From IMG/VR virus record IMGVR_UViG_3300042541_002760: a stretch of 64,000 bases of DNA; one strand, written 5' to 3'. The DNA is from a virus. Both the position numbers and the translations under genes were made by a program. Positions 1-64,000 of this stretch are shown here, piece by piece. How positions within the stretch are numbered: position 1 is the stretch's first letter; every line of letters begins with the position of its first letter. Below the pieces are notes generated by a model. It made no database searches. It was given only the letters and a program-made list of their open reading frames with translations, and had not been told where the DNA came from.

Positions 1-2
1 AT

Positions 3-2312
3 CTAGAAATTGAAAAAGCAACAAAAGAACAAAATGCTGCAAGAGTAGAACTGTCCGAAGTTCGACAGGCTGCTATATTGGAAGGAAGTCAGCGGAAACA
101 AACTGAACGATCATTAGAATCTCTCAAGACCACAATCCTTAATACTGCTAGTAATATGGCAGATGTTCTTGGCCCTGAAATGGGCAAAATGTCTAAGGCA
201 TTCCAAGGAGTGTCTGATACCTTTACTGAAATACAGCAAAGTGCAAAAATCAGAGACAACGAAATTGGACTGCTAAGAACATTAGATGCCAAAAAACGAA
301 TAGTCGAAGATGCCAAATCGGGGATTATTCAAAGAGAAAAACTCAACGAAATTCTTGCAAAAAAGAATGCAGAAACAGAAGGAACAAAACTCTCAGATTC
401 ATTGAGTGCCACGGGCGGTATTGTGGGATTGAAAGACATCAAAAGCGAACTTGATGCTATTGTTTCGGCAGAAATGGCACTATATTCAATCAAGAATCCT
501 GAGGCAACTGCACAAGAGACAGAAGAATATCGTAAGCAATTTGCAATGAAAAGCAAAGAGACGATTCGTGAAAATCTGTTAATCAAGACAAAAAGAGAAC
601 TGACCTCAATCGAAGAAAAACAGATTCTCAAGAAGATGGCTGACAAAAATGTTTCGAGACAGATGGCAACGACCATGGTCGCGAGAGATCCTGAAATGAT
701 TAAGGAGCGTCAGGAGGCAAAGGAACGAGGCACTCAAGTTGTCGATGGACTGGATCGTATTGCGGATACTCAACTCGCCACACTGAATCACACAAAGGCA
801 GAAGATATTGCAGCGGCAGAACGAGATGCAGAAGCCAATACAGGAACTCCTAAGTGGGCATCGATGCTCACTGATAGCATTGCAAATCTAAAAGATCAAC
901 TTGGAGGTCTGTTTGATAAGGATAGTGGTATGTTCAAAAAAATCCTTCTTGTTTTGGTTGTGGGAATAGGTGCGGTAGTTGGTTATCTCTTTACCAAGAT
1001 TATGTTTATCATATCCCTGATAAAACTCATTCCTTTTGGAATTGGCAAGGCATTTGGTGTTGTATTTTCGGGAATTGGTTCGGGAATTATGCGAATGTTT
1101 TCGGGTATTGGGGAATTTCTTTCACCCCTCACAAAAGGATTTGCAGCACTCTCTAAGATTTTTCCAGCAACGGCAGGTTCTCTTGGGTTATTTGGAAAAG
1201 CATTCATGTTTGGATTCAAAATTCTTGGGAAGTTTTTCTTCTATGCTCAACTCGTTGTTGATGCACTCTATGGTGCATATAAAGGGTTTCAGGAACTTGG
1301 GAATATTAAAGGAGCAATTCTCGGAGCAGTGTCTCAAATTATCAGCGGACTGACTTTTGGACTGCTCGATTTCAAAGACATCTTTGACTTTTTAAATAAC
1401 ACAATCGGAGACACAATCGGAGGACTTATCGATGCGATATCTGAATATATCATGGGAGGATATAACCTACTGATCAAACCTTTCATTGATGCTTTTAGTA
1501 ATATTGTGGCGATATTCCAAGGCGGTGGTGGGATGTTCTCCAAAATCCTAAAATCAATATATGAAATGTTTTTTGCAATTGCAAAGTATCTGATCGGACA
1601 ATTGATAATGACATTTATTAGATTGCCCATACTGTTGCTTAAGGCAGCATTTTATGTAATCAAATTTTTCTATTACGATCTTCCCAAGATGCTTGTGGAT
1701 GCACTTACCTCAACCGTAACTTGGTTATGGAATTGGGTTACAAGTGGAGAATGGTTAGAAGATATTGCAAATTTTGGTGAGTGGCTTAATGACAAACTAG
1801 TCAGTTTTTTCACAGATATTATCAATTCGATTGCCGATGCGCTTGGTGAGATTCCTCTTGTTGGTGGTTCGATTAAGGCTGCATTGGGAGGTGGCACACC
1901 CGCAGCATCTCCTCTTGCAGTTGCAGCAGAAAAAACAAACAAGGTTATGGAAGACACAAACAGTGCAGTTTCTTCCATGGCACAAAGCAATACAAACATT
2001 GCAGCAAATACACAGAACACATACAACAGTTCATCTAGCACTCCCCTTGGAAAAGCAGGAGGTGGTGTTCAGTATGCTAATATGTCTTCACAATCATACA
2101 ATGCAAATGCAGTTAATGCCGCAACAACAAATGCATCCACTGCTCAATATAATGCAACCAAGCAAAACAACCCCACCAACATAAGTGCCCCCACCACAAA
2201 TGTTCTCGGTGGTGGGGGCGGGGGCGAATCTATTATGTTGTCTCCGACTTCAAATCGGAATACAGAGCCTACATTCCGTGCTCTGCTATTTCAAGAGTGT
2301 CCTTCACTCTAA
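3..2312 (+). CDS. Tape-measure/baseplate hub (gp29-like) protein, 5'-truncated by window edge
   Basis: Frame is open from position 3 (no stop before the TTG at 78). Coiled-coil N-part, long amphipathic/hydrophobic helical middle and low-complexity N/T/S-rich C-terminus; converges on gp32. Confidence 0.6.
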   Translation, partial: LEIEKATKEQNAARVELSEVRQAAILEGSQRKQTERSLESLKTTILNTASNMADVLGPEMGKMSKAFQGVSDTFTEIQQSAKIRDNEIGLLRTLDAKKRIVEDAKSGIIQREKLNEILAKKNAETEGTKLSDSLSATGGIVGLKDIKSELDAIVSAEMALYSIKNPEATAQETEEYRKQFAMKSKETIRENLLIKTKRELTSIEEKQILKKMADKNVSRQMATTMVARDPEMIKERQEAKERGTQVVDGLDRIADTQLATLNHTKAEDIAAAERDAEANTGTPKWASMLTDSIANLKDQLGGLFDKDSGMFKKILLVLVVGIGAVVGYLFTKIMFIISLIKLIPFGIGKAFGVVFSGIGSGIMRMFSGIGEFLSPLTKGFAALSKIFPATAGSLGLFGKAFMFGFKILGKFFFYAQLVVDALYGAYKGFQELGNIKGAILGAVSQIISGLTFGLLDFKDIFDFLNNTIGDTIGGLIDAISEYIMGGYNLLIKPFIDAFSNIVAIFQGGGGMFSKILKSIYEMFFAIAKYLIGQLIMTFIRLPILLLKAAFYVIKFFYYDLPKMLVDALTSTVTWLWNWVTSGEWLEDIANFGEWLNDKLVSFFTDIINSIADALGEIPLVGGSIKAALGGGTPAASPLAVAAEKTNKVMEDTNSAVSSMAQSNTNIAANTQNTYNSSSSTPLGKAGGGVQYANMSSQSYNANAVNAATTNASTAQYNATKQNNPTNISAPTTNVLGGGGGGESIMLSPTSNRNTEPTFRALLFQECPSL

Positions 2313-3245
2313 TCAGTCATCATCATCTGCTAACTTCTTGAAGTAGGCAAAGGCATCTTCGCCTTCATCTTCAGTCTTTGCTCCCTTTGCAGGAGCCTTC
2401 TTTGCCACCTTCTCTTCTCCAAAACTAGATGCTGCCATAGACTTCATCTTGCTACGAAAGTCCTCAGGCTGTGCTTCCTCTGCATTGACGGCAGAACCCT
2501 CTGCTGCGCCTCCCTTAAGAACCTGATCCATTCGACCCTTGAGTTCCTCATATGCCTTGAACTGATCAGGAGCAACAAAGGGCTGAAGAGGATACTGTGA
2601 CTTCCACAGAGCCTCAAGACGCTTGTCATCGCCATCAAACACTTCCGACTGTGGCTGAAACGCACTCTTGTCATAAGAGACATAACCCGATTCGAGATGT
2701 GCCTTCAACTTGAAATTTGCGCCCTGCCAAAAATCAAACGGATTGAACTTTGTCTCATCGGGAGATGCAGGGCTTGTTGCTTCCTGCAACTTATCAAAAA
2801 TCTTCTTGCCAAACTTATACAAGAAAACCTTTCCCTCATTCTCGCGATTAGATGGATCACTCACCACAAGGATATTGGCAATGTATGACAACTTGCGCTT
2901 ACGATCACGCGCAATTCCCTTGTTCGATTCAATGCCGCTGTTCCACAACTCTGTATTTCCTTCACACACAGGACACTTCTTTCCAACGGTGGTTGGGCAA
3001 TTCTCAATCATCCAACCGCCCTTGCCTTGGAATCCGTGGGAGAACAGTCGAACCCATGGAATGTCTTCTCCCTCTACAGGTGCAAGGAAGCGAATGACTG
3101 CATATCCGTTTCCGCTCTTGTCTCGCTCAAGAGTCCAAAAGCGATCATCCTCATAACTACCCTTGGTATTGACCTTTGTCATTTCCTTAGAGAGGCGATC
3201 AATCGCGGACTGAGCATTCTTCTTCATACTTGAAAAACCTGACAT
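2313..3245 (-). CDS. gp32: T4-like single-stranded DNA-binding protein gp32
   Basis: DDRFW..DKSGNGYAVIRFL, HGFQG.GGW.IENCPTT..CPVC, FLYKFGKKIFDK, GANFKLK, acidic tail; AAGGAG RBS. Confidence 0.97.
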   Translation of the reverse strand: MSGFSSMKKNAQSAIDRLSKEMTKVNTKGSYEDDRFWTLERDKSGNGYAVIRFLAPVEGEDIPWVRLFSHGFQGKGGWMIENCPTTVGKKCPVCEGNTELWNSGIESNKGIARDRKRKLSYIANILVVSDPSNRENEGKVFLYKFGKKIFDKLQEATSPASPDETKFNPFDFWQGANFKLKAHLESGYVSYDKSAFQPQSEVFDGDDKRLEALWKSQYPLQPFVAPDQFKAYEELKGRMDQVLKGGAAEGSAVNAEEAQPEDFRSKMKSMAASSFGEEKVAKKAPAKGAKTEDEGEDAFAYFKKLADDDD

Positions 3246-3291
3246 GTTTTGTATCTCCTTGTGTTTGTTGTATAGTAAAACGATTTAGTTT

Positions 3292-3320
3292 ATTGTATCA
3301 CAAAATAACCAATCAGTCAA
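3292..3320 (-). promoter_or_regulatory. sigma70-like promoter upstream of gp32
   Basis: TTGACT-17 nt-TACAAT with TG extension on the minus strand. Confidence 0.7.
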
Positions 3321-3549
3321 GGGGGAGTTTTGACTTTTTCCCGCCTTTTAGCATGTTTTTATTCTCAAACTCTGCTTTCAATTTTTCCCGAATTGGCTTA
3401 GTTACCAACTTTGCAACCGATTCAGGCTCAATTCCATGCTTTTCGCAAAGTTCAAGAATTGCATCGATGTATTGACCATCCTTGCGATCTCGACACAGTT
3501 CTTCGATCTCTTTGCTGAAAGTAGTTTCGATGTTAATTATTGATCCCAT
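3313..3549 (-). CDS. gp33: Late-transcription coactivator gp33
   Basis: FSKEIEEL..YIDAILELCEKHGIEPESVAKLVTKPIREKLKAE; adjacent to gp32. Confidence 0.92.
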   Translation of the reverse strand: MGSIINIETTFSKEIEELCRDRKDGQYIDAILELCEKHGIEPESVAKLVTKPIREKLKAEFENKNMLKGGKKSKLPLD

Positions 3550-3791
3550 TATGGCATACTTTCTTCGTTAACATCGTTTGTCATTTGAATTGGCATTTCG
3601 TCAATTGTATCAACCCATCGAGCAATACCTCGCTCAAATTCTTCGGTAGTCAGAAGAATTCCAATCTGTTCTCCCTTTTCCGTCATGAATCGAATGCAAT
3701 GAAATCGTTCCTTTTGTGGAGGAACGATGGGTTCGAGCCTACGAGACAATGTAAATCCAAACCAATTAAGTATTTTTTTGAGCCAATTCAT
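3549..3791 (-). CDS. Hypothetical protein (80 aa, start MNWLKK)
   Basis: ATG overlaps the end of the upstream exonuclease; stop abuts the gp33 start. Confidence 0.6.
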   Translation of the reverse strand: MNWLKKILNWFGFTLSRRLEPIVPPQKERFHCIRFMTEKGEQIGILLTTEEFERGIARWVDTIDEMPIQMTNDVNEESMP

Positions 3792-4449
3792 TAGCAATCT
3801 CCTGTACTTGCTTAAAGTTATATTTTTCCCAATACGAACGAATGACATTTGCCAAACCTTCGCGATAATCGTTTCGGTGTTCGACAAACTCTTGTGACGA
3901 GCCGTCATCCGATACAATCAAAACAACAAGGTCTGTAATTCGCTGCCCTGTCCGTTCTTCCCACATATACGAATATGCAGTCGCCTGATGAAAGTAATTT
4001 GTGATCCAAGACTTCTTCTTTTTCTTTGAAGAGGTCTTGAAATCGATGATTGCAGGATTTCCATTATACTCTCCGATGCAATCTGTTCTTCCCGCAAGCA
4101 TCAGATGATCAGACCATAAAGGTCGTTCGATTGCATAGATTTCTCCGATGTTTTTCATCATTGGCAGAAGTGCATCAAAACGCATTGAATCTTCTTCGCT
4201 TGTTGGGACAGTACCATCTGTGAGGTATTTCTCAGCAAGCAAGTGCATCTGATTTCCTCTTGCAATTGCCTTCTGAGAGGTCTCTAAATTCTTTGGATCT
4301 GTACGCCACTCTTTCCACTTCTCAGCATCTAGATGATTTACAACCGTGGTAACCGAAGGATACCACTTGTTCTTTGTTGGGGATTTATAGTATCGACCCA
4401 CACCATCTGCTTCGACTGACGGCAAGAATTCTTTATCTGAGTTGATCAT
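3766..4449 (-). CDS. PD-(D/E)XK (Cas4/RecB-like) exonuclease
   Basis: YPSVTTV, RG..MH, LAGRTDC, IIDFKTS, Q..AY motifs of the conserved T4-like exonuclease. Confidence 0.9.
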   Translation of the reverse strand: MINSDKEFLPSVEADGVGRYYKSPTKNKWYPSVTTVVNHLDAEKWKEWRTDPKNLETSQKAIARGNQMHLLAEKYLTDGTVPTSEEDSMRFDALLPMMKNIGEIYAIERPLWSDHLMLAGRTDCIGEYNGNPAIIDFKTSSKKKKKSWITNYFHQATAYSYMWEERTGQRITDLVVLIVSDDGSSQEFVEHRNDYREGLANVIRSYWEKYNFKQVQEIANELAQKNT

Positions 4450-4451
4450 AA

Positions 4452-4706
4452 TTAATAGTCTCTCATTCCATGTCTAGGATGTGCGGTTTTAATCTTTGAA
4501 ATTACTTCTTTGAATCCGCTATCGGGACGAACAATACCAAGACGAACAGGATCAATAACAGGCGGTGCAGTTGGAATATACTGTTCGACTTTCTTCTCCC
4601 CACACTTGGGGCACGGAGTCTTGCATGGCTTGTCGTTGTCTTTCATTCGGAGGAATTCCTCGAATGTGTGTTGGCAAGCAAGGCAGATATAATCATAATT
4701 AGGCAT
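4452..4706 (-). CDS. FmdB-family zinc-ribbon protein
   Basis: MPNYDYICLACQHTFE...CPKCG; ATAAATA late motif upstream (4718-4724). Confidence 0.88.
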   Translation of the reverse strand: MPNYDYICLACQHTFEEFLRMKDNDKPCKTPCPKCGEKKVEQYIPTAPPVIDPVRLGIVRPDSGFKEVISKIKTAHPRHGMRDY

Positions 4707-4720
4707 AATATGTACTGTAT

Positions 4721-5266
4721 TTATGTGGTATTAACAAACCAAGAAGGAGGGCTTGTTTTAGACCATTTGGCAAAACGCTTCTTGTCTCCGATATAGTAAT
4801 TGCGATATGCCGTGACTGCATCATCTGTTTTATAATGCTCAGGCATTGCTTGTGCAAACGGAGACAATTGTCCTTGCCTGATATTCGCAGGTAAGGTAGA
4901 AAGATAATCATTGACTAGCCCACACATTGAATGCTTCTTAGAATACCGATCTGTGTATTCTTTCAGAAGACCCGTTGTATGTTGCCATAGCCACATGTAA
5001 TTGTCACTGCCCTGCATTACCCATATTGTGCATGGGTGATTTACCATAGCAGGTAAGCACAATTTTGCATCTCTAACAGTACAGGGATGTACCCAATGTT
5101 TGAGTTTTCGATTGGACTTTGAAATCCTAATGGTGGCATTACCATCCAACACACGATGTGCCGTTGATAGCATCTGTGCACTTTCTACTATCATTTTTAC
5201 AACATGTTTGTCGCAAAGATCATGAGCGGCATCAAGTGGATTGGGTTGTACTGCAAAAATATTCAT
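4721..5266 (-). CDS. Pyrimidine-dimer DNA glycosylase (DenV-like family)
   Basis: MNIF....P..AA..LCDKHVVKMIVESAQML, NHPCTIW, FAQAMP, AYRNYY. Confidence 0.85.
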   Translation of the reverse strand: MNIFAVQPNPLDAAHDLCDKHVVKMIVESAQMLSTAHRVLDGNATIRISKSNRKLKHWVHPCTVRDAKLCLPAMVNHPCTIWVMQGSDNYMWLWQHTTGLLKEYTDRYSKKHSMCGLVNDYLSTLPANIRQGQLSPFAQAMPEHYKTDDAVTAYRNYYIGDKKRFAKWSKTSPPSWFVNTT

Positions 5267-5270
5267 AGGA

Positions 5271-5453
5271 TTAGTCCATAAAGGAACCATTGCGCCACAG
5301 GTGTCCCAATCGATGCATTAGAATATCCCATCCCAATCCAAGCCATGTGTCTGATTGATAACTGCCTTCAGGACACTGCATGGAGTATGTGATGGTAAGT
5401 ACAGTCTTAGCCTTCGGGGTACGCTTCTTTGGAGTTGTCTTGGTCTTAGTCAT
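5271..5453 (-). CDS. Hypothetical protein (60 aa)
   Basis: GGAGG RBS, start overlaps the upstream stop. Confidence 0.6.
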   Translation of the reverse strand: MTKTKTTPKKRTPKAKTVLTITYSMQCPEGSYQSDTWLGLGWDILMHRLGHLWRNGSFMD

Positions 5454-5658
5454 TGTTGGATCCTCCCATTGATTCGACATTTTTTTCCTTTACCCAAAAA
5501 GTTTCAGGCCCCCATTCAGGGCTGTGGGTGGTTACTAGGTACTGCTTTCCCCAATTTGGGTGAACTTCAACACGCCGAACGATTGCAATTTTTTGCTCTT
5601 CGCGCAGCCATACCTTGATTTGTGGAGTAGTTTTATACGCTGTTTCGTTAGTGTCCAT
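5446..5658 (-). CDS. Hypothetical protein (70 aa)
   Basis: First ORF after the promoter at 5695-5722; ATG at 5658. Confidence 0.6.
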   Translation of the reverse strand: MDTNETAYKTTPQIKVWLREEQKIAIVRRVEVHPNWGKQYLVTTHSPEWGPETFWVKEKNVESMGGSNND

Positions 5659-5694
5659 GAGATTAAACCTTGTAAAGAAGTTAAGATTAGTTAC

Positions 5695-5722
5695 AGTATA
5701 GCACAAATTAAATCGGTGTCAA
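5695..5722 (-). promoter_or_regulatory. sigma70-like promoter
   Basis: TTGACA-16 nt-TATACT with TGn extension. Confidence 0.7.
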
Positions 5723-5754
5723 GTGGCATGCTAAATATAGGCGAGGTACATATT

Positions 5755-6189
5755 ATGCCAACTACACTATCAATCCCTGAAGTCGTGAAGAAAATTTCGC
5801 AAACCGCACAGAGCAAAGAAGATGTCATTCGAATGCTCAGAGAAAACAACAGTCATGCATTTAAACTGTTGCTTCAGTATGCATTCATCGATACCTCTAA
5901 GTGGTATCGCCAAGATCTGCCGCCATACACCCCCGACAATGCACCCGAAGGACTTACTGTATCAAGTCTGTTCCAGGAAGTCAAAAGACTTTATATATTT
6001 AAAGAGTCATACAACCTTCCAAAAGAACGCAAAGACATTCTGATGATTCAACTGTTGGAAGCGATTCATCCTGATGAGGCATTGATGGTCAAAGAACTGT
6101 TCAGTGGAACTTTTTATGGATACGGGATCAACAAGCAACTCGTACTTGATGCATTTCCCGATATTGCTGCTACGGTAGTTTCTTCTTAA
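5755..6189 (+). CDS. Conserved T4-like hypothetical protein (144 aa, start MPTTL)
   Basis: CTAAATA at 5731-5737 and GAGG RBS upstream; LPPYTP and QLLEAIHPDEA motifs are typical of a common T4-like family. Confidence 0.75.
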   Translation: MPTTLSIPEVVKKISQTAQSKEDVIRMLRENNSHAFKLLLQYAFIDTSKWYRQDLPPYTPDNAPEGLTVSSLFQEVKRLYIFKESYNLPKERKDILMIQLLEAIHPDEALMVKELFSGTFYGYGINKQLVLDAFPDIAATVVSS

Positions 6190-6724
6190 ATATTGCCATT
6201 GCATACTTGGCAAGGTAGTAAGAATCTACAATATCAGAGACAGGACTTGAACACTCCTTGCTTTCCTTGTCCATTGTTTTCATCAGATCGATATTTGTAT
6301 CTTTGACAAATGACGAATGCATCATACATTTATCGGAATTCCCCTTACCTGTGGCAAACTTTTTTAGTGCAGCAGGTGCAATAGTATCAAATCGAATATT
6401 GTGTTTCCATAACTTATGCTTAAGCAATCCGCAGTTCTCGCCGATGTGAAAAACCTTTCCCTTGGCTCCCATGGCATAATCCTCTATGACGAGTATGTCG
6501 GGTTCAATCCCACATTTGGCGACAGCCCATTCGGCAATAAGATCAAAACGGTGCTCAGGACAGAGGTAGTCGGGATAGGGATCACCTGTCCAAGTCATGA
6601 AACCGCTGCTGTAAGTAACTTGATTGCGTTTGACCGAGGTCAGGAACCAACATTGGACTTTGTCCCCATCGATGAGAGTGACAGCAGGTGAGGTCATAGA
6701 GTAGTCGATTCCTAGTGCTTTCAC
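6170..6724 (-). CDS. RuvC-like Holliday-junction resolvase
   Basis: GTG start; GIDYSMTSP, IEDYA, LKKFATGKGNSDK, DIVDSY acidic RNase-H-fold motifs. Confidence 0.85.
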   Translation of the reverse strand: MKALGIDYSMTSPAVTLIDGDKVQCWFLTSVKRNQVTYSSGFMTWTGDPYPDYLCPEHRFDLIAEWAVAKCGIEPDILVIEDYAMGAKGKVFHIGENCGLLKHKLWKHNIRFDTIAPAALKKFATGKGNSDKCMMHSSFVKDTNIDLMKTMDKESKECSSPVSDIVDSYYLAKYAMAIFKKKLP

Positions 6725-6770
6725 AAAAGTATGTATTGTCTTTATCTGAATTTGAGGTAGAATATACAAC

Positions 6771-7208
6771 ATGAATATCGAACGAATTAAAGAACTAGTT
6801 GAAATTGATCTCAAAATCGATGGCACTGAATTGGGCGATGAATCAATTCGTATCCCACAACTACACAGCAAGTATCTTAACATCTACCACGATGAGTGTC
6901 TGATCCTTCGTAAATTGGATGTAGACTTCAAAATTCTCCGCAAGCAAAAATGGGAATACTACAACGGAAAGATGTCTCAACAAGAACTTGCCACACTTGG
7001 ATGGGAGCCTTTTGGTCATCGAATCTTGAAGCAGGATTTGGATATTTACTTAGAATCCGATACCGACATCATAAAGCACGAATCAAAGATAGACCTACAG
7101 AAAGCAAAGGTAGAGTACCTAGACTCTATTCTCAAAGGAATTAACAATCGGAATTGGGTAATTCGAAATGCAATTGAATGGAGAAAGTTTATGAGTGGGG
7201 TTATCTAA
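6771..7208 (+). CDS. uvsY: Recombination mediator UvsY
   Basis: DLKID..L..ES..IPQLHSKY, KWEYY.GK, I.NAIEWRKF; precedes uvsW. Confidence 0.93.
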   Translation: MNIERIKELVEIDLKIDGTELGDESIRIPQLHSKYLNIYHDECLILRKLDVDFKILRKQKWEYYNGKMSQQELATLGWEPFGHRILKQDLDIYLESDTDIIKHESKIDLQKAKVEYLDSILKGINNRNWVIRNAIEWRKFMSGVI

Positions 7209-7217
7209 ATATAATCA

Positions 7218-8759
7218 ATGCCTGTAATTGAAGTCCGTAGTATGAATACCGCCAACCTTCGAATTGTTACGGAGAATGGTATTGCATATGAATTACAGGA
7301 GTACTTTACATTCGATGTACCTGGAGCAAAGTACACACCCGCCTTCAAGAGGCGAGTATGGGACGGGAAAGTGCGACTGTTCAATGCATACTCGGGATTA
7401 ATGCCCGCAGGATTGATGGACTATCTTGCAACATTCTCCAAAGATCGTGGATACGAACTTCAAGTTGATTCTGCAATTGCACAACCTGAAATTAAATTCA
7501 ACTGCGATAAAGTTCGTGAGTTCATGAAATCCTTAAACCCTACGGCAAGAGGGTTACCACTAGATCCGCATGACCATCAAGTTGATGCAGTATGTCATGC
7601 ACTCAATCAGTCAAGATGTGTTCTGCTATCTCCAACGGCAAGCGGAAAGAGTCTTGCAGTCTATTCCCTGTGTAGATACTATCAAAGTGCAATTGCTCCC
7701 AATCGTAAAATCCTAATAGTGGTTCCTACCATTTCGCTTGTTGCTCAACTGTATGCAGATTTTAAAGATTATTCAGCACAAACCAAATGGAATGTTGAAA
7801 ACAATTGTCATCGAATTACTGCGGGTGAGGCAAAACTAACCGACAAGCAGATTGTAATCTCGACATGGCAAAGCATATACAAACTACCAAGAGCATGGTT
7901 TGATAACTTTGAAGTGGTTATTGGAGACGAAGCACATCTCTTCAAAGCACAGAGTTTGAACGGGATCATGAACAAACTAATTGACTGCCCTTATCGAATT
8001 GCACTTACAGGCACTCTTGATGGCAGTAAGATTCATAAATTGGCGATTGAGGGGTTATTCGGCCCTGTGTACCAAGTGACCACAACAAAAGAACTGATGG
8101 AGAAAAACCTCTTAACGAATTTAAGAATCGAATGCATCATGCTTCGATACCCTGCTGAAATTCGAAAGACAGTGTGTGGATTAGATTATCACGGAGAGAT
8201 TGAATGGCTGATCAACTGTGAGAAGCGAAACGAATTCATCACTTCACTTGCATCTGCAACCCGTGGTAATACTCTTGTCCTTTTCAATTATGTTGAGAAG
8301 CACGGAAAGCCACTATTCGAAAACATCAAAAAGTGTGCCACGAATGTAATAGAAAATCGCAAGGTGTTCTTTGTAGCAGGGGAAACTGAACTCGAACAGC
8401 GCGAAGGAATTCGAAACATTGTAGAGCAAGAGGAAAATGCAATCATTGTTGCTTCTTATGGAACATTTAGTACAGGAATCAATATTCGAAGTTTGAAAAA
8501 TATCATCTTTGCAAGCCCATCCAAGAGTCGAATTAGAGTTCTTCAGAGCATTGGTCGGCAATTAAGAAAGTGTGATGGGAAGCATATTGCCAAATTGTAT
8601 GACATTGCAGATGATCTTCACAGCGGAGAAACACTAAACTACACCCTTCAGCATTTTCTGAAACGAGTTAAGATTTATGAGTCGGAGCAGTTCAGATACA
8701 AGTTGATAAAGATGCCAATTGATTTGAAAATTCAAAGACCCAAAAAGGATCACACATGA
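7218..8759 (+). CDS. uvsW: UvsW SF2 RNA-DNA/DNA helicase
   Basis: WDGK.RLF, SPTASGKS, DEAH, LTGT, QSIGR motifs; CTAAATA at 7205-7211. Confidence 0.97.
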   Translation: MPVIEVRSMNTANLRIVTENGIAYELQEYFTFDVPGAKYTPAFKRRVWDGKVRLFNAYSGLMPAGLMDYLATFSKDRGYELQVDSAIAQPEIKFNCDKVREFMKSLNPTARGLPLDPHDHQVDAVCHALNQSRCVLLSPTASGKSLAVYSLCRYYQSAIAPNRKILIVVPTISLVAQLYADFKDYSAQTKWNVENNCHRITAGEAKLTDKQIVISTWQSIYKLPRAWFDNFEVVIGDEAHLFKAQSLNGIMNKLIDCPYRIALTGTLDGSKIHKLAIEGLFGPVYQVTTTKELMEKNLLTNLRIECIMLRYPAEIRKTVCGLDYHGEIEWLINCEKRNEFITSLASATRGNTLVLFNYVEKHGKPLFENIKKCATNVIENRKVFFVAGETELEQREGIRNIVEQEENAIIVASYGTFSTGINIRSLKNIIFASPSKSRIRVLQSIGRQLRKCDGKHIAKLYDIADDLHSGETLNYTLQHFLKRVKIYESEQFRYKLIKMPIDLKIQRPKKDHT

Positions 8760-9223
8760 CGCAAGTTTATCCAATACGATTGATTCGATTGATGACGGGT
8801 GAAATGCTAATGGCAGGGATATCGGATGGTGGTAAGTTGTCATATGTATTGGAGTGCCCAATGGTTTTGATTGCTGTCACATCATCAAGACAAAGAGAGA
8901 ATCAGATTCAAGAAGTAGCGGTTATGCTAAAAAATTGGATTGAATTTACTGCTGATGAGTACTATATCATCTCCAAAAAGGCAGTAATGTGCATCATGAA
9001 ACCAACAAGAGAAATTCTTGCAGACTACATTCAGGCAAAAATACATTCAGACATTATGGGCGATATGATCGATAGCGGATTGTCTGAAGGTAAATCTATC
9101 AATGACTTGAGTGATGAAGAAGACTCGCAGGATGAAAATTCTGAGGATGGGGATAGCGAACCATCATGGGATGATGAAGAGTATGACGAGTTTCCAGGTT
9201 GGGGTGGAGATCCACGGCTCTAG
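8756..9223 (+). CDS. Conserved hypothetical protein (Sm-like fold, acidic tail)
   Basis: IRLIRLMTGE N-terminal motif; ATGA overlap with uvsW. Confidence 0.65.
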   Translation: MTQVYPIRLIRLMTGEMLMAGISDGGKLSYVLECPMVLIAVTSSRQRENQIQEVAVMLKNWIEFTADEYYIISKKAVMCIMKPTREILADYIQAKIHSDIMGDMIDSGLSEGKSINDLSDEEDSQDENSEDGDSEPSWDDEEYDEFPGWGGDPRL

Positions 9224-9303
9224 GTACTTAAGTACTTACTATACTCAGTACTTACTATATTACTCAAAGGAGTACATTAAGTACTAGTAACTTAAGTAAC
9301 TTA
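9224..9303. repeat. AT-rich cluster of short direct and palindromic repeats (candidate replication origin)
   Basis: GTACTTAAGTAC palindrome (9224-9235), AGTACTTACTATA x2 (9231, 9247), AGTAACTTA x2 (9286, 9295) in a non-coding gap. Confidence 0.6.
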
Positions 9304-9446
9304 ATCCACCCCTTGAACTCAAGTGTATCTAGTATCGGAAATCGGTAAATTGTCTTTGATTTGAAAATTTGCTAAAAGAATTTTACAGAAGACACTTTAC
9401 ATTAGTGTAAATTGTGATATAGTCACTCATAACAAACGGAGAATAG

Positions 9447-10013
9447 ATGTCAAAAAAGCGTGAAGGTAACCATTATATTGACAATGAACGATTCTTAAAT
9501 GAACTCGTTACACACAAGGACATTGTCATTAAAGCAAAAAAAGAAGGCATCAAACCTCCTGGAGTGAACAACTACATTGGACAATGTTTCTTAGACATTG
9601 CAAACAATCTATCTAAGAAACCCAATTTTGCAAATTACACATACAAGGACGAAATGGTATCAGATTCAGTTGAAAACTGCATCATGTATGCTACTAACTT
9701 TGACCCATTGAAATCAAGAAATCCTTTTGCCTTCTTCACTCAGATAATCTACTATGCGTTCCTTCGAAGAATTCAGAAAGAAAAGAAGCAACTGTATATC
9801 AAGATGAGATGCTTTGAGGAAAATGATCCCACAGGAAGATTTCGTAATTGGATGGAGAAAGAGCACTCCAAGTATGAAGATACAGGACTAAGTCCGTTTG
9901 CAGATTTCATCCCAAGCGAAACACAAACAACAGAATCTCTTAAACCGAAAAAGAAAAAGCGAGTTCGTAAAGGTGAAATTGAACCACCTACATTGGATTT
10001 AGAAGATAAATGA
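9447..10013 (+). CDS. gp55: Late sigma factor gp55
   Basis: HYIDN, YIGQCFLDIA..LS.KPNF.NYTY, NPFAFFTQI.YYAFLRRIQKEKKQ. Confidence 0.96.
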   Translation: MSKKREGNHYIDNERFLNELVTHKDIVIKAKKEGIKPPGVNNYIGQCFLDIANNLSKKPNFANYTYKDEMVSDSVENCIMYATNFDPLKSRNPFAFFTQIIYYAFLRRIQKEKKQLYIKMRCFEENDPTGRFRNWMEKEHSKYEDTGLSPFADFIPSETQTTESLKPKKKKRVRKGEIEPPTLDLEDK

Positions 10014-11056
10014 TCGCAGTTATCAACGATACACATTTTGGCGCAAGAAACGATAGCCCAATTTTCCTAGAGCATTTTCTAGAATTTTGGGAAACTACCT
10101 TTTTCCCAACACTTGAAGACAGAGGGATCAAGCGAATTATTCATTTGGGTGACTTTCTTGATCGAAGAAAGTACATCAATTTCCACACACTCAATCAAGT
10201 TCGTACTCGGTTCCTAGAGCCACTATCAAAAATGGGAATTGAAATGGATATTACTCTTGGGAACCATGATGCGTTCTTCAAGAACACCAACCGATTGAAT
10301 TCTATTGTTGAGTTGTTTGCAGGATATTCGAATATTCGTATTCATGAATCTCCTACGATTCTTGATCTTGGCGAAATGAAGGTGGGTATTGTCCCATGGA
10401 TCACCAAAGAAAACGCCCAAGCATGCCTTGATTTTATTCAATCAGCAACAGTTCGTGTTCTCATGGGGCATTTTGAAATCAATGGATATGAAGTTCTACG
10501 GGGAGTAGAGTTTCATGACGGGATGGATCCCAATATTCTCAGTGGATATGAAGCAGTCTACAGTGGACATTTTCATTGCAGACACAGCAAGGGATCGAAT
10601 ATTCATTATCTTGGTACACAGTATCAGATGACATTTGCAGATTTAGGGGAGCGTAAGGGATTCCATATACTTCATCCTAGAACAGGAGAAATGGAATTTG
10701 TCGAAAATCCATGTCAGATATTCCATCAGATTGAATATGACGATGCGAACCAAGACTATACCCTACTTAACTGCAAGAAATTCAAAAACACCTATGTCAA
10801 ACTCTTGGTCAAGAACAAAACTCGACCCATCATGTTTGATTCGTTAGTTGACCGACTCAATGATGCTCCTGTTCATTCGGTTACGGTTACCGATCAGTCG
10901 GAAAAAGACACGAATACAAAATCTTTTACGGTGGACATGTCCAAGGACACACTGACCCTGATTTGTGATGAAATCGATACCATGGAGAGTGTGGTTGATC
11001 CTGTTCGGTTAAAAACTCTTGTTCGTGAGATATACAGCGAGTCTTTGCAGGGCTAA
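10010..11056 (+). CDS. gp47: Recombination nuclease subunit gp47 (Mre11/SbcD-like)
   Basis: DTHFG, HLGD, GNHD, GHFE, SGHFH phosphoesterase motifs. Confidence 0.96.
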   Translation: MIAVINDTHFGARNDSPIFLEHFLEFWETTFFPTLEDRGIKRIIHLGDFLDRRKYINFHTLNQVRTRFLEPLSKMGIEMDITLGNHDAFFKNTNRLNSIVELFAGYSNIRIHESPTILDLGEMKVGIVPWITKENAQACLDFIQSATVRVLMGHFEINGYEVLRGVEFHDGMDPNILSGYEAVYSGHFHCRHSKGSNIHYLGTQYQMTFADLGERKGFHILHPRTGEMEFVENPCQIFHQIEYDDANQDYTLLNCKKFKNTYVKLLVKNKTRPIMFDSLVDRLNDAPVHSVTVTDQSEKDTNTKSFTVDMSKDTLTLICDEIDTMESVVDPVRLKTLVREIYSESLQG

Positions 11057-11065
11057 ATATGGTTA

Positions 11066-11284
11066 ATGGCTAAACCATATCATGTTCTCATATCGGATAT
11101 ACAGGAGTGGAGTACTGCTCCCGCAAGAAGCGGGACGGGATATGTCGTTGACATAATGTCTCGAACAGGCAAAGCAAGTACTGCCAAAAAGCCTTCTATA
11201 CGCCAACTAAAAAATAACTCACCCTCTCGCGTTGAAATTGGGAAACTAAAGAATGCAAACTGGGGTGCAGGGGGAATCACATGA
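11066..11284 (+). CDS. Small basic late protein (72 aa)
   Basis: CTAAATA at 11053-11059; ATGA overlap with the next gene. Confidence 0.6.
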   Translation: MAKPYHVLISDIQEWSTAPARSGTGYVVDIMSRTGKASTAKKPSIRQLKNNSPSRVEIGKLKNANWGAGGIT

Positions 11285-13722
11285 TCTTTGGTAACAACGG
11301 AAGCATATCGGTTATTGCAGCAAAAAATATGGTGGGTTATGATATTTTCTTGACTTCAGACTTCACCAAAGAGTTTACAAATGGTGAATCAGTTTCTTTT
11401 TACTATCCACCCGAACATCCCAATGCAAATCAAAAGTATCAATTCGGTCTTGTCAATGGAAGTAAAACCACCACTCCATGCACCATGTCATCAGAAGATA
11501 CAAGGACTATAAATTCTGAGGATCGAGAACTCAAATTACTGAGAGACTTTATATATCCATACCAGACTTCTCTTTTTTTGGGAATGAATCAGAATACATC
11601 ATCGATTCTTCCTCTGAGTGATGATGGAATGTCGGGTGGGAGTGGTTATGATGGTTTCTTGCTCAAGGGATCGGTCATATATGGAGAATCGAGCGGAGCA
11701 AAGCGTTACTATGCAGGGCCGTTTAAAGGATACAGTAAGGAAATTGAGTCGGTATGTCAGGGCACTACTGCAATGAATATCATGGATGGCAGCGATTGCT
11801 TGGGTTGGCTCAAGGGTTCTGTATATGAGAATGGATATGACTCAAAATACCATGACTTGTTTTCATATCCTGATGAGCCAAAACAAAAAGTAGATCACAG
11901 GTTTCCATATAATCGATTTTTCATGCAAAATACCCCATTTGCAGATTTAAACTACTCATGGCTAAATGTTCCGAATCGCAAGAACAGACCGATTCCCTAC
12001 AATATGCTCGGCACAAGCAATAAGGGAACATATGCTGCACTCATCACGCGAAAGCATGCATTAGTTTTAAACAGTAGAGATGTTGCTCCTGAAAATCTAG
12101 TATTCTACTCTCTATCCCAAGGTCTTACTTCTGTTGCAGTATCCTCCTCTGTCAATACATTTAAGGAAATGTGGGATGCAATTGGGTTTGTGAATGAAAA
12201 TTCAAATGCAACAACACTAGAAAATTTCAATGCTCTTTCTGCCTACTTTAATAATATTAAAATACTAACACTATCATCCGAATTACCTTCTGATGTAACC
12301 CCTATATCTCTGTATGACAATTACGGAAGTGATAAGGTATTATATTCTATGGTATTCGATCAAGAAGGTCGTGGACATCATTCGGCATTTTGCCCACCAC
12401 TGACCAAAGATTCGATATCGGGTACATCAGACATTCGACTTGATACAAACAACACATGTAATGTGATATCCGAATCCATGGCATTTCCAACGGCACTTTC
12501 AAATACCACTACCGCAAAGATAATGAGTGGAGATATTGGAAGTCCCGTAATCACATACAGTGACTCTGTGCCTGTCCTTATGGGATTTTTGTCATCCTAT
12601 GATAATGTAGATGATGCGGTAATTGGAACAACAACAGGATTGGAAATAGGATCCACTAAACTGTATACCTTTCCATGGGGATATTCATATAGCCCAATAA
12701 GCATATTGAATCTCTATTTGGGATTGGGCGGATGTCAGGCAAATTCACATCAAATTCACGAACGGACAATAGACCAATATCCATATCCCAATGGACAAAA
12801 TTCAATTGTTAATTCCGATTTTAATTCTCTTATTACAACATTTAGATCTCTTTTTGGTGCACGAGATATAGATATAACCGATTATGGAGAAGAAGTAGAC
12901 GGGCGAGTGAGAGATGCCGTGCGGGAGATGGAGTGTTTTGGCAAGTACTGGATGGCCATGGTGGAATGTAATATAAAAATGTTGGGTGCAAAAGGATGTG
13001 AATGTGATAGATATAGCCAAGAACGCACTGCATGTAGTGCGATTCAGTTGTATTTTTGTGCTGATAAACTGTGTGATATGATGAGACGAGTATATAGAGA
13101 TATTATACGGATGCCTTTGGATCTTGAGTGTCCTAGTGTATGGGACAAGGACGCATGGGAGACATACAAGAAGATGGGACAATTTGTAATGTTCACGGCG
13201 ACCGCACTTGGTCTTAACAATATAACTCTATGTGAGTATTATCGTCTAGTGAAAGGGGGTGGATTGGACTATTGTAATAATAATACTCCTTCTATTGGTT
13301 GTAATGGAGAAGCGACTACTCCCATTTTACCCCCATCACAAGCATGTGACGCATTCATGGAAGCAAATTGCCCACCACCAGGGCCGCAAGTATTTCATGA
13401 CGATTTTTATAGTCGGCTTATGGGGTGTTACTTGGGTCGATATGTTTCGTCTGGCGGCGAACAGACTGAGGAATGGCACCGCACGACACTTGCAGAGTGT
13501 GCGAGGATAAATTGCCCAGGTGGAGGTTTAAATGGAACAGACCCAGGATGCCCTAATATATCATGCGATGAACTTGTGCTTGCCATAACCACTGGGCAAC
13601 TTCCTAAAAGATGTGTTGGCAAACACCCTATCACCAATAATAAACTTCCACTTGTAGGCCCATATGACGATCAAGGGCCGATATCACCAGTGCCCGAGAA
13701 TTGTGAAATACCTGAACCTTAA
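11281..13722 (+). CDS. 813-aa protein: degenerate trypsin-like domain plus Cys-rich C-terminal region
   Basis: ALITRKHALVLNS, NNIKILTLSSELPSDVTPISL and SGDIGSP match trypsin motifs with the triad replaced; many Cys in the C-terminal third. Confidence 0.6.
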   Translation: MIFGNNGSISVIAAKNMVGYDIFLTSDFTKEFTNGESVSFYYPPEHPNANQKYQFGLVNGSKTTTPCTMSSEDTRTINSEDRELKLLRDFIYPYQTSLFLGMNQNTSSILPLSDDGMSGGSGYDGFLLKGSVIYGESSGAKRYYAGPFKGYSKEIESVCQGTTAMNIMDGSDCLGWLKGSVYENGYDSKYHDLFSYPDEPKQKVDHRFPYNRFFMQNTPFADLNYSWLNVPNRKNRPIPYNMLGTSNKGTYAALITRKHALVLNSRDVAPENLVFYSLSQGLTSVAVSSSVNTFKEMWDAIGFVNENSNATTLENFNALSAYFNNIKILTLSSELPSDVTPISLYDNYGSDKVLYSMVFDQEGRGHHSAFCPPLTKDSISGTSDIRLDTNNTCNVISESMAFPTALSNTTTAKIMSGDIGSPVITYSDSVPVLMGFLSSYDNVDDAVIGTTTGLEIGSTKLYTFPWGYSYSPISILNLYLGLGGCQANSHQIHERTIDQYPYPNGQNSIVNSDFNSLITTFRSLFGARDIDITDYGEEVDGRVRDAVREMECFGKYWMAMVECNIKMLGAKGCECDRYSQERTACSAIQLYFCADKLCDMMRRVYRDIIRMPLDLECPSVWDKDAWETYKKMGQFVMFTATALGLNNITLCEYYRLVKGGGLDYCNNNTPSIGCNGEATTPILPPSQACDAFMEANCPPPGPQVFHDDFYSRLMGCYLGRYVSSGGEQTEEWHRTTLAECARINCPGGGLNGTDPGCPNISCDELVLAITTGQLPKRCVGKHPITNNKLPLVGPYDDQGPISPVPENCEIPEP

Positions 13723-13762
13723 CTAACCATGCTAAATACCTGATCACTAGGAGATATACAAT

Positions 13763-14080
13763 ATGAGCGAAATTCTACTATTCAGATTAAATTCGGGCGA
13801 AGAAATCATTTCAAAGGTAATTGATACCACATCTGATTCTTTTACATTGAAGTCACCCGCCATTCTTTTGCCACTCGGTAATGGTCGATTGGGTCTTGGC
13901 CCATGGTTACCATACTGCTATACCGAAAGTTTGGTGTTGCCATCAAAGGCAATTGCATTCGTTGCTAATCCAAAGACTGAATTGGCAAATGAATACAGCA
14001 GCAGTTTTGGATCGGGTCTTGTTGTTCCTGATCGGGAAATTCAAGAGTCTGCACCATCGCTCAGACTTATCACCGAATAA
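13763..14080 (+). CDS. Conserved T4-like Sm-like small protein
   Basis: FRLNSGEEII, LGPWLPY, Y...FGSGLVVP; CTAAATA at 13732 and AGGAG RBS. Confidence 0.75.
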   Translation: MSEILLFRLNSGEEIISKVIDTTSDSFTLKSPAILLPLGNGRLGLGPWLPYCYTESLVLPSKAIAFVANPKTELANEYSSSFGSGLVVPDREIQESAPSLRLITE

Positions 14081-14082
14081 TC

Positions 14083-15780
14083 TTACGATATTCGGCTGAA
14101 ATTTCCGCGCTTGACAAACTGTATGCATCTGTCAAATTTGTCCTGAAGCACTTCCTTCGGCTTATGGCTAATCACAAAGGTATTTGTACCTGTCTTTGTG
14201 CTTGCCATAATGTCGAGGAAGGCATCAGTTGCCTGATCATCTAGACTTCCATCGAGGATTTCATCTAGTATGAGAAGATTGGTTGTGATTGAATTCTTTG
14301 TTGAAGCAATCGCTCTCCATGCAAAAAGCAAAGCAAGATCAATCTTCTTCTTCTCACCCTCGCTGAATGATGCATAGGTGAATATGTCTCGGTGTCTTGA
14401 TTTGATGGTTTCGTTGAACTCTTCGTCTAAGTTGAAGTTGACAAAGAAATTCATCTGTGTCAGATACTTGTTGATTGTATCGTTGATGATGGGGATATAG
14501 TTTTTGATGATTCGGCTTTTGATTCCCGAATCCTTAAGAAGTGTTCCTGCAAGGGAAAGATAGTGCTGCTCTTCAATCAGATCACGCTTTTCCTCTGCTG
14601 CTTCTTCTTGTAATGACATTGCATCCGAGAGTTCTTTTTCAACATCAACTGTCTTGACTGTTTTCTTGGTAGTCAGTGTCTTGATGTGTTTCTCAGTAGA
14701 TTCAATTTCGTTTGTCTTTTTGACAATGTTTGTATTGTGTTGCTGAACCAATACCATGACCTTGCCAATTTCTTCAATTCGCTCTTGTGAGGTTAGGATC
14801 TCATTTGCAATATCTTCAATTGCTTTTTCCATATCTGTTGATTTTGCATTTCCTCGTGCAATAGCAGATGTTTTGAATTGCTCATCAATTTTTTGTGTGC
14901 ATGTTGGACAGTGATCGTTTGTTTCATAAAATCCAATTTCTTTTCGAAGAGTTGTCATCTTCTTTTGAATTTGTGATTTGATGTTTGTGTATTTTTCGAA
15001 ATTTTCTTTGATAGAATTGCTATCGGTTACGGTGTCCATGTGTGACTGAACAGCCGCCAACGAATTCTTAATGTCCGTTTTTGCATCAAGTATTGTTTTG
15101 TTGGCAGCAGCGACCTGCTCTGCTTCCCATTCAGAATCAACTTCGTTCCTTCGCTTTTCTTCTTCAGACATTCGAACAAGCACATTCACTCGTTCTTTTT
15201 TAATCGCAAGAGCAGTTTCTGAATGTTGCAGTTCTTCTTTGTTGTTGCTTATGCGTTCTTTGAGGTGTGTGTTCATGGAAGAGAAAACACCAATATCTAG
15301 AATGCTTTCGACAACAGATCTTCGTTCCGCAGCGGTTAGTCGCATGAACGGTATGTAATTTGCAGAACCAAGAATGACTACCTGACAGAACGATTTATAG
15401 TTCATGCCAAGAACCAATTCCTCAAGCATCTTCTGACCGTCTCTTGATTTTGAATCCTGATCCAACAATTTTCCATCTTTGTGGATTTCAAATACCTTGG
15501 GTGCTAACCCACGAATGATCTTGTACTCTGCTTTGCCATCAGAGAAGTCTACCTCTACCCTACAGTCTTTTTCGTTTACCGAGGATACTAGTTGTGGTAG
15601 GTTTATATTTCGATAAGGCTTATTAAATAGGACAAAGGTAAGAGCATCTAAAAGAGTACTCTTACCTGCCCCATTTTCACCCAATACAAGGGTGGTTTCT
15701 GTTTTGTCAAATTGCATTTCCGTGAAGGTGTTTCCCGTGCTGAGAAAGTTCTTCCAACGGATATTTTTAAACTTGATCAT
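14083..15780 (-). CDS. gp46: Recombination ATPase subunit gp46 (Rad50/SbcC-like)
   Basis: WKNFLSTGN, GENGAGKST, CPTC zinc hook, FSEGEK, LILDE. Confidence 0.97.
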   Translation of the reverse strand: MIKFKNIRWKNFLSTGNTFTEMQFDKTETTLVLGENGAGKSTLLDALTFVLFNKPYRNINLPQLVSSVNEKDCRVEVDFSDGKAEYKIIRGLAPKVFEIHKDGKLLDQDSKSRDGQKMLEELVLGMNYKSFCQVVILGSANYIPFMRLTAAERRSVVESILDIGVFSSMNTHLKERISNNKEELQHSETALAIKKERVNVLVRMSEEEKRRNEVDSEWEAEQVAAANKTILDAKTDIKNSLAAVQSHMDTVTDSNSIKENFEKYTNIKSQIQKKMTTLRKEIGFYETNDHCPTCTQKIDEQFKTSAIARGNAKSTDMEKAIEDIANEILTSQERIEEIGKVMVLVQQHNTNIVKKTNEIESTEKHIKTLTTKKTVKTVDVEKELSDAMSLQEEAAEEKRDLIEEQHYLSLAGTLLKDSGIKSRIIKNYIPIINDTINKYLTQMNFFVNFNLDEEFNETIKSRHRDIFTYASFSEGEKKKIDLALLFAWRAIASTKNSITTNLLILDEILDGSLDDQATDAFLDIMASTKTGTNTFVISHKPKEVLQDKFDRCIQFVKRGNFSRIS

Positions 15781-15812
15781 TGTGCCGTATTCACTCCATG
15801 GTATATCACAGA

Positions 15813-15841
15813 ATTATACCTCACAATCTATAGTATGTCAA
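15813..15841 (-). promoter_or_regulatory. Consensus sigma70 promoter for gp46
   Basis: Perfect TTGACA-17 nt-TATAAT. Confidence 0.85.
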
Positions 15842-15842
15842 G

Positions 15843-15956
15843 TTATTTATTCCACGGCATCTTAGTAGATAGCCACTTCCATGCTGGTACGCCTACGAGG
15901 GCACCTGCAATAAACATCAATACACTCCACCACATTGTTCCTAGAATATGTTCCAT
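15843..15956 (-). CDS. 37-aa single-pass membrane peptide (not in ORF track)
   Basis: MEHILGTMWWSVLMFIAGALVGVPAWKWLSTKMPWNK*; AAGGAG RBS; CTAAATA at 15977-15983. Confidence 0.75.
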   Translation of the reverse strand: MEHILGTMWWSVLMFIAGALVGVPAWKWLSTKMPWNK

Positions 15957-15979
15957 TAGTATCTCCTTTCTACATGTAT

Positions 15980-17218
15980 TTAGGGTGTGAAATAATGATT
16001 GGGATAGTACTGTGATTCATCTTTTTTGTAATGTGTTCGAATTGCAGGAACAGCAACAATTGGATTTCGTGTTGTAGTTTCTGATTGTTTTTTAATTTTT
16101 CCCAATGTCGAACTAATCGATTGCAGATAGTACAAATACCAATCGGTATGTGCTGAGTCTCTACTGTATCTACTCAATATGAATCGATTGGTCTTATCTG
16201 CTCTTTGATAATTTTGCAGTGTCAAATTAACAGATGGTATTTCGCTATAGGTTTCTACAATATATGGATACAGACTGCTTTTGAATGGTGATGAGATTGA
16301 TGGATCATTAAAGTTGATAATACCATTGGGGTCGGGGCCGCAGAAGCAAAGATCGGGACCACCACCGCCACTCCCCGTGGTAAATCCATAATGAGTTACA
16401 GAATAGTCAGAAGATGAAAGAAGTACTTCATTGATTAAAGTAATTTCAGCCTCATTTATTTGTTCACCACCATGCCGCAATCCAACAAGTAATGTATCCC
16501 CTTGAGGAGTTAAAACAAAGGTGGGGCTTCCACTATCTCCTACCCATACGATAGGATCCATAGTTACTGATGGGTTACTGATCAAAGAAGGGCCTTCATT
16601 TAATCCTGCTGTACTTGAGATTGGAGATGAACTGTATGACCTAACACCCCCAGATGTGTCATAACCTGCCATACCCATTGACCTCTTGTATGTCCTGCTT
16701 TGACAATCATGAACCCACATATCACGACCTTTAGGAATATCCGACACATCAGCAATAACATCGTATATACGAACATCATTGATAGGAAAATCACTTTCAA
16801 ATTCCAATATAGAGTGATCTATCTGTTGAGAAAAATGAGTGACATTTACAACTTGGCGAGAATGGCGAATGCCAGACTTACCTAAGAATGTGTAGAATTC
16901 ATTCTTTCGTGGAAATGTCCCACGATAGTGCTGACATATAATTGCATGTTTGGGGGAGATAAGAACTGCACATGGATTTGTTGTATTCCAAAAGTTGATA
17001 CTGTTAATGTCAAACTCAATGTTATAGTATTGTGATGGATCAAACACCTGAGCAAATCCACGAGGACGAAGGGAAACTCCTGAAAAATCAACTGCCGCCC
17101 CTTGACAAAAGGGGTTAAATCCTATCTGCTCACCATAAACAAGCGGATCCCGTGTTGCTTCGGGAGAGTAGGTATGAATATCATGCTTACGGAGATTGTA
17201 TGTTTTTAAGATTGCCAT
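15980..17218 (-). CDS. Trypsin-like serine protease (intact triad) with C-terminal extension
   Basis: VLISPKHAIICQH97, ID134HSILEF, GDS229GSP. Confidence 0.8.
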   Translation of the reverse strand: MAILKTYNLRKHDIHTYSPEATRDPLVYGEQIGFNPFCQGAAVDFSGVSLRPRGFAQVFDPSQYYNIEFDINSINFWNTTNPCAVLISPKHAIICQHYRGTFPRKNEFYTFLGKSGIRHSRQVVNVTHFSQQIDHSILEFESDFPINDVRIYDVIADVSDIPKGRDMWVHDCQSRTYKRSMGMAGYDTSGGVRSYSSSPISSTAGLNEGPSLISNPSVTMDPIVWVGDSGSPTFVLTPQGDTLLVGLRHGGEQINEAEITLINEVLLSSSDYSVTHYGFTTGSGGGGPDLCFCGPDPNGIINFNDPSISSPFKSSLYPYIVETYSEIPSVNLTLQNYQRADKTNRFILSRYSRDSAHTDWYLYYLQSISSTLGKIKKQSETTTRNPIVAVPAIRTHYKKDESQYYPNHYFTP

Positions 17219-17224
17219 AGTTTT

Positions 17225-18964
17225 TTAGGGGTTTGGTGTGAAGGTGCAATTAAATCCATCCCATTCCGCTATGCCACATGCTTCTGAAGATTGACAACAG
17301 GCAGGAGGAACAGGATTACAATTGTCTTGGGTAGGTACGCAAATACCATCAACACATGTTGAGCAAATAGGACAAGCAACTGGTGGCGGCCCCGCACACA
17401 AATCAGGTGGTGGACATTTACAATCAATTCCTCCACTACTATCCTCTCCCCATGACTGTCCACCAAAAGTAGGAATACCTTCCGAGAATTGAGTCTCTAG
17501 TTGAACTGCTGAGAATGTTTTGGGGGCTGTTGGATTTTTTGCCGAACGCATCCATCCATTTGCTCCCGCAGCACTCTGTGATTTTTGTGTGTCATATCTT
17601 GAGACATTTACAGACTCTCGAATTTCATTCAAGTATCCCATGGTTTCATTTGAGCAGAATCTAAGAAGTTCCCTCTTTACATTTGTGTCTGTGTATCCAC
17701 CGACAGGGAAATATCCATCGGAATATGCACCACCATATAGCATGTTAGAAAACATATTACGAGATCGAGTCTGTAACGAATACAGTGAATTGTTTTCACT
17801 TACATTACCTGTGCATGCTGCTTCAATCATCGAAGGGACTCCATCGCGATAGACGAATCCATCTGCTCCTCCCAATACGGCAGCATCAATCATGTCAAGT
17901 CTAAAAGTAATTAGGGGATAATAAGAATTTGCTGCATTACCCGATATTCCAATATATGATGTCCCACCAATATCCAAATAAAAACCGTCTTGGGCTGTTC
18001 TTCTCAGATATGATTCTCTGTATACTCCACCATAATCATCATATTGTGTCATTGCCCTTGATGGATATGTGCTCGATATGAGGGGATATGTTACTGCAAG
18101 TTTTGACCTTCCATATTGCGAAGCCATATCAACAAGTTTTTCGTTTCTCTTGTAGTTTGCGACAGGACTGTATCCATAAGAATAGAATGGCAATGAGGTT
18201 GCCTGTGGAATTCGAATATCGGGACACATCCAACCAATATTGCAGTTGTCTAGTACTTGTCGTTGCGGGCCATTGTTAACAACTGTTTGATAGAAGGCAG
18301 ACAGTTCGCTTGGAATATTCTCCCATGTATACAGCAGACTGCTTTCTGCTGAACCTCCTGTTGGGTGTTGTGCATCCCACCATGTGGCATTGCCTGTGGT
18401 GCCATTTGTAAGCGATTTGTCCCACAGAGGTGCATTTCCCGAGAGTGGAGCATAGACAGTCTCGAACGGGAGATGAGGAAGTCCTGCGATTGCCCACTTG
18501 ATATTTGGATATCGTGTTGATAACTGTCCAAACAGAGTTGTTACGCCATTGATGTATTTTTGGCAGTTATTGGACAATGCAATCGATGCCGTAGATCCTC
18601 TTGCAGGCCCAATAATACCGTCTCCAATGATTTGAACCCAATCCGATGAACCTTGAAGATCGATAATACCCAATCCCGATGTGCTGTTGTTGACGGGGAA
18701 CTTTGACTGTATGTACCCCGTAACCGCCGCAGATGCCCCGAGAGCGTTCGAGAAGTAAGTAAGCCCTGCGTCTGAGACAAAGCATGCAACGAGGTTCCCT
18801 GTGCCTCCTATGTCGTTTGAAAGAGAGTTGAATAGGGCATCTACATGCTGCCCATATATCCCATAATCATTTTGTGGGAGCGAATAGGTCACTCCTGCCG
18901 AAAACACCTTGCTTGTGGCAAAGGAGTAGGCATGGTTGTAGATTTGATAATAACTGTTTGGCAT
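17225..18964 (-). CDS. GH56/hyaluronidase-like TIM-barrel protein (probably inactive) with Cys/Pro-rich tail
   Basis: GLGIIDLQ, RYPNIKWAIAGLP, WMCPDI and AAVLGGADGFVY resemble GH56 motifs in order; CTAAATA at 18976-18982. Confidence 0.45.
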   Translation of the reverse strand: MPNSYYQIYNHAYSFATSKVFSAGVTYSLPQNDYGIYGQHVDALFNSLSNDIGGTGNLVACFVSDAGLTYFSNALGASAAVTGYIQSKFPVNNSTSGLGIIDLQGSSDWVQIIGDGIIGPARGSTASIALSNNCQKYINGVTTLFGQLSTRYPNIKWAIAGLPHLPFETVYAPLSGNAPLWDKSLTNGTTGNATWWDAQHPTGGSAESSLLYTWENIPSELSAFYQTVVNNGPQRQVLDNCNIGWMCPDIRIPQATSLPFYSYGYSPVANYKRNEKLVDMASQYGRSKLAVTYPLISSTYPSRAMTQYDDYGGVYRESYLRRTAQDGFYLDIGGTSYIGISGNAANSYYPLITFRLDMIDAAVLGGADGFVYRDGVPSMIEAACTGNVSENNSLYSLQTRSRNMFSNMLYGGAYSDGYFPVGGYTDTNVKRELLRFCSNETMGYLNEIRESVNVSRYDTQKSQSAAGANGWMRSAKNPTAPKTFSAVQLETQFSEGIPTFGGQSWGEDSSGGIDCKCPPPDLCAGPPPVACPICSTCVDGICVPTQDNCNPVPPACCQSSEACGIAEWDGFNCTFTPNP

Positions 18965-18998
18965 AGGGTTCTCTCTATTTAGCCCTTATCCAAAATCA

Positions 18999-19454
18999 TT
19001 ATTTCTTTGCAGCATTCTTGACCAACTGCTGCCCAAATACAATAACCTTATCTACCGATTTCCCAATACATTCGTTCGAGTAGATCATCTCTGAAATCTC
19101 TCGTTCTTTGGTATGGTCATGCTTGAAACGCATTATTTCTTTTTTCGATACAGGCGTTTCGTCATGCTTGAATGTAATGTTATTGAGACCGACTAGGTCA
19201 TCAAGATCATCCACCTCTTCGATATCTTTGTTTACGAATTCGTCATAGTCCAAAATTGGCAGGGTAAAGGCAGATGCCATTGCCGACCAACATTCCAAAA
19301 TTTCGGTGGCATTTTCCCCAAAAGGCTCAATTGGGCGTTCGGTAATGCCATTTGGCTCACCGAGTTGATTGTAATAGGTTTCGTGAATCCCGTAGGTAAC
19401 ATAGTCGTTAACCCCGACTTTTTGGACTCTCTTGACAAGGCGGTAATCCCACAT
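18999..19454 (-). CDS. Conserved phage hypothetical protein
   Basis: MWDYRLVKR...YGIHETYYN..GEP; AGGAGG RBS. Confidence 0.75.
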   Translation of the reverse strand: MWDYRLVKRVQKVGVNDYVTYGIHETYYNQLGEPNGITERPIEPFGENATEILECWSAMASAFTLPILDYDEFVNKDIEEVDDLDDLVGLNNITFKHDETPVSKKEIMRFKHDHTKEREISEMIYSNECIGKSVDKVIVFGQQLVKNAAKK

Positions 19455-19643
19455 AGCGCACCTCCTGTTGTCATCGATGGTTGCAAGGATGCATCACGGA
19501 AACAGATCAATGACGCAGGTATTTATCAAATATCGCATACAAGAACTCAAACAGTTGTCTCCTTTTTGGTAAAACCCAATGACTCTGTAACCCATACCAT
19601 AAAGAAAATATTATAAATATAACTGACTGAGGAGGATCCACTT

Positions 19644-20240
19644 ATGGATGGTAGAAATCGTCAGTTCGTAAAACATGTGCGTGATCATTTAGCACAGTAC
19701 GGCATGAAACTCATCATCGGAAAAGGCAAGTGTGTCAATGTCGATGGATTTCGTTGCTCAGGATGTTTTGATGAATCGGGTAAGGCAATTCGCATAGCGC
19801 GACATTGTAAATTTCTACCTGTATTAGTTCACGAGTATTGTCATTTTCTACAATACATCAACAACAGCAAAGTCTATGAGAAATCATACAAAGCCTCGAC
19901 CATCGTTGACGGCTGGCTAAAAGGTAAAAACTATGCCCCCAAAGAAGTGAAGAGGGCATTTTTTATTGTTCGAGCAATGGAAAGAGATTGTGAGAAACGA
20001 GCAGTTCGTTTAATTGAACTGTTTCAATTGAACATCGACAAAGAGATGTATGCAAAACGCGCTCATGTGTATATCTACAGCCACTTCATGATGGAGAAAT
20101 CCCGCAAGTTCTATTCATTCAAGCGGAATCCGTATTACTGTCAAAGCGTTTTACGCATCATGCCTTCGACTATGGCAGTCCTAAGCCATGTGTCAATTCC
20201 AACGAAGGTATATTCGGTTCTGTATTCTCTGATGAAATAG
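19644..20240 (+). CDS. HExxH zinc metallopeptidase-like protein
   Basis: VLVHEYCHFLQY with downstream MERDCE; TATAAATA at 19612-19619, GAGGAGG RBS. Confidence 0.65.
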   Translation: MDGRNRQFVKHVRDHLAQYGMKLIIGKGKCVNVDGFRCSGCFDESGKAIRIARHCKFLPVLVHEYCHFLQYINNSKVYEKSYKASTIVDGWLKGKNYAPKEVKRAFFIVRAMERDCEKRAVRLIELFQLNIDKEMYAKRAHVYIYSHFMMEKSRKFYSFKRNPYYCQSVLRIMPSTMAVLSHVSIPTKVYSVLYSLMK

Positions 20241-20244
20241 AATA

Positions 20245-20538
20245 CTAGAACTTCGTTACTTCTCTTCCGCTCTCATTGACTGTGACATTTTGATTGTCAA
20301 ACATGGCGCGACAATTTGTAAGATGTTCGCCACTCATGTTCAATGCGGATCGGCAGGTATTGAAGATATTGGCAAATGCGTTTTTGCCCTTCTTGCATGA
20401 ACAGGTATTTGGATTTGTATAGACTGCCATCAGTATATAAAAATTACCAATTGGGCCATGTGCTTCGATTGTAGCACCACCCTTTGCATGGATTGCCATG
20501 TAAAACTCTTGCATGCTATTGAAAGTGATTTCACTCAT
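20245..20538 (-). CDS. Hypothetical protein with CxC motif
   Basis: Overlaps the upstream gene; TCSCKK. Confidence 0.65.
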   Translation of the reverse strand: MSEITFNSMQEFYMAIHAKGGATIEAHGPIGNFYILMAVYTNPNTCSCKKGKNAFANIFNTCRSALNMSGEHLTNCRAMFDNQNVTVNESGREVTKF

Positions 20539-20923
20539 CTGAAGGTTCTCCCGATTGTACTAGGTATTTATCAACCATTCGGAACAGCGAGTATCCGAGT
20601 TGAGATCCAAGATACACAATTGGCAAATTAACAATTGAATGGTAATTTACAAGAATCAGGGATATCCAAAATCCCAAACAATATCGACAGTTGAACAGTT
20701 CGATCATAAAGCCATTATGGTTCCATGTCATGTACTGAGAATACGAAGGGGGAATTGCAATTCCAGAATTTTGAAGTTGCTTTTCGTATTCCTTGATATG
20801 GGTAAAGTAATTTAGAAACGGAAGCAGTTTTGTAAAACTCTTTGCATAGGTGTATACAACCGATGTCTCATACAGCAAAAAGAGTAACATGACAGCCCAT
20901 AATGTAGAAATCAATATATCCAT
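20531..20923 (-). CDS. Membrane protein with CxxC..W motif (DUF1360-like)
   Basis: Hydrophobic helices and LFNCRYCLGFW. Confidence 0.55.
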   Translation of the reverse strand: MDILISTLWAVMLLFLLYETSVVYTYAKSFTKLLPFLNYFTHIKEYEKQLQNSGIAIPPSYSQYMTWNHNGFMIELFNCRYCLGFWISLILVNYHSIVNLPIVYLGSQLGYSLFRMVDKYLVQSGEPSDE

Positions 20924-20934
20924 GTTTATTCCTG

Positions 20935-22860
20935 TTAATTGGTTAGGTCTACTACTTCACATGATCCTGCACTGCATGCAAAGGTTTGAGAACTCTTAGT
21001 GGAGTCTTCCTTTTCATACTTCATCAACTCGCTCCAATCAATAGAGAGCGGAAGTTTTGCTGCTGCTGCTTCGTACTCTTCCTTGGTGCAGTCCTGATAT
21101 GGAGCCTGAACATAGGAGTGATCCGAATGGGGCAAGAAACTCACACCCGATACTTCATCAAAGTGTGCATAGACCCATGCTCCCACTGCCATCCACTCAT
21201 ACTCCTTGACAGTCACCGTGATAGACGGCTTGTGTTCGCACCAATGTCGTTGATAAGTAAGCCACAACTCAAGATGCTGAATAGCAGTCAGGTCTGTACG
21301 GGTAATTGATCCCACAGCCTTCTGTGGGAACGAGAACACCATTGTGTGATCAGGACGCATAGCACATGGTTCAGCAGGGAATCCCTTGTCAATCATGAAC
21401 TGACACATGGGATCTTTAATATCTGCACGAACAGTACGAATGTAGTACTGATTATGACGAGGGTGAATGCCACTTGCGGAATCGGTCAACTGAGACACGG
21501 TTCCACTAGGCTTCACACAAGTAATCGCAGCAGCAGGATTGATGCCAATCTTCTTTGCCCACTCCTTGTTGGTTTCAATAGCAGTGGTACGAAGATTGAC
21601 AAGCAGTCTTTCCAATTCAGCACCCTGCCCCCGCATCAGTTTGTTGTCAAGAATGCCTGTGAGTGAAACACCAAGCAAGCATTCTTCTTCACAGTTCTTC
21701 TTCCACTCACTTGAGAGGTATGGGAAATTAGTAAGTGAGGCTTGCCATGTACCGAGAATGGTGGCAAGACGAACCTTGCGCTTCAGGGTATCAGGAGTGT
21801 CATCTGTACGAACAATTACTTCAGACAGATTGCAGAATTCCTTGTCGCGCAGAATGATCTCAGAGCAAGGATTCGTTCCGAACTCGTAAGTGGGATCACG
21901 GCGATCACCAAGTTTCTCCACAGTTTTCTGTGCAGCCTGACGATTAAAGATACCGCGTTCGCCACTCTTGGACTTGTAGAGTGAAAGCCACTCTTCCATG
22001 AATACGCCGATCTCGGGCTTCTCCTTGTATGAAACCGAATTGTTGGCTAATGCTCGTTGTGGATTTTCCAACCACCACTGCCCGACTTTAGCATCGCGCA
22101 TTCTCTCATCGGTGAGGTTTGAAAGAGAGATAAGAGCAGATCTACGCACTCCTCCAACCACAACAATTTCCGCAATCTTGCAGATGATGTCATGACACTC
22201 AATAGATGTGAGTTTTCTACCTGCACTCTTCTTAAAAGTACTGACGGTAAATCGGAAGAGATCTTCCAATGGCTGTGGCCCACTTGCTCGTCCACCGAAA
22301 GTCTTGAGACGCGCACCAAGAGGACGAATCTTAGAGGTGTCCCATCGGGGAATTTGACCTCCAATAAGTAGGGACACTAATTCGCGGTAGGCTTTTGCCC
22401 AACCTTCCTTAGAGTCCTTGACCACAATGAGTGTATCGCTTTGTGTAAACTCTTCAGCAATGGTAGGAAGTTTTTCAACATACTGTCTTTCCACACTAAA
22501 GCCAACTCCTGTGCCACACATAAGCACATAGAGGATCTCATCAAAGGCACGAACCTTGTTCACGGCAACATATGAGCAGTTGTATCCTGCGGTGTTGTCA
22601 CGCTTTAGGGCTTCTCCTGCGGTCATGAGAGAGCGCATGGAGGGCATTACCTCAAGGTTCAGAACTGCATCATGCAATTCATCGCGTACAGCCTTATTCA
22701 GTTTTACTCCCTTTTCATCAAAATGCTCATCAAAGAAACGGAAATAGCGATTAACTGTTTCCTCCCATGACTCTCGCCGCTTTGGGGATTCTGTGTCGAG
22801 CCAACGAGAATAACGAGAAAGATGAATGAATTCTTGATACAGTGTGGGAAGTGATTTCAT
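20935..22860 (-). CDS. nrdJ: Class II (adenosylcobalamin-dependent) ribonucleotide reductase
   Basis: YNCSY, GGVRRSA, GTNPCSEI, TCVKPSGT, C-terminal CSAGSC; no intein or intron. Confidence 0.95.
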   Translation of the reverse strand: MKSLPTLYQEFIHLSRYSRWLDTESPKRRESWEETVNRYFRFFDEHFDEKGVKLNKAVRDELHDAVLNLEVMPSMRSLMTAGEALKRDNTAGYNCSYVAVNKVRAFDEILYVLMCGTGVGFSVERQYVEKLPTIAEEFTQSDTLIVVKDSKEGWAKAYRELVSLLIGGQIPRWDTSKIRPLGARLKTFGGRASGPQPLEDLFRFTVSTFKKSAGRKLTSIECHDIICKIAEIVVVGGVRRSALISLSNLTDERMRDAKVGQWWLENPQRALANNSVSYKEKPEIGVFMEEWLSLYKSKSGERGIFNRQAAQKTVEKLGDRRDPTYEFGTNPCSEIILRDKEFCNLSEVIVRTDDTPDTLKRKVRLATILGTWQASLTNFPYLSSEWKKNCEEECLLGVSLTGILDNKLMRGQGAELERLLVNLRTTAIETNKEWAKKIGINPAAAITCVKPSGTVSQLTDSASGIHPRHNQYYIRTVRADIKDPMCQFMIDKGFPAEPCAMRPDHTMVFSFPQKAVGSITRTDLTAIQHLELWLTYQRHWCEHKPSITVTVKEYEWMAVGAWVYAHFDEVSGVSFLPHSDHSYVQAPYQDCTKEEYEAAAAKLPLSIDWSELMKYEKEDSTKSSQTFACSAGSCEVVDLTN

Positions 22861-22886
22861 GACGAACTCCTAATGATGCGTAGGGG

Positions 22887-22973
22887 TATTTAGAAGAGCA
22901 TCCAATGCTTCTTTTACATGAGAATATATTCTTCTAAAGGATATAATATACCCTATAGTGCAGGGGTTGTCAA
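22887..22973 (-). promoter_or_regulatory. Tandem promoters for nrdJ: sigma70-like plus late
   Basis: TTGACA-17 nt-TATATT (22945-22973) and CTAAATA (22887-22893). Confidence 0.65.
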
Positions 22974-23027
22974 GCACTATGCTCGTGTATCACAGTCGCT
23001 TATTGAGATATTCAAATTATGTTGAAT

Positions 23028-24836
23028 TTAATTTTTAGATGGATCACAGCCTTGCTTTGGGACACCATTAACATCAAGATGTCCAAAATATGTTGTAATA
23101 TCGGGGCATAGTTTTCTTAACTCGGGAAGGTCGAGATTCCCAGGGAAGGCGAGTGTCTGGAGACAAAAATTTGTTTGCGGATAGGGCGTACAACGCAATC
23201 TGCCAATAGATGCATTTGCCCCTGGGCTAAACCCATCTGGGGTGACGATATTTCCAGTATGACCGCCTTGTGATTCAAACCCTGGATTGCGACCATAGCA
23301 TGGTGATCCATTTGGATTACATCCTGGAACTATCAAATACCGTGCCCGATGTGGCTGATAACCATACCCAATAAAGTTAGCATTTGTTTGTGGAGTGCCA
23401 CTGTGTAGTCTGATGGTTCCTGTGCTACCGTGACTGCACTCGTCAAGCGTAAAATGATGTCTCGCTGGATGTCGTTCGCACGGTGGATCTGCATCAATAC
23501 TATAACCATGATGACCTGAACATGAACTATCTTGCAAGATGTTTGCATTTCCAATCAGAAAAAGGTGCTTCCATCTATCTTCTGTTGTGGCAGGGGTAAA
23601 CAAAGGTTCATCCCATAGGAAAATATTGGGGAAAAGAAAATTAGCACCAAGACCACCATCCGTGGGATTATCTGTTCCCTGTGCTGCAACACCTTCGGCA
23701 AATCGATTCATAACCCATCGAACCATTTGTGTGCCGTCTGCGGATATTCCTGTGGGATCAACAGTTTTCCACCAATCAGGTCTTATTTTTGAATTAATAT
23801 TTGCGGGATCAAAAGAACCTCCATATGTTTCAAACATATCTGCATGAATTTTATAATATATTGCATGAAGTAATGACGATACAGAGCAAGTAGGAATTCC
23901 AATCGCCCTGCCCTCATAAGAGGTATTGTCGTTATAGTAGGAATGGGCATTATAACATTGAAAAGAAAAACTTCCTTTTTGTGCACCTGTCGTGCCGAAC
24001 GGATTTGGAGCATAGTGCCCAACACTCCATGCGGGATCAGGCTCTGTTTCGCCTTCAGTACATGTCGGAAGAACTCTATACTGTGCAGTATATCCACCAA
24101 ATAATGGCAATGTAAGTACATGATCAGGAAGTGGAAATTGCCTTCCAAAAGAATTTTCCATCCCACTAATTCCTGTAACTCCGTATGGTATATTACCACT
24201 AGGAGTTGTCGGAAGTGATCCAACCATTAAGTTTTGTGCATGCTCAGGATTTGCGCCTCGCGTTGCAACACGAACCATGCTATATTCATCAGCACAATTT
24301 GCACCATGTGCCATATAGCCTGTATATCGATATCGATTGAATCCAGAAATTACTTGAAATCTACTAGGAACGCTGACCTGACCACCAGGAGCCATTGCAT
24401 AAGGTTGTTTTCTAATCACCGCAGGAGGGCTTGTGGGGCTTGAAGGAGATGCATAGTAATATGCATTTCCTGCGGAATTTTTTTCATAATCACATGGGTT
24501 GATTTGACGCGGGTCACCGTTAACATCGGTAAGAGCATTGGGGCTTGTGCAGTACAGTAATCCTAACTCTTGACTCAATGATGGGCGACCACTACCGCCT
24601 AGGCGGCTGTATCGATCAACGCCAGGAAGTGGATAAATTGTCCAAGAACAGTCACTCCCGTCCACCTCAATGCAAGTTTCTAGTTGGCAAATACCCTGAC
24701 CGTTTGGGCAATAACCATAGCATATGGTTCCCGAACATTCAGGCTCACCTTGACATGAAGGACATATAAAATCAGCAGGACATTCGGGGAAAAACCCTGT
24801 TGTTTGTGGATATAATTTATGCCATGCCCAGCCCAT
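23028..24836 (-). CDS. Cys/Pro/Gly-rich 602-aa protein, possible fibre-tip protein
   Basis: Long ORF with AAGGA RBS directly after a fibre gene; Cys-dense N-terminus. Confidence 0.55.
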   Translation of the reverse strand: MGWAWHKLYPQTTGFFPECPADFICPSCQGEPECSGTICYGYCPNGQGICQLETCIEVDGSDCSWTIYPLPGVDRYSRLGGSGRPSLSQELGLLYCTSPNALTDVNGDPRQINPCDYEKNSAGNAYYYASPSSPTSPPAVIRKQPYAMAPGGQVSVPSRFQVISGFNRYRYTGYMAHGANCADEYSMVRVATRGANPEHAQNLMVGSLPTTPSGNIPYGVTGISGMENSFGRQFPLPDHVLTLPLFGGYTAQYRVLPTCTEGETEPDPAWSVGHYAPNPFGTTGAQKGSFSFQCYNAHSYYNDNTSYEGRAIGIPTCSVSSLLHAIYYKIHADMFETYGGSFDPANINSKIRPDWWKTVDPTGISADGTQMVRWVMNRFAEGVAAQGTDNPTDGGLGANFLFPNIFLWDEPLFTPATTEDRWKHLFLIGNANILQDSSCSGHHGYSIDADPPCERHPARHHFTLDECSHGSTGTIRLHSGTPQTNANFIGYGYQPHRARYLIVPGCNPNGSPCYGRNPGFESQGGHTGNIVTPDGFSPGANASIGRLRCTPYPQTNFCLQTLAFPGNLDLPELRKLCPDITTYFGHLDVNGVPKQGCDPSKN

Positions 24837-24857
24837 AGTGTTCCTTTCAGTTAATCA

Positions 24858-25850
24858 TTAACTAATACTAAACCCTGCCGCCGTCAAGCCATTTGCAATA
24901 GGCAAACCGATTAGCAATGCCGAAGATGCAGTCTTTACACGCATCACGGTAAACATATCGATTCCTCCCGTTGTGCCAAACAATACAGGACTATTGCTAA
25001 GAATTGATCCTGTAAAACTTCCTGTTTGTCCGTTTGTTGACTGCACAATAACTGCAATTGTTTCGGTTGCATTTACTGTAGTGTTATCCCATCCTGGCCC
25101 CGCACTCACAACTACTTGTGCCGATGGTGTAATTTTGAAACGCTGAATTGTTCCACCCGTAGCATTGATAACGATGGAATTAGAACTTCCAAGATCTTGA
25201 TATGATGCATACTCTTCGGGGTTTTTGAAGATACCGCCTGTGATTTGAAGTGGTGTTGTATATCCACTTCCAAATACCAATCCTGTGTCATTCAATGCCA
25301 TTCTGCCGTTGGTGGCGGCAAAAGTTATCTTGGGAGATTGTGATTTATTACGGATATCAATATAAGCGTCTGGAGTATCTTTTGGGTCACCACCCAACAA
25401 AATACTCTCACCGAATACCTCTATCTCACCGCCATCGGCAGATGTTAGTCCAATGTATCCTCCCGCACCCTTGCTATTTATACCTTGTGGGTATATGGTT
25501 GAAGTCTTAATATTTGGAGCAGTTATACCCGCCGAGAATGAATTACCACCCGCCGCAGTAAATATATTTGATATGTGTGTTCGAGCAACATTTCCTGTAA
25601 GGCTTACAGTGCCCGTAACGGATACACCAAAGTCTGCATTGGGGAATTGTGCAGCACCTGTTACTGCATAAGATGCTAATGGAATGTTTCCTGCTCCTGG
25701 GGGGCCTGGAGGCCCTTCGGGGCCAACACCACCGATAATACTTCCATCAACAATATTCCATACACCAAAGATTGCATCATATTCCCATATGACATTGCCA
25801 TAACCATATGTTGCTCCATCTGCTACGCCGCTTGGGGGATTAAATGCCAT
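24858..25850 (-). CDS. Short fibre protein (W-rich head, short collagen stretch, C-terminal fibre domain)
   Basis: MAFNPPS...IWEYD...W head, GPEGPPGPPG, GIDMFTV terminal domain; CTAAATA at 25883-25889. Confidence 0.7.
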   Translation of the reverse strand: MAFNPPSGVADGATYGYGNVIWEYDAIFGVWNIVDGSIIGGVGPEGPPGPPGAGNIPLASYAVTGAAQFPNADFGVSVTGTVSLTGNVARTHISNIFTAAGGNSFSAGITAPNIKTSTIYPQGINSKGAGGYIGLTSADGGEIEVFGESILLGGDPKDTPDAYIDIRNKSQSPKITFAATNGRMALNDTGLVFGSGYTTPLQITGGIFKNPEEYASYQDLGSSNSIVINATGGTIQRFKITPSAQVVVSAGPGWDNTTVNATETIAVIVQSTNGQTGSFTGSILSNSPVLFGTTGGIDMFTVMRVKTASSALLIGLPIANGLTAAGFSIS

Positions 25851-25885
25851 GTTTGTTTCTTTCTTTTCTCTTTGCTACTTGTTAT

Positions 25886-26302
25886 TTAGAAGGTTCCACC
25901 ATCAATCGTTCCGTTCTTTCGAAGAAGCGGTAACCAACCGTTTGTTTCATCATATTGATATACCAATTTTGTACTCTTGTCATAAACAATTCCAAAATTT
26001 GTTTCGGCATTTGAAACTCGTTTGTATAGCACCCAATTCATACCATTTGAACCGTCATATGTGATAATATCATTTGCATTAATACTAACCCCGCTAGTAG
26101 GGGGGAGTCCCACGGCACTGATATTTCGGATAATGTATTTTTTACCTACTATTGTGTCAAACGGATCATTATTATTTTCAAGTATTCCATCCACCGAAAA
26201 GTCTATATCGGATCCATTCATAGTATAGAAAAAATCTTCAGGAGTTTCTAATCTACCCCCACGGTTTGCTTGTTCTATTCTATCTGCTACTTGGATTGGC
26301 AT
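25886..26302 (-). CDS. Fibre adaptor-like protein ending IDGGTF
   Basis: Paralogous to the N-terminus of the 28534 protein (IQVADRIEQANR/IRIADVLEQMNR; IDFSV). Confidence 0.7.
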   Translation of the reverse strand: MPIQVADRIEQANRGGRLETPEDFFYTMNGSDIDFSVDGILENNNDPFDTIVGKKYIIRNISAVGLPPTSGVSINANDIITYDGSNGMNWVLYKRVSNAETNFGIVYDKSTKLVYQYDETNGWLPLLRKNGTIDGGTF

Positions 26303-26317
26303 ATTATTTCTTTCATA

Positions 26318-28534
26318 TTAGGCTGTGATAACAATCGAAGTGCCAACTAAGCCTGGGTTTGTGCTTCTGTAGAAATAATAGTTTTCGGTATATCCTGCAT
26401 TATTTGTATATGGCTGCTCAAAAGTACCTGGTACTGCTCCGTCTCCCTGTTTCGTGAATCCTCCATCATTACCGTTTGTTTTTAGTCCTCCAAGTTGAAT
26501 CTCTCCATGTCGTGCAGGATATGCAAAGTAATCATAATTGCCAACGGGCCCAGCAAGGCTATATGATGCTGCTCTATTATTCTGTATTGATTTCACAAAA
26601 CCGTGTGCAAGCATTCCACCTGTAAGATGTGCTCCTGTTAAACTCGTAGCAGTTGTTGCTCCTCGGACAACATGATTCAAGAATGAAATCGTACTTGCAC
26701 TTTGTGAGAATGTGCCAGCAGAACCTGTTGCCTGAAGTCTAATGGTCACAGTTCCAAGACCTCCACCTGGCGCAGATGTAATAGATTTTCCTGCACCATA
26801 TGCAAGTTGATTCATGGCACCCGTTGCAAAGAATACGGGGAAGCCTGTGCCATATCCACTATCCACTTGTATAGAAGCAGTCGCAGGTGGCCCAAGATTA
26901 TATGTAATACTAGTTGCAGTCAAGTCAGCCACACTAAATTGGGTACTTCCAACCAATTGTGTACTGCCAATACCACTATTGAAATTAGTTATTGAGAAAA
27001 CAAAATCTGCGGGTTTGAATACCTCAAAGTTGCGAATATAGTCAAAAGTAAGCGAACCATCTTCGAGTAAGAATGCTACTTTTCGTGCAAGTCCCGAATC
27101 GGGAGTTAAGGTCGTTGGTGCTACATGGGTCAATCCCGTGTTTAGATCACCACCCGCAATAGAACCTGTATTACCTCTTGCACCTGCATTAATAAATGTA
27201 ATCGACAACTCTGTAAGACTGTTGGGGAAGTGTTGGGAAAGTGTTCCACTTAATGGAGTACCATATAGGTACTGAAACACACCGCTGTTCGCTGATACAC
27301 CACCCGTTACTTGGAATATAAAGTGTCCTGTACTTCCTGCTCCAACATATCTTGGTCGAACATGCAATGTACCATCAATATCAGTTGTACTGTTGTACCA
27401 TGTTGATATATAAGATTCGTGGTTTACACCAAATTCATCTTTTCGGTGAAGTAAGACAGTATTATCATTGGTTGCAGTCAAGCCACCAATATTGCCAACA
27501 GAGAACGAATCATATTTTGTAAAGTATGCAAGACCCGCAAATGATCCTGTTGAACCTCTTGGGCCCGTTGCACCCGTGGCACCTGTAGATCCTGTTGCAC
27601 CCGTAACTCCTGTTACGCCCGTTGCACCTGTTGCACCTGTAAATCCTGTTGTTCCTCTTACAGATCCAATAGTAAAGAAGTCCGAAAAGGCACCATTCGG
27701 CATAACATATTTTGCCTGAAGGTTTCCATTTGCATCAATACTTACAGCAGTAAGACCAACACCCGTAACTCCTGTTGCACCCGTTGCGCCAATACTTCCT
27801 GTTGGGCCTGTGACACCTTGAATGCCTTGATCACCCTTTGTACCTTGACCAACACCAACAACACCTGTCTGTATCCATGCATCACCGAATCGAACATAGT
27901 TTCGGAATGGATCTTCCGCAGGCCCTGTTGCAAGAAGAAGTCTATCACCTGTAATTCCTGCTCCTGAAAGACCCCTATCACTCCATGTCGTACCACCATC
28001 AAATGTGAGTGGATATCCCGTTACAAGAGGATTGTCACTGCCGAGAAATCCCGATGAAGATCCTGATCCAACAACAGTCCAATTAGCACCATCATAATAA
28101 TAGACCTTACTGTCATGTTCGTTGAAAACAATTGTTCCACTCGGAGTTTTTGGATTGGAAATATCTAGATAAACTTGCCAAGGTACTTGACCTGCAACAT
28201 CATAATTGGCAAGACTAACATTCCCACGCTGAACAATATCTCCAGCACCAAGTTGTGTTGGGCAATCATGCCCACCTCCACCACATCCTGAAAATGTAGT
28301 CCATATTCCTGTATCAGTAACAACATACTTAGTTCCGTATGGGCTGTTTGCCTTAAGAGTTGCACCACCACTTGTGGTGTCATATCGAGAAGTATCTGTA
28401 CCTACGATACCCTTGACAGAGAAATCAATATTCCCAGAATGTACGAGCGAAAAGTATCCTGTTCCTGTGAGATTTGCCTCACGGTTCATTTGCTCCAATA
28501 CATCTGCTATTCTAATTCCTGGTTGTAGTGACAT
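26318..28534 (-). CDS. Collagen-like (G-x-T) fibre protein, 738 aa
   Basis: GATGVT triplet runs; shares modules with the 28553-30283 protein. Confidence 0.8.
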   Translation of the reverse strand: MSLQPGIRIADVLEQMNREANLTGTGYFSLVHSGNIDFSVKGIVGTDTSRYDTTSGGATLKANSPYGTKYVVTDTGIWTTFSGCGGGGHDCPTQLGAGDIVQRGNVSLANYDVAGQVPWQVYLDISNPKTPSGTIVFNEHDSKVYYYDGANWTVVGSGSSSGFLGSDNPLVTGYPLTFDGGTTWSDRGLSGAGITGDRLLLATGPAEDPFRNYVRFGDAWIQTGVVGVGQGTKGDQGIQGVTGPTGSIGATGATGVTGVGLTAVSIDANGNLQAKYVMPNGAFSDFFTIGSVRGTTGFTGATGATGVTGVTGATGSTGATGATGPRGSTGSFAGLAYFTKYDSFSVGNIGGLTATNDNTVLLHRKDEFGVNHESYISTWYNSTTDIDGTLHVRPRYVGAGSTGHFIFQVTGGVSANSGVFQYLYGTPLSGTLSQHFPNSLTELSITFINAGARGNTGSIAGGDLNTGLTHVAPTTLTPDSGLARKVAFLLEDGSLTFDYIRNFEVFKPADFVFSITNFNSGIGSTQLVGSTQFSVADLTATSITYNLGPPATASIQVDSGYGTGFPVFFATGAMNQLAYGAGKSITSAPGGGLGTVTIRLQATGSAGTFSQSASTISFLNHVVRGATTATSLTGAHLTGGMLAHGFVKSIQNNRAASYSLAGPVGNYDYFAYPARHGEIQLGGLKTNGNDGGFTKQGDGAVPGTFEQPYTNNAGYTENYYFYRSTNPGLVGTSIVITA
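27176..27610. repeat. Near-identical duplicated module (copy 2 at about 29255-29680)
   Basis: Long identical stretches encoding [36 protein letters not shown] and [33 protein letters not shown]. Confidence 0.9.
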
Positions 28535-28552
28535 ATTTTGTTCCGTTTCTGT

Positions 28553-30283
<1,731 letters not shown>

Positions 30284-30291
30284 AATCTATA

Positions 30292-31227
30292 TCAAGCGTT
30301 TGAGTAGGTAATATCTATTGAAAGCGATCCAGGAAGTTGAAAGAAACTGCGATACACCTTGTAGGTTGTCTCAAATCCCTGTTGATTTGTCACTAAAGTA
30401 GTATTAACAGGAGCAGCCATAGACACACCAAAACCCTCAAGTTTGATTGTGTCCAACTCGTAATAGTTGTGAATGAACAGATAGAAGTAACCACCTGTGT
30501 CCGTGGTGGTGACGGTTCCACTACCTGACGATGCGGTTGTGATCAATGTCTCGCTGCCGTCTGTTAGCAATGCTTGGTTTGTCAATGCCTCATTGGTTGA
30601 CTTGCCCCAATACATCTTTGACCACCAACGAGACGAGGTACTGCGAGACACGGGATTGCTTCCTTCTATCTGCTGACCTGTTATCTGAAATGTCTGTGTG
30701 TTGGAGCCAATGGCGGTGGCTCTAAATGCGGGGTATGAAACAGAGGCAGATGCCGCAGTCGGACTACCACCCGTTATGGCTACGCCCGTAACCAATCCGC
30801 TGTATCTGTAATATGCGCTGTTTGCTACCCAATTTTCAGTTGGGCCCGATCTGTTCCAGGAAGCAGTAAAGGTACTATTTCCTGCGGTCTGACCCAACTC
30901 ATATGATGAGTCAAGTCCTGTGGTAAGACTTGTAAATGCGACTTGTTGATATGGATAAAGAATTCGTTCTAGAATTGAAATTGAAGTTTCTCCGATATCG
31001 AGGGTTGTTCCCTGTGGAATTCCTGCAATATCACTAGCAGTTGTTGGGGTGGCTAATGACCATGTTGTTTCTGCTCCACCCGAACCGCCAAGAATTTCTA
31101 CCGAGGTTCCTCCCGCATCACCAACATACATCTTGCGGTCTGTTATATTGACCGCCATTTCGCCATAGGTTAATCCTGTTGGGATGACTCCAGGCTTGAT
31201 GGTTCTTCTGACTTTGAATAGTGCCAT
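30292..31227 (-). CDS. Fibre-associated protein with Mtd-N/hyaluronidase-type head
   Basis: KVRRT...PTGLTYGEMAVNITDRKMYVG; CTAAATA at 31234-31240. Confidence 0.7.
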   Translation of the reverse strand: MALFKVRRTIKPGVIPTGLTYGEMAVNITDRKMYVGDAGGTSVEILGGSGGAETTWSLATPTTASDIAGIPQGTTLDIGETSISILERILYPYQQVAFTSLTTGLDSSYELGQTAGNSTFTASWNRSGPTENWVANSAYYRYSGLVTGVAITGGSPTAASASVSYPAFRATAIGSNTQTFQITGQQIEGSNPVSRSTSSRWWSKMYWGKSTNEALTNQALLTDGSETLITTASSGSGTVTTTDTGGYFYLFIHNYYELDTIKLEGFGVSMAAPVNTTLVTNQQGFETTYKVYRSFFQLPGSLSIDITYSNA

Positions 31228-31277
31228 ACAGCATATTTAGGAGAAGGATTTCCAATAGAATTGACTTCTCCAAAAAG

Positions 31278-31850
31278 TCAAGGAAGTTGATTCCAAATTC
31301 CGATTTGATCACAATATGATCCGTATCGAGATTGAATGAATTCGGGATACTCTTCCTGAGTAGTCGAGTTGTCCCCAATCCATGTATCAAACCATGCATA
31401 GTCCCAATGCGATGTATTTGGGGGTGTCCATGTATCGATGTCTGCATGAACGAGCGTAAATCGAGAATCTTTTGGACAATGATCCCATACGAGATCGATT
31501 ACTTCTTGATTTTTCTCTATGATGGTTACCGAAGTAACAAAAGGATTATCCATCAGTTTTTGATTCACAAATCCAAGTCCCAATCCTCCAATAAGGACAT
31601 CACCCGTTGCGCCGTCCCACAGTGGCTGATGTTCGGCATATTCATGAGTTGTATCCATCATGATGGGGCCAATCGAATCAACACATAAGAATGTATATTC
31701 GCCATAAGGTTCTTCTCTGCAAGTAAGATTAAATCCATAGATTTGACTGAAAAGAGTTGATACTCCAAATCCAAAAGAATCTCCTGTTGCTTTTTGAATC
31801 GACCAATTGCCGACTCGACCTTCAGGAATATTTACAGCATAATGTGTCAT
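31278..31850 (-). CDS. Class I SAM-dependent methyltransferase (spermidine-synthase-like)
   Basis: GDVLIGGLGLG, VTIIEKNQEVIDLV, HAD, WDYAWFDTW. Confidence 0.8.
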   Translation of the reverse strand: MTHYAVNIPEGRVGNWSIQKATGDSFGFGVSTLFSQIYGFNLTCREEPYGEYTFLCVDSIGPIMMDTTHEYAEHQPLWDGATGDVLIGGLGLGFVNQKLMDNPFVTSVTIIEKNQEVIDLVWDHCPKDSRFTLVHADIDTWTPPNTSHWDYAWFDTWIGDNSTTQEEYPEFIQSRYGSYCDQIGIWNQLP

Positions 31851-32689
31851 CCGTATGCCTTTATGATGATTGATCCGACTGCTCCCGCACCACCTCTACC
31901 TCTTGTTGTGGCGTTTGATCCACCGCCGCCGCCGCCACCTCCAGGGAAACCGCCTGTCATGCCAACCACACCCACCGCTCCTCCTGTACCTCCGTTACCA
32001 CCTGCATATGATGTGAATCCTCCCGCCTTACCACCCGTACCACCACCCGATGCAGTGGATGTGCCATTATTTCCCTGTCCTCGAAATCCTTCTTCGGATC
32101 CCAATTCTCTTCGATCAGGAATATTTGTGACTTGGATAATTGTTCCAGCAGTACCTCCATTGGGAACTGTTGTAGCCTTCAATCCTCCATAACCTCCATT
32201 TGCAACCACCGAATAGAATAAACTTGCTGAACATACATTGAAATCTCCTGATGTGAGGCTGTCATGATCTAATACCGTTATTCCATTTCGAGTATGTCTA
32301 ATAAGACTAGTCTGCAATCCTGCCACTCCATCAACTCCGACATTTCCGCCGAGGCCGCCAGCACCAACAGATAAAACTAATAAATCTCCTGCTTGCATAT
32401 CAAAATTATTAAAAGCACATCCCAAAAAGGTTCCTGTATTTGGTTGCCCACCATACATTGTATATCGCGCATATCCACCACCTCCACCGCCTCCACCGCC
32501 ATAGTAGTTTGTGGGTCTAGTACCAACACTGTGTCCTCCCGCACCACCTCCACCACCTCCCCACAATTCAACAGAAAGATATGAGGTACCTGCGGGAATT
32601 GAATATGATTGAGTTCCTCCCGTGGTGAACTGATTGGTTGCAAGAAGTTGATAACTTCTGCCCTGTGCACCTCTTGCTGCTCCAATCAT
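31847..32689 (-). CDS. Glycine-rich fibre-tip/adhesin-like protein
   Basis: VELWGGGGGG, VGAGG, ANGG.GG, G.G.IIIK; ATGA overlap with the long fibre gene. Confidence 0.75.
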   Translation of the reverse strand: MIGAARGAQGRSYQLLATNQFTTGGTQSYSIPAGTSYLSVELWGGGGGGAGGHSVGTRPTNYYGGGGGGGGGYARYTMYGGQPNTGTFLGCAFNNFDMQAGDLLVLSVGAGGLGGNVGVDGVAGLQTSLIRHTRNGITVLDHDSLTSGDFNVCSASLFYSVVANGGYGGLKATTVPNGGTAGTIIQVTNIPDRRELGSEEGFRGQGNNGTSTASGGGTGGKAGGFTSYAGGNGGTGGAVGVVGMTGGFPGGGGGGGGSNATTRGRGGAGAVGSIIIKAYG

Positions 32690-35600
32690 AAGAAGTTCAA
32701 CCCTCCAACGAATCCATAGATTGTTGTTCCTGCATCAGGAGTGATAAAGGAGATAACATCAATTCCTGTTGTTGACAATGTTGGTTTCACTCCTCCTGGC
32801 CACTTGATTCTTCCTTCCCATGTTGTTGTATTTCCCGTCATGCTTCCACCATTAGTGACAAGCAGAGTTACATTTCCTGCTCCTGTTGCGGGTGCTCCCA
32901 TGAAGTAAATTGCAGTTGTGCCCGTTGCTCCTGTGCCTATTCCTGTGAGAGTTTGCACCTGACCATTTGCAAAATTAATACCAACATTACGCAAAGTTCC
33001 ATTTGAATATATGGATTCGTTGACAATCTTTGCGCCATAGATTGTGGTTGTATTTGAAGCAGTACTACCAAGAGTTGTATTTTGACTAACCGTCAAACTA
33101 TTAAATGATGCTGTTGGGCCACTAACACCATTTGTTCCATGCAACTTTCCATAAATTGTTGCATCTATAGTTCCAGTTGTTCCAATAGTAATTGTATTAG
33201 AACCGCCACCTACTGTGTTATTACCAATGACAATCTGATTGGTTTGTGCATCAGCAGATGATCTTGCTCTCCAACCAATGAAGATAGAATCATTTGCAGT
33301 ATTCAATTTATTGGTAATAACACTTGTGCCAGTCGCACCCTTCCATCGCCCTGCCTGATATCCAATCGCAGTATTTCTTTCAGCAGAACCTGTGGTTGCA
33401 ATCGACTTGAGTGCTTCGTTACCAATTGCAGTATTTTGTTGCCCTTCATCATTTGTAAAGAGTGCCTGATATCCAATTCCAATATTATTAGATGTGAAAT
33501 TAGTACTCAGTGCCTGATATCCAATTGCAAGATTCGAACTTCCATTGGCATTGCTGAGTAATGACTCTCCACCTATCGAAACATTATAACTTCCATCTAC
33601 AAGAGACTGTGATGAATTTGAACCGATGGCAACATTATTAGATGCGGTTGATATTGTGGTTATAGCGTTAGATCCCAATGCCACATTGTTGATTCCTCCA
33701 CCCGTACAAGAATGAAGTGCATTGAATCCAAATGCAACCGAATATGAATTAGTACCAATTTCCATGGCACCGCTTCCAACAGCAGTATTGAACAGTCCTC
33801 CTGAATTTCCTGATAGTGCGCCTTTGCCAATTCCAAGATTGCTCGCAACATTTCCAGCACCCAATCCAATATTCACTCCGTTGACTTTGATGTCATTTGC
33901 AAAGGTTGCACCACTTGCAGAAAGACCTGCACTTGCAGTCAGTAATTCACTAAAAGATCCAATACCATTAAATACATGTCCTTGGGTTGCACTATGTGTT
34001 ATGGTTTGGGTAGTATCATCGACAATGATTTGTGTGCCATCATTATTTCCATCATCGCCAACAGTAACAACAGCACCAAACAAATTTAGAATTCCGTTTC
34101 CACCAATAGCACTTACATCAAGAGTGTCGTTTCCATAACTTAATATTTCGCTATTACCCTTTCCTGCATTTATCTTCAATCCTCTGTTTGACAAACCAAA
34201 TGTATGATCAACAGCAGCACCAAATGTAGAGCCAGCCGCAACAACCAGATAATCTGTAGTAATAGTGGATGCACTAATACCTGCACTTGCAGTCAGTAGT
34301 CTAGAGAATGAGCCTGTAGCACCACTAAAGTTTCCACCGAAGGTTGCACCGCTCAGTACATTCAGATTGGAAATCGTAACATTATCGCGAAGACCAATAA
34401 CGATGTTTGGACATGTATTGAGAACTTCAATCTCTGACGCTGACCCCGTTATTACAACTGCTGCTGTGCATCCATTGAGAGATGCAACCGCAGTGACTGC
34501 CCCTGTTAGCCCATTGAAAGACCTGACCGTATTGGTTTCAATGTATGCATATGCACTTGCACCCTTAACAAGTCCTTCTTGTCCTGCTGCAACATTACCG
34601 AGGACAACACCGATCTCAAGCGAAAGATTATCATCAAATGTCTTTTTTGTGGCATTTGTTAATTGTCCCAATGTTGAACTTGTTATCAGTCCAAAATTTT
34701 CGGCAAAGAAGTTTTGAATGGATGCTCTTTTTGCCTTGACAGATCCTGTTTCATCTCCGTCATATATCAAGACAAAGTTTGTTTTTTTGCTGGTATAGGT
34801 GCCTGTATATGCAGTGAGATTTGCTGGATCGAAGAACAGACTTGTAGCAACATCATCTCCTGATACTCCTGCACTTAATCCACTACCAGGTGCGGCAAAG
34901 AACGAACCACGAAGTCTTACCAATCCATATTTGGGATCAACGGTGAAGAACGCATTATCGAAGTATCCAACTCCTGTCAGACCATGTTCCCATGATTCCT
35001 CATAGTTTCCTTGCTGCCCTGAGGCGACATAACCAGGCATCCCTTCAGGAATACCAGCAGTGCTAACACGAACACTAGATGTAAGCCTTGCAGTTAATTT
35101 TTTGTTGTTGGTTGCCGCTATATAACCACCCGTCCAAATTGCACCAGATGTTGATCCTGCCCCAACAAGTACAGACGAATCACCCCATACAGTATCGCCT
35201 GTTGCACCAACCGATGCATTAGCACCAATCGTGATTACATTATTACCAACACCACCGCGAGTGAGTGTGACACCAGATCCTGCGGTGAGGGACACTTGTC
35301 CAACAATAGCAGTAGTATTGTTGTTGCCGAATGCAATTCCTGTAACACCTGTATTGTTAACAGTAATACTTGACCCAAGAGAAGGGGTTCCACTTACGGA
35401 AATCCCACTTCCACTGTTTACTGTAATGCTACTATTAGCAAGTTGTGTGTTAGATATACCGCTCGACTTGATCGTTGTATGTCCTGTTATACTAACTGCA
35501 AACGATGAACTATCAAATGATGCAACACCCGTAACACCTGTAGTTGCAATACGAGCATCGATGAGATGAGTTCCTGCAACAGCACTTCGAACACTTACGG

Positions 35601-38433
35601 CTGCATTGTTCCCTTCACCTGTGATAGTAATTGCACTTGTATTACCATTAACACTCGGTACTCCTCCCGATCCACTTGTAAATGTAATTGTATTTCCTAA
35701 GACAGTTATTGCAGATCCTGTTAGATTGATCTTTCCTGTAAGACCAGCATCAAGACCAAATCCAATTCCTGTAACACCCGTATTTGCAATGGTTCCACTA
35801 GAAGCAATGGTAATCTGATTACCACTACGAGTGAGTGTGACATTAGATCCTGCCGTGATAGATACTTGTCCAACAATAGCAGTAGTGTTATTAGCACCGA
35901 ATGCAATTCCTGTAACACCACCACCCACACTGCTACTAGACGCAATCGTAACTTGATTGCCAACAACAGTCATTGTGACATTCGATCCGCTTGTCAGTGA
36001 CACATTACCAGTAAGAGTTGCATTGCCAAATGCAATTTGATTTACAATGTTCGATGCTTTTATCGTTGGTGCAAAGACATTTCCTGCAAATGTTGTTCCT
36101 GGATTAGCCGCCAGTGCGGCGACTTGTTGGATATCACCAGAAATAACAAGTCCAGTAGCGTTGGGGGCGGAGGGACTTGGGAAGATAGAAACATTTTGTA
36201 TTTCCTTGCCTATCACAATTCCGTTAGTGGATATTATATAGTCCGATACATTAATGATATTTGCAGTCAATCCATTCGTAGAAATACCGCCTAGTGCTGT
36301 TAGACCATTATTGAATCTAGCAAGACCTGTAGTTGTCAAACCACTATTAAAGGTAGCAAGACCATTAAAGACTGCTGTAGTTGCAGTGAGTCCTGTAGTA
36401 TGAATACCACCTAGTGATGTCAGACCATTGGTGAACCATACTAATCCCGATGCACTCAATCCACCTGTTGATGTAAGACCTGTGGTCTGAATACCACCAT
36501 TGAATGTTTGTGTCCCTGTATTAGTAGTGTTACCATCAACAGTTAGGTTGCCTGTAAATCGACCATTGGTTGCAGTGAGTCCTCTAGTGTGAATACCACC
36601 TAGTGCTGTTAGACCATTAATAAAGGTAGCAAGACCTGTAGTTGTCAGACCACTACTAAATGTAGCAAGACCAGATGCACTTAAGCCACTACTGAATGTA
36701 GCAAGACCATTAAAGACTGCTGTGGTTGCAGTGAGTCCAATCGTATGAATACCACCTAGTGCTGTTAGACCATTATTGAATCTAGCAAGACCTGTAGTTG
36801 TCAAACCACTATTAAAGGTAGCAAGACCATTAAAGACTGCTGTAGTTGCAGTGAGTCCTGTAGTATGAATACCACCTAGTGATGTCAGACCATTACTAAA
36901 TGTAGCAAGACCAGATGCACTTAAGCCACTTGAGAATACTGAGACACCTGAGAATGTAACACCCCCCGAAAAAGATGCAACAACCTTACCATCTGTAACT
37001 GTAAAGTGCCCTGGATGAAATGATGCAACACCTGTAAGACTTGTAGTTGCAATACGAGTATCAAATACTACATCAACACCATCTCCGTTGAAGTCTTGAG
37101 TTGCTACAGTGCGAATAGAACCCGATCCTGTGAGAGTTAAGTTGCCTCCCAAAGTAACATCAGCCTTGCCACCAATATTCCCCTGTACACCAAAAAAAGT
37201 GCTGGGATTTTTTAATGTTACTACACCTGTTGCTCCAACATTGAAGGATACTGAACTAAACGAGGCAACACCCGTAATACCTGTGTTGGTTGCAATACGA
37301 GCATCAATACGATTAATTCCTGCAACACTACTTCGAACAACTACAGCAGCATTGTTTCCTGCGCCTGTAATCGATATATCTCCTGTTGCACCATTGACGG
37401 TAGACACTCCATACTTACCAAGATCGTCTGTGGTCTCTACAAGATTCTTCCACTGAGACCAAATATATGTTCCTGTTGCACCACCTGATGTTCCTGTTCC
37501 ACCACGAAGGATATATCCCGTGCGAACATATTTGTCAAATGTCGTTTCATATGATCCGCTTGCTGCGGGTACACCACCAAGACCAGATGGTGATTGGACA
37601 TTATCAATCCATGTTCCATACTGTATGAGTGTTCTAAATGGAGTACCGATTTGAGTATCAACAAGTCCCAATGCTTGAAAATTTACATTTATATTTTCAA
37701 CAAGAAGTGCTCGTTCCAATCCAGTGCAAACTGCTGTCTGTGGGGTATCTCCTGGTGCATTTTTATAACATAGTGGAGGTACACCGCCAAGATTTCCCAA
37801 ATATTGCCCAATGAGATTTCCTTGACCTGTGCTTGAATATGCTTTTGCAAGGAACATTCCTGCGCCTGTGATGGAATCTATATCGAGAACAGTTCTGACA
37901 CTAGTGTTGCCTTCTTGATATGCATTTGCAGGGAGTAGTTCTGCAACCTTTCCACCAACCCGATTGGCATAATCTATGCTTGAAGCAATAGTTTTTGTAA
38001 AATCTACTAGTCCTGCAACACCCGAAGATGGAGTTAAATTATATGCATCAGGATTTCTATAAAGACCCCATCCTGCATTACCATTTCCAATTGAAACACG
38101 CCCATTGAAAGTTACACCGCTGTCATATCCTGAAAAAATTGCATTGCCCGTGATATTGAGTGTATGTCCCGTGATATCAGGATTTAAAGATACCTCAAAG
38201 AGAGTTGCTGTTGGGCCATTTGAATCAGCCTGAACATTAATACCATTTCCTGCATTAACAGTAAATTGTGGTGTATAGAAAACTGAATTGAATGTTAAAT
38301 ATCCACCGCTTGACAGACCAACAAAGAGTCTTTGATCTCTAAGGTTGACTGCAAGTTCACCTGAAGTTAATCCAGATGGAGTTGCACCTACTGCTTCAGT
38401 TCTGTGTATTTGTATTTGACTTTCGCGAGCCAT
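32686..38433 (-). CDS. Long tail fibre-like protein, 1915 aa
   Basis: Mtd-N-like head, RIAT..TGVASF repeats, GLTA/GLAT tandem repeats, N.AIG..AL (YadA-head-like) repeats, IKWPGG.KP..IDV terminal domain. Confidence 0.85.
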   Translation of the reverse strand: MARESQIQIHRTEAVGATPSGLTSGELAVNLRDQRLFVGLSSGGYLTFNSVFYTPQFTVNAGNGINVQADSNGPTATLFEVSLNPDITGHTLNITGNAIFSGYDSGVTFNGRVSIGNGNAGWGLYRNPDAYNLTPSSGVAGLVDFTKTIASSIDYANRVGGKVAELLPANAYQEGNTSVRTVLDIDSITGAGMFLAKAYSSTGQGNLIGQYLGNLGGVPPLCYKNAPGDTPQTAVCTGLERALLVENINVNFQALGLVDTQIGTPFRTLIQYGTWIDNVQSPSGLGGVPAASGSYETTFDKYVRTGYILRGGTGTSGGATGTYIWSQWKNLVETTDDLGKYGVSTVNGATGDISITGAGNNAAVVVRSSVAGINRIDARIATNTGITGVASFSSVSFNVGATGVVTLKNPSTFFGVQGNIGGKADVTLGGNLTLTGSGSIRTVATQDFNGDGVDVVFDTRIATTSLTGVASFHPGHFTVTDGKVVASFSGGVTFSGVSVFSSGLSASGLATFSNGLTSLGGIHTTGLTATTAVFNGLATFNSGLTTTGLARFNNGLTALGGIHTIGLTATTAVFNGLATFSSGLSASGLATFSSGLTTTGLATFINGLTALGGIHTRGLTATNGRFTGNLTVDGNTTNTGTQTFNGGIQTTGLTSTGGLSASGLVWFTNGLTSLGGIHTTGLTATTAVFNGLATFNSGLTTTGLARFNNGLTALGGISTNGLTANIINVSDYIISTNGIVIGKEIQNVSIFPSPSAPNATGLVISGDIQQVAALAANPGTTFAGNVFAPTIKASNIVNQIAFGNATLTGNVSLTSGSNVTMTVVGNQVTIASSSSVGGGVTGIAFGANNTTAIVGQVSITAGSNVTLTRSGNQITIASSGTIANTGVTGIGFGLDAGLTGKINLTGSAITVLGNTITFTSGSGGVPSVNGNTSAITITGEGNNAAVSVRSAVAGTHLIDARIATTGVTGVASFDSSSFAVSITGHTTIKSSGISNTQLANSSITVNSGSGISVSGTPSLGSSITVNNTGVTGIAFGNNNTTAIVGQVSLTAGSGVTLTRGGVGNNVITIGANASVGATGDTVWGDSSVLVGAGSTSGAIWTGGYIAATNNKKLTARLTSSVRVSTAGIPEGMPGYVASGQQGNYEESWEHGLTGVGYFDNAFFTVDPKYGLVRLRGSFFAAPGSGLSAGVSGDDVATSLFFDPANLTAYTGTYTSKKTNFVLIYDGDETGSVKAKRASIQNFFAENFGLITSSTLGQLTNATKKTFDDNLSLEIGVVLGNVAAGQEGLVKGASAYAYIETNTVRSFNGLTGAVTAVASLNGCTAAVVITGSASEIEVLNTCPNIVIGLRDNVTISNLNVLSGATFGGNFSGATGSFSRLLTASAGISASTITTDYLVVAAGSTFGAAVDHTFGLSNRGLKINAGKGNSEILSYGNDTLDVSAIGGNGILNLFGAVVTVGDDGNNDGTQIIVDDTTQTITHSATQGHVFNGIGSFSELLTASAGLSASGATFANDIKVNGVNIGLGAGNVASNLGIGKGALSGNSGGLFNTAVGSGAMEIGTNSYSVAFGFNALHSCTGGGINNVALGSNAITTISTASNNVAIGSNSSQSLVDGSYNVSIGGESLLSNANGSSNLAIGYQALSTNFTSNNIGIGYQALFTNDEGQQNTAIGNEALKSIATTGSAERNTAIGYQAGRWKGATGTSVITNKLNTANDSIFIGWRARSSADAQTNQIVIGNNTVGGGSNTITIGTTGTIDATIYGKLHGTNGVSGPTASFNSLTVSQNTTLGSTASNTTTIYGAKIVNESIYSNGTLRNVGINFANGQVQTLTGIGTGATGTTAIYFMGAPATGAGNVTLLVTNGGSMTGNTTTWEGRIKWPGGVKPTLSTTGIDVISFITPDAGTTIYGFVGGLNFL
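36290..36940. repeat. Tandem coding repeats (GLTATTAVFNGLATF..GLT..), also at about 38990-39240
   Basis: Multiple near-identical nucleotide units shared by two fibre genes. Confidence 0.85.
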
Positions 38434-38502
38434 AGTTTAGTTCACCACATTATATAGATATGAAATTTCATGCCAATTCTTCAGTCGAATTTGAATGTAA
38501 AA

Positions 38503-40545
38503 TTAGAATGTGCCTCCATCAAGTTTTACAACAAGTGTTGCTATGGTGTATCCCGCTCCACCTGCATTAATGGTTGCTAGAGGTTCAATTCCTCCTGTAA
38601 GTCCCGTGAAGAATTTGTATCTACCACCATCACTTGCATCTCGAAACAATCCTGTATGTCTTTTATCCCCTTGTAAACCATCGGTGAAATATTGTCCAAA
38701 GAATCCAATATCTTGACTATCGGCGTTATTTCCTGTTCCCAATTTAATCAGGGGATCTTCTATTATAATGGTTTCTACATTCGCAGTAATTACTGTACCA
38801 TCGACAGTTAGATTTCCCGTAACTGTTACATCATTTGTAAAGGTTGCATTAGTAAATCTTGCATTATTTGCAAATATGGTATTCGCAGTAATGCCTGTTG
38901 CACTTAAGCCACTTGAGAATACTGAGGTACCACTGAATGTAACACCTCCACCACTTGCAAAGGATGCATTGGTTCCTACGATATTAAATGCAGTCAATCC
39001 TCTAGTATGAATACCACCTGGTGCAGTGAGACCATTACTAAAGGTAGCAAGACCTGTAGTTGTGAGACCACTATTGAATGTAGCAAGACCATTGAAGACT
39101 GCTGTAGTTGCTGTCAATCCTGTAGTATGAATACCACCTGGTGCAGTAAGACCATTGGTGAAATATACTAATCCCGATGCACTTAAGCCATTTGTTGCTG
39201 TGAGACCTGTGGTTTGTATTCCACCATTAAATGTCTGTGTTTGTGTCCATGTATTCAATGCAGATGTGGTTGCACCGCCACCACTAGTTGCAATGGTAAC
39301 TTGATTGCCAACGACAGTCATTGTGACATTCGATCCGCTTGTCAGCGACACATTACCAGTAAGAGTTGCATTGCCAAATGCAATTGATGTAACACCTGCA
39401 TTTGTAATGGTTGCTTGGTTGTTGGATCTAGATACAGAAATACTATTTCCTGCTACAACTGTGTCTCCTGTAACGGAAAAAGACCCTGTGAGACTTACAT
39501 GACCCGAAAGACCAAGTGCAAAGTGTCTTGGATCAAACGAGGCAACACCCGTAAGTGATGCAGTTGCAATTCTTGGTACAAAAGTTATAGTGGCGTTGTT
39601 TAAATCATTTACTGCTCTAATTGCCCCACCATCACCCGTAATGTTAAGAAACGCGCCATTAAGACTAGCACCTGATGTAAGCCCATTGAGAGAATACAAA
39701 CCACTGCTGCTTATCCTTAAATATGGGTTTGTCTGTGTTGGTACATCACCATATCCTGCACTTACATTGATATTATAACCATCGCCCTGAATTTGTATGC
39801 CTTTTTGATACCAATCAGCCGTGACTCCGCTTCCCTGTACACTCAGTGACCGAACACCCGTATTCTGAATCTGTATGTTTCCTGTGGTGCCACTTAAGTA
39901 AATACCATTAGTTCCTATGTTACCATAGGTGACTGTTCCTGATGTTATACCCGTAACACCCGCATTTGTAATAGTTGCTTGATTGTTAGATCTAGATACA
40001 GAAATACTATTTCCTGCTACAACAGTGTCGCCTGTAACGGAAAAAGACCCTGTGAGACTTACATGTCCCGATGCACCCAAGGCAAAGTGTCTTGGATCAA
40101 ACGAAGCAACTCCTGTAAGACTGCTAGTTGCAATACGCGCATCAATGATATGAGTATCTACAGCAGTCCTTCGAACAACTACGGCTGCATTGTTCCCTGC
40201 ACCTGTGATGGTAATTATGCCAGTATCGCCATTGACTGAAACGACTTCACCCTTTGTTCCTGCTATAGTATCGACATAGTTTTTGATTGCGTTTGATGTG
40301 GAAAGAGTATTGTTGGCATCTTGTCCATTTCCCCACAAATCTGTCCCACCATTACCAATATTACCAAGCGACTCTCCTGTGATCGATGCGCCAATCCATA
40401 CGGACTCAACAGTCGCCCCACCTCCTGTACCTCCAACAAATAGTTTTCGACTTGCTCCTGCAAATCCAAATTCACCAAAGGTAAGACCAGTTGGCGTGTC
40501 GGCAGATAGAGAACGGAGAATTGTAATTATACTTTCGCGTGCCAT
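38503..40545 (-). CDS. Fibre protein, 680 aa, ending LDGGTF
   Basis: MARES head, internal duplication (about 39385-39570 and 39955-40135), IEDPLIKL..DIGF motif; TATAAATA at 40567-40574. Confidence 0.8.
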   Translation of the reverse strand: MARESIITILRSLSADTPTGLTFGEFGFAGASRKLFVGGTGGGATVESVWIGASITGESLGNIGNGGTDLWGNGQDANNTLSTSNAIKNYVDTIAGTKGEVVSVNGDTGIITITGAGNNAAVVVRRTAVDTHIIDARIATSSLTGVASFDPRHFALGASGHVSLTGSFSVTGDTVVAGNSISVSRSNNQATITNAGVTGITSGTVTYGNIGTNGIYLSGTTGNIQIQNTGVRSLSVQGSGVTADWYQKGIQIQGDGYNINVSAGYGDVPTQTNPYLRISSSGLYSLNGLTSGASLNGAFLNITGDGGAIRAVNDLNNATITFVPRIATASLTGVASFDPRHFALGLSGHVSLTGSFSVTGDTVVAGNSISVSRSNNQATITNAGVTSIAFGNATLTGNVSLTSGSNVTMTVVGNQVTIATSGGGATTSALNTWTQTQTFNGGIQTTGLTATNGLSASGLVYFTNGLTAPGGIHTTGLTATTAVFNGLATFNSGLTTTGLATFSNGLTAPGGIHTRGLTAFNIVGTNASFASGGGVTFSGTSVFSSGLSATGITANTIFANNARFTNATFTNDVTVTGNLTVDGTVITANVETIIIEDPLIKLGTGNNADSQDIGFFGQYFTDGLQGDKRHTGLFRDASDGGRYKFFTGLTGGIEPLATINAGGAGYTIATLVVKLDGGTF

Positions 40546-40591
40546 ATGTTAAGTTCCTTGTGTTTCTATTTATACTGTTAATGCAATATCT

Positions 40592-41098
40592 TTAAAATGT
40601 TCCACCATCAGTCACTTCCCGAGGAGTTTTCCCCTGCAAGGTCTTGGCATTCACTTCGAGCAAAAGAGAGCCATCAAGTGCAGGTAATGCTCCTGTTAGC
40701 CCTTCGGCCCATTTGCTGCTTGGCCCCAATACAATAAGATTTTTTGTCTTGATTCCTGTTTTTATCTGAACATGCCCCGTCAATGTGACATTGAAAAAGT
40801 CGTAATCAAATGATGCGACTCCCGAATGCCCCGAGGCAGCGATTCTTGCGGTAAAAAACCCATTATCTCTTCCTACAACGGCACCGCCATCGCCTGTGAG
40901 GGTAACTCCCCCAACAAGACCATTGACGCTTGTGACCCCTGAAGATTGGTTTCCGAATACAATCAGAGACCCGTTTGTTCCACCAATAAACAGTTTCCCA
41001 TCGACTAGGTTGGCTGCAAGTTCACCCGCCGTGAGGGATGCAGGGATTGCACCTGCCGTAAGGGATCTGTATATGCGAATAGTTTCTTGTCGTGCCAT
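40592..41098 (-). CDS. Short fibre adaptor, 168 aa, ending TDGGTF
   Basis: IRIYRS...PASLTAGELAANLVDGKLFIG head; VTSVNG motif. Confidence 0.75.
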   Translation of the reverse strand: MARQETIRIYRSLTAGAIPASLTAGELAANLVDGKLFIGGTNGSLIVFGNQSSGVTSVNGLVGGVTLTGDGGAVVGRDNGFFTARIAASGHSGVASFDYDFFNVTLTGHVQIKTGIKTKNLIVLGPSSKWAEGLTGALPALDGSLLLEVNAKTLQGKTPREVTDGGTF

Positions 41099-41136
41099 CG
41101 TAAACCCATGGAAGGGTAGTTTACGAGGTATTTAGG
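41096..41136 (-). promoter_or_regulatory. Late promoter + hairpin leader, copy 1 of a 41-bp direct repeat
   Basis: CCTAAATACCT-CGTAAAC..GTTTACG-ATG; 39/41 identical to 51640-51680. Confidence 0.85.
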
Positions 41137-41214
41137 AGGAAACTAGATAGGTAAAAGAATGAAATTGGGATGCCTACCCCGCCCAAATATCTTTACATTT
41201 TTAAATATCAAACA

Positions 41215-41355
41215 TCATCCAATGCTGATTCGTTCAGGTAAAGCCAATCTCAACTCAAACCAAGACCCATCTGGTTCCAACTTAGAGATCGTTCCAATCT
41301 CTTGTATTGGCATATCAAGAAAAAAGTATGCGCTATAGAAAATGATATCATCCAT
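41215..41355 (-). CDS. Possible 46-aa protein (MDDIIFYSAYFFLDMPIQ...)
   Basis: Starts 1 nt after the upstream stop; no recognisable motif. Confidence 0.35.
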   Translation of the reverse strand: MDDIIFYSAYFFLDMPIQEIGTISKLEPDGSWFELRLALPERISIG

Positions 41356-41356
41356 A

Positions 41357-43795
41357 TTATGCCTGTGTAAGAAGTGCGCGAACGGTTACTCCACTATATC
41401 CAAAACTAGTTGCTGTGTAGCGAATATAATTGCCTACTGTATCCTGTGCCGCATTCCAAGAACTCCAATTAGTTCCATCTGTCGAATACTGCCATGTACC
41501 GTAGGAGGACAGAGTGACAGTATCATTCAATAGTTCATTGTTGTTGCTTGCATCATACAAACGAATTCTCATATTTGGGATATTTGATCCCCATGCAGCA
41601 ACCTGTTTCCATGCGAATATCTTGCTTGCCGTAGAAGATTTTGACAGAGACGGCTGATAATGTGAATCCTGATTGGAGTCCTCATACAAACAAGCAATAG
41701 AGTATATGCGAGTGGGAACGCAGAGTTCGCCCATAATGTCAAACGCAATCTTGAACTGAATGTAATCAGATACAGCAGCGGCTTCCAAATCCGCTCCTAT
41801 AGCAATTTCTGTCCATGCACCACTATTATCGTCTATGCCACTTGTGCGATACCACATCTTGTAGGACTCAACGGGGAATCCGAGTCCGTATTCTCCTGCA
41901 TATTCCATATGGTCAACATAGGCATGATAAAGTTTAGTGGCATTTGTAGTTGCAAGTTTAGGAGTGATGACTGCCTGACGGGTCGTTGACTCGTAGTACG
42001 CATCCGCAATGAAGGGGAAGACATACAGCCAATTCGATCCCGATGTCACGGTTGAGGGTACGACGAACATCCAACCGTCTTCTGTCCACAGGGTAATTGT
42101 TGCTTGCGGAAACAGACCATCACTTGCTCCCGAGGGCGTTGTGGTCAACTTCAATCTGTTCAAGTTGGCTCCGACCAACTTTTCAAACTGCGATCCATCC
42201 GTGACATACGGGGTCACATAGACTCCGAATCGTCCACTTGTAGTTGCCACGAACAATCGGTCGAGTGATGTCGAATAGTCAACCTGTGACATGGTTTGCA
42301 AAGCGGTATATGTGACGCTTCCGCCTGGTGGGACTTCGAGCATCGCATCGGCTAGCCAACTCGTGTTTCCCGCCGTCAGGGTCGCCACGGGACATCGGTA
42401 GACCCTAGAGGTTGTCGTGAAGTAGAGGCTCTTTGATCCCAAAGCCGCACCGTGGTTCACGCTGAAGACTCTTCCGCTGTTGATCTGTGAAATGGTTCCC
42501 GTGGTCGCAACGCTTCCCGTCTTGAGGACGAATGCACTCACGCTTGTTCCGCTTGCAGGACCGCCCGTGAGCGCACCGACAGTCAATGCCGCCCGAATGT
42601 TGTACTTCACGATGATTGCATTTGCCGTAGTCGTTGTCGCATTCACGGAATACAGATCATGGTTCGTTGCGCTTCGCCCGTCATCGTCCACCGCAATTGT
42701 GGCAAGGACATTTCGGGCGGCGGAATGCACGGTATGGGTTCCCGTGCCCGCACCGCTGATGCTTTGTATCGAACCGTTCAGCGTGGTCGAGAGGGAGAAT
42801 TGGTTCGTGCCGAGGTTCGTGCCGATGACATAGTAGACCGTGGCGGTAGACAAGCCCGTTGGGAGCGTGGTGGTGGTGGTGAACTGCACGGGGTCACCGA
42901 CATTCAGTCCGTGGCTGCTCAACGACAGGATGTTCGTGGTGCTGTAGGTCACCGTCGCCGTCGCCGTGCCGAGCGTTCCCACCGCATCGGTGAGGAGATA
43001 CGAGGCACGGACATTGTCCGTCGTGGTCGCTTCGGTGATCGTGGTTCCGCCGCTTGCGAATGTGCTGTGATTGAGTCCCTTGATGAGGTGAATACCGCCG
43101 TTGAGCAAGGTGGCATTCGTCACCGCAAGGGCTATGCGAATTTCTTCAATCACATACGATGTACCTCCACTCAGATTTACGGGTGCGCTAATTGTCAGAG
43201 AGGTATCACTTGCAATCGCAGTAATCTCATACCATGTGGTGACTGCGGTTGGGTCTGTGGTTCCAAATCCAATTCTTGCTCCAACTGCAATACGGTCGGT
43301 GGTGAACTGTGTGCTTGACCCTGTGATGGTGGTGGAAGAGCCACTTGTGGAAACTGTTCCCGATGTATGCTCATACACGATTCCACGAATCGAACGGACA
43401 TTCTTGTTTCCTGATACCGTGGTTCCTGATAGCGTTATGAATCCCTTGAATGTCAGGGTCGATGTGCTTGAGTTGAACTCCGTGAGGGCGACTGTCCTCG
43501 TGGCGGCGGCGGTTGCGTTGGAAGCGGTGAACACCCAATAGATGTTGTCCGACCACTTGTACACATAGGGCATGAACTGCGATCCCGAGGTGAAGACTTC
43601 GGCGATGTTCACAATGGCTGATGGCTTTGAAGAAATATATTTGTCTTCTGGGTTTGCTCCCGTGGCTTGGCGAATAAGCGAGGAAAGCATGGTCTTGGTG
43701 GAATCATAACCACCCGCAGTTATACCAACGGCAGGAATTCCTCCTGTAAATCCTATAGTGTTCCCCGTAAAATGATGATCTACTGCTGCTTTCAT
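41357..43795 (-). CDS. 812-aa Thr-rich virion/fibre-tip protein with GC-rich internal segments
   Basis: [10 protein letters not shown] and [21 protein letters not shown] beta-domains common in phage structural proteins; ATGA overlap with the upstream gene. Confidence 0.7.
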
Positions 43796-46044
43796 GTGAT
43801 TCTCCTAATCTTTATGAACAATCCTACGCTTTGTATATCTGTATTACTATTTATTACGAAATCAATCATGTCACCCGCACTCATTCCCGACCATGCGGTG
43901 ATGCCTGTGTTTGAAGCCTTGAATTGACCGCTAAGGCTTGGGTAGTCTGATCCAACAATTGTTGTAGTTGATGGATAATTGGCAAATGATGATTTCTTCA
44001 CATCAAACTGTATCGAACCTGTTTGACCCGCAACGACATACCATTCCAATGCTTGGCAATCATAGGGAATTAAACGATATCCTTTTTTTCCTATTGATAT
44101 ATTATCAGGAGTAGAATCTATGAATACAGAAAGAACATCCTCGCTTGGCCCTGTTGCACCCTGTGATCCTGTTGCACCTGTGACACCTTGAGAACCTGTA
44201 ATACCCTGAGAACCTGTTACACCTTGAATGCCTTGAGATCCTGTAGCACCCGTAGCACCTGTGACACCTTGAATGCCTTGAGATCCTGTAGCACCCGTAG
44301 CACCTGTGACACCTTGAATGCCTTGAGATCCTGTAGCACCCGTAGCACCTTGTGCACCAACGGAACCTGCACTAATGGTTGTCTTTACATAAGAAACATC
44401 TTCTCCCTCATAGGAAGTAATAACATTAAAACTAGCAGAACCGCTTACTCTAGCAGCATAAACTTTAAAAACTAATCTATCTGTTGTTAAAAACGAGAAA
44501 GCAGAAGCATATGCAACAGTCCATCTAATTTCTGCTTTGGTTTGATTAGAAAACTGTTCAGAATACCCATTTCTGAGTAGAGTTTCTGTTCCTGATAGAT
44601 CTCTTTTCCACAATTGAAAATTTAATCTTGCAATACAGTTTACATTATCGTCTTGATATGCATGAATGATTCTCTCTGCAATGCCTGTAGGAAGAGATCC
44701 TACTCCTGGTTCGCCTACATCAGTTATAAATGATGCAATGAAAACATCACTAGTACCACTAACAGCGGTGGTAATACTTGTAATTGCATTAGGTGATGGA
44801 GATGTAACTGCTTTTTTGTATCCTACAACATCAGCAGTTACTCCTGCCCAAAGATAATAGATTCTACCAGCATTTCCACCTGCGATTCCTTGAGGACCTG
44901 TAGCACCTGTTGCACCCTGAGATCCTGTAGCACCAGTAGCACCAGTGGAACCTGTGATACCATTAGAACCTGTTGCACCTTGAGAACCTGTTGCTCCTGT
45001 GACACCTTGAATGCCTTGAGAACCTGTTGCACCTGTAACACCTTGAGAACCTGTAGCACCTGTGACACCTTGAATACCCTGTTCACCTGTGACACCTTGA
45101 ATACCCTGTTCACCTGTAGCACCCGTGACACCTTGAATGCCTTGAGAACCTGTTGCACCTGTAACACCTTGAGAACCTGTAGCACCTGTGACACCTTGAA
45201 TACCTTGAGAACCTGTTGCACCTGTTGCACCTGTGACACCTTGAATACCTTGAGAACCTGTTGCACCTGTTGCACCTGTGACACCTTGAATGCCCTGTTC
45301 ACCTGTAGAACCTGTGACACCTTGAATGCCCTGAGAACCTGTTGCACCTGTGACACCTTGAATACCTTGAGAACCTGTTGCACCTGTTGCACCTGTGACA
45401 CCTTGAATGCCCTGAGATCCTGTTGCACCTGTGACACCTTGAATACCTTGAGAACCTGTTTCACCCTGTGATCCCGTGACACCTTGAATGCCCTGAGAAC
45501 CTGTGGCTCCTGTGACACCTTGAATTCCTTGAGAACCTGTAGCACCCTGTGATCCTGTTACACCTTGAGATCCCGTTGTACCTGTGATGCCTTGAATGCC
45601 TTGAGATCCCGTTGCACCTGTGACACCTTGAATGCCTTGAGATCCTGTTGCACCTGTTGCACCTGTGACACCTTGAGAACCTGTAGCACCTGTGACACCT
45701 TGAATGCCTTGAGATCCTGTTGCACCTGTGACACCTTGAGGACCTGTTGCACCTGTTGCACCTTGAATGCCTTGAGATCCTGTTGCACCCTGTGATCCTG
45801 TTGCACCCTGAATGCCTTGAGATCCTGTTGCACCCTGAGAACCTGTGGCTCCCACGGATCCTGTAACACCTTGAGATCCTGTTGCACCTGTAATACCCTG
45901 AATGCCTTGAGAACCTGGCGCACCCGTGGCACCATATGTACTTGAAGTATAGACATCCCATGCAATACCGTTCCATTGCCAAGAACGAACACCATTTGTG
46001 TACATTTCATTCAGTGCTGGTGATGGAGGAAAATCTAATGGCAT
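43792..46044 (-). CDS. Collagen-like protein with long [12 protein letters not shown] array
   Basis: [14 protein letters not shown] head; over 100 consecutive G-x-x triplets; terminal beta domain. Confidence 0.9.
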
Positions 46045-46062
46045 GTGTTAATTACTTAACAA

Positions 46063-46365
46063 TCAAACATCAGTCGATCCAACAAACTCACCATTCGGAA
46101 TGGACTTTGTAAAGGTATATGCAGATTTTACCTCATTCATTCCCTCAGCATCAATGACAGCAGGTGCAAACCACACATCAAAATCAAACACAGTGATGGT
46201 TCTTTCATCAAGAGGAATCTTATTGTCTATTCTCGCTTGTTCGGAAACATATCCATCCAAAATAACTGTACCTGTCTTGGCGGTATGATTCAGATTCAGA
46301 GTACGAATCTTCCAATATTGCGAATAGGTTCCTGTAGGATGTTGAATAATTTGTTGTAGTGCCAT
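46063..46365 (-). CDS. Hypothetical protein (100 aa)
   Basis: TAATG stop/start coupling within the late operon. Confidence 0.7.
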   Translation of the reverse strand: MALQQIIQHPTGTYSQYWKIRTLNLNHTAKTGTVILDGYVSEQARIDNKIPLDERTITVFDFDVWFAPAVIDAEGMNEVKSAYTFTKSIPNGEFVGSTDV

Positions 46366-46685
46366 TATGTTGACTCCAATACTGATACGATGATATCAAG
46401 TCCCGCAGTTAATCCTGCTGTAACTTTGAGTGTATCTCCTGTTACGAGTGGAATTGGTGCATCAAGTGCTTGGTATGTTGCTTGAATTGGAACTGCTGCT
46501 GCACGAACAATGTAGTACCCTGTTGCTCCCTTGAACAACTGAACAGATACACTATTGGCTAGTGTGGTGTTACTGTTGGCAACATGAATAGCATTCACTA
46601 TTGCAGTTCCTGTGATTCCTGCATAGATTACGGTGGCTGCTGTGACACCGACTGAAGTTGCGTAATTTGTGTATATGTCTGGCAT
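46365..46685 (-). CDS. Small fibre-associated beta protein (106 aa)
   Basis: IHVAN...PIPLVTGDTLKV...IIVSVLE pattern; ATAAATA at 46701-46707, AAGGA RBS. Confidence 0.7.
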   Translation of the reverse strand: MPDIYTNYATSVGVTAATVIYAGITGTAIVNAIHVANSNTTLANSVSVQLFKGATGYYIVRAAAVPIQATYQALDAPIPLVTGDTLKVTAGLTAGLDIIVSVLEST

Positions 46686-46709
46686 TAGTATTTCCTTTGA
46701 TATTTATGC

Positions 46710-47750
46710 TTATGGTGCGGAGGATTTGTACGGGTGATCATTAGGAAGACTTGCTTGTAATCCCCATTTATGTGCAAGGTAACCTTCAACTTGTTGTCTT
46801 TCGACAGTATCCCAAGAATAATTCGATATAATAATTTCTGCCATCTTGCCATTGTAGAATAGACCAGGATATTGACCCAAAATAAATGCTGCGCCTAATG
46901 AAGGAGTATCACCCAGACCACCATTATTTGTAAAAGTACTGTTGAGGGTTCCTGCCACATGGGCAGTTCCAGCACCCAATCCTGTCTTGATTAGTGTAAA
47001 GAAAGTTCCAGTATTAATTACGAAGAATGATCCTCCAGAATATGTTCTGTAGTTGGATGTAGTATCTCCCCAATACAATCCTCCATCACTTTTGATTTCA
47101 ACCAAGAATTCCCAACTACCTTCTGGCACATAAAGCAAAACTTCTTGACCGCTGATTGTATCTGGCTTTACTGCCCATGCCATGCTATAAGTATTGTCTC
47201 CCGATAATTCTGAATGTAATGGTGTTGTTCCTCCACTTATCGTCATTGAATCGTCTGAACCATCCCAATCAATGAGTCCTAATGAGTTCATTCCACTAGA
47301 AATATATGTTGGTTGATTTGCTCCATTCGCTTGTGTTGCGTGTCTTTCGTTTCCACTCTTGTCGTTCCATTGAGAAACAGTAGTGTCATTAAGGATGATT
47401 GTACTAGAGTCTGCTGCGTCTAACCAACAAGCAGTAGAAGTAAGATTGGCAGGTGTCCACCCAACACTAACAGTATTAATAAACGCTCCCAAATCTCTCT
47501 CTATGAAATGCTTCAACATCGGAATGGTTCCTGCCTTTGTACGGCGTTGATCGGTTGTTCCGTTGTAACCAGAGTTTAATCCAAATCCCCGTTTAGGAAT
47601 TAGAAGATTCTGCTTTGCCCAGATATTACTTTTTTGTATTCCTGTTTCTTGACGCACACCAACCCATGAAGAACCATCCCATGCCCACACCTTTCCTTCG
47701 TAGGTGTATTCTTGGTTTACTGACGGAGATGTTGGAAATTGTATTGGCAT
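46710..47750 (-). CDS. LamG/concanavalin-like domain protein (start MPIQFP)
   Basis: WLDAAD..VSQWNDKSGN.RHATQ, G.MAEII, EGYLAHKWG. Confidence 0.8.
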   Translation of the reverse strand: MPIQFPTSPSVNQEYTYEGKVWAWDGSSWVGVRQETGIQKSNIWAKQNLLIPKRGFGLNSGYNGTTDQRRTKAGTIPMLKHFIERDLGAFINTVSVGWTPANLTSTACWLDAADSSTIILNDTTVSQWNDKSGNERHATQANGANQPTYISSGMNSLGLIDWDGSDDSMTISGGTTPLHSELSGDNTYSMAWAVKPDTISGQEVLLYVPEGSWEFLVEIKSDGGLYWGDTTSNYRTYSGGSFFVINTGTFFTLIKTGLGAGTAHVAGTLNSTFTNNGGLGDTPSLGAAFILGQYPGLFYNGKMAEIIISNYSWDTVERQQVEGYLAHKWGLQASLPNDHPYKSSAP

Positions 47751-47755
47751 GGGGG

Positions 47756-48634
47756 TTATGGTGCTAAGTTTTTGTATGGGTGATCCGAGGGAAGACTTGA
47801 AGTAAGTCCCCATTTCCATGCAAGGTAGCCTTCAATAAGTTGTCTTGTGGTGGTATCTGTAGTTTGTACCATTATCACTTCACCAAACACAAGATTTGAC
47901 TGTCTCGCAGTACCAAATTGTTTTGCTAATGCATAACCAATATTAGTATTGTTTGGTGTGGAAATAGTATTAGTTGTGCCTTCTATTGTACCATTTCTCC
48001 ATACACCCCATCCTGTAGTATTACTTTGAAATGACATTATATTACCAACATTATTAGAGTATACAGTTCCGCTACTCAAATCATAATTACCAGTTCCAGG
48101 TGCTTGGTAATATGGATACGAAGCACCAAAATTATTAGTGTTTTTAATAAAATGTATGGATCCTATTTCTGTTTTTCCTGCATTAAGACAACCAATTGTT
48201 GGTCTATAAGTATCAGTACCAGTCCCTGCACCACTTCTTGAAAACACCCAATACACTCCATGTGTTTGATTTTGTTGTGCCGTAGTTGCAATCTCTAATG
48301 TATCATCAACACCATCAAATAATACTCCTGGTAACGAACCAGGAAAAGCAGTGGCAGAATACGATGGTTGTAATGATCCAGTGGCTTGTATAGCATTAAC
48401 TCCACCACCTTTTCTATCAGCCCATGAGGAAACTCCTGTTGAAATTATAATAGTTGAAGATACAGAAGCATCCAACCAAAAAACAGTAGAAATTTGTGCA
48501 GGTGTCCAGAAAACACTACCAAACAATCCCAAATTTCTCTCCATGTTGTGCTTCAACATAGGAATAGTTCCTGCCTTTGTACGGCGTTGATCTGTGTTGC
48601 CACAGTATCCTGAATTGAGTCGCCATCTTCTCAT
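47756..48634 (-). CDS. LamG/concanavalin-like paralogue (start MRRWR)
   Basis: [26 protein letters not shown]; ATGA overlap with the upstream gene. Confidence 0.8.
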
Positions 48635-51600
48635 GATAAGAACCACCCTCTCTTGAAGTCTACGATGTATTGAACTGCACCTGTGAGTCCATTGACGGAG
48701 ATTACATAATCACCAACTGGTCCTGTAGCACCTGTGACACCTTGAGGACCTGTTGCACCTGTAGCACCATTTGTTCCATTAGCACCAGTAGCACCTGTGA
48801 CACCTTGAATTCCTTGAGATCCTGTTGCACCTGTGACACCTTGAATGCCTTGAATGCCCTGTTCACCTGTGACACCTTGAATTCCTTGAGATCCTGTGGC
48901 TCCTGTGACACCTGTGACACCTTGAATGCCTTGAGAACCTGTTGCACCTGTAGCACCTGTGACACCTTGAATGCCTTGAGAACCTGTTGCACCTGTAACA
49001 CCTTGAATGCCTTGAATACCTTGAGATCCTGTAGCACCTGTAACACCTTGAATGCCTTGAATACCTTGAGATCCTGTAGCACCTGTAACACCTTGAATGC
49101 CCTGTTCACCTGTAGCACCTGTGACACCTTGAATGCCCTGTGATCCCGTTGCACCTGTTGCACCATTCGTACCACTTGTTCCATTAGCACCTGTTGCTCC
49201 TTGAGGGCCAAAAGGTTCAACCCAATAGGAAGATGTTCCGTCTGTAATATAAACAAATATATTTCCGCTTGTGGTGTTGAACCACATATCACCGTATGTG
49301 GCTCCTGCTGGTGCTGTGGTTGATGAGGTGAAACTTATTGCACCTGTTGCACCTGTGACACCTTGAATGCCCTGAGATCCTGTTGCACCTGTGACACCTG
49401 TGACACCTTGAATGCCCTGTTCACCTGTAGCACCTGTGACACCTTGAATGCCCTGAGATCCTGTTGCACCTGTGACACCTGTGACACCTTGAATGCCCTG
49501 TTCACCTGTAGCACCTGTGACACCTTGAATGCCCTGAGATCCTGTTGCACCTGTTGCACCTGTGACACCTTGAATGCCCTGAGATCCTGTTGCACCTGTG
49601 ACACCTGTGACACCTTGAATGCCCTGTTCACCTGTAGCACCTGTGACACCTTGAATGCCCTGTTCACCTGTAGAACCTGTGACACCTTGAATGCCTTGGG
49701 AACCTGTGACACCTTGAATGCCCTGTTCACCTGTAGCACCTGTGACACCTTGAATACCTTGAGAACCTGTTGCACCTGTGACACCTTGAATACCTTGAGA
49801 ACCTGTTGCACCTGTTACACCCTGTGATCCCGTAACACCTTGAGATCCCGTTGTACCTGTGATGCCTTGAATTCCTTGAGATCCTGTTGCACCCGCGACA
49901 CCTTGAGAACCTGTTGCACCCTGTGATCCTGTAACACCTTGAGAACCTGTTGCACCAATTAATCCCGTATAGGTTGGCTGAATCCATTGATCGCTATTGC
50001 CATCATTAATATAAACATATTCAATACCACTATTGGAAGAAACCCAACGATCACCTTGTGTAGCCCCATTGGGTGCAGTCAAACCATATGTGAAGGTATT
50101 AGCAGCAGTATATTGTTCGGTATTGTTTTTGAATTTGATATAGGATGAAATATTCCCATTACCATTTAAATTTAATGCACCAGGAACATTTAAATTGCTG
50201 CCATCAAATGTAAAATATTGAGTTGCTGCAAGATCAGTTACATCATCATTTGCAAATTGAATTGATCCTGCTTGTGCTTTCAGTGAGAGATGGTTTGTGA
50301 TCGTTACTTCGCCCGTACCGCCCGTAGGACTAATATCGATTCCGACTCCCGCAATAATTCTACTTATTGCTCCAACGCCAACGCCACCACCTGTTCCACC
50401 GCCACCCGTATTAGTAATGGTTAATGTGTTACTAGATGGATCTGTGGTTAGGTTAATACCCGACCCTGCAACAAATGTCAGGGTTTCTTTGTCATATTGA
50501 ACAGCCGTTAATCCCGATTGCCCCGAGACAGATATGAATTTAAATGCTTCGCCAAGACCACCACCACCGTCATATAGTATTGGTGTGGTTGGAGTAATCT
50601 TTGAAAGATCAATCGATAGATGCTGCCGCTGTTTGTCAAGTTTCAGTGGATACTGAACCGAAAGCAGTCCTGCATCTCCCTTGTCGCCTTTATCTCCCTT
50701 GTCTCCCTTGTCTCCCTGATGTCCCTGTCCCCCGTCCTTTCCATCAATGCCATTGGCACCTACAAGCCCGCTCTCTCCTGCCACTCCTTGAATTCCCTGA
50801 GTGCCTCGTTCGCCTTGGTCTCCCTTATCTCCCTTGTCTCCTCTATCGCCCTTCTCGCCTCTTTCTCCGTCTTTTCCATCCGATCCTCGTTCGCCTTGGT
50901 CTCCCTTATCTCCTTTGGCACCCTGAAGTCCTTGTGAACCGATATCTCCCCGTTCACCCTTCTCTCCTTTTTCCCCTTGAAGACCTGGAACTCCTCGTTC
51001 GCCTTGGGAGCCTTGTGATCCCGCTGCTCCCTCTTCGCCCTTCTCACCCTGATCGCCTTTTTCGCCTTTTTCGCCATCGGTGCCCCTTTCGCCTTGAGTG
51101 CCAGGTGATCCGTGTTCGCCTTGTTCGCCTTGTTCGCCCTGATCGCCTTTTTCGCCTTGATCACCCTTTTCGCCCTGTTCGCCTTGATCACCCTGATCGC
51201 CTTTATTTCCCTTGTTGCCACGAATACCAGGAATTCCATCTTCACCTCGAAGACCTTGAATTCCTTGATTTCCCTGTTCACCACGAACAACTTCGGTAAT
51301 GATTTTTTTGATTGGCTTTTCTGTAGGCTGTACGAAAACATCTTCAGTTAAAGATTCAACAAGAACGAATGAGTTGTCGAGCACATCCCGACCACCCTTA
51401 AGAATGATTGGGTTACCATCGGCATCAAAGAAAAATGCTTCTCCGATTCCCTTATATGTGTATGTTTTCCCACCAACACAGGCTGTTGCAGGGGCATATG
51501 TAAATATAGATCCCGCATCATAATCCATGAGGGGAGTAACGAGTTTTACCTGTGTTCCTACGGGAATGCCTGATGTCAGTCGAATAAATTCAACGGGTTC

Positions 51601-51642
51601 ATCATCACTGGAATTGAGATAGTCGTTAAATCTATTTGTCAT
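48631..51642 (-). CDS. 1003-aa collagen-like protein (charged GEKGDQ helix plus two G-x-T arrays)
   Basis: G-x-y repeats and two P....GD.W modules. Confidence 0.9.
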
Positions 51643-51680
51643 CGTAAACCCATAGAAGGGCAGTTTACGAGGTATTTAGG
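51640..51680 (-). promoter_or_regulatory. Late promoter + hairpin leader, copy 2
   Basis: 39/41 identical to 41096-41136. Confidence 0.85.
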
Positions 51681-51686
51681 GTCAAC

Positions 51687-52367
51687 CTAAACGGCTGTAA
51701 GTGCCTTCCATGAGACAGGAAAGAGACCTTTAAGTATTCTTCCAATAGCATTTGAATACTCTCGAACTTCCCACTGTGCATGAGGATCGGATCGAAGTTT
51801 GCAGACCCTAGAATATGCAGCAAGACTTCCCGTCCACCACCACTCAGTATATGTTCCTTGTGGTAATACAAATCGTGCTTGCTCGGGAGCGATTCCCTGA
51901 TCGATCAAAAGGTTGTAACAATTAATCGCCTTATGAATGCTTTCATAGTATGCATTATCTAAAGTTTCCCATTTCGATACATCTTCAACAAAGCCTTCAC
52001 TTCCTTGCTTTGCATTTTGAGTTGGCTTTGTGCGCCACAATGGTTTGTAAACTTCAGGTGCATCCGTAACATAACGGCGAGAGACTTCGTTTTCTACGAA
52101 TCCCTGTTTGTGCTTGAAGAGTTGTGTGCGTATGGAGATTGGTGCTTTGATTCGCAGAGTGATCTGTGGATGTGCAAAGGGAGTCCAATGATTGTGTTTT
52201 GCAAGATATGAGATCAGTTTCTCATCCTTATCAACAAACTCCATACTCTCTTTATGAAATGAAACACGAGCAGCATTAACTACCGTGAGATCACTACCCA
52301 TGTGCGAAACATATTGAACAAAGCCAATTCCGTCAAGAACGGAAGTGGATACTTCATTTTCTACCAT
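51687..52367 (-). CDS. thyX: Flavin-dependent thymidylate synthase
   Basis: VVNAARVSF, HWTPF, NEVSRRY, PEQARFVLP, HAQWE. Confidence 0.96.
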   Translation of the reverse strand: MVENEVSTSVLDGIGFVQYVSHMGSDLTVVNAARVSFHKESMEFVDKDEKLISYLAKHNHWTPFAHPQITLRIKAPISIRTQLFKHKQGFVENEVSRRYVTDAPEVYKPLWRTKPTQNAKQGSEGFVEDVSKWETLDNAYYESIHKAINCYNLLIDQGIAPEQARFVLPQGTYTEWWWTGSLAAYSRVCKLRSDPHAQWEVREYSNAIGRILKGLFPVSWKALTAV

Positions 52368-52373
52368 ACTTTT

Positions 52374-52622
52374 TTACTCCTCAGTGGAATCTTCAGATGC
52401 TTTTTCTGCATTGACCGCTGCACGAACTTCAGGGCGAAGTGAATCAATTCGATCACTTACTTTGTGATAAAGAGATGCAAAGATTGCATCCTTTGCTTCA
52501 CTTGCCTTGCCATCCATTACAAGATCAATGATGGTGGGAAAATCTCCAACCACACCATTATCTGTATCGTCTTCCATATCAACATCGTCCATGCTCAGAT
52601 CAGGTTCTTCTTCATTATTCAT
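52374..52622 (-). CDS. Small acidic late protein, resembles prohead-core (gp67-like) proteins
   Basis: IIDLVMDGKASEAKDAIFASLYHKVSDRID; CTAAATA at 52640-52646, GGAGG RBS. Confidence 0.5.
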   Translation of the reverse strand: MNNEEEPDLSMDDVDMEDDTDNGVVGDFPTIIDLVMDGKASEAKDAIFASLYHKVSDRIDSLRPEVRAAVNAEKASEDSTEE

Positions 52623-52638
52623 ATTCAATCCTCCGTTG

Positions 52639-53667
52639 TTATTTAGCCCACTTGTTGAGTGCAATATGTCCTGCCAATCCCGAATGTGAATTTCTCATGA
52701 TGTCATGCAGTATTGTGGTCTTTCCGTGTCCTGCCAACACCATATCATTGATATCTTTTAGCCCACGAAAACGATCAGACCATACACAAACTCTATGCCC
52801 ATTTTCCAATAAGCGTCCCATGGTTTCTACAACCTGCTTATTTCGAGGTTCATTGTCAAGTGCATATATCAGTTCTGAATTCTTTAGTTCTGTGGGAATG
52901 TTTGTAGCATCCGAAAGCCCAATCATCGCAACAGCATTATCAAGAAACATACTGTCGATAGGCCCTTCGACCACAATGATTGGTTTTTTGATATTGCATT
53001 TATCAAGACCGAACCACATCTTGGCAGCATCCCTGTCTGCTTTTACGGTGATGTATCGAAGAGTATTTCGATTTGGATTTTTACTTCCAATGATTCTGCC
53101 TTGTGCACCAACTACTCTTCCATCAATATCCAAGATGGGGATGACAATTCGTTCGTCTTCTCCTGCCTCGACAAGAGGATCAATGTTCTTTGCCCACTCA
53201 CCATAGTTGTCTGAGTAGTATAGGCGACTCATATTCTCCGTTGACAACTGTCTATTGATAGCCCATGCAACAGCAGGGTGTTTTTTGGGCAAGGTATCAA
53301 GTCGCGGTATAAGGCTGAGAACTTTGTCTTCGGCTTTATGTGGAACAGGAACTACTTCTATTTGCTTTGGTGTGCGTCCATAGATAATTCCCGTTTCCTT
53401 CAACACCTCAAACACATACTGCTTGTACAGATTTACATCAAGCGTTTTGAGAAGCCAACTGATTGTTGCACTGTAGTCACAGTTGTGGCATTTGCATGAG
53501 AATGCCCCCTTCTTCTCATAGATGTAGAAGCGAGTCTTGCTCTTGCTCTTGGTGCTGTCGCCACAGATGGGACAACGACAGACTGCAAGGCTTGACTTCT
53601 TCCACTGAAAGCGATCTAGTCGAGGAGACAGCAGATTAATATATTTGGTGTCGATGTGAATCGGCAT
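52639..53667 (-). CDS. gp61: DNA primase gp61
   Basis: RCPICGDS, CHNC, VVEGPIDS, DNEPRN, KDINDM. Confidence 0.96.
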   Translation of the reverse strand: MPIHIDTKYINLLSPRLDRFQWKKSSLAVCRCPICGDSTKSKSKTRFYIYEKKGAFSCKCHNCDYSATISWLLKTLDVNLYKQYVFEVLKETGIIYGRTPKQIEVVPVPHKAEDKVLSLIPRLDTLPKKHPAVAWAINRQLSTENMSRLYYSDNYGEWAKNIDPLVEAGEDERIVIPILDIDGRVVGAQGRIIGSKNPNRNTLRYITVKADRDAAKMWFGLDKCNIKKPIIVVEGPIDSMFLDNAVAMIGLSDATNIPTELKNSELIYALDNEPRNKQVVETMGRLLENGHRVCVWSDRFRGLKDINDMVLAGHGKTTILHDIMRNSHSGLAGHIALNKWAK

Positions 53668-53678
53668 GGATTGTTGCT

Positions 53679-53707
53679 ATTGTACGAGAATACTACGATT
53701 TCGTCAA
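53679..53707 (-). promoter_or_regulatory. sigma70-like promoter for primase
   Basis: TTGACG-17 nt-TACAAT, 11 nt before the ATG. Confidence 0.7.
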
Positions 53708-53820
53708 TGCCCAAAGTTATATAATTATATAACTATCGGACTAAAAATATGAAGCAGTAAATTATTTTATCAATCTTGAATATTCGCGAGCAAAAAACGA
53801 ATCGGTCGCATAGATAGCGA

Positions 53821-54405
53821 TTACAGTTTTCGCTTAAGGTCTTTGGTCTTTTTTATGTTGCGGCGAATGTACATCATTCCACGCCGACCTGGAGGTTCTT
53901 GTCCTGGAGATGCTCCCGCAATATTTCCACCACCAACAGAGTTTACAGGGGCATCTTCTTTTTGTAGATGTTCAAGGGTGAATACAACATTTTCAAATTT
54001 GTATATTGGATGTCCGAGAAATTCGTCACATGGCAACAGTTCGTTTTCTAAATGAACTCTTTTACCATGAATGATATATGTACCTGCTTTGATTGCTTTG
54101 GCATCAACACCCTCTTTGAGAGTTGCATATGTAAGACCTCGAATGTCTAACTCATGAAGGATAAGGGATTCAACCAATCCTTGAGTTGCATCATCACAAT
54201 ACTTTCGCAATTTATATCCACAGAGAGCAGCATCATATGGCACATACGATTTCTGTGAGTATGTGAATGGTTCTATGCCCTCAATGATTTTTCGAAAGTT
54301 GGATACCAAAGTCTGAAATCTGTTTGGTTTCTTTGACTCTTCTGTGTTCAAAGTACAGGTCATCAGGTCTTTAAATTGATTTGTAATGAGAGTATCGATA
54401 TTCAT
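53821..54405 (-). CDS. Hypothetical, probable internal head protein
   Basis: EDAPVNSVGGGNIAG motif, several (I/L)xE sites, basic tail. Confidence 0.6.
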   Translation of the reverse strand: MNIDTLITNQFKDLMTCTLNTEESKKPNRFQTLVSNFRKIIEGIEPFTYSQKSYVPYDAALCGYKLRKYCDDATQGLVESLILHELDIRGLTYATLKEGVDAKAIKAGTYIIHGKRVHLENELLPCDEFLGHPIYKFENVVFTLEHLQKEDAPVNSVGGGNIAGASPGQEPPGRRGMMYIRRNIKKTKDLKRKL

Positions 54406-54797
54406 CAGATTTTCCGAAGACGAGTTATGATTTCAGTGTCCATTACAATCTTGACTATGTCAACTTCAAGTGAAAATTTTGGTTGAGTGTCCGAAAGATA
54501 CCCTAGAAATACTAGGAATGTTTTAAGTATGTAGTGAAGATCCATGTCGATCTTGAAGAATAGGAGTCGCGTCCCTGCTTCAATGCCGAAGACATTACAG
54601 AAGGTGATGAGATGATTGAGAATTAAGCGTTCTCGAAGGACAGTGTCCTTCTTGTATCTGCGAAAAAGTCTCTTTAGATATACGATACGCGCAAGGTCTT
54701 CTTCAAACTCTTTAATCCCCATGCAGTGCGGATTGTCATAATTTCGCATTGCATATCGGACATAATTCTCATTGGTCAGGCTGTCGCCTTTCATCAT
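54405..54797 (-). CDS. Conserved T4-like hypothetical protein
   Basis: YA...YDNPHC...EFEEDL.R..YLKRL, ERLILNH.I...NVFG, LKTFL.FL. Confidence 0.85.
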   Translation of the reverse strand: MMKGDSLTNENYVRYAMRNYDNPHCMGIKEFEEDLARIVYLKRLFRRYKKDTVLRERLILNHLITFCNVFGIEAGTRLLFFKIDMDLHYILKTFLVFLGYLSDTQPKFSLEVDIVKIVMDTEIITRLRKI

Positions 54798-54812
54798 AAA
54801 GAGCCATGGCGA

Positions 54813-55304
54813 TTAGCCGTTAGGAACAATCATTGCATGTACTTGGGTAAGACCACTTGGAAGTTTATGTGTTTCGACACGAAGAGCAAGACCATGACCA
54901 AGGAGATGAGTAATTCCATCATCCTTTGTATATCCATATACAGATCCATCAGCACGAAGAGTTCCACCAAAACGAACGAGTGGAATAATTTCTTCGGTCT
55001 GTGTTGACAATCTCATAGCACAGTCTTTGGTCATTGTGAAATCAAGACCGATCATTTGAAGTCTACCCTGTGCCTGTTTCAAGGCAGACACAGGGTCGAT
55101 GTATGGCTTTGCAGAAAGTGCACCCAAGTAGGTATTGATGCGAGTGATTGCAACAGGACTCAATGAAGACAGATTATAATTGCCATCGAGAGAATTGTCA
55201 CCATCCTGTGGGCCAACACGCCCAACACTTCCAGATGCATCATATGCACTTTGGTGGGGTGCATTTTCATTAATTGTTTTTCTCAGTTGCTTATAAGACT
55301 TCAT
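54813..55304 (-). CDS. Probable internal head protein with capsid-targeting-like N-terminus
   Basis: MKSYKQLRKTINE resembles the T4 IP CTS (MKTYQEFIAE). Confidence 0.6.
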   Translation of the reverse strand: MKSYKQLRKTINENAPHQSAYDASGSVGRVGPQDGDNSLDGNYNLSSLSPVAITRINTYLGALSAKPYIDPVSALKQAQGRLQMIGLDFTMTKDCAMRLSTQTEEIIPLVRFGGTLRADGSVYGYTKDDGITHLLGHGLALRVETHKLPSGLTQVHAMIVPNG

Positions 55305-55316
55305 GTTGAGTTCCTA

Positions 55317-56258
55317 TTAGTTACTCTTGTTATAGTTGAGATAGTAATAACTGCTCATCGCATTTACTGCACTCGTGGTAAGACCAGGATTTTGGTCGAA
55401 GTAAACTCTAAAGGAGGTGAATGCACTTGCACCAACTGCACCTCCGAGAGAATCCTGTGCCTTGAGATTGATGGTCTTAATGCCCGATGCAGTAGATCCT
55501 GCAACCACAAGAACTGCAATATTGTCATATCGATAAGGAACAAGATCATCATCGGTGCTTGTTGCTCCGAAGAATGTTGTTACAACGGCGGTTGGGACTT
55601 TGGTGGTATCGTTAATATCTGTTGCACCTGTATACAACTGACATCCTGCGTTTGTGCCCGACAACCCAATTGTAAGGGTATTTGTGAAGTTTGCATCATT
55701 GACAGCAACCTTGATATATGCAGTGACTCCTGTCAGACCACCAAGCGAAGATACACCATACTTGTTAACACCATATTGGAATCCAATTCCACCCGCACGA
55801 CCTGGAGTCAGTCCTGCACCACCAAATGCTCCACCTGCCATGGTAGCAATATAGTTGAAGAATGAATGGGAAACTCCTGCATCACCTAGATTGGCTCCAC
55901 CTGTTGCACTATCACCGTTGAATGGGCATGAAAAGTAAGGTGCATAGTTTGGAAGATCGCTTCCCGATGTCGCGCCTTGACCCCATGAAAACCCTGTTGG
56001 GCCTGTTCTTGGAGTAAAAATTGCCGATGTTTTATCATCAACAGGCATTGCTACCAAAAGTTCAGTAATTACAGTACCGTTGGTATATGCAGTGATTGTT
56101 GACGAGGAAGAAGATACTCCTGTCGCACCATATGCAAAAAACGAACCCATAAGAGGCATTTCCCATCCACGGACGGTACGGGTGCAAAGTCTCTTCTGAA
56201 TCTTATTCAGCCATGTTGGCTTTGATTCTTCTCTGTCGTTATTTTTCCAAGTTGCCAT
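55317..56258 (-). CDS. Virion structural protein (G-x-T rich)
   Basis: MATW..D..ESKP.WL...GW...ELLVAM head; CTAAATA at 56283-56289, AGGAG RBS. Confidence 0.65.
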   Translation of the reverse strand: MATWKNNDREESKPTWLNKIQKRLCTRTVRGWEMPLMGSFFAYGATGVSSSSSTITAYTNGTVITELLVAMPVDDKTSAIFTPRTGPTGFSWGQGATSGSDLPNYAPYFSCPFNGDSATGGANLGDAGVSHSFFNYIATMAGGAFGGAGLTPGRAGGIGFQYGVNKYGVSSLGGLTGVTAYIKVAVNDANFTNTLTIGLSGTNAGCQLYTGATDINDTTKVPTAVVTTFFGATSTDDDLVPYRYDNIAVLVVAGSTASGIKTINLKAQDSLGGAVGASAFTSFRVYFDQNPGLTTSAVNAMSSYYYLNYNKSN

Positions 56259-56285
56259 TTCGGTATATCTCCTCTGTGTTTCTAT

Positions 56286-56585
56286 TTAGTTCTTTGCGGG
56301 ATCGATAGTTTTTTTGCCATTTGTGTCAATATGAGTCTGTACAGCCTTGGCAAAATTGTTGGCTTCCTCAGTCGTTCCACGGCAGTTGCACTCGCGAATT
56401 GCTTCATTGAAGTGCTTAACAAGAACATTTCGTTGTTCTTCAAGAACCGTTTGTTCGACAACTTTAATTGCTGCCTCTTTTGCCTTGTCATTGAGACAAG
56501 GATTGATTTCAACATCGTTACGATGCTCTTCTAAGAATTTTGTAATATCGGCAACGATTTTGGAATTGAATGGATTGTTAAACAT
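56286..56585 (-). CDS. Hypothetical late protein (99 aa)
   Basis: TATAAATA at 56608-56615, AGGAG RBS. Confidence 0.7.
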   Translation of the reverse strand: MFNNPFNSKIVADITKFLEEHRNDVEINPCLNDKAKEAAIKVVEQTVLEEQRNVLVKHFNEAIRECNCRGTTEEANNFAKAVQTHIDTNGKKTIDPAKN

Positions 56586-56658
56586 GGTCTCTCCTGTGGA
56601 TACTTGTTATTTATAGATCACGATCATCCGCTTCATATGCTTTCTTTGATATGTTGCA

Positions 56659-59600
56659 TTATGATCCCTTTTCGGGGTTGTGTCCCCATACCTTAAGTGC
56701 TAACAATTTACGAGTAGGTTTTTTGTCTTCGTCTCTCAAAGGCCCTTTTGCGCCTTTCATTCGATTGATGAAATTGACTTGCTTCCCTGCCCATTTCCAA
56801 TCATTATCAGACCATTTTTCCATGGGGGTATCTAGCATTCGAATGATTGCACGGGCAGAATCTCGACCTGTACTAATTTTACCACCGTCTGCACCTGCCT
56901 TACCTGCCTCCTTGCGGGACAGTCCTGCCTCAGTTCCGTCATCAGAATCAAGGAATGTATCAATCTCCTTGCCCGACATATTTACAAGTTTTTGCCATTC
57001 CTTATAGAGATCCGACATCTCCTCTTCAGAAGTATCTTCCTTTACGGACACACAATTAGGAACTTTTTTCCCATTCTTCATCTTCATTCCCAATTGTTTA
57101 AACCCTACCCAACAAGGCTTATCTTCTTCAATTTCTTTCCGCTCGCCAGGGGTGTCATGCTTGTAGGTTTTTACAATCTTATCGGTGCCGATGAGTAACG
57201 GGCCTCTCTTACTCATAGAAGTCCATTTCAACACATTGTTGATTTTCTTAGCCTCATCAAGCCATGTCTCAGACGGCTCTACATCTTCTCCATGCATCTT
57301 CCATGCAGTCGCATAGAACACTTCCTTCCACCGCTTACCATATTGTTTTCGGAATGATGCTTTGGTTTTTTCATCCTTTGAGAAACTTCGTGCAGCACCT
57401 TTGGGTGGGCTAACTTCAAGTAAAAAGAATTCGAAGTCTTCGTTGATATCAGTCTTAGGCTGATTCGAACCCAACTCAGAATTGCGAATCTCTTTGAGGA
57501 ATTCAATATAGGTTCGTGCTAGATATGCCCCATCCTGCATATTGCGGGTCAGGCAGCGTTCTTCATATGCAATAGAAAGGCGAATCTTATTGTTGTTTGT
57601 TGTATCGCTCTGATCGATCTTCGCAAGGCGTTCGAATGCATCGTCCTGTTCGTATCGATTGTTTAACTCTTTTAACTGTCCGTTTTTTGTGAGTTTTTCA
57701 TAAAGTGTATTGCTATTAAGATTGACATGTTCTTCTTTTTTCGTTTGATTCTGTGGGTATATTGCCTCCGCAGGATCAACCAACATTCCTGTCTTGCTCA
57801 GGAATTGCAGACCGAGAAGGACTTTGGTGGACATATGGTTGCGATCACCAATTGAGAATTTGATGTTTGGGTATTTCTTTCCATGGAATTCAATGTCCAT
57901 GAAGATAACAAGTCGCTTCTTCTCCCCAATACCACTCTTGACAATAATTCGACTGACGATTTTCTTGGTAATCTTTTTACCATTCGACAGTTTGAAGGTA
58001 ACCGTGTGGTTTCCATTGTCTTTGATGTCTTCGCCATGAATCATATTGTAGCCACTGTTGCCTGTATCGACCTTGGCTTCATATTCGACTCCATCAATCT
58101 TAACTGTTTCACGAACAGTGAGGTTGGAGAACAGTTTCCAATTGGATTTGTTGAGAATATATTCAACAAAATCTTCGACCAACTCTTTGCCCTCGACATT
58201 GTTCTTGCCCTTGCCGTCTTCATAATAGCGGTAGTAGATATTACCACTGCCTGGGCTTGCATTCATTTCAATGATGTATGGCTTACCATCATTGATTACA
58301 TGATCAACTCCGACATAGTAGCACTTGCTAACCCGAGCGGCTTCCTCCACCAACTTGATTTCTTCATCAGAGAGTTGGAATGCACCACCCTTTGAACCTC
58401 GGGCAATGTTTGTGCGGAAATCCTTAGGAGCCTTATCCCGCTTTGCACAGGCAAAAATTTTACCATTCAGGCAGATGCTGCGAACATCATTCTTGAAATC
58501 AGGCAGGAATTCCTGCATAATGATTTCGGCATTGTATTTCCATAGAGTTTGTAGAACAGACTTCAGGCTTTCCATGCTTTCAATCTTGGACACGCCGATG
58601 CCTTCAGCCCCCGTAAGAGTCTTTACGATGACGGGGAACTTACCACCAATTTCCTTAACGGCAGTTTCAATATTGCTTTCGTCTGCAACAAATGTTGTGC
58701 GTGGGTGTGGGAGATTGTGTTTCTTGAGAGCAATTGCAGTTTCTAGTTTGTTTGCACAGAGTTCCATTCCTCCACGCTCATTGATCATGAACACTCCATT
58801 GTTCTGCAAGATGGTCATGATAGCAACACCGATATCACTATTCATCACACCACCACGAACAACTGCTACTGTGTCGCTTGGGATAACAGTGATATCTTTA
58901 CCTTCACCGTCATAATTCTTGATAGTGATTTTCTTCGAAGTAACATTTGAAATTTCTACTTGTGCTTTAGAAGTCTTCACTGCATAGAATTCAATTTTGC
59001 GCTTCTTGCAGATTTCCTGCATCTTTTCGATTGTATCGGATAGATCTTTTTCCGAAGAAGTTAGTGCAAGGATTGTTACCTTGTCACTTGGGTTTACAGC
59101 CTCTGAGATATATGACTCCCCAAGACTCAATCCCTTACGAACATCGCTGTACATCTTCTTCTTGGTGGCATTATCCTTACCTGGAACGCCCGTGGCAAAC
59201 TTTTTAAAGTCTCCATCGAAAGCAGCAGATCTCATCTTGGAAGCAGACATTCCCTCAACACCTTGAGAGTCATCATCCCGTGCCTCACCCGCCTGAACTA
59301 CTTCGAATTTTTCAAATGAATATACACGCTTCTTAGGATCACGATCTGCAACCTTGCCCTTATACTTGGCAATGTTTTTAAAGTTTTCGACTTGGTCACT
59401 TCCCGCAACCATGATGATGTTCTTATATCCCAATGAGCACACATATAGAACGGCAGTATACGGATCCTTTGCCATTCCTACAGGAAAGTTGCCCTTAGGA
59501 AAAAACTTCTTAAGGTATGCAACCTTTTGCTTATGTGATAGGGGGTTCTTCTTTGAGTCTTGTGTTTCAGATGCAAATATGAAATGATCTGCATTGTGCT

Positions 59601-59730
59601 TCTGCGCTTCGGAAACAATCTTGTCTACCAAGACACCGTGACCGATGGTCGGGGGGTTCATTCTGCCGAAAGCAATAACTGCTGTGTCTTTTTTTGCTTC
59701 GTCAATTCGATGTAAGAAACGCTCTATCAC
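56659..59730 (-). CDS. Polyprotein: cytidylyltransferase-like + RimK-like ATP-grasp + RimB-like retropepsin protease + short motifs + DUF3140-like domain
   Basis: FGRMNPPTIGH/MSASKMR; CANK, FPVIVK..G.EG.GV, QEF, DVR, FRTN, GVD, IEMNASPG; AKVDTG (D555), R.HM...VLLG; LVNMS.KE...LKVWGHNP. Confidence 0.85.
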   Translation of the reverse strand: MIERFLHRIDEAKKDTAVIAFGRMNPPTIGHGVLVDKIVSEAQKHNADHFIFASETQDSKKNPLSHKQKVAYLKKFFPKGNFPVGMAKDPYTAVLYVCSLGYKNIIMVAGSDQVENFKNIAKYKGKVADRDPKKRVYSFEKFEVVQAGEARDDDSQGVEGMSASKMRSAAFDGDFKKFATGVPGKDNATKKKMYSDVRKGLSLGESYISEAVNPSDKVTILALTSSEKDLSDTIEKMQEICKKRKIEFYAVKTSKAQVEISNVTSKKITIKNYDGEGKDITVIPSDTVAVVRGGVMNSDIGVAIMTILQNNGVFMINERGGMELCANKLETAIALKKHNLPHPRTTFVADESNIETAVKEIGGKFPVIVKTLTGAEGIGVSKIESMESLKSVLQTLWKYNAEIIMQEFLPDFKNDVRSICLNGKIFACAKRDKAPKDFRTNIARGSKGGAFQLSDEEIKLVEEAARVSKCYYVGVDHVINDGKPYIIEMNASPGSGNIYYRYYEDGKGKNNVEGKELVEDFVEYILNKSNWKLFSNLTVRETVKIDGVEYEAKVDTGNSGYNMIHGEDIKDNGNHTVTFKLSNGKKITKKIVSRIIVKSGIGEKKRLVIFMDIEFHGKKYPNIKFSIGDRNHMSTKVLLGLQFLSKTGMLVDPAEAIYPQNQTKKEEHVNLNSNTLYEKLTKNGQLKELNNRYEQDDAFERLAKIDQSDTTNNNKIRLSIAYEERCLTRNMQDGAYLARTYIEFLKEIRNSELGSNQPKTDINEDFEFFLLEVSPPKGAARSFSKDEKTKASFRKQYGKRWKEVFYATAWKMHGEDVEPSETWLDEAKKINNVLKWTSMSKRGPLLIGTDKIVKTYKHDTPGERKEIEEDKPCWVGFKQLGMKMKNGKKVPNCVSVKEDTSEEEMSDLYKEWQKLVNMSGKEIDTFLDSDDGTEAGLSRKEAGKAGADGGKISTGRDSARAIIRMLDTPMEKWSDNDWKWAGKQVNFINRMKGAKGPLRDEDKKPTRKLLALKVWGHNPEKGS

Positions 59731-60926
59731 GAGTTTACCTTCCTGTTTTGTCTACTAAATCGTAGTCGATTTACCAATTTAGTGACTCTTCCTGAACGAG
59801 AAACCACAATACCCTCAGGATCTGTTGGAGAAATCCCGTTGTCATCCACGAAGAAATGCCCGAAACTAGACAGCATATAGAACTTACCGAGCAAAATTTC
59901 TTTTGCTTTGGCGATAAGATTATGTAGTTCAAACATAGAATTGAACTGTGATTCGTATGCATCAACAAAGGCAAGCAACTTGTTCAGTATATCTCTTTTG
60001 CCCTGCTTGCCTTTTTCTGTCTTTAGTTTTTCAATGTCCTTGTTTAACTTGGTTTCCAAATTCAACTTAAGACCACGGGCAGAAAATTGTGAAAGACCGC
60101 CATTAATGGTGGCATTTATATATGGAAGGATGTATTCAACTAACTGTGCATTGGAAAGAAGAACCTTCAGGAACGGCGATACCTTTTTTGATTTTCCTTC
60201 ACAGTCTTTGATCATGCCCATAAGTTTGCCATATTCATCAGGCTTGAGAAGTGCAGCCGTGATGTCATATATGTTGGGGTCAGTGAACCACACATTTGCA
60301 TTCTTTTTCAGGGTACTAGCATCAAAGTTGAAGGAGACAGCAGATAACTCCTGCATCGTTTTTCCACTATAGACGGTATGAAAAGCAATTCCAAGTTTTG
60401 CAGAGGAAACCGATTTCCCAATGGCACTGTCCTTTTCAATTGCATACATGATCGTATTGGGAGCAAAAGTAATATATTCTTTTCCATCAATCGTCTGTGA
60501 TTTTTTGGAATCCATCGTAAACATCAAGTCGCCCTGCAATACTCCCTTGATGCCAAGTCCTGGCAGATACTTTAAGCACTCGATCAATTTTGCGGCAAGA
60601 TCGGAAATCGACACACCTTTCCGTATTTCTGCTTCGGTGTGATATGCAGAGACAGTTTTGCTAAATGCTCCCTTGGTAGCAACAAAAAACTTATTGTTTT
60701 CGGGATTAATCCCACACACAATAGCAGGTTTCCCATCCCATTTGGTGGAGAGTCCTAAAGAAGTCGAGCCTGTTTTCAGGCTTTCTGTAATATCTTTGAG
60801 GAATGCAATAGCCAACTTTAAGCCTTTTTCACCCTCAAGAAGCATCAGATCTTCTATATGGTCTAGATGCTTATTTCGAACTACTTCTTCGGAAAGAACT
60901 CTGTTTGCTTGTTTGAATGACAGCAT
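59727..60926 (-). CDS. ATP-dependent ligase-fold nucleotidyltransferase (DUF6267-like) with CTS-like N-terminus
   Basis: HLDHIED, TKWDG (motif I), QGDLMF, EGIVV (motif IV), KLV (motif V); MLSFKQANRVLSE; CTAAATA at 60945-60951. Confidence 0.75.
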   Translation of the reverse strand: MLSFKQANRVLSEEVVRNKHLDHIEDLMLLEGEKGLKLAIAFLKDITESLKTGSTSLGLSTKWDGKPAIVCGINPENNKFFVATKGAFSKTVSAYHTEAEIRKGVSISDLAAKLIECLKYLPGLGIKGVLQGDLMFTMDSKKSQTIDGKEYITFAPNTIMYAIEKDSAIGKSVSSAKLGIAFHTVYSGKTMQELSAVSFNFDASTLKKNANVWFTDPNIYDITAALLKPDEYGKLMGMIKDCEGKSKKVSPFLKVLLSNAQLVEYILPYINATINGGLSQFSARGLKLNLETKLNKDIEKLKTEKGKQGKRDILNKLLAFVDAYESQFNSMFELHNLIAKAKEILLGKFYMLSSFGHFFVDDNGISPTDPEGIVVSRSGRVTKLVNRLRFSRQNRKVNS

Positions 60927-60963
60927 ATTTGCTCCGTGCGAAGTTATTTAGGCATATTTGTAA

Positions 60964-61038
60964 TGGGCGGGATGGGAGTCGAACCCACATGAGCGCACTT
61001 ATAAGGTGCGACCTTTTACCACTATCAGGCACCCGCCC
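60964..61038 (-). tRNA. tRNA-Ile (anticodon UAU), CCA not encoded
   Basis: Cloverleaf: GGGCGGG/CCCGCCC-A acceptor, CGCAC-CTTATAA-GTGCG anticodon arm, GTGGG-TTCGACT-CCCAT T arm. Confidence 0.92.
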
Positions 61039-61043
61039 GTGAA

Positions 61044-62480
61044 TTAAGACCAATCACCCATAGAGGGCTTCTTTCCCTTCTTGTAGCCATACCCCCCGCC
61101 ACCCTTGTTTGGAGAGTCAAAGCCATTGTCTGTGTTCTCATCCTCTGCATCAGCAGAATGATTCCCCTGAATCAACTGTTGCTGTGATTCATCAACATCA
61201 AACAACTTCATCTTCGAACGATCTATCCCAATCACAAACTTACGATTGGCAGCAACATCATTGTAACGGTTCTTCAATTGCTTGACCATGACCTGACCGA
61301 CTGCATCCAATTGTTCGGTTGCAATCAGAGCAAACATAAAGTCCGCAGTGGCAGGTAGCCCGAATGATTCCGAGGTATCGGTCAATTCGACATCCGTATT
61401 GCCAAAGCCTGAACGGTTCGTCTGTGTTGCAGTAAAGATTGGCACCTTCATCTCAACTGCAAGACCACGAAGTTCCTCTGCAATTGCCTTGATATAGGTA
61501 TACGAATTGACATTTGCTCCTGGCTTAAACCGAGTCGAAGCACAGATATTGAGATAGTCAATGAAGATGATGTCGGGCTTAAAGTTCTTCTTCAGGCGCA
61601 GTTCATCAAGCAGATGCCGAAAATGGTTGGCATTCGCTGCGGCAGTGGGATATTCCTTGATCAGGAGTTTCCCCGTGATTCCCATAGTCACCTTGGACAG
61701 ACGCTTGGCATAGATATCGATGGGCAACTTCTTTAGTTCATCCATTGAAATATCCATAAGATTGGCATCGATTCGCTCTGCGATTCTTTCCTCTGCCATC
61801 TCGCAGGTGATGTATAGGACATTCTTGCTCTGTGTTAGGCAGTTGGCAGCATGATGACACATGAACAGGCTCTTGCCCACTCCTGTGCCCGCGAGGATCA
61901 CATTGAGAGTCTTGTCGGGAACACCTCCTGCCGTGATTCGATTGAAGAAGTCGAGATCGAAAGGAGTCTTCTGTTCTACTCGATGATAGAACTCATAACG
62001 CTGCTCGGCATCATCAATGAAATCGTGTCCGATATGTTCATCAAAAGAAACGCTCAGTGCCGATGTTAGGATTTCGGGAATGGCATTCTTTGATCTTCCA
62101 TTGGCTTTCTTCTCATCAAGAAGTTCAATAGACTCCATGAGTGCATTGTAGACTGCCTTGTCCTTACAGAACTTCTCGGTCTGATCGATGAGCCATGCCT
62201 CATCAGGTTCATCGATAGTCTTTTCGAGAGAATCCACGAGTTTAACACACTCGTCAAATTCTCCCTGTGACAGCCCATCCTGCTGATTGAGGATGATATT
62301 CAGTGCTTCGCGGGTAGGGGCAATGTTATACTTGCCGATAAACTCAGAGACTGTCTTGAACAATCTCTTCTCACAGGTGTCATGAAAGTACTCTTCTCGC
62401 AGGAAGGGTTGCACTCTACGGGTGAAATCTGCACGGTGCAACAGGCTTCGCAGGATAATGAGTTCGATCTTATCTGTCAT
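61044..62480 (-). CDS. gp41: Replicative DNA helicase gp41
   Basis: AGTGVGKS, EMAEERIAERIDAN, IKEYPT, IDYLNIC, SESFGLPATAD, QLKNRY. Confidence 0.97.
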   Translation of the reverse strand: MTDKIELIILRSLLHRADFTRRVQPFLREEYFHDTCEKRLFKTVSEFIGKYNIAPTREALNIILNQQDGLSQGEFDECVKLVDSLEKTIDEPDEAWLIDQTEKFCKDKAVYNALMESIELLDEKKANGRSKNAIPEILTSALSVSFDEHIGHDFIDDAEQRYEFYHRVEQKTPFDLDFFNRITAGGVPDKTLNVILAGTGVGKSLFMCHHAANCLTQSKNVLYITCEMAEERIAERIDANLMDISMDELKKLPIDIYAKRLSKVTMGITGKLLIKEYPTAAANANHFRHLLDELRLKKNFKPDIIFIDYLNICASTRFKPGANVNSYTYIKAIAEELRGLAVEMKVPIFTATQTNRSGFGNTDVELTDTSESFGLPATADFMFALIATEQLDAVGQVMVKQLKNRYNDVAANRKFVIGIDRSKMKLFDVDESQQQLIQGNHSADAEDENTDNGFDSPNKGGGGYGYKKGKKPSMGDWS

Positions 62481-62490
62481 AGGTTCTCAT

Positions 62491-62519
62491 AGTATAGCAC
62501 AAATGCCGAGGTTTTGCAA
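62491..62519 (-). promoter_or_regulatory. sigma70-like promoter for gp41
   Basis: TTGCAA-17 nt-TATACT with TGn, 10 nt before the ATG. Confidence 0.7.
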
Positions 62520-62546
62520 GGCATTATAGAGATGAAAACAAATAAA

Positions 62547-63140
62547 TCATTTGCTTTGTTTCTTGTGAACAACCAACAGGTCATCATATCGATTCTTGAC
62601 CTTGCGAAGATCAACTATCTCTGACGAGGGAATCAACTTATTCAGATATTGTGCCTCAGATTCTGTTTGGACATCTTCAATGACATACAGCCCATCTTTG
62701 TTCAGAAAGTCCTCTAAGATCAAGAAACTTGCTATCTGATGGGCAAATTGATGAGACCCATCATCAATAATGATATCGTACTTTCCCAAAAGATGATCAG
62801 TTACCCTTGGTAAGGTAGCATCCAATTGTAGTATTCGAATTTGATTATCAGCCGAAGCCGCCTGTTTGACTTTCACCTGCAAGGTACTTAGGTCAATGTC
62901 GATGCCCGTAATCTCCGCATTTGGAAAGTACTCTCGCCACATAAGAAGGGAGATACCGCCCTGCACCCCAATCTCCAATAAACGAATTGGTTTATCTCTG
63001 ATAGAAGAAAACAGGGATTCGTAGTAGTCTATGTACGAGTGAAGGGTTCCCTTGTCTGAGTTCTGAAGATCGTGATGGTTTGGATGGCAAATACTTTGAT
63101 AGTAAAGAGTTCTATAGATCTGATCGAGTGTGCTTTGCAT
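62547..63140 (-). CDS. Class I SAM methyltransferase, sugar O-methyltransferase-like
   Basis: SDKG..HSY...Y, LLEIGV..G.SL..W..YFP, GIDI, DIIIDDGSH, G.YVIED; AAGGA RBS before the ATG at 63140. Confidence 0.85.
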   Translation of the reverse strand: MQSTLDQIYRTLYYQSICHPNHHDLQNSDKGTLHSYIDYYESLFSSIRDKPIRLLEIGVQGGISLLMWREYFPNAEITGIDIDLSTLQVKVKQAASADNQIRILQLDATLPRVTDHLLGKYDIIIDDGSHQFAHQIASFLILEDFLNKDGLYVIEDVQTESEAQYLNKLIPSSEIVDLRKVKNRYDDLLVVHKKQSK

Positions 63141-63204
63141 TTTTGTTCCTTGATTAATAGGTGTCATGTGATTCATTTGTTATGGTCTTTCTATAAAATT
63201 TTTG

Positions 63205-63753
63205 TCAATAGTCTGCGTCTGTTAATGGTTTGCCTTGCATGTCTTTGACAGACAACAAGGGATCGATGCCTTCAAGTTTCCAATCAATACCAATAAGAGG
63301 ATCGTTCCATGCGATGCAACGCTCAAATTGTGGTGCAAAGAAATTTGTGGTCTTGTAAAGGAATTCTGCGGTTTCACTGAGAACTAAAAATCCATGTGCA
63401 AATCCTGGTGGGATCCACAGTTGCTTTTTGTTCTGCGCGGAAAGAATTTCGCCTACCCACTTGCCAAATGTGGGAGATGACTTACGGATATCCACCGCAA
63501 CATCAAACACCTCTCCTTGCGACACACGCACTAACTTTCCTTGTGGTTGTTGCTTAGTTTGGTAGTGCAGTCCGCGCAACACGCCCTTTGCAGAGCGTGA
63601 ATGATTGTCCTGTACAAATTGAGGTGCGGATTGACCAAGTGCTTGTTCAAATACACGCTCGTTGAAACTTTCGTAGAAGAATCCCCGAGAATCTTCAAAT
63701 ACCTTGGGCGTGAAGCAAATCACATCTGGAATTGTCAATTTTTGTACTTGCAT
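63205..63753 (-). CDS. rmlC: dTDP-4-dehydrorhamnose 3,5-epimerase
   Basis: DSRGFFYES, FVQDNHS.S..GVLRGLHYQ, DVAVDIR..SPTFG.W, GFAHGF. Confidence 0.96.
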   Translation of the reverse strand: MQVQKLTIPDVICFTPKVFEDSRGFFYESFNERVFEQALGQSAPQFVQDNHSRSAKGVLRGLHYQTKQQPQGKLVRVSQGEVFDVAVDIRKSSPTFGKWVGEILSAQNKKQLWIPPGFAHGFLVLSETAEFLYKTTNFFAPQFERCIAWNDPLIGIDWKLEGIDPLLSVKDMQGKPLTDADY

Positions 63754-63757
63754 TATA

Positions 63758-64000
63758 TTAATTCCACCATTTGAATAGTCCTTTTGTTTGCTTTGCAGTC
63801 CACCCAAACTTATTAATCTTGTCTGTGCTGAGAGAATATCTAAGATCCTGTCCCCATCTATTGTCAACAAACTGTATTCCTTCTTTCCCCTTTCCGAAAG
63901 ACTCTAGTAGGTCAAGGGCAACTTCTAAATTGGTCATGTGGTTGTTTGCGCCAATGTTGAAGACATCGTTCTTTGCGCCACCCTGAATGAGTGTGTAAAT
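63758..64000 (-). CDS. rmlB: dTDP-glucose 4,6-dehydratase, C-terminal 80 aa (5'-truncated; not in ORF track)
   Basis: Hand translation ...VFNIGANNHMTNLEVA...IQFVDNRWGQDLRYSLSTDKI..FGW matches the RmlB C-terminus; immediately upstream of rmlC. Confidence 0.8.
   Translation of the reverse strand: MYTLIQGGAKNDVFNIGANNHMTNLEVALDLLESFGKGKEGIQFVDNRWGQDLRYSLSTDKINKFGWTAKQTKGLFKWWN

What the first reader, a model, noticed from the sequence alone, without database searches (positions are those of the whole stretch)
24858..64000. Possible BclA-like virion glycosylation system: G-x-T saturation of structural proteins plus rmlB-rmlC-O-methyltransferase
Seen: G-x-T (GAT/GVT/GLT/GIT) fills the collagen arrays and also recurs in non-collagen structural proteins (106-aa protein: GVT, GIT, GAT, GLT; 313-aa protein: GAT, GPT, GLT, GVT; the 1915-aa and 680-aa fibres throughout), while by eye it is not enriched in replication enzymes or in the CTS-bearing internal proteins. 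The window ends with rmlB, rmlC and a sugar-O-methyltransferase-like gene. Established: Bacillus anthracis BclA has G-x-T collagen repeats O-glycosylated with rhamnose and 3-O-methyl-rhamnose glycans, with the rml operon nearby. Inference: G-x-T is a glycosylation sequon and the phage coats its outer surface with methyl-rhamnose glycans. No glycosyltransferase is visible in this window.
Basis: partly seen in the sequence, partly recalled or inferred. Interest (0 to 1): 0.8.

Follow-up and report, generated by a model that had tools for sequence, protein, structure and literature searches.

The report
Phage collagen fibres and sugar island
An uncultured aquatic T4-like phage has threonine-rich collagen-like fibres, a protein-type sugar-adding enzyme in its tail genes and a swappable block of deoxy-sugar genes, so it may sugar-coat its own particle, but that these sugars end up on the fibres is not shown.

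Summary
Four proteins carry collagen arrays with Thr at about half of the Y positions. The window ends in rmlB, rmlC and a sugar O-methyltransferase-like gene.

Beyond the window the sugar block continues. It holds a ColD-like 3-dehydratase, a short reductase-like SDR, three GT2-like genes, DUF5672 and a FUT8/NodZ-like transferase. All are soluble, and no rmlA was found.

A GT2-TPR enzyme related to the protein glycosyltransferases GmaR and SunS lies in the late tail module, directly upstream of a collagen-bearing fibre gene. Homologues lie beside G-x-T collagen genes in at least six other phage lineages.

The methyl-rhamnose reading is weaker:
- rmlC and the methyltransferase occur only in near-identical relatives.
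- Two complete G-x-T-collagen phage genomes have no rmlB-like or no rmlC gene.
- The sugar may be a 3,6-dideoxyhexose rather than rhamnose.
- Thr at Y is the norm in prokaryotic collagens.
- Outside the arrays, the G-x-T excess comes mainly from tandem fibre repeats and G-x-T-G dyads.

The scan had already noted the GT2-TPR and G-x-T theme in this genome and in several others. Nothing here is chemically tested.

The parts
63758..64000 (-). Last 81 codons of rmlB-like dTDP-glucose 4,6-dehydratase; the 297-aa gene runs on to about 64651, beyond the window (genome 53765-54658).
   Evidence: Full ORF: PF16363 185.8 bits; TIGR01181 314.5 bits against a cut-off of 365.1; PDB 2hun 1.3e-72, with GxxGxxG, STDEVYG and YSASK aligned.
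63205..63753 (-). rmlC, dTDP-4-dehydrorhamnose 3,5-epimerase. The likely start is the ATG at 63753, 4 nt after the rmlB stop.
   Evidence: PF00908 243.7 bits; 55-68% identity to annotated phage RmlC; translation.
62547..63176 (-). 209-aa class I SAM methyltransferase, sugar O-methyltransferase-like.
   Evidence: Methyltransf_24 32.7 bits; best solved relatives MycE 3ssm 2.2e-15 and TylE 8ia9 3.4e-14.
48631..51642 (-). 1003-aa collagen-like fibre protein: a charged array (aa 121-327) and two G-x-T/G-x-Q arrays (aa 560-769 and 812-979).
   Evidence: Pfam Collagen 303.5 bits; triplet list; CTAAATA 30 nt upstream.
43792..46044 (-). 750-aa collagen-like fibre protein: arrays at aa 38-391 and 560-634, with a C-terminal beta-jellyroll head at aa 635-750.
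   Evidence: Pfam Collagen 218.4 bits; Y = Thr in 75 of 143 triplets; head model pLDDT 74.6, best match phage 7-7-1 tail fibre at E 2e-3.
28553..30283 (-). 576-aa fibre-like protein with short G-x-T arrays.
   Evidence: its homologue in relative G001 also has G-x-T triplets.
26318..28534 (-). 738-aa fibre-like protein with short G-x-T arrays.
   Evidence: the 950-aa homologue in G001 keeps four G-x-T arrays.
32686..38433 (-). 1915-aa fibre with no collagen array. G-x-T is 56 against 40 expected, and 18 of the sites are GLT, most of them in a tandem repeat.
38503..40545 (-). 680-aa fibre sharing the same GLT tandem repeat.
55317..56258 (-). 313-aa Gly/Thr-rich protein of unknown family behind a CTAAATA motif; G-x-T 10 against 4.8 expected.
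46365..46685 (-). 106-aa protein with 5 G-x-T, two of them inside a hydrophobic segment (aa 12-31).
31278..31850 (-). 190-aa methyltransferase-like gene inside the fibre module.
   Evidence: phrog_15480 2.6e-22; 63% identical homologue in G001; no PDB or strong Pfam match.

Best explanation
The phage carries a two-part glycosylation system.

Part 1 is conserved across the clade. A soluble GT2-TPR enzyme of the SgtA/GmaR/SunS kind lies in the late baseplate-to-neck gene block, directly upstream of a collagen-bearing fibre gene. It most likely puts a first sugar, from a host UDP-sugar, on Thr (or Ser) of the collagen-like and fibre proteins in the cytoplasm before assembly.

Part 2 varies between strains. 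A block of soluble enzymes lies between uvsX and the DnaB-like helicase. It starts from host NDP-glucose, since no rmlA was found. RmlB makes the 4-keto-6-deoxy intermediate. RmlC, a short SDR that looks like a 4-ketoreductase, and a ColD-like 3-dehydratase turn it into L-rhamnose-type and/or 3,6-dideoxy-L-hexose donors. Three GT2-like proteins, DUF5672 and a FUT8/NodZ-like transferase add these sugars. A MycE/TylE-like enzyme O-methylates a sugar.

The most likely acceptor is the primed fibre, which would give a strain-specific glycan coat.

Shown: the gene identities, catalytic motifs, synteny, and the recurrence of the GT2-TPR/collagen pairing. Inferred: every enzymatic step, the acceptor, and the link between the two parts.
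For: GT2-TPR:
- Pfam GT2 35.2 bits against a cut-off of 23.3.
- PDB GmaR 3e-8, SunS 2.5e-5 and a ThuS-like enzyme 9e-4, all of which act on proteins or peptides.
- Invariant D136-x-D138.
- 62-100% identity across 80 clade loci.
- Gene order is baseplate wedge, 1655 aa, 1133 aa, 270 aa, 113 aa, GT2-TPR, a roughly 1100-aa tail-fibre protein with a collagen array, then gp13/14/15 and terminase.
- 35 of 49 loci have an array 1.3-1.8 kb downstream.
- Our own contig ends inside that fibre gene.

Recurrence of the pairing:
- 10 of 120 loci picked only for the GIQGVTGAT collagen motif hold a GT2-TPR homologue, against 0 of 80 control loci (p 0.006).
- In the eight loci whose genes were mapped, it lies next to, or within about 4.5 kb of, the collagen motif or a Thr-rich collagen gene.
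- The cultured phage Tunturi_5 has it 3.7 kb from a GPT-collagen tail fibre.
- SgtA precedent: PMC7157674.

Sugar block:
- RmlB motifs, RmlC, SDR with GxxGxxG and YxxxK but no T-D-E.
- ColD-like with His-His at the Lys site.
- MycE-like methyltransferase.
- GT2 matches.
- FUT8/NodZ/POFUT1 fold, pLDDT 85, Foldseek 2e-10.
- No polytopic membrane protein in the block, and none of the flippase or polymerase kind on the contig.
- No pyrimidine hydroxymethylase.

Virus-encoded rhamnose pathways, rhamnosyltransferases and rhamnose O-methyltransferases for virion glycans are established in chloroviruses and mimivirus (PMC9614988).
Against: - No chemistry exists for any step.
- The sugar block is about 90 kb from GT2-TPR. 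It lies among replication genes and has no CTAAATA late-type motif.
- rmlC and the methyltransferase are restricted to near-identical relatives.
- Phages with the GT2-TPR/G-x-T collagen pair can have no RmlB-like gene and only that one GT2, so a deoxy-sugar pathway is not needed for that module.
- In this phage's closest relatives the neighbouring fibre's array is (G-T-N/D)n, with Thr at X and not at Y.
- Thr at Y is generic in prokaryotic collagens (PMC8968730).
- Similar sugar genes in pelagimyophages and cyanomyophages are read in the literature as host O-chain modification (PMC7029224, PMC12801897).
- 3,6-dideoxyhexoses are classic O-antigen sugars (own knowledge).
- The contig is only 65% complete by CheckV.
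Confidence: 0.42

Rival explanations
1. The sugar block remodels the host envelope (O chain, capsule or S-layer glycan) during infection, for example to block superinfection or to stop progeny sticking to debris. The fibres, if glycosylated at all, get only a simple sugar from GT2-TPR.
For: - This is the published reading for aquatic T4-like phages (PMC7029224, PMC12801897).
- The block lies among early or middle replication genes with no late-type motif.
- Its content turns over between relatives, as O-antigen loci do.
- The ColD-type 3-dehydratase points to 3,6-dideoxyhexoses.
- The GT2-TPR/collagen pair works without any rml gene in other phages.
Against: - No flippase, polymerase, ligase, Gtr-type or acyltransferase-type membrane protein. 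No protein with more than one hydrophobic segment lies in the block.
- All known phage serotype-conversion modules include integral membrane proteins (own knowledge).
- The FUT8/NodZ/POFUT1-like fold includes protein O-fucosyltransferases.
Confidence: 0.3
2. There is no virion glycosylation. Thr and Gln at Y simply stabilise a hydroxyproline-free triple helix. G-x-T elsewhere reflects beta-fibre repeats. GT2-TPR acts on some other target, such as a host protein, as GmaR acts on flagellin.
For: - Thr at Y makes up 31.6% of bacterial collagen triplets (48.3% in Gram-positives), and most are not known to be glycosylated (PMC8968730).
- The G-x-T excess falls to z 1.85 after masking repeats and dyads.
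- T4 fibres show a mild excess as well.
- The neighbouring fibre array in the closest relatives has no Thr at Y.
Against: - GT2-TPR is paired with Thr-rich collagen genes in at least six phage lineages besides this clade.
- It lies within the late structural operon.
- The SgtA precedent (PMC7157674).
- Thr before Gly in G-x-T-G is 2.3 times expected in fibres but not in non-structural proteins.
Confidence: 0.15
3. The sugar genes serve DNA hypermodification, that is, glycosylated bases.
For: - T-even phages glycosylate hydroxymethylcytosine (own knowledge).
- The genome has a Mom-like gene, a DNA methylase and ThyX.
Against: - No ThyA-family pyrimidine hydroxymethylase on the contig.
- No GT-B type DNA glucosyltransferase and no GT1 match.
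- dTDP-6-deoxyhexoses are not known donors for DNA glycosylation (own knowledge).
Confidence: 0.03

Closest known systems
Clostridioides difficile SgtA with BclA3 (PMC7157674)
   Same: A soluble GT-A/GT2 domain followed by TPR repeats, encoded directly upstream of a gene with a collagen-like region. SgtA adds O-GlcNAc to Thr of G-P-T repeats.
   Different: Direct homology to SgtA was not tested, because no reference sequence was at hand. The phage enzyme is 420 aa against 358. Here the X residue is A/V/I rather than P. In this phage the nearest fibre's array has Thr at X, and the Thr-rich arrays are about 55-80 kb away.
Bacillus anthracis BclA with the rml and anthrose genes (PMC10050317; Daubenspeck 2004, cited there)
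   Same: A collagen stalk with Thr at Y that carries GalNAc-Rha-Rha-Rha-anthrose. The deoxy-sugars are built from the dTDP-4-keto-6-deoxyglucose intermediate, and one sugar is O-methylated.
   Different: - The phage has no rmlA and no canonical rmlD.
- It has a ColD-type dehydratase where anthrose synthesis uses an aminotransferase.
- The sugar genes are far from the collagen genes.
- The C-terminal head is a jellyroll that matches TNF-like folds only weakly.
Chlorovirus PBCV-1 A064R and A061L, and mimivirus R141/L780 (PMC9614988)
   Same: Virus-encoded 4,6-dehydratase and epimerase/reductase enzymes, soluble rhamnosyltransferases and rhamnose O-methyltransferases that build the virion's own glycans in the cytoplasm.
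   Different: Those are eukaryotic giant viruses that use UDP-sugars and N-linked or fibril glycans. No sequence relation to them was tested here.
Mycobacteriophage virion glycosylation (Freeman et al. 2023, cited in PMC12801897)
   Same: Tailed phages that O-glycosylate their own capsid and tail proteins with phage-encoded transferases.
   Different: The acceptors there are C-terminal tails of capsid and tail-tube proteins, not collagen repeats (own knowledge). The host and phage groups are different.
'LPS' gene clusters of pelagimyophages and cyanomyophages (PMC7029224, PMC12801897)
   Same: Aquatic T4-like phages with variable sets of glycosyltransferases and deoxy-sugar genes, often near fibre genes.
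   Different: The literature assigns them to host O-chain modification. A protein-type GT2-TPR enzyme and its pairing with Thr-rich collagen are not discussed in the passages I read.

Membership tests
RmlB (dTDP-glucose 4,6-dehydratase) | Extended SDR with GxxGxxG, catalytic Thr-Asp-Glu and YxxxK | tested here: met
   Alignment to 2hun at 1.3e-72 shows GGRGFIGS, STDEVYG and YSASK.
RmlB (dTDP-glucose 4,6-dehydratase) | Score above the NCBIfam equivalog cut-off (TIGR01181) | tested here: not met
   314.5 bits against a cut-off of 365.1. The protein is short (297 aa). The nucleotide preference (dTDP or UDP) is unknown.
RmlC (3,5-epimerase) | dTDP_sugar_isom cupin domain above the Pfam cut-off | tested here: met
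   243.7 bits against 27; 55-68% identity to annotated RmlC.
Complete rmlABCD pathway | RmlA glucose-1-phosphate thymidylyltransferase | tested here: not met
   No PF00483 match on the contig (65% complete) or in relatives that are 93% and 98% complete.
Complete rmlABCD pathway | RmlD 4-ketoreductase | tested here: inconclusive
   The 276-aa SDR scores only 15.3 bits on TIGR01214 (cut-off 224). It keeps GxxGxxG and YxxxK and lacks the dehydratase Asp-Glu, so it may act as an analogous reductase.
Sugar O-methyltransferase (MycE/TylE kind) | Class I SAM fold related to enzymes that methylate a 6-deoxyhexose hydroxyl | tested here: met
   3ssm 2.2e-15 and 8ia9 3.4e-14, covering the catalytic domain only. 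Methyltransf_24 scores 32.7 against 26.3. The substrate cannot be tested here.
SgtA/GmaR/SunS-type protein glycosyltransferase | N-terminal GT2 (GT-A) domain with a DxD motif | tested here: met
   PF00535 35.2 bits against 23.3; invariant D136 and D138; GmaR 3e-8, SunS 2.5e-5.
SgtA/GmaR/SunS-type protein glycosyltransferase | C-terminal TPR repeats | tested here: inconclusive
   All TPR models score below their cut-offs in this protein. A few relatives carry precomputed TPR families.
SgtA/GmaR/SunS-type protein glycosyltransferase | Encoded next to its collagen-like substrate gene | tested here: met
SgtA/GmaR/SunS-type protein glycosyltransferase | Transfers sugar to Thr of G-x-T peptides | not testable with these tools
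   Needs an enzyme assay or glycoproteomics.
BclA-like glycoprotein | Central collagen region rich in G-x-T | tested here: met
BclA-like glycoprotein | C-terminal C1q/TNF-like trimeric head | tested here: inconclusive
   The model is a beta-jellyroll (pLDDT 74.6). The best match is a phage 7-7-1 tail fibre at E 2e-3. TNF-family and ExsFA matches are only at E about 0.02-0.04.
Phage serotype-conversion module (Gtr, Oac, Wzy/Iap kinds) | Integral membrane transferase, flippase or polymerase | tested here: not met
   A hydropathy scan finds no multi-pass protein in the block. The only multi-segment protein on the contig is a 907-aa ORF elsewhere.
ColD-type PMP-dependent 3-dehydratase | His in place of the aminotransferase Lys | tested here: met
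   Aligned YGHHFSTIEGG against ColD/WbdK YSHHIATMEGG, 1.9e-55. That this His is the catalytic residue is own knowledge.
GT23/GT65 fucosyltransferase superfamily | FUT8/NodZ/POFUT1-like fold with a conserved H-x-R-x-x-D nucleotide-sugar motif | tested here: met
   Foldseek 2.3e-10, TM 0.60, model pLDDT 85. R158, G159, T160 and D161 are invariant within the consensus H-L-R-G-T-D. The meaning of the motif is own knowledge.

The most novel reading that the evidence does not exclude
Aquatic T4-like phages build a strain-variable, O-antigen-like glycan coat on their own collagen-like fibres. A conserved late GT2-TPR enzyme primes Thr. The hypervariable deoxy-sugar blocks now annotated as 'LPS' auxiliary genes would then be virion serotype loci. 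They would extend the primer with 6-deoxy or 3,6-dideoxy, O-methylated sugars.
Probability: 0.3. Interest if true: 0.85.

Novelty: new variant of a known kind. Interest (0 to 1): 0.6.

Why it matters
Among tailed phages, virion glycosylation is established only for mycobacteriophages.

If collagen-like fibres of abundant aquatic T4-like phages are sugar-coated, two things follow. A large class of 'host LPS modification' auxiliary genes would need a new reading. Fibre glycans would also become a new variable in host range, particle stability and stickiness.

The cultured phage Tunturi_5 carries the same enzyme near a GPT-collagen fibre, so the idea can be tested directly.

Tried and rejected
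- Megablast of 12 kb of the window against GenBank phages found nothing.
- TATAAATA, the T4 late promoter, is not enriched: 6 copies against 7.5 expected. CTAAATA fits better.
- PHROGs and Pfam gave no family for the 313, 163, 106, 168, 680, 1915, 812 and 330-aa proteins.
- PDB sequence searches of DUF5672, the 263-aa and 201-aa GT2-like proteins and the 190-aa methyltransferase told nothing about the acceptor.
- A literature search for DUF5672 gave one unrelated paper.
- The profile search for distant GT2-TPR loci returned only the 80 closest clade members, so a broad co-occurrence count from the enzyme's side was not possible.
- I could not test whether the rmlC/methyltransferase variant goes with the long GVT-GAT arrays. 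Only one lineage has rmlC. L190 has such arrays, but its contig stops at the helicase gene.
- DNA glycosylation was considered and set aside.
Full report
**Setting**

The window is the reverse strand of bases 54416-118415 of a single 147,569-base viral contig. CheckV puts the contig at 65% complete, and it is linear. Window position w corresponds to genome position 118416 minus w.

Gene content marks it as a distant T4-like myophage. It has a UvsX-like recombinase, a DnaB-like helicase, ThyX, ribonucleotide reductase, a baseplate wedge protein, and gp13/14/15 and terminase homologues in relatives. Its nearest GenBank phages share only about 35% identity in the DUF6267 protein. Dozens of IMG/VR contigs are 60-100% identical in that protein.

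**Observation: collagen arrays**

Four proteins in the finding's range carry G-X-Y arrays.
- The 750-aa protein has 143 triplets, with Y = Thr in 75 and Gln in 61. X is mostly A, S, I or V.
- The 1003-aa protein has a charged array of 69 triplets with no Thr at Y. Two further arrays of 126 triplets hold all 62 of its Thr at Y.
- The 576-aa and 738-aa proteins have short arrays with Thr at Y in 15 of 27 and 16 of 23 triplets.

The saturation of the arrays with G-x-T is therefore real. It is also what prokaryotic collagens generally look like. Thr is the commonest Y residue, at 31.6% in all bacteria and 48.3% in Gram-positives, and most such proteins are not known to be glycosylated (PMC8968730). 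The nonapeptide GIQGVTGAT from these arrays occurs in at least 120 stretches of viral contigs of many kinds.

**Observation: G-x-T outside the arrays**

Shuffling each protein gives z scores of 4.6-13 for the four collagen proteins, 4.4 for the 106-aa protein, 3.2 for the 1915-aa fibre, 2.7 for the 313-aa protein and 2.4 for the 680-aa fibre.

With arrays of four or more triplets masked:
- The pooled fibre-like set has 185 G-x-T against 132 expected. This is the most enriched of 306 gapped residue pairs.
- All other ORFs have 184 against 170.

The sources of the excess are specific:
- 24 sites are 'GLT' in a tandem repeat shared by the 1915-aa and 680-aa fibres.
- Much of the rest is G-x-T followed by Gly.
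- Masking both leaves 95 against 80, z 1.85.
- Within G-x-y-G quadruplets, Thr at y is 44 against 19 expected in the fibre set, while Thr at x is 13. In the baseplate/tail module it is 10 against 4.7, and in non-structural proteins 6 against 8.2.
- T4 fibres, used as a control, show G-x-T 56 against 44 and Thr at y 6 against 4. T4 does not appear among the ten GenBank phage records with a GT2-TPR homologue.

Part of the signal is therefore a general property of beta-rich fibres, and part is stronger here. In the 106-aa protein, two of the five sites lie in a hydrophobic stretch. That fits poorly with an exposed acceptor site.

**The sugar genes**

Beyond the window the block continues back to the UvsX-like gene, over genome 43768-55869. 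In order it holds:
- two unknown genes of 174 and 243 aa;
- a 201-aa GT2, above the Pfam cut-off;
- two unknown genes of 341 and 120 aa;
- a 404-aa DegT-family protein;
- a weak GT2-like gene of 208 aa;
- an unknown 258-aa gene;
- a 309-aa gene with no family;
- DUF5672 (241 aa);
- a faint GT2-like gene of 263 aa;
- a 276-aa SDR;
- RmlB, RmlC and the methyltransferase.

Three of these change the picture.
- The DegT-family protein is closest to ColD/WbdK, the PMP-dependent 3-dehydratase of colitose synthesis (1.9e-55). It has His-His where aminotransferases have the catalytic Lys. A 3,6-dideoxyhexose branch is thus as likely as rhamnose.
- The 276-aa SDR keeps the glycine-rich loop and YxxxK but lacks the dehydratase Asp-Glu. 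That suits a 4-ketoreductase standing in for RmlD.
- The 309-aa protein, modelled at pLDDT 85 from nine sequences, matches FUT8, NodZ and POFUT1 (Foldseek 2e-10, TM 0.60). It has an invariant R-G-T-D within the consensus H-L-R-G-T-D. It is therefore a candidate transferase for an L-6-deoxyhexose.

No rmlA was found here or in relatives that are 93% and 98% complete, so the pathway must start from host NDP-glucose. No GT1 was found. No protein in the block has more than one hydrophobic segment.

**The protein-type glycosyltransferase**

I tested it.
- The 420-aa product (genome 145707-146969) passes the Pfam GT2 cut-off.
- It has a DxD motif that is invariant across diverse homologues.
- Its closest solved relatives are GmaR (a flagellin O-GlcNAc transferase), SunS and a ThuS-like enzyme. 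All act on proteins or peptides.
- It is 62-100% identical across 80 clade loci, which is better conserved than DUF6267.
- It lies in the late structural block, between baseplate/short-fibre-like genes and a fibre gene of about 1100 aa. That fibre gene occupies the gp12/wac position, just before gp13, gp14, gp15 and terminase.
- In 35 of 49 loci with enough downstream sequence, that fibre has a collagen array.
- Our contig ends 550 bases into the same gene.

This repeats the sgtA-bclA3 arrangement of C. difficile. There the GT-A-plus-TPR enzyme adds GlcNAc to Thr of GPT repeats (PMC7157674).

One caveat applies. In the nearest relatives of this phage the neighbouring array is (G-T-N/D)n, with Thr at X.

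**Recurrence in other phages**

Of 120 loci fetched only because they contain the GIQGVTGAT collagen motif, ten hold a GT2-TPR homologue at 23-39% identity. None of 80 control loci of similar total length does (Fisher p 0.006; the loci are not all independent).

In the eight loci whose genes I mapped, the enzyme gene lies next to, or within about 4.5 kb of, the collagen motif or a Thr-rich collagen gene. One such gene encodes 2836 aa with 438 triplets, 281 of them G-x-T. They fall into about five lineages.

The cultured jumbo phage Tunturi_5 adds another. Its homologue gp35 lies 3.7 kb from the tail fibre gp29, which has long GPT/GAT arrays (65 G-x-T against 23.5 expected).

This guilt by association is the strongest computational support for fibre glycosylation.

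**Is the rml block linked to the fibres?**

Here the evidence is thin and partly negative.
- Among syntenic relatives the block between uvsX and the helicase is hypervariable. A core persists (the 201-aa GT2, the 208-aa and 263-aa GT2-like genes, the SDR and RmlB).
- rmlC and the methyltransferase occur only in loci whose anchor protein is at least 97% identical. The 258-aa, 309-aa and DUF5672 genes were seen at high identity only in one such locus.
- Five larger relatives have no rmlC, including genomes that are 93% and 98% complete.
- The 93%-complete relative also lacks the 750-aa block and the long GVT-GAT arrays, but keeps short G-x-T arrays in the 738/576/330-aa homologues. This is a single co-absence and not a test.
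- Another lineage (L190) has long G-x-T/G-x-Q arrays, but its contig stops at the helicase gene.
- Four phage genomes from other lineages with the GT2-TPR/collagen pair, one of them 100% complete, have no RmlB-like gene and only that single GT2. A 96%-complete genome with the collagen motif has no rmlC.
- The pair therefore works without a phage deoxy-sugar pathway.
- Distant homologues of the FUT8-like gene travel with DUF5672, SDR, RmlB-like and DegT-like genes in the sugar blocks of other T4-like contigs. Such cassettes are thus a general feature of these phages.
- The candidate late motif CTAAATA has 21 of its 29 copies within 60 nt upstream of ORF starts. It precedes the 313, 1003, 168, 311 and 330-aa genes and the baseplate wedge gene. 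The related TAAATA precedes the 106-aa and 680-aa genes. Neither marks a gene inside the sugar block as a promoter.

**Weighing the readings**

For virion use:
- every enzyme is soluble;
- there is no membrane machinery of the kind all known serotype-conversion modules carry;
- one transferase belongs to a superfamily that includes protein O-fucosyltransferases;
- a protein-type priming enzyme is conserved in the late operon;
- giant viruses show that virus-encoded rhamnose pathways, rhamnosyltransferases and rhamnose O-methyltransferases can serve virion glycans (PMC9614988).

For host-surface use:
- this is the literature's reading (PMC7029224, PMC12801897);
- the block lies in an early-gene neighbourhood;
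- 3,6-dideoxyhexoses are typical O-antigen sugars;
- GT2-TPR/collagen pairs do not depend on rml genes.

DNA glycosylation is unlikely, because no pyrimidine hydroxymethylase and no GT-B enzyme were found.

My estimates are about 0.55-0.6 that the fibres are glycosylated at all, and about 0.3-0.4 that the block's deoxy-sugars end up on them.

**Comparison and novelty**

O-glycosylation of G-x-T collagen repeats by a GT2-TPR enzyme is known from spore surfaces. Virion glycosylation is known from mycobacteriophages and giant viruses. A T4-like phage combining the two with a variable deoxy-sugar block would be a new variant of a known kind.

I found no paper proposing it. Earlier notes of this scan reached the same GT2-TPR/G-x-T reading for this genome and for several other phage genomes. 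This report therefore adds four things rather than a first sighting:
- the anatomy of the sugar block;
- the composition-controlled statistics;
- the T4 control;
- the negative result on rml co-occurrence.

The head of the 750-aa fibre is a beta-jellyroll most like a phage tail-fibre tip, and only weakly like TNF-type folds. 'BclA-like' thus describes the stalk and not a shown family membership.

Noticed in passing
L003:7624-8838 (genome 47624-48838): The 'DegT aminotransferase' is a ColD/WbdK-like PMP 3-dehydratase, with His-His at the Lys site. This implies a 3,6-dideoxyhexose branch in a phage sugar block.
   Followed up: partly
L003:10454-11383 (genome 50454-51383): A 309-aa protein with no Pfam family folds like FUT8/NodZ/POFUT1 and has an invariant R-G-T-D within the consensus H-L-R-G-T-D. 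Distant homologues sit beside DUF5672 in the sugar blocks of other T4-like contigs.
   Followed up: yes
window 31278-31850 (-): A 190-aa methyltransferase-like gene (phrog_15480) lies inside the fibre module and is conserved in a 168-kb relative. Its substrate is unknown.
   Followed up: partly
window 32686-38433 and 38503-40545 (-): The 1915-aa and 680-aa fibres share a tandem motif of about 12-13 aa (…F-x-x-G-L-T-x-x-G-G-I-H-T-x-G-L-T-A-T…). They also carry the widespread fibre motif N-G-x-T-G-x-(I/V).
   Followed up: partly
window 43795-44142 (-) and L190:13741-14085: The jellyroll head of the 750-aa fibre is attached to a 1003-type N-terminus in another lineage. The collagen arrays seem to act as recombination joints for swapping heads.
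   Followed up: partly
whole contig: 21 of the 29 copies of CTAAATA lie within 60 nt upstream of ORF starts, many of them structural genes. TATAAATA is not enriched. CTAAATA is a candidate late promoter.
   Followed up: partly
L282 (Tunturiibacter phage Tunturi_5, PP885688, 28905-38126): This cultured jumbo phage has a GT2-TPR homologue (gp35) next to a nucleotidyltransferase and 3.7 kb from a tail fibre with long GPT/GAT arrays. It is a ready experimental system.
   Followed up: partly
L090:1677-4952, and the contig end at genome 147019-147569: The fibre gene downstream of GT2-TPR has a (G-T-N/D)n array with Thr at the X position. Our contig breaks off inside this gene.
   Followed up: partly
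L003:1904-2677; L002:17038-19354: A polysaccharide deacetylase lies just upstream of uvsX, with a CTAAATA motif. Further upstream are an AdoMet decarboxylase, a DNA methylase and a Mom-like gene.
   Followed up: no
window 56659-59730 (-): A 1023-aa fusion of a cytidylyltransferase-like domain, a RimK ATP-grasp, a retropepsin-like Zn_protease domain and DUF3140. Another reader has already noted it.
   Followed up: no

Follow-up and report, generated by a model that had tools for sequence, protein, structure and literature searches.

A 1023-residue polyprotein of a T4-like phage, with a T4-type leader and a RimK/RimB-like enzyme pair, as candidate head cargo

An uncultured T4-like (Kyanoviridae-like) phage encodes a single protein, P0001, in which a HIGH-superfamily nucleotidyltransferase, a RimK-family ligase, a RimB-like protease, several small modules and a DUF3140 domain follow one another behind a short leader. 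Comparison with related sequences suggests, with a probability of about 0.6, that P0001 is a head-cargo polyprotein which would be packaged into the prohead, cut by a gp21-type protease and injected into the next host, the three steps and the target of the enzymes being what we infer from these comparisons. This reading is adopted because of comparative evidence, namely the leader, the conserved linker sites, the virion homologue S-CREM2 gp154 and the gp21 gene of relatives, and not because of the number of candidate cut sites.

Gene, domains and catalytic motifs

The single ORF proposed from the sequence is borne out by the ORF call and by its start: the GTG codon shares bases with the stop codon of the preceding DUF6267 gene (GTGA) and has an AGGAAGG ribosome-binding site 8 nt ahead of it, and the start residue is the same as in homologues (Table 1). 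The DUF6267 partner, which carries its own 17-aa leader (MLSFKQANRVLSE/E) outside the Pfam model, adjoins a 'cytidyltransferase' gene across cyanomyoviruses and pelagimyoviruses. A Pfam search and tblastn with Syn9 genes detected no gp20, gp21, gp22 or gp23 in the 147.6-kb source record, an absence that says nothing about the phage because this record is a fragment (65% complete). A Peptidase_S77 (gp21) gene occurs in relatives of 93% and 98% completeness, whose homologues of P0001 have 85% and 57% identity, and the gp23 of one relative has YLRE/S at the position where T4 gp23 is cut.

Table 1. Features of P0001 and its partner gene. Positions refer to the window, that is, the whole 64,000-nt stretch of DNA analysed; a slash marks a candidate cut.
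Feature	Residues (aa)	Position	Strand	Remarks
P0001, whole ORF	1-1023	56659..59730	(-)	115 kDa, pI 9.1
Leader MIERFLHRIDE/A	1-11	59698..59730	(-)	candidate capsid-targeting sequence, ends in IxE site
HIGH-superfamily nucleotidyltransferase, NMNAT/NadD/PPAT type	12-210	59101..59697	(-)	PHROG, motifs, fold
Disordered linker, twin sites SLGE205/SY and YISE210/AV	201-215	59086..59130	(-)	low pLDDT
RimK-family alpha-L-glutamate ligase (ATP-grasp)	215-532	58135..59088	(-)	E488-x-N490 metal site, K364/K370
PF05618 RimB-like retropepsin-fold aspartic protease	533-656	57763..58134	(-)	D555 in invariant KxDTGNSG
Linker after protease domain	657-678	57697..57762	(-)	ends TLYE678/K; pLDDT 35-59
Acidic three-helix module	679-772	57415..57696	(-)	ends FLLE772/V; AF2 helices, pLDDT 82-91
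Small basic module (VSPPxGxARxFSK...YATAWKMH)	773-826	57253..57414	(-)	ends WLDE826/A
Small basic module (KRGPLLIGTDKIVKTY..TPGE)	827-869	57124..57252	(-)	ends EIEE869/D; low-confidence coil
29-aa beta-hairpin mini-module (PCWVGF...VPNCV)	870-898	57037..57123	(-)	xE sites both sides
DUF3140 domain	899-1023	56662..57036	(-)	profile match aa 911-1006
DUF6267 protein, upstream partner gene	399 aa	59727..60926	(-)	KxDG (ligase-like) motif

The N-terminal domain matches the PHROG 'cytidyltransferase' family (3041/395) over aa 11-210 (E 2e-52) and contains the motifs GRMNPPTIGH (TxGH) and GMSASKMR (ISxSxxR type), with G22, R23, N25, P26, P27, T28, G30, H31 and R167 invariant across homologues. Its AF2 model (pLDDT 87.6) retrieved NadD, NadM and PPAT in Foldseek (probability 1.0, E 3e-6 to 2e-4, TM about 0.5). 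The Pfam family CTP_transf_like (PF01467) was below its cut-off (18.6 vs 21 bits), and a single-sequence search of the PDB with aa 1-215 gave no match. The best PDB profile match of the same region, TmcAL-like 3gmi, is too weak (1.2e-4) and too restricted to the C-terminal motif to serve as a guide to the substrate.

The RimK domain is covered by PF08443 at aa 327-497 (E 1.9e-29; 103.1 bits vs a cut-off of 21) and by TIGR00768 (rimK_fam) at aa 233-494 (146.8 bits vs 143.4), and 36 homologues all share K364, K370, D476, E488 and N490; Pseudomonas RimK 7qyr (4.6e-24) and E. coli RimK 4iwx (2.6e-19) are its closest solved structures. The following domain matches PF05618 over aa 540-656 (32.4 bits vs a cut-off of 27), with D555-T-G invariant, and at the C-terminus DUF3140 (PF11338) scores 31.5 bits, its cut-off being 25. 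Family-level assignments made by the sequence-only reading (a HIGH-family nucleotidyltransferase, a complete RimK-like ATP-grasp and a DUF3140-like end) therefore stand, and its RimK and RimB names hold for the families TIGR00768 and PF05618 but not in the narrower sense, since P0001 failed both the S6--L-glutamate ligase equivalog NF007764 (70.4 bits vs a cut-off of 331) and the RimB endopeptidase equivalog NF052261 (23.5 bits vs 200).

When the RimB-like domain was modelled as a homodimer, D555 faced D555 and the C-terminal strands were in contact (ipSAE 0.60 vs 0.00 for the best control), with runs agreeing in at least 93% of contacts at a pLDDT of at least 88. Of the proteins used to gauge this mark, 20 of 30 with a solved paired structure reached it, as did 1 of 23 with a solved single-chain structure; the pass of P0001 may stem from solved retropepsin dimers that the predictor has memorised. 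Judged from this model and from the invariant TxGH, SxxxxR, ExN and DTG motifs, the enzymes of P0001 look active.

Structural modelling matched the transferase fold but yielded only generic helical bundles for aa 651-1023. The AF2 model of that part is moderate (pLDDT 67, pTM 0.33); Foldseek against the PDB returned nothing for it at E <=0.001, and the bundles found by VIA-align wide (Z up to 8.7) fall at aa 690-760, with the DUF3140 part barely covered. The DUF3140 domain is nevertheless the best-conserved part of the C-terminal half, with more than 50 invariant positions, and its stand-alone viral cluster is 132 aa long.

More than 100 metagenomic homologues of P0001 were found, with 40-98% identity. 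Among cultured phages, neither near-identical DNA nor a protein covering at least 80% of P0001 was found, and the four-domain architecture is absent from cultured phage records and from the literature searched, in agreement with the earlier impression that it had not been described. That literature contained no mention of 'DUF3140' or 'cytitidyltransferase', and a search for RimK in bacteriophage virions gave only a RimB paper (PMC11957791), in which bacterial RimB-RimK hybrids are already published.

Leader, linker sites and packaging

The P0001 gene sits between helicase gp41 and primase gp61, in the replication-gene region, and a motif search of the window found no TATAAATA upstream of it or of its DUF6267 partner (this T4 late promoter motif has 4 matches in the window vs 2.3 expected). 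Such a setting favours an alternative that we consider unlikely, in which P0001 would be a cytoplasmic multi-enzyme of auxiliary or take-over function, never packaged and working as an intact chain in the infected cell, with an ordinary N-terminal helix or expression signal in place of a targeting leader and with LxE motifs that are linker or helix-capping features. Leaderless RimK-family genes in cyanophages, such as the stand-alone RimK of S-RIM8, are read as auxiliary metabolic genes and point the same way.

A T4-CTS-like leader is nonetheless present, as a sequence feature, in P0001 and its relatives. It lies N-terminal to the first beta-strand of the transferase fold, with residues 1-8 modelled at a pLDDT <50 (AF2), and it does not belong to that fold because in Syn9 gp184 the same leader stands 80 aa away from the transferase domain; a leader so easily detached argues against an ordinary N-terminal helix. 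The consensus in homologues of 40-98% identity is MKxFxQxIxE/A, matching the T4 CTS, MKTYQEFIAE (PMC8442874), and the leader of P0001 itself is the most divergent of the family. Two stand-alone proteins show the same leader type: a RimK-RimB in pelagiphage Mosig starts MQVQPFKNYLEE/A, and a RimK in Melnitz starts MTQKFSQFITE/E. Moreover, 10 of the 163 ORFs of the source record other than P0001 begin with MK[ST][FY], followed by a Glu at position 9-13, compared with 0.78 expected (Poisson P ~1e-8). A leader common to unrelated proteins of one phage so far above chance speaks against a chain that is never packaged; T4 internal proteins, too, have only the CTS in common (PMC3012670).

Virion evidence comes from S-CREM2 gp154, which matches P0001 aa 15-191 (E 2.6e-18), begins MKNFSSFLTE/A and was detected by MS in virions (PMC10665884). 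The authors of that proteome allow carry-over of abundant proteins (PMC10665884), an explanation of the homologues' detection that would suit a cytoplasmic enzyme. The label 'structural protein' given to a RimK-RimB protein of phage YerA41 is weak as virion evidence, as the same proteome also lists polymerases and ribonucleotide reductase.

All seven xE sites that the sequence-only reading had placed at domain boundaries exist exactly as written (E11, E210, E678, E772, E826, E869 and E898), but the motif itself is near chance in number: P0001 contains 21 [ILV]xE vs 15.5 expected from composition, and 14 of these lie inside domains, where several are conserved for structural or catalytic reasons (E488, for example). 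This density, which would agree with an unprocessed chain, is by itself no evidence; the signal is conservation in the linkers across the family, where [ILVM]xE sites are kept and the other sequence varies. In the transferase-RimK linker, E205 never varies and the conservation of E210 is at least 90%, amid variable neighbours. An [ILVM]xE occurs in 29 of 37 leaders (7.0 in shuffles), LxE..[ILV]xE in 34/34 transferase-RimK linkers (14.4) and [ILVM]xE within 32 aa of the post-protease linker in 33 of 37 (21.7), counts that are not probabilities, as the compared sequences are related by descent. Sites 772, 869 and 898 fall in low-pLDDT coils, and x[ILVM]xE/[AS] is found at every insertion/deletion junction of the C-terminal modules, among which the 29-aa mini-module is inserted in P0001's clade only and has a motif that recurs in cyanophage proteins. 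Both the concentration of conserved motifs in disordered linkers and module junctions and the exchange of modules precisely at xE junctions count against mere linker or helix-capping features.

Processing enzyme and site of action

The RimK and RimB-like domains probably stay together as one piece because no credible cut site exists at their boundary. The candidate there, V-x-E541, was rejected, being part of the opening strand of the PF05618 domain; moreover, both domains remain joined in phage RimK-RimB fusions that stand alone.

Retrovirus-like self-processing of P0001, with the RimB-like retropepsin dimerising and cutting its own chain so that no prohead protease is needed, appears very unlikely. 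RimB cuts runs of at least six contiguous Glu, internal ones included (PMC11957791), and a Glu6-9 run, where such a cut would fall, stands ~20 residues past the protease domain in about 40 of 120 relatives; the dimer model, by setting both D555 side by side, would also fit. This run, however, is lost in P0001's clade (KKEE only) and absent in the most distant clades too, yet the [ILVM]xE sites are kept, the other linkers lack poly-Glu, and the Glu run, where present, itself precedes an LxE site. The embedded RimB-like protease is thus probably not the processing enzyme of P0001.

Least probable of the alternatives is a packaged P0001 that acts inside the particle or during assembly instead of in the next host, for example with RimK extending the C-terminal Glu ends that the prohead protease leaves on its own tail or on other head proteins, or with the basic modules as DNA counter-ions. 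In favour, each gp21-type cut would leave a C-terminal Glu, the type of end that RimK extends, the RimK-RimB fragment of relatives would end ...EEEEEELSE, resembling the S6 tail, and several modules are basic. Against it, a prohead is a doubtful source of ATP and glutamate, P0001's clade manages without the Glu run, basic character is missing from the DUF3140 and helical modules, and we know of no such modification in T4-like heads.

If P0001 is instead injected head cargo, its ~11-residue leader would act like the T4 CTS and bring the whole 115-kDa chain into the prohead scaffolding core, where a gp21-type prohead protease would cut after Glu at (I/L/V/M)xE in the leader and the disordered linkers. 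The fragments released would be a 22-kDa NMNAT/PPAT-like transferase, a 52-kDa RimK-RimB unit and 4-5 small modules, the last of them the 14-kDa DUF3140 domain. They would remain in the filled head, exit with the DNA like T4 IPI-III and Alt, and act in the new host ahead of any phage gene expression; the RimK domain would most likely attach alpha-linked glutamates to a protein that ends in Glu, by default S6, and the dimeric RimB-like domain would trim or stimulate this glutamylation. We regard as speculative, and on balance doubtful, the wider idea that a widespread group of aquatic T4-like phages carries a glutamylation writer/eraser pair in the capsid and injects it, along with a DUF3140 effector and a transferase of NMNAT/PPAT type. 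Within seconds and before phage transcription, the S6 tail on host ribosomes, or some other target ending in Glu, would on this idea be re-tagged, with the Glu6-9 tail of relatives, after the LxE cut, mimicking the S6 C-terminus as a built-in substrate or timer.

Relation to known systems and significance

The closest parallel is found in T4 itself. IPI-III and Alt carry a ~10-residue N-terminal leader ending in (I/L)xE/A and near MKTYQEFIAE, like the P0001 family, and the T4 internal proteins are an otherwise unrelated set sharing only their leader, like the leader ORFs of the source phage; T4 cuts follow Glu, as is predicted for P0001. Alt, an ADP-ribosyltransferase cut at both ends (ITE-6 and LTE-619; PMC5694885), is enzyme cargo, as P0001 would be. 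In contrast to T4, which has one leader per protein, P0001 strings many units on one chain with internal sites behind a single leader, and its putative cargo of nucleotidyltransferase, RimK and RimB-like enzymes is not among the known T4 head contents. S-CREM2 gp154 and Syn9 gp184 share with P0001 a homologous transferase domain and the same N-terminal leader; they are stand-alone proteins of 287-382 aa, whereas in P0001 this domain heads a 1023-aa fusion. Syn9 gp184 also has the same DUF6267 neighbour downstream of gp41 as P0001 does, and, unlike in Syn9, the gene of S-CREM2 gp154 comes after the late sigma factor gene.

As in Pseudomonas RimK/RimB and the bacterial RimBK hybrid, P0001 combines a RimK ligase with a DTG PF05618 protease. 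The hybrid (PMC11957791) is a precedent for both in one chain, with RimB preceding RimK where P0001 has RimK first, and the Glu6-9 run encoded by P0001 relatives matches RimB's recognition rule (PMC11957791). Differences from the Pseudomonas enzymes are the failed equivalogs, the lack of RimA and the embedding of the pair in a phage polyprotein. Phage polyvalent proteins (Iyer et al. 2017, PMC5512222) and the ejection proteins of phiKZ/SPN3US are multi-domain, delivered with DNA and cut into working units, as P0001 may be, the latter after Glu by a gp21 homologue. P0001 differs from polyvalent proteins in its predicted processing by the head protease and belongs to a T4-like, not a jumbo, lineage, and Pfam, PHROG and NCBIfam scans found neither a zincin-like MPTase nor other catalogued polyvalent domains in it. 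Retroviral Gag-Pol is also a polyprotein with a dimeric DTG retropepsin-fold protease that matures inside a capsid, as P0001 may be given its predicted dimer and putative packaging, but homology is restricted to the protease fold.

If the head-cargo reading is true, T4-type heads, so far known to hold small inhibitors and one ADP-ribosyltransferase, would also deliver a string of metabolic and protein-tagging enzymes made as one polyprotein, and this would be the first setting of a virus using RimK/RimB chemistry. It would also provide a concrete hypothesis for the 'cytidylyltransferase' repeatedly found in cyanophage virion proteomes. Cultured phages with stand-alone modules (Mosig, Melnitz and S-CREM2) make the packaging idea testable. 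For uncultured myoviruses of marine and fresh waters, the MK[ST][FY]...xE leader would then serve as a simple sequence rule by which injected proteins could be predicted.

Domain content and predicted folds

The polyprotein begins at a GTG codon overlapping the upstream gene's stop (GTGA) and lying 8 nt 3' of AGGAAGG, and its start residue is common to more than 100 homologues. The sequence-only reading had described a 1023-aa fusion of a nucleotidyltransferase, a RimK ligase, a RimB-like protease and a DUF3140-like domain, and the ORF was confirmed and each of these domains was recovered by profile search. Phage 'cytidyltransferase' families phrog_3041/395 match aa 11-210 (2e-52), RimK PF08443 exceeds its cut-off, TIGR00768 does so narrowly (146.8 bits; cut-off 143.4), and PF05618, a RimB-like retropepsin family, and DUF3140 reach 32.4 and 31.5 bits (cut-offs 27 and 25, respectively). 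The names RimK and RimB are thereby upheld at the family level, but the equivalog models for the S6-glutamate ligase (70/331 bits) and RimB (23.5/200 bits) were both clearly failed; for this reason, the two assignments are best read as family-level, with no orthology implied.

The transferase motifs GRxNPPTxGH and SxxxxR167 and the ligase residues K364, K370, D476 and E488-x-N490 are kept in 36 diverse homologues, and the KxDTGNSG motif of the protease domain is likewise kept among homologues. The confidently modeled transferase domain (pLDDT 87.6) matches NadD, NadM and PPAT (probability 1.0, TM ~0.5), and no sub-family could be assigned from these structure matches and the profile search. 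The closest solved structures to the ligase domain are Pseudomonas RimK and E. coli RimK. Modeled in two copies, the protease domain is predicted to form a retropepsin-style dimer with D555 facing D555 (contact agreement between runs at least 93%, pLDDT at least 88), at an ipSAE of 0.60 versus 0.00 for the best control. Among proteins with solved structures, 20 of 30 pairs and 1 of 23 single chains attained that mark. Because solved retropepsin dimers exist, the model shows likeness to them and is no proof of binding. The C-terminal 370 residues are modeled as largely helical, and structure searches found no informative fold match for them. Conservation in the C-terminal half is highest in DUF3140, which is also encoded on its own as a viral protein.

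Genomic setting

The polyprotein gene is flanked by gp41, tRNA-Ile(UAU) and the DUF6267 gene, with primase gp61 and ThyX further down; the gp41 helicase is 58-60% identical to cyanomyovirus helicases. The DUF6267 protein is a conserved 'cytidyltransferase' neighbor in cyanomyoviruses and pelagimyoviruses, and the pair is kept downstream of gp41 in Syn9, HTVC008M, C48C1 and a 150-kb metagenomic relative. One profile, phrog_455, covers both proteins, a hint that fused forms exist. The KxDG motif of the DUF6267 protein resembles that of covalent nucleotidyltransferases/ligases. Beyond the 99-aa ORF lie genes for a 313-aa Gly/Ser/Thr-rich protein and then a 163-aa leader-bearing protein, which may be late or virion genes.

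Features of the polyprotein region and of related records
Feature	Location	Strand	Remarks
Polyprotein ORF	window 56659-59730	-	one open frame, 1023 codons
DUF6267 protein gene	window 59727-60926	-	399 aa; KxDG motif STKWDGKP; 17-aa leader outside Pfam model
tRNA-Ile, anticodon UAU	window 60964-61038	-	between gp41 and DUF6267 gene; sole tRNA in window
Helicase gp41	window 61044-62480		neighbor of polyprotein gene
T4 late-promoter word TATAAATA, exact	window 56608-56615	-	just downstream of polyprotein stop
99-aa ORF	window 56286-56585		ATG 23 nt 3' of TATAAATA
GC-richer stretch	window 42001-44000		GC up to 0.52 vs ~0.42 in rest of window
Leader-bearing ORFs	contig C1 of this phage's record (G000), 4993-12804 and 21881-24349 (outside window); window 54813-55304		mostly two clustered blocks
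LysW-like-annotated gene of Yersinia phage YerA41	L004 8916-9272		~3.6 kb from YerA41 RimK-RimB gene

Proposed head packaging and processing

The best-supported explanation, to which we assign a probability of about 60%, is that the polyprotein would be packaged in the head, cut by the head protease and injected. Once injected, it might act on S6 or in counter-defence. Packaging, cutting and injection had been proposed from the sequence alone; their present basis is comparison among relatives (leader, linker sites and the relatives' protease) together with the virion proteome of one homologue. The leader is disordered and lies N-terminal to strand 1 of the transferase, and its counterparts in relatives (MKRFTEIVAE|A, MKSFNQILSE|A, MKKLTQIITE|A and MKNFAQHLTE|A, where | marks the predicted cut) can be set beside the T4 capsid-targeting sequence MKTYQEFIAE (PMC8442874). 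An [ILVM]xE motif is present in 29 of 37 leaders, versus 7.0 in shuffles. Because the same leader lies 80 residues from the transferase domain in Syn9 gp184, and also heads the stand-alone RimK-RimB of Mosig and the stand-alone RimK of Melnitz, it behaves as a portable signal.

All seven xE sites named in the sequence-only reading are present. Since the polyprotein holds 21 [ILV]xE sites versus 15.5 expected, many of them inside domains, the raw count is no argument for processing, and the case rests on the comparative pattern. In the transferase-ligase linker, twin sites (LxE, then [ILV]xE|A) occur in 34/34 sequences versus 14.4 expected, with E205 invariant amid variable neighbors. The C-terminal half is modular, with blocks present or absent among relatives and x[ILVM]xE|[A/S] at every junction; in the window's version, the model places sites 772, 869 and 898 in coils of low confidence. 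The window's clade is missing the FKTKTGK...SPKDK module of relatives and has gained a 29-residue PCW...VPNCV hairpin with xE sites on either side. Predicted products are a 1.5-kDa leader, which would be lost, a 22-kDa transferase (pI 9.5), RimK-RimB as a single 52-kDa piece, an 11-kDa helical module, three small basic fragments (3-6 kDa) and a 14-kDa DUF3140 protein. VxE541, at the RimK/RimB boundary, was rejected as a cut site because it falls in strand 1 of the protease domain, and RimK-RimB is accordingly predicted to stay uncut.

S-CREM2 gp154, which carries a leader and is homologous to the first module, was detected in virions by MS, and the authors of that proteome allow possible carry-over (PMC10665884). 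Fusion-carrying relatives of 93% and 98% completeness encode a gp21-type S77 protease, and the gp23 of one relative has YLRE|S at the T4 gp23 cut position. In T4, the cut sites of Alt are ITE-6 and LTE-619 (PMC5694885). In the phage's own 147.6-kb IMG/VR record (judged 65% complete), genes for the portal, protease, scaffold and capsid were not found. That the polyprotein is a cytoplasmic fusion enzyme seems unlikely.

Self-processing by the embedded protease is considerably less probable. Most relatives, among them P0020-P0062 (for example L031), have a Glu6-9 run ~20 residues past the RimB-like domain, with LxE directly after it. The run satisfies the published RimB rule of at least six contiguous Glu, in which internal runs count too (PMC11957791), and points to a substrate built into the chain or to an auxiliary site of self-cleavage. 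It is nevertheless dispensable, because it is shrunk to KKEE in the window's clade and likewise reduced or absent in the most distant clades. Least probable is that the polyprotein, once in the particle, acts there.

Distribution and the leader-bearing family

In a large protein database, full-length fusions number more than 100 (40-98% identity) and lie on contigs of up to 182 kb, and the whole architecture is absent from cultured phage records. Among cultured phages, the RimK-RimB fusion occurs only in Pelagibacter phage Mosig and two YerA41-type Yersinia phages. RimK without RimB is found in Melnitz and in a few cyanophages, and is interpreted there as an auxiliary gene. YerA41 also carries a LysW-like-annotated gene; LysW is a carrier protein acted on by LysX, a RimK-family ligase. 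Capsid-targeting leaders, RimK/RimB hybrids, virion 'cytidylyltransferases' and cutting behind Glu have each been published already, and neither the literature nor the cultured phage records searched showed them combined in one head-cargo polyprotein.

In the phage record, 10 of 163 ORFs combine an MK[ST][FY] start with Glu at position 9-13, versus 0.78 expected (such as MKTYFQLIE|A, MKSFADYLSE|G and MKSYKQLRKTINE|N). The ten appear to form a capsid-targeted protein family, similar to the T4 internal proteins, whose sole common feature is the targeting sequence (PMC3012670).
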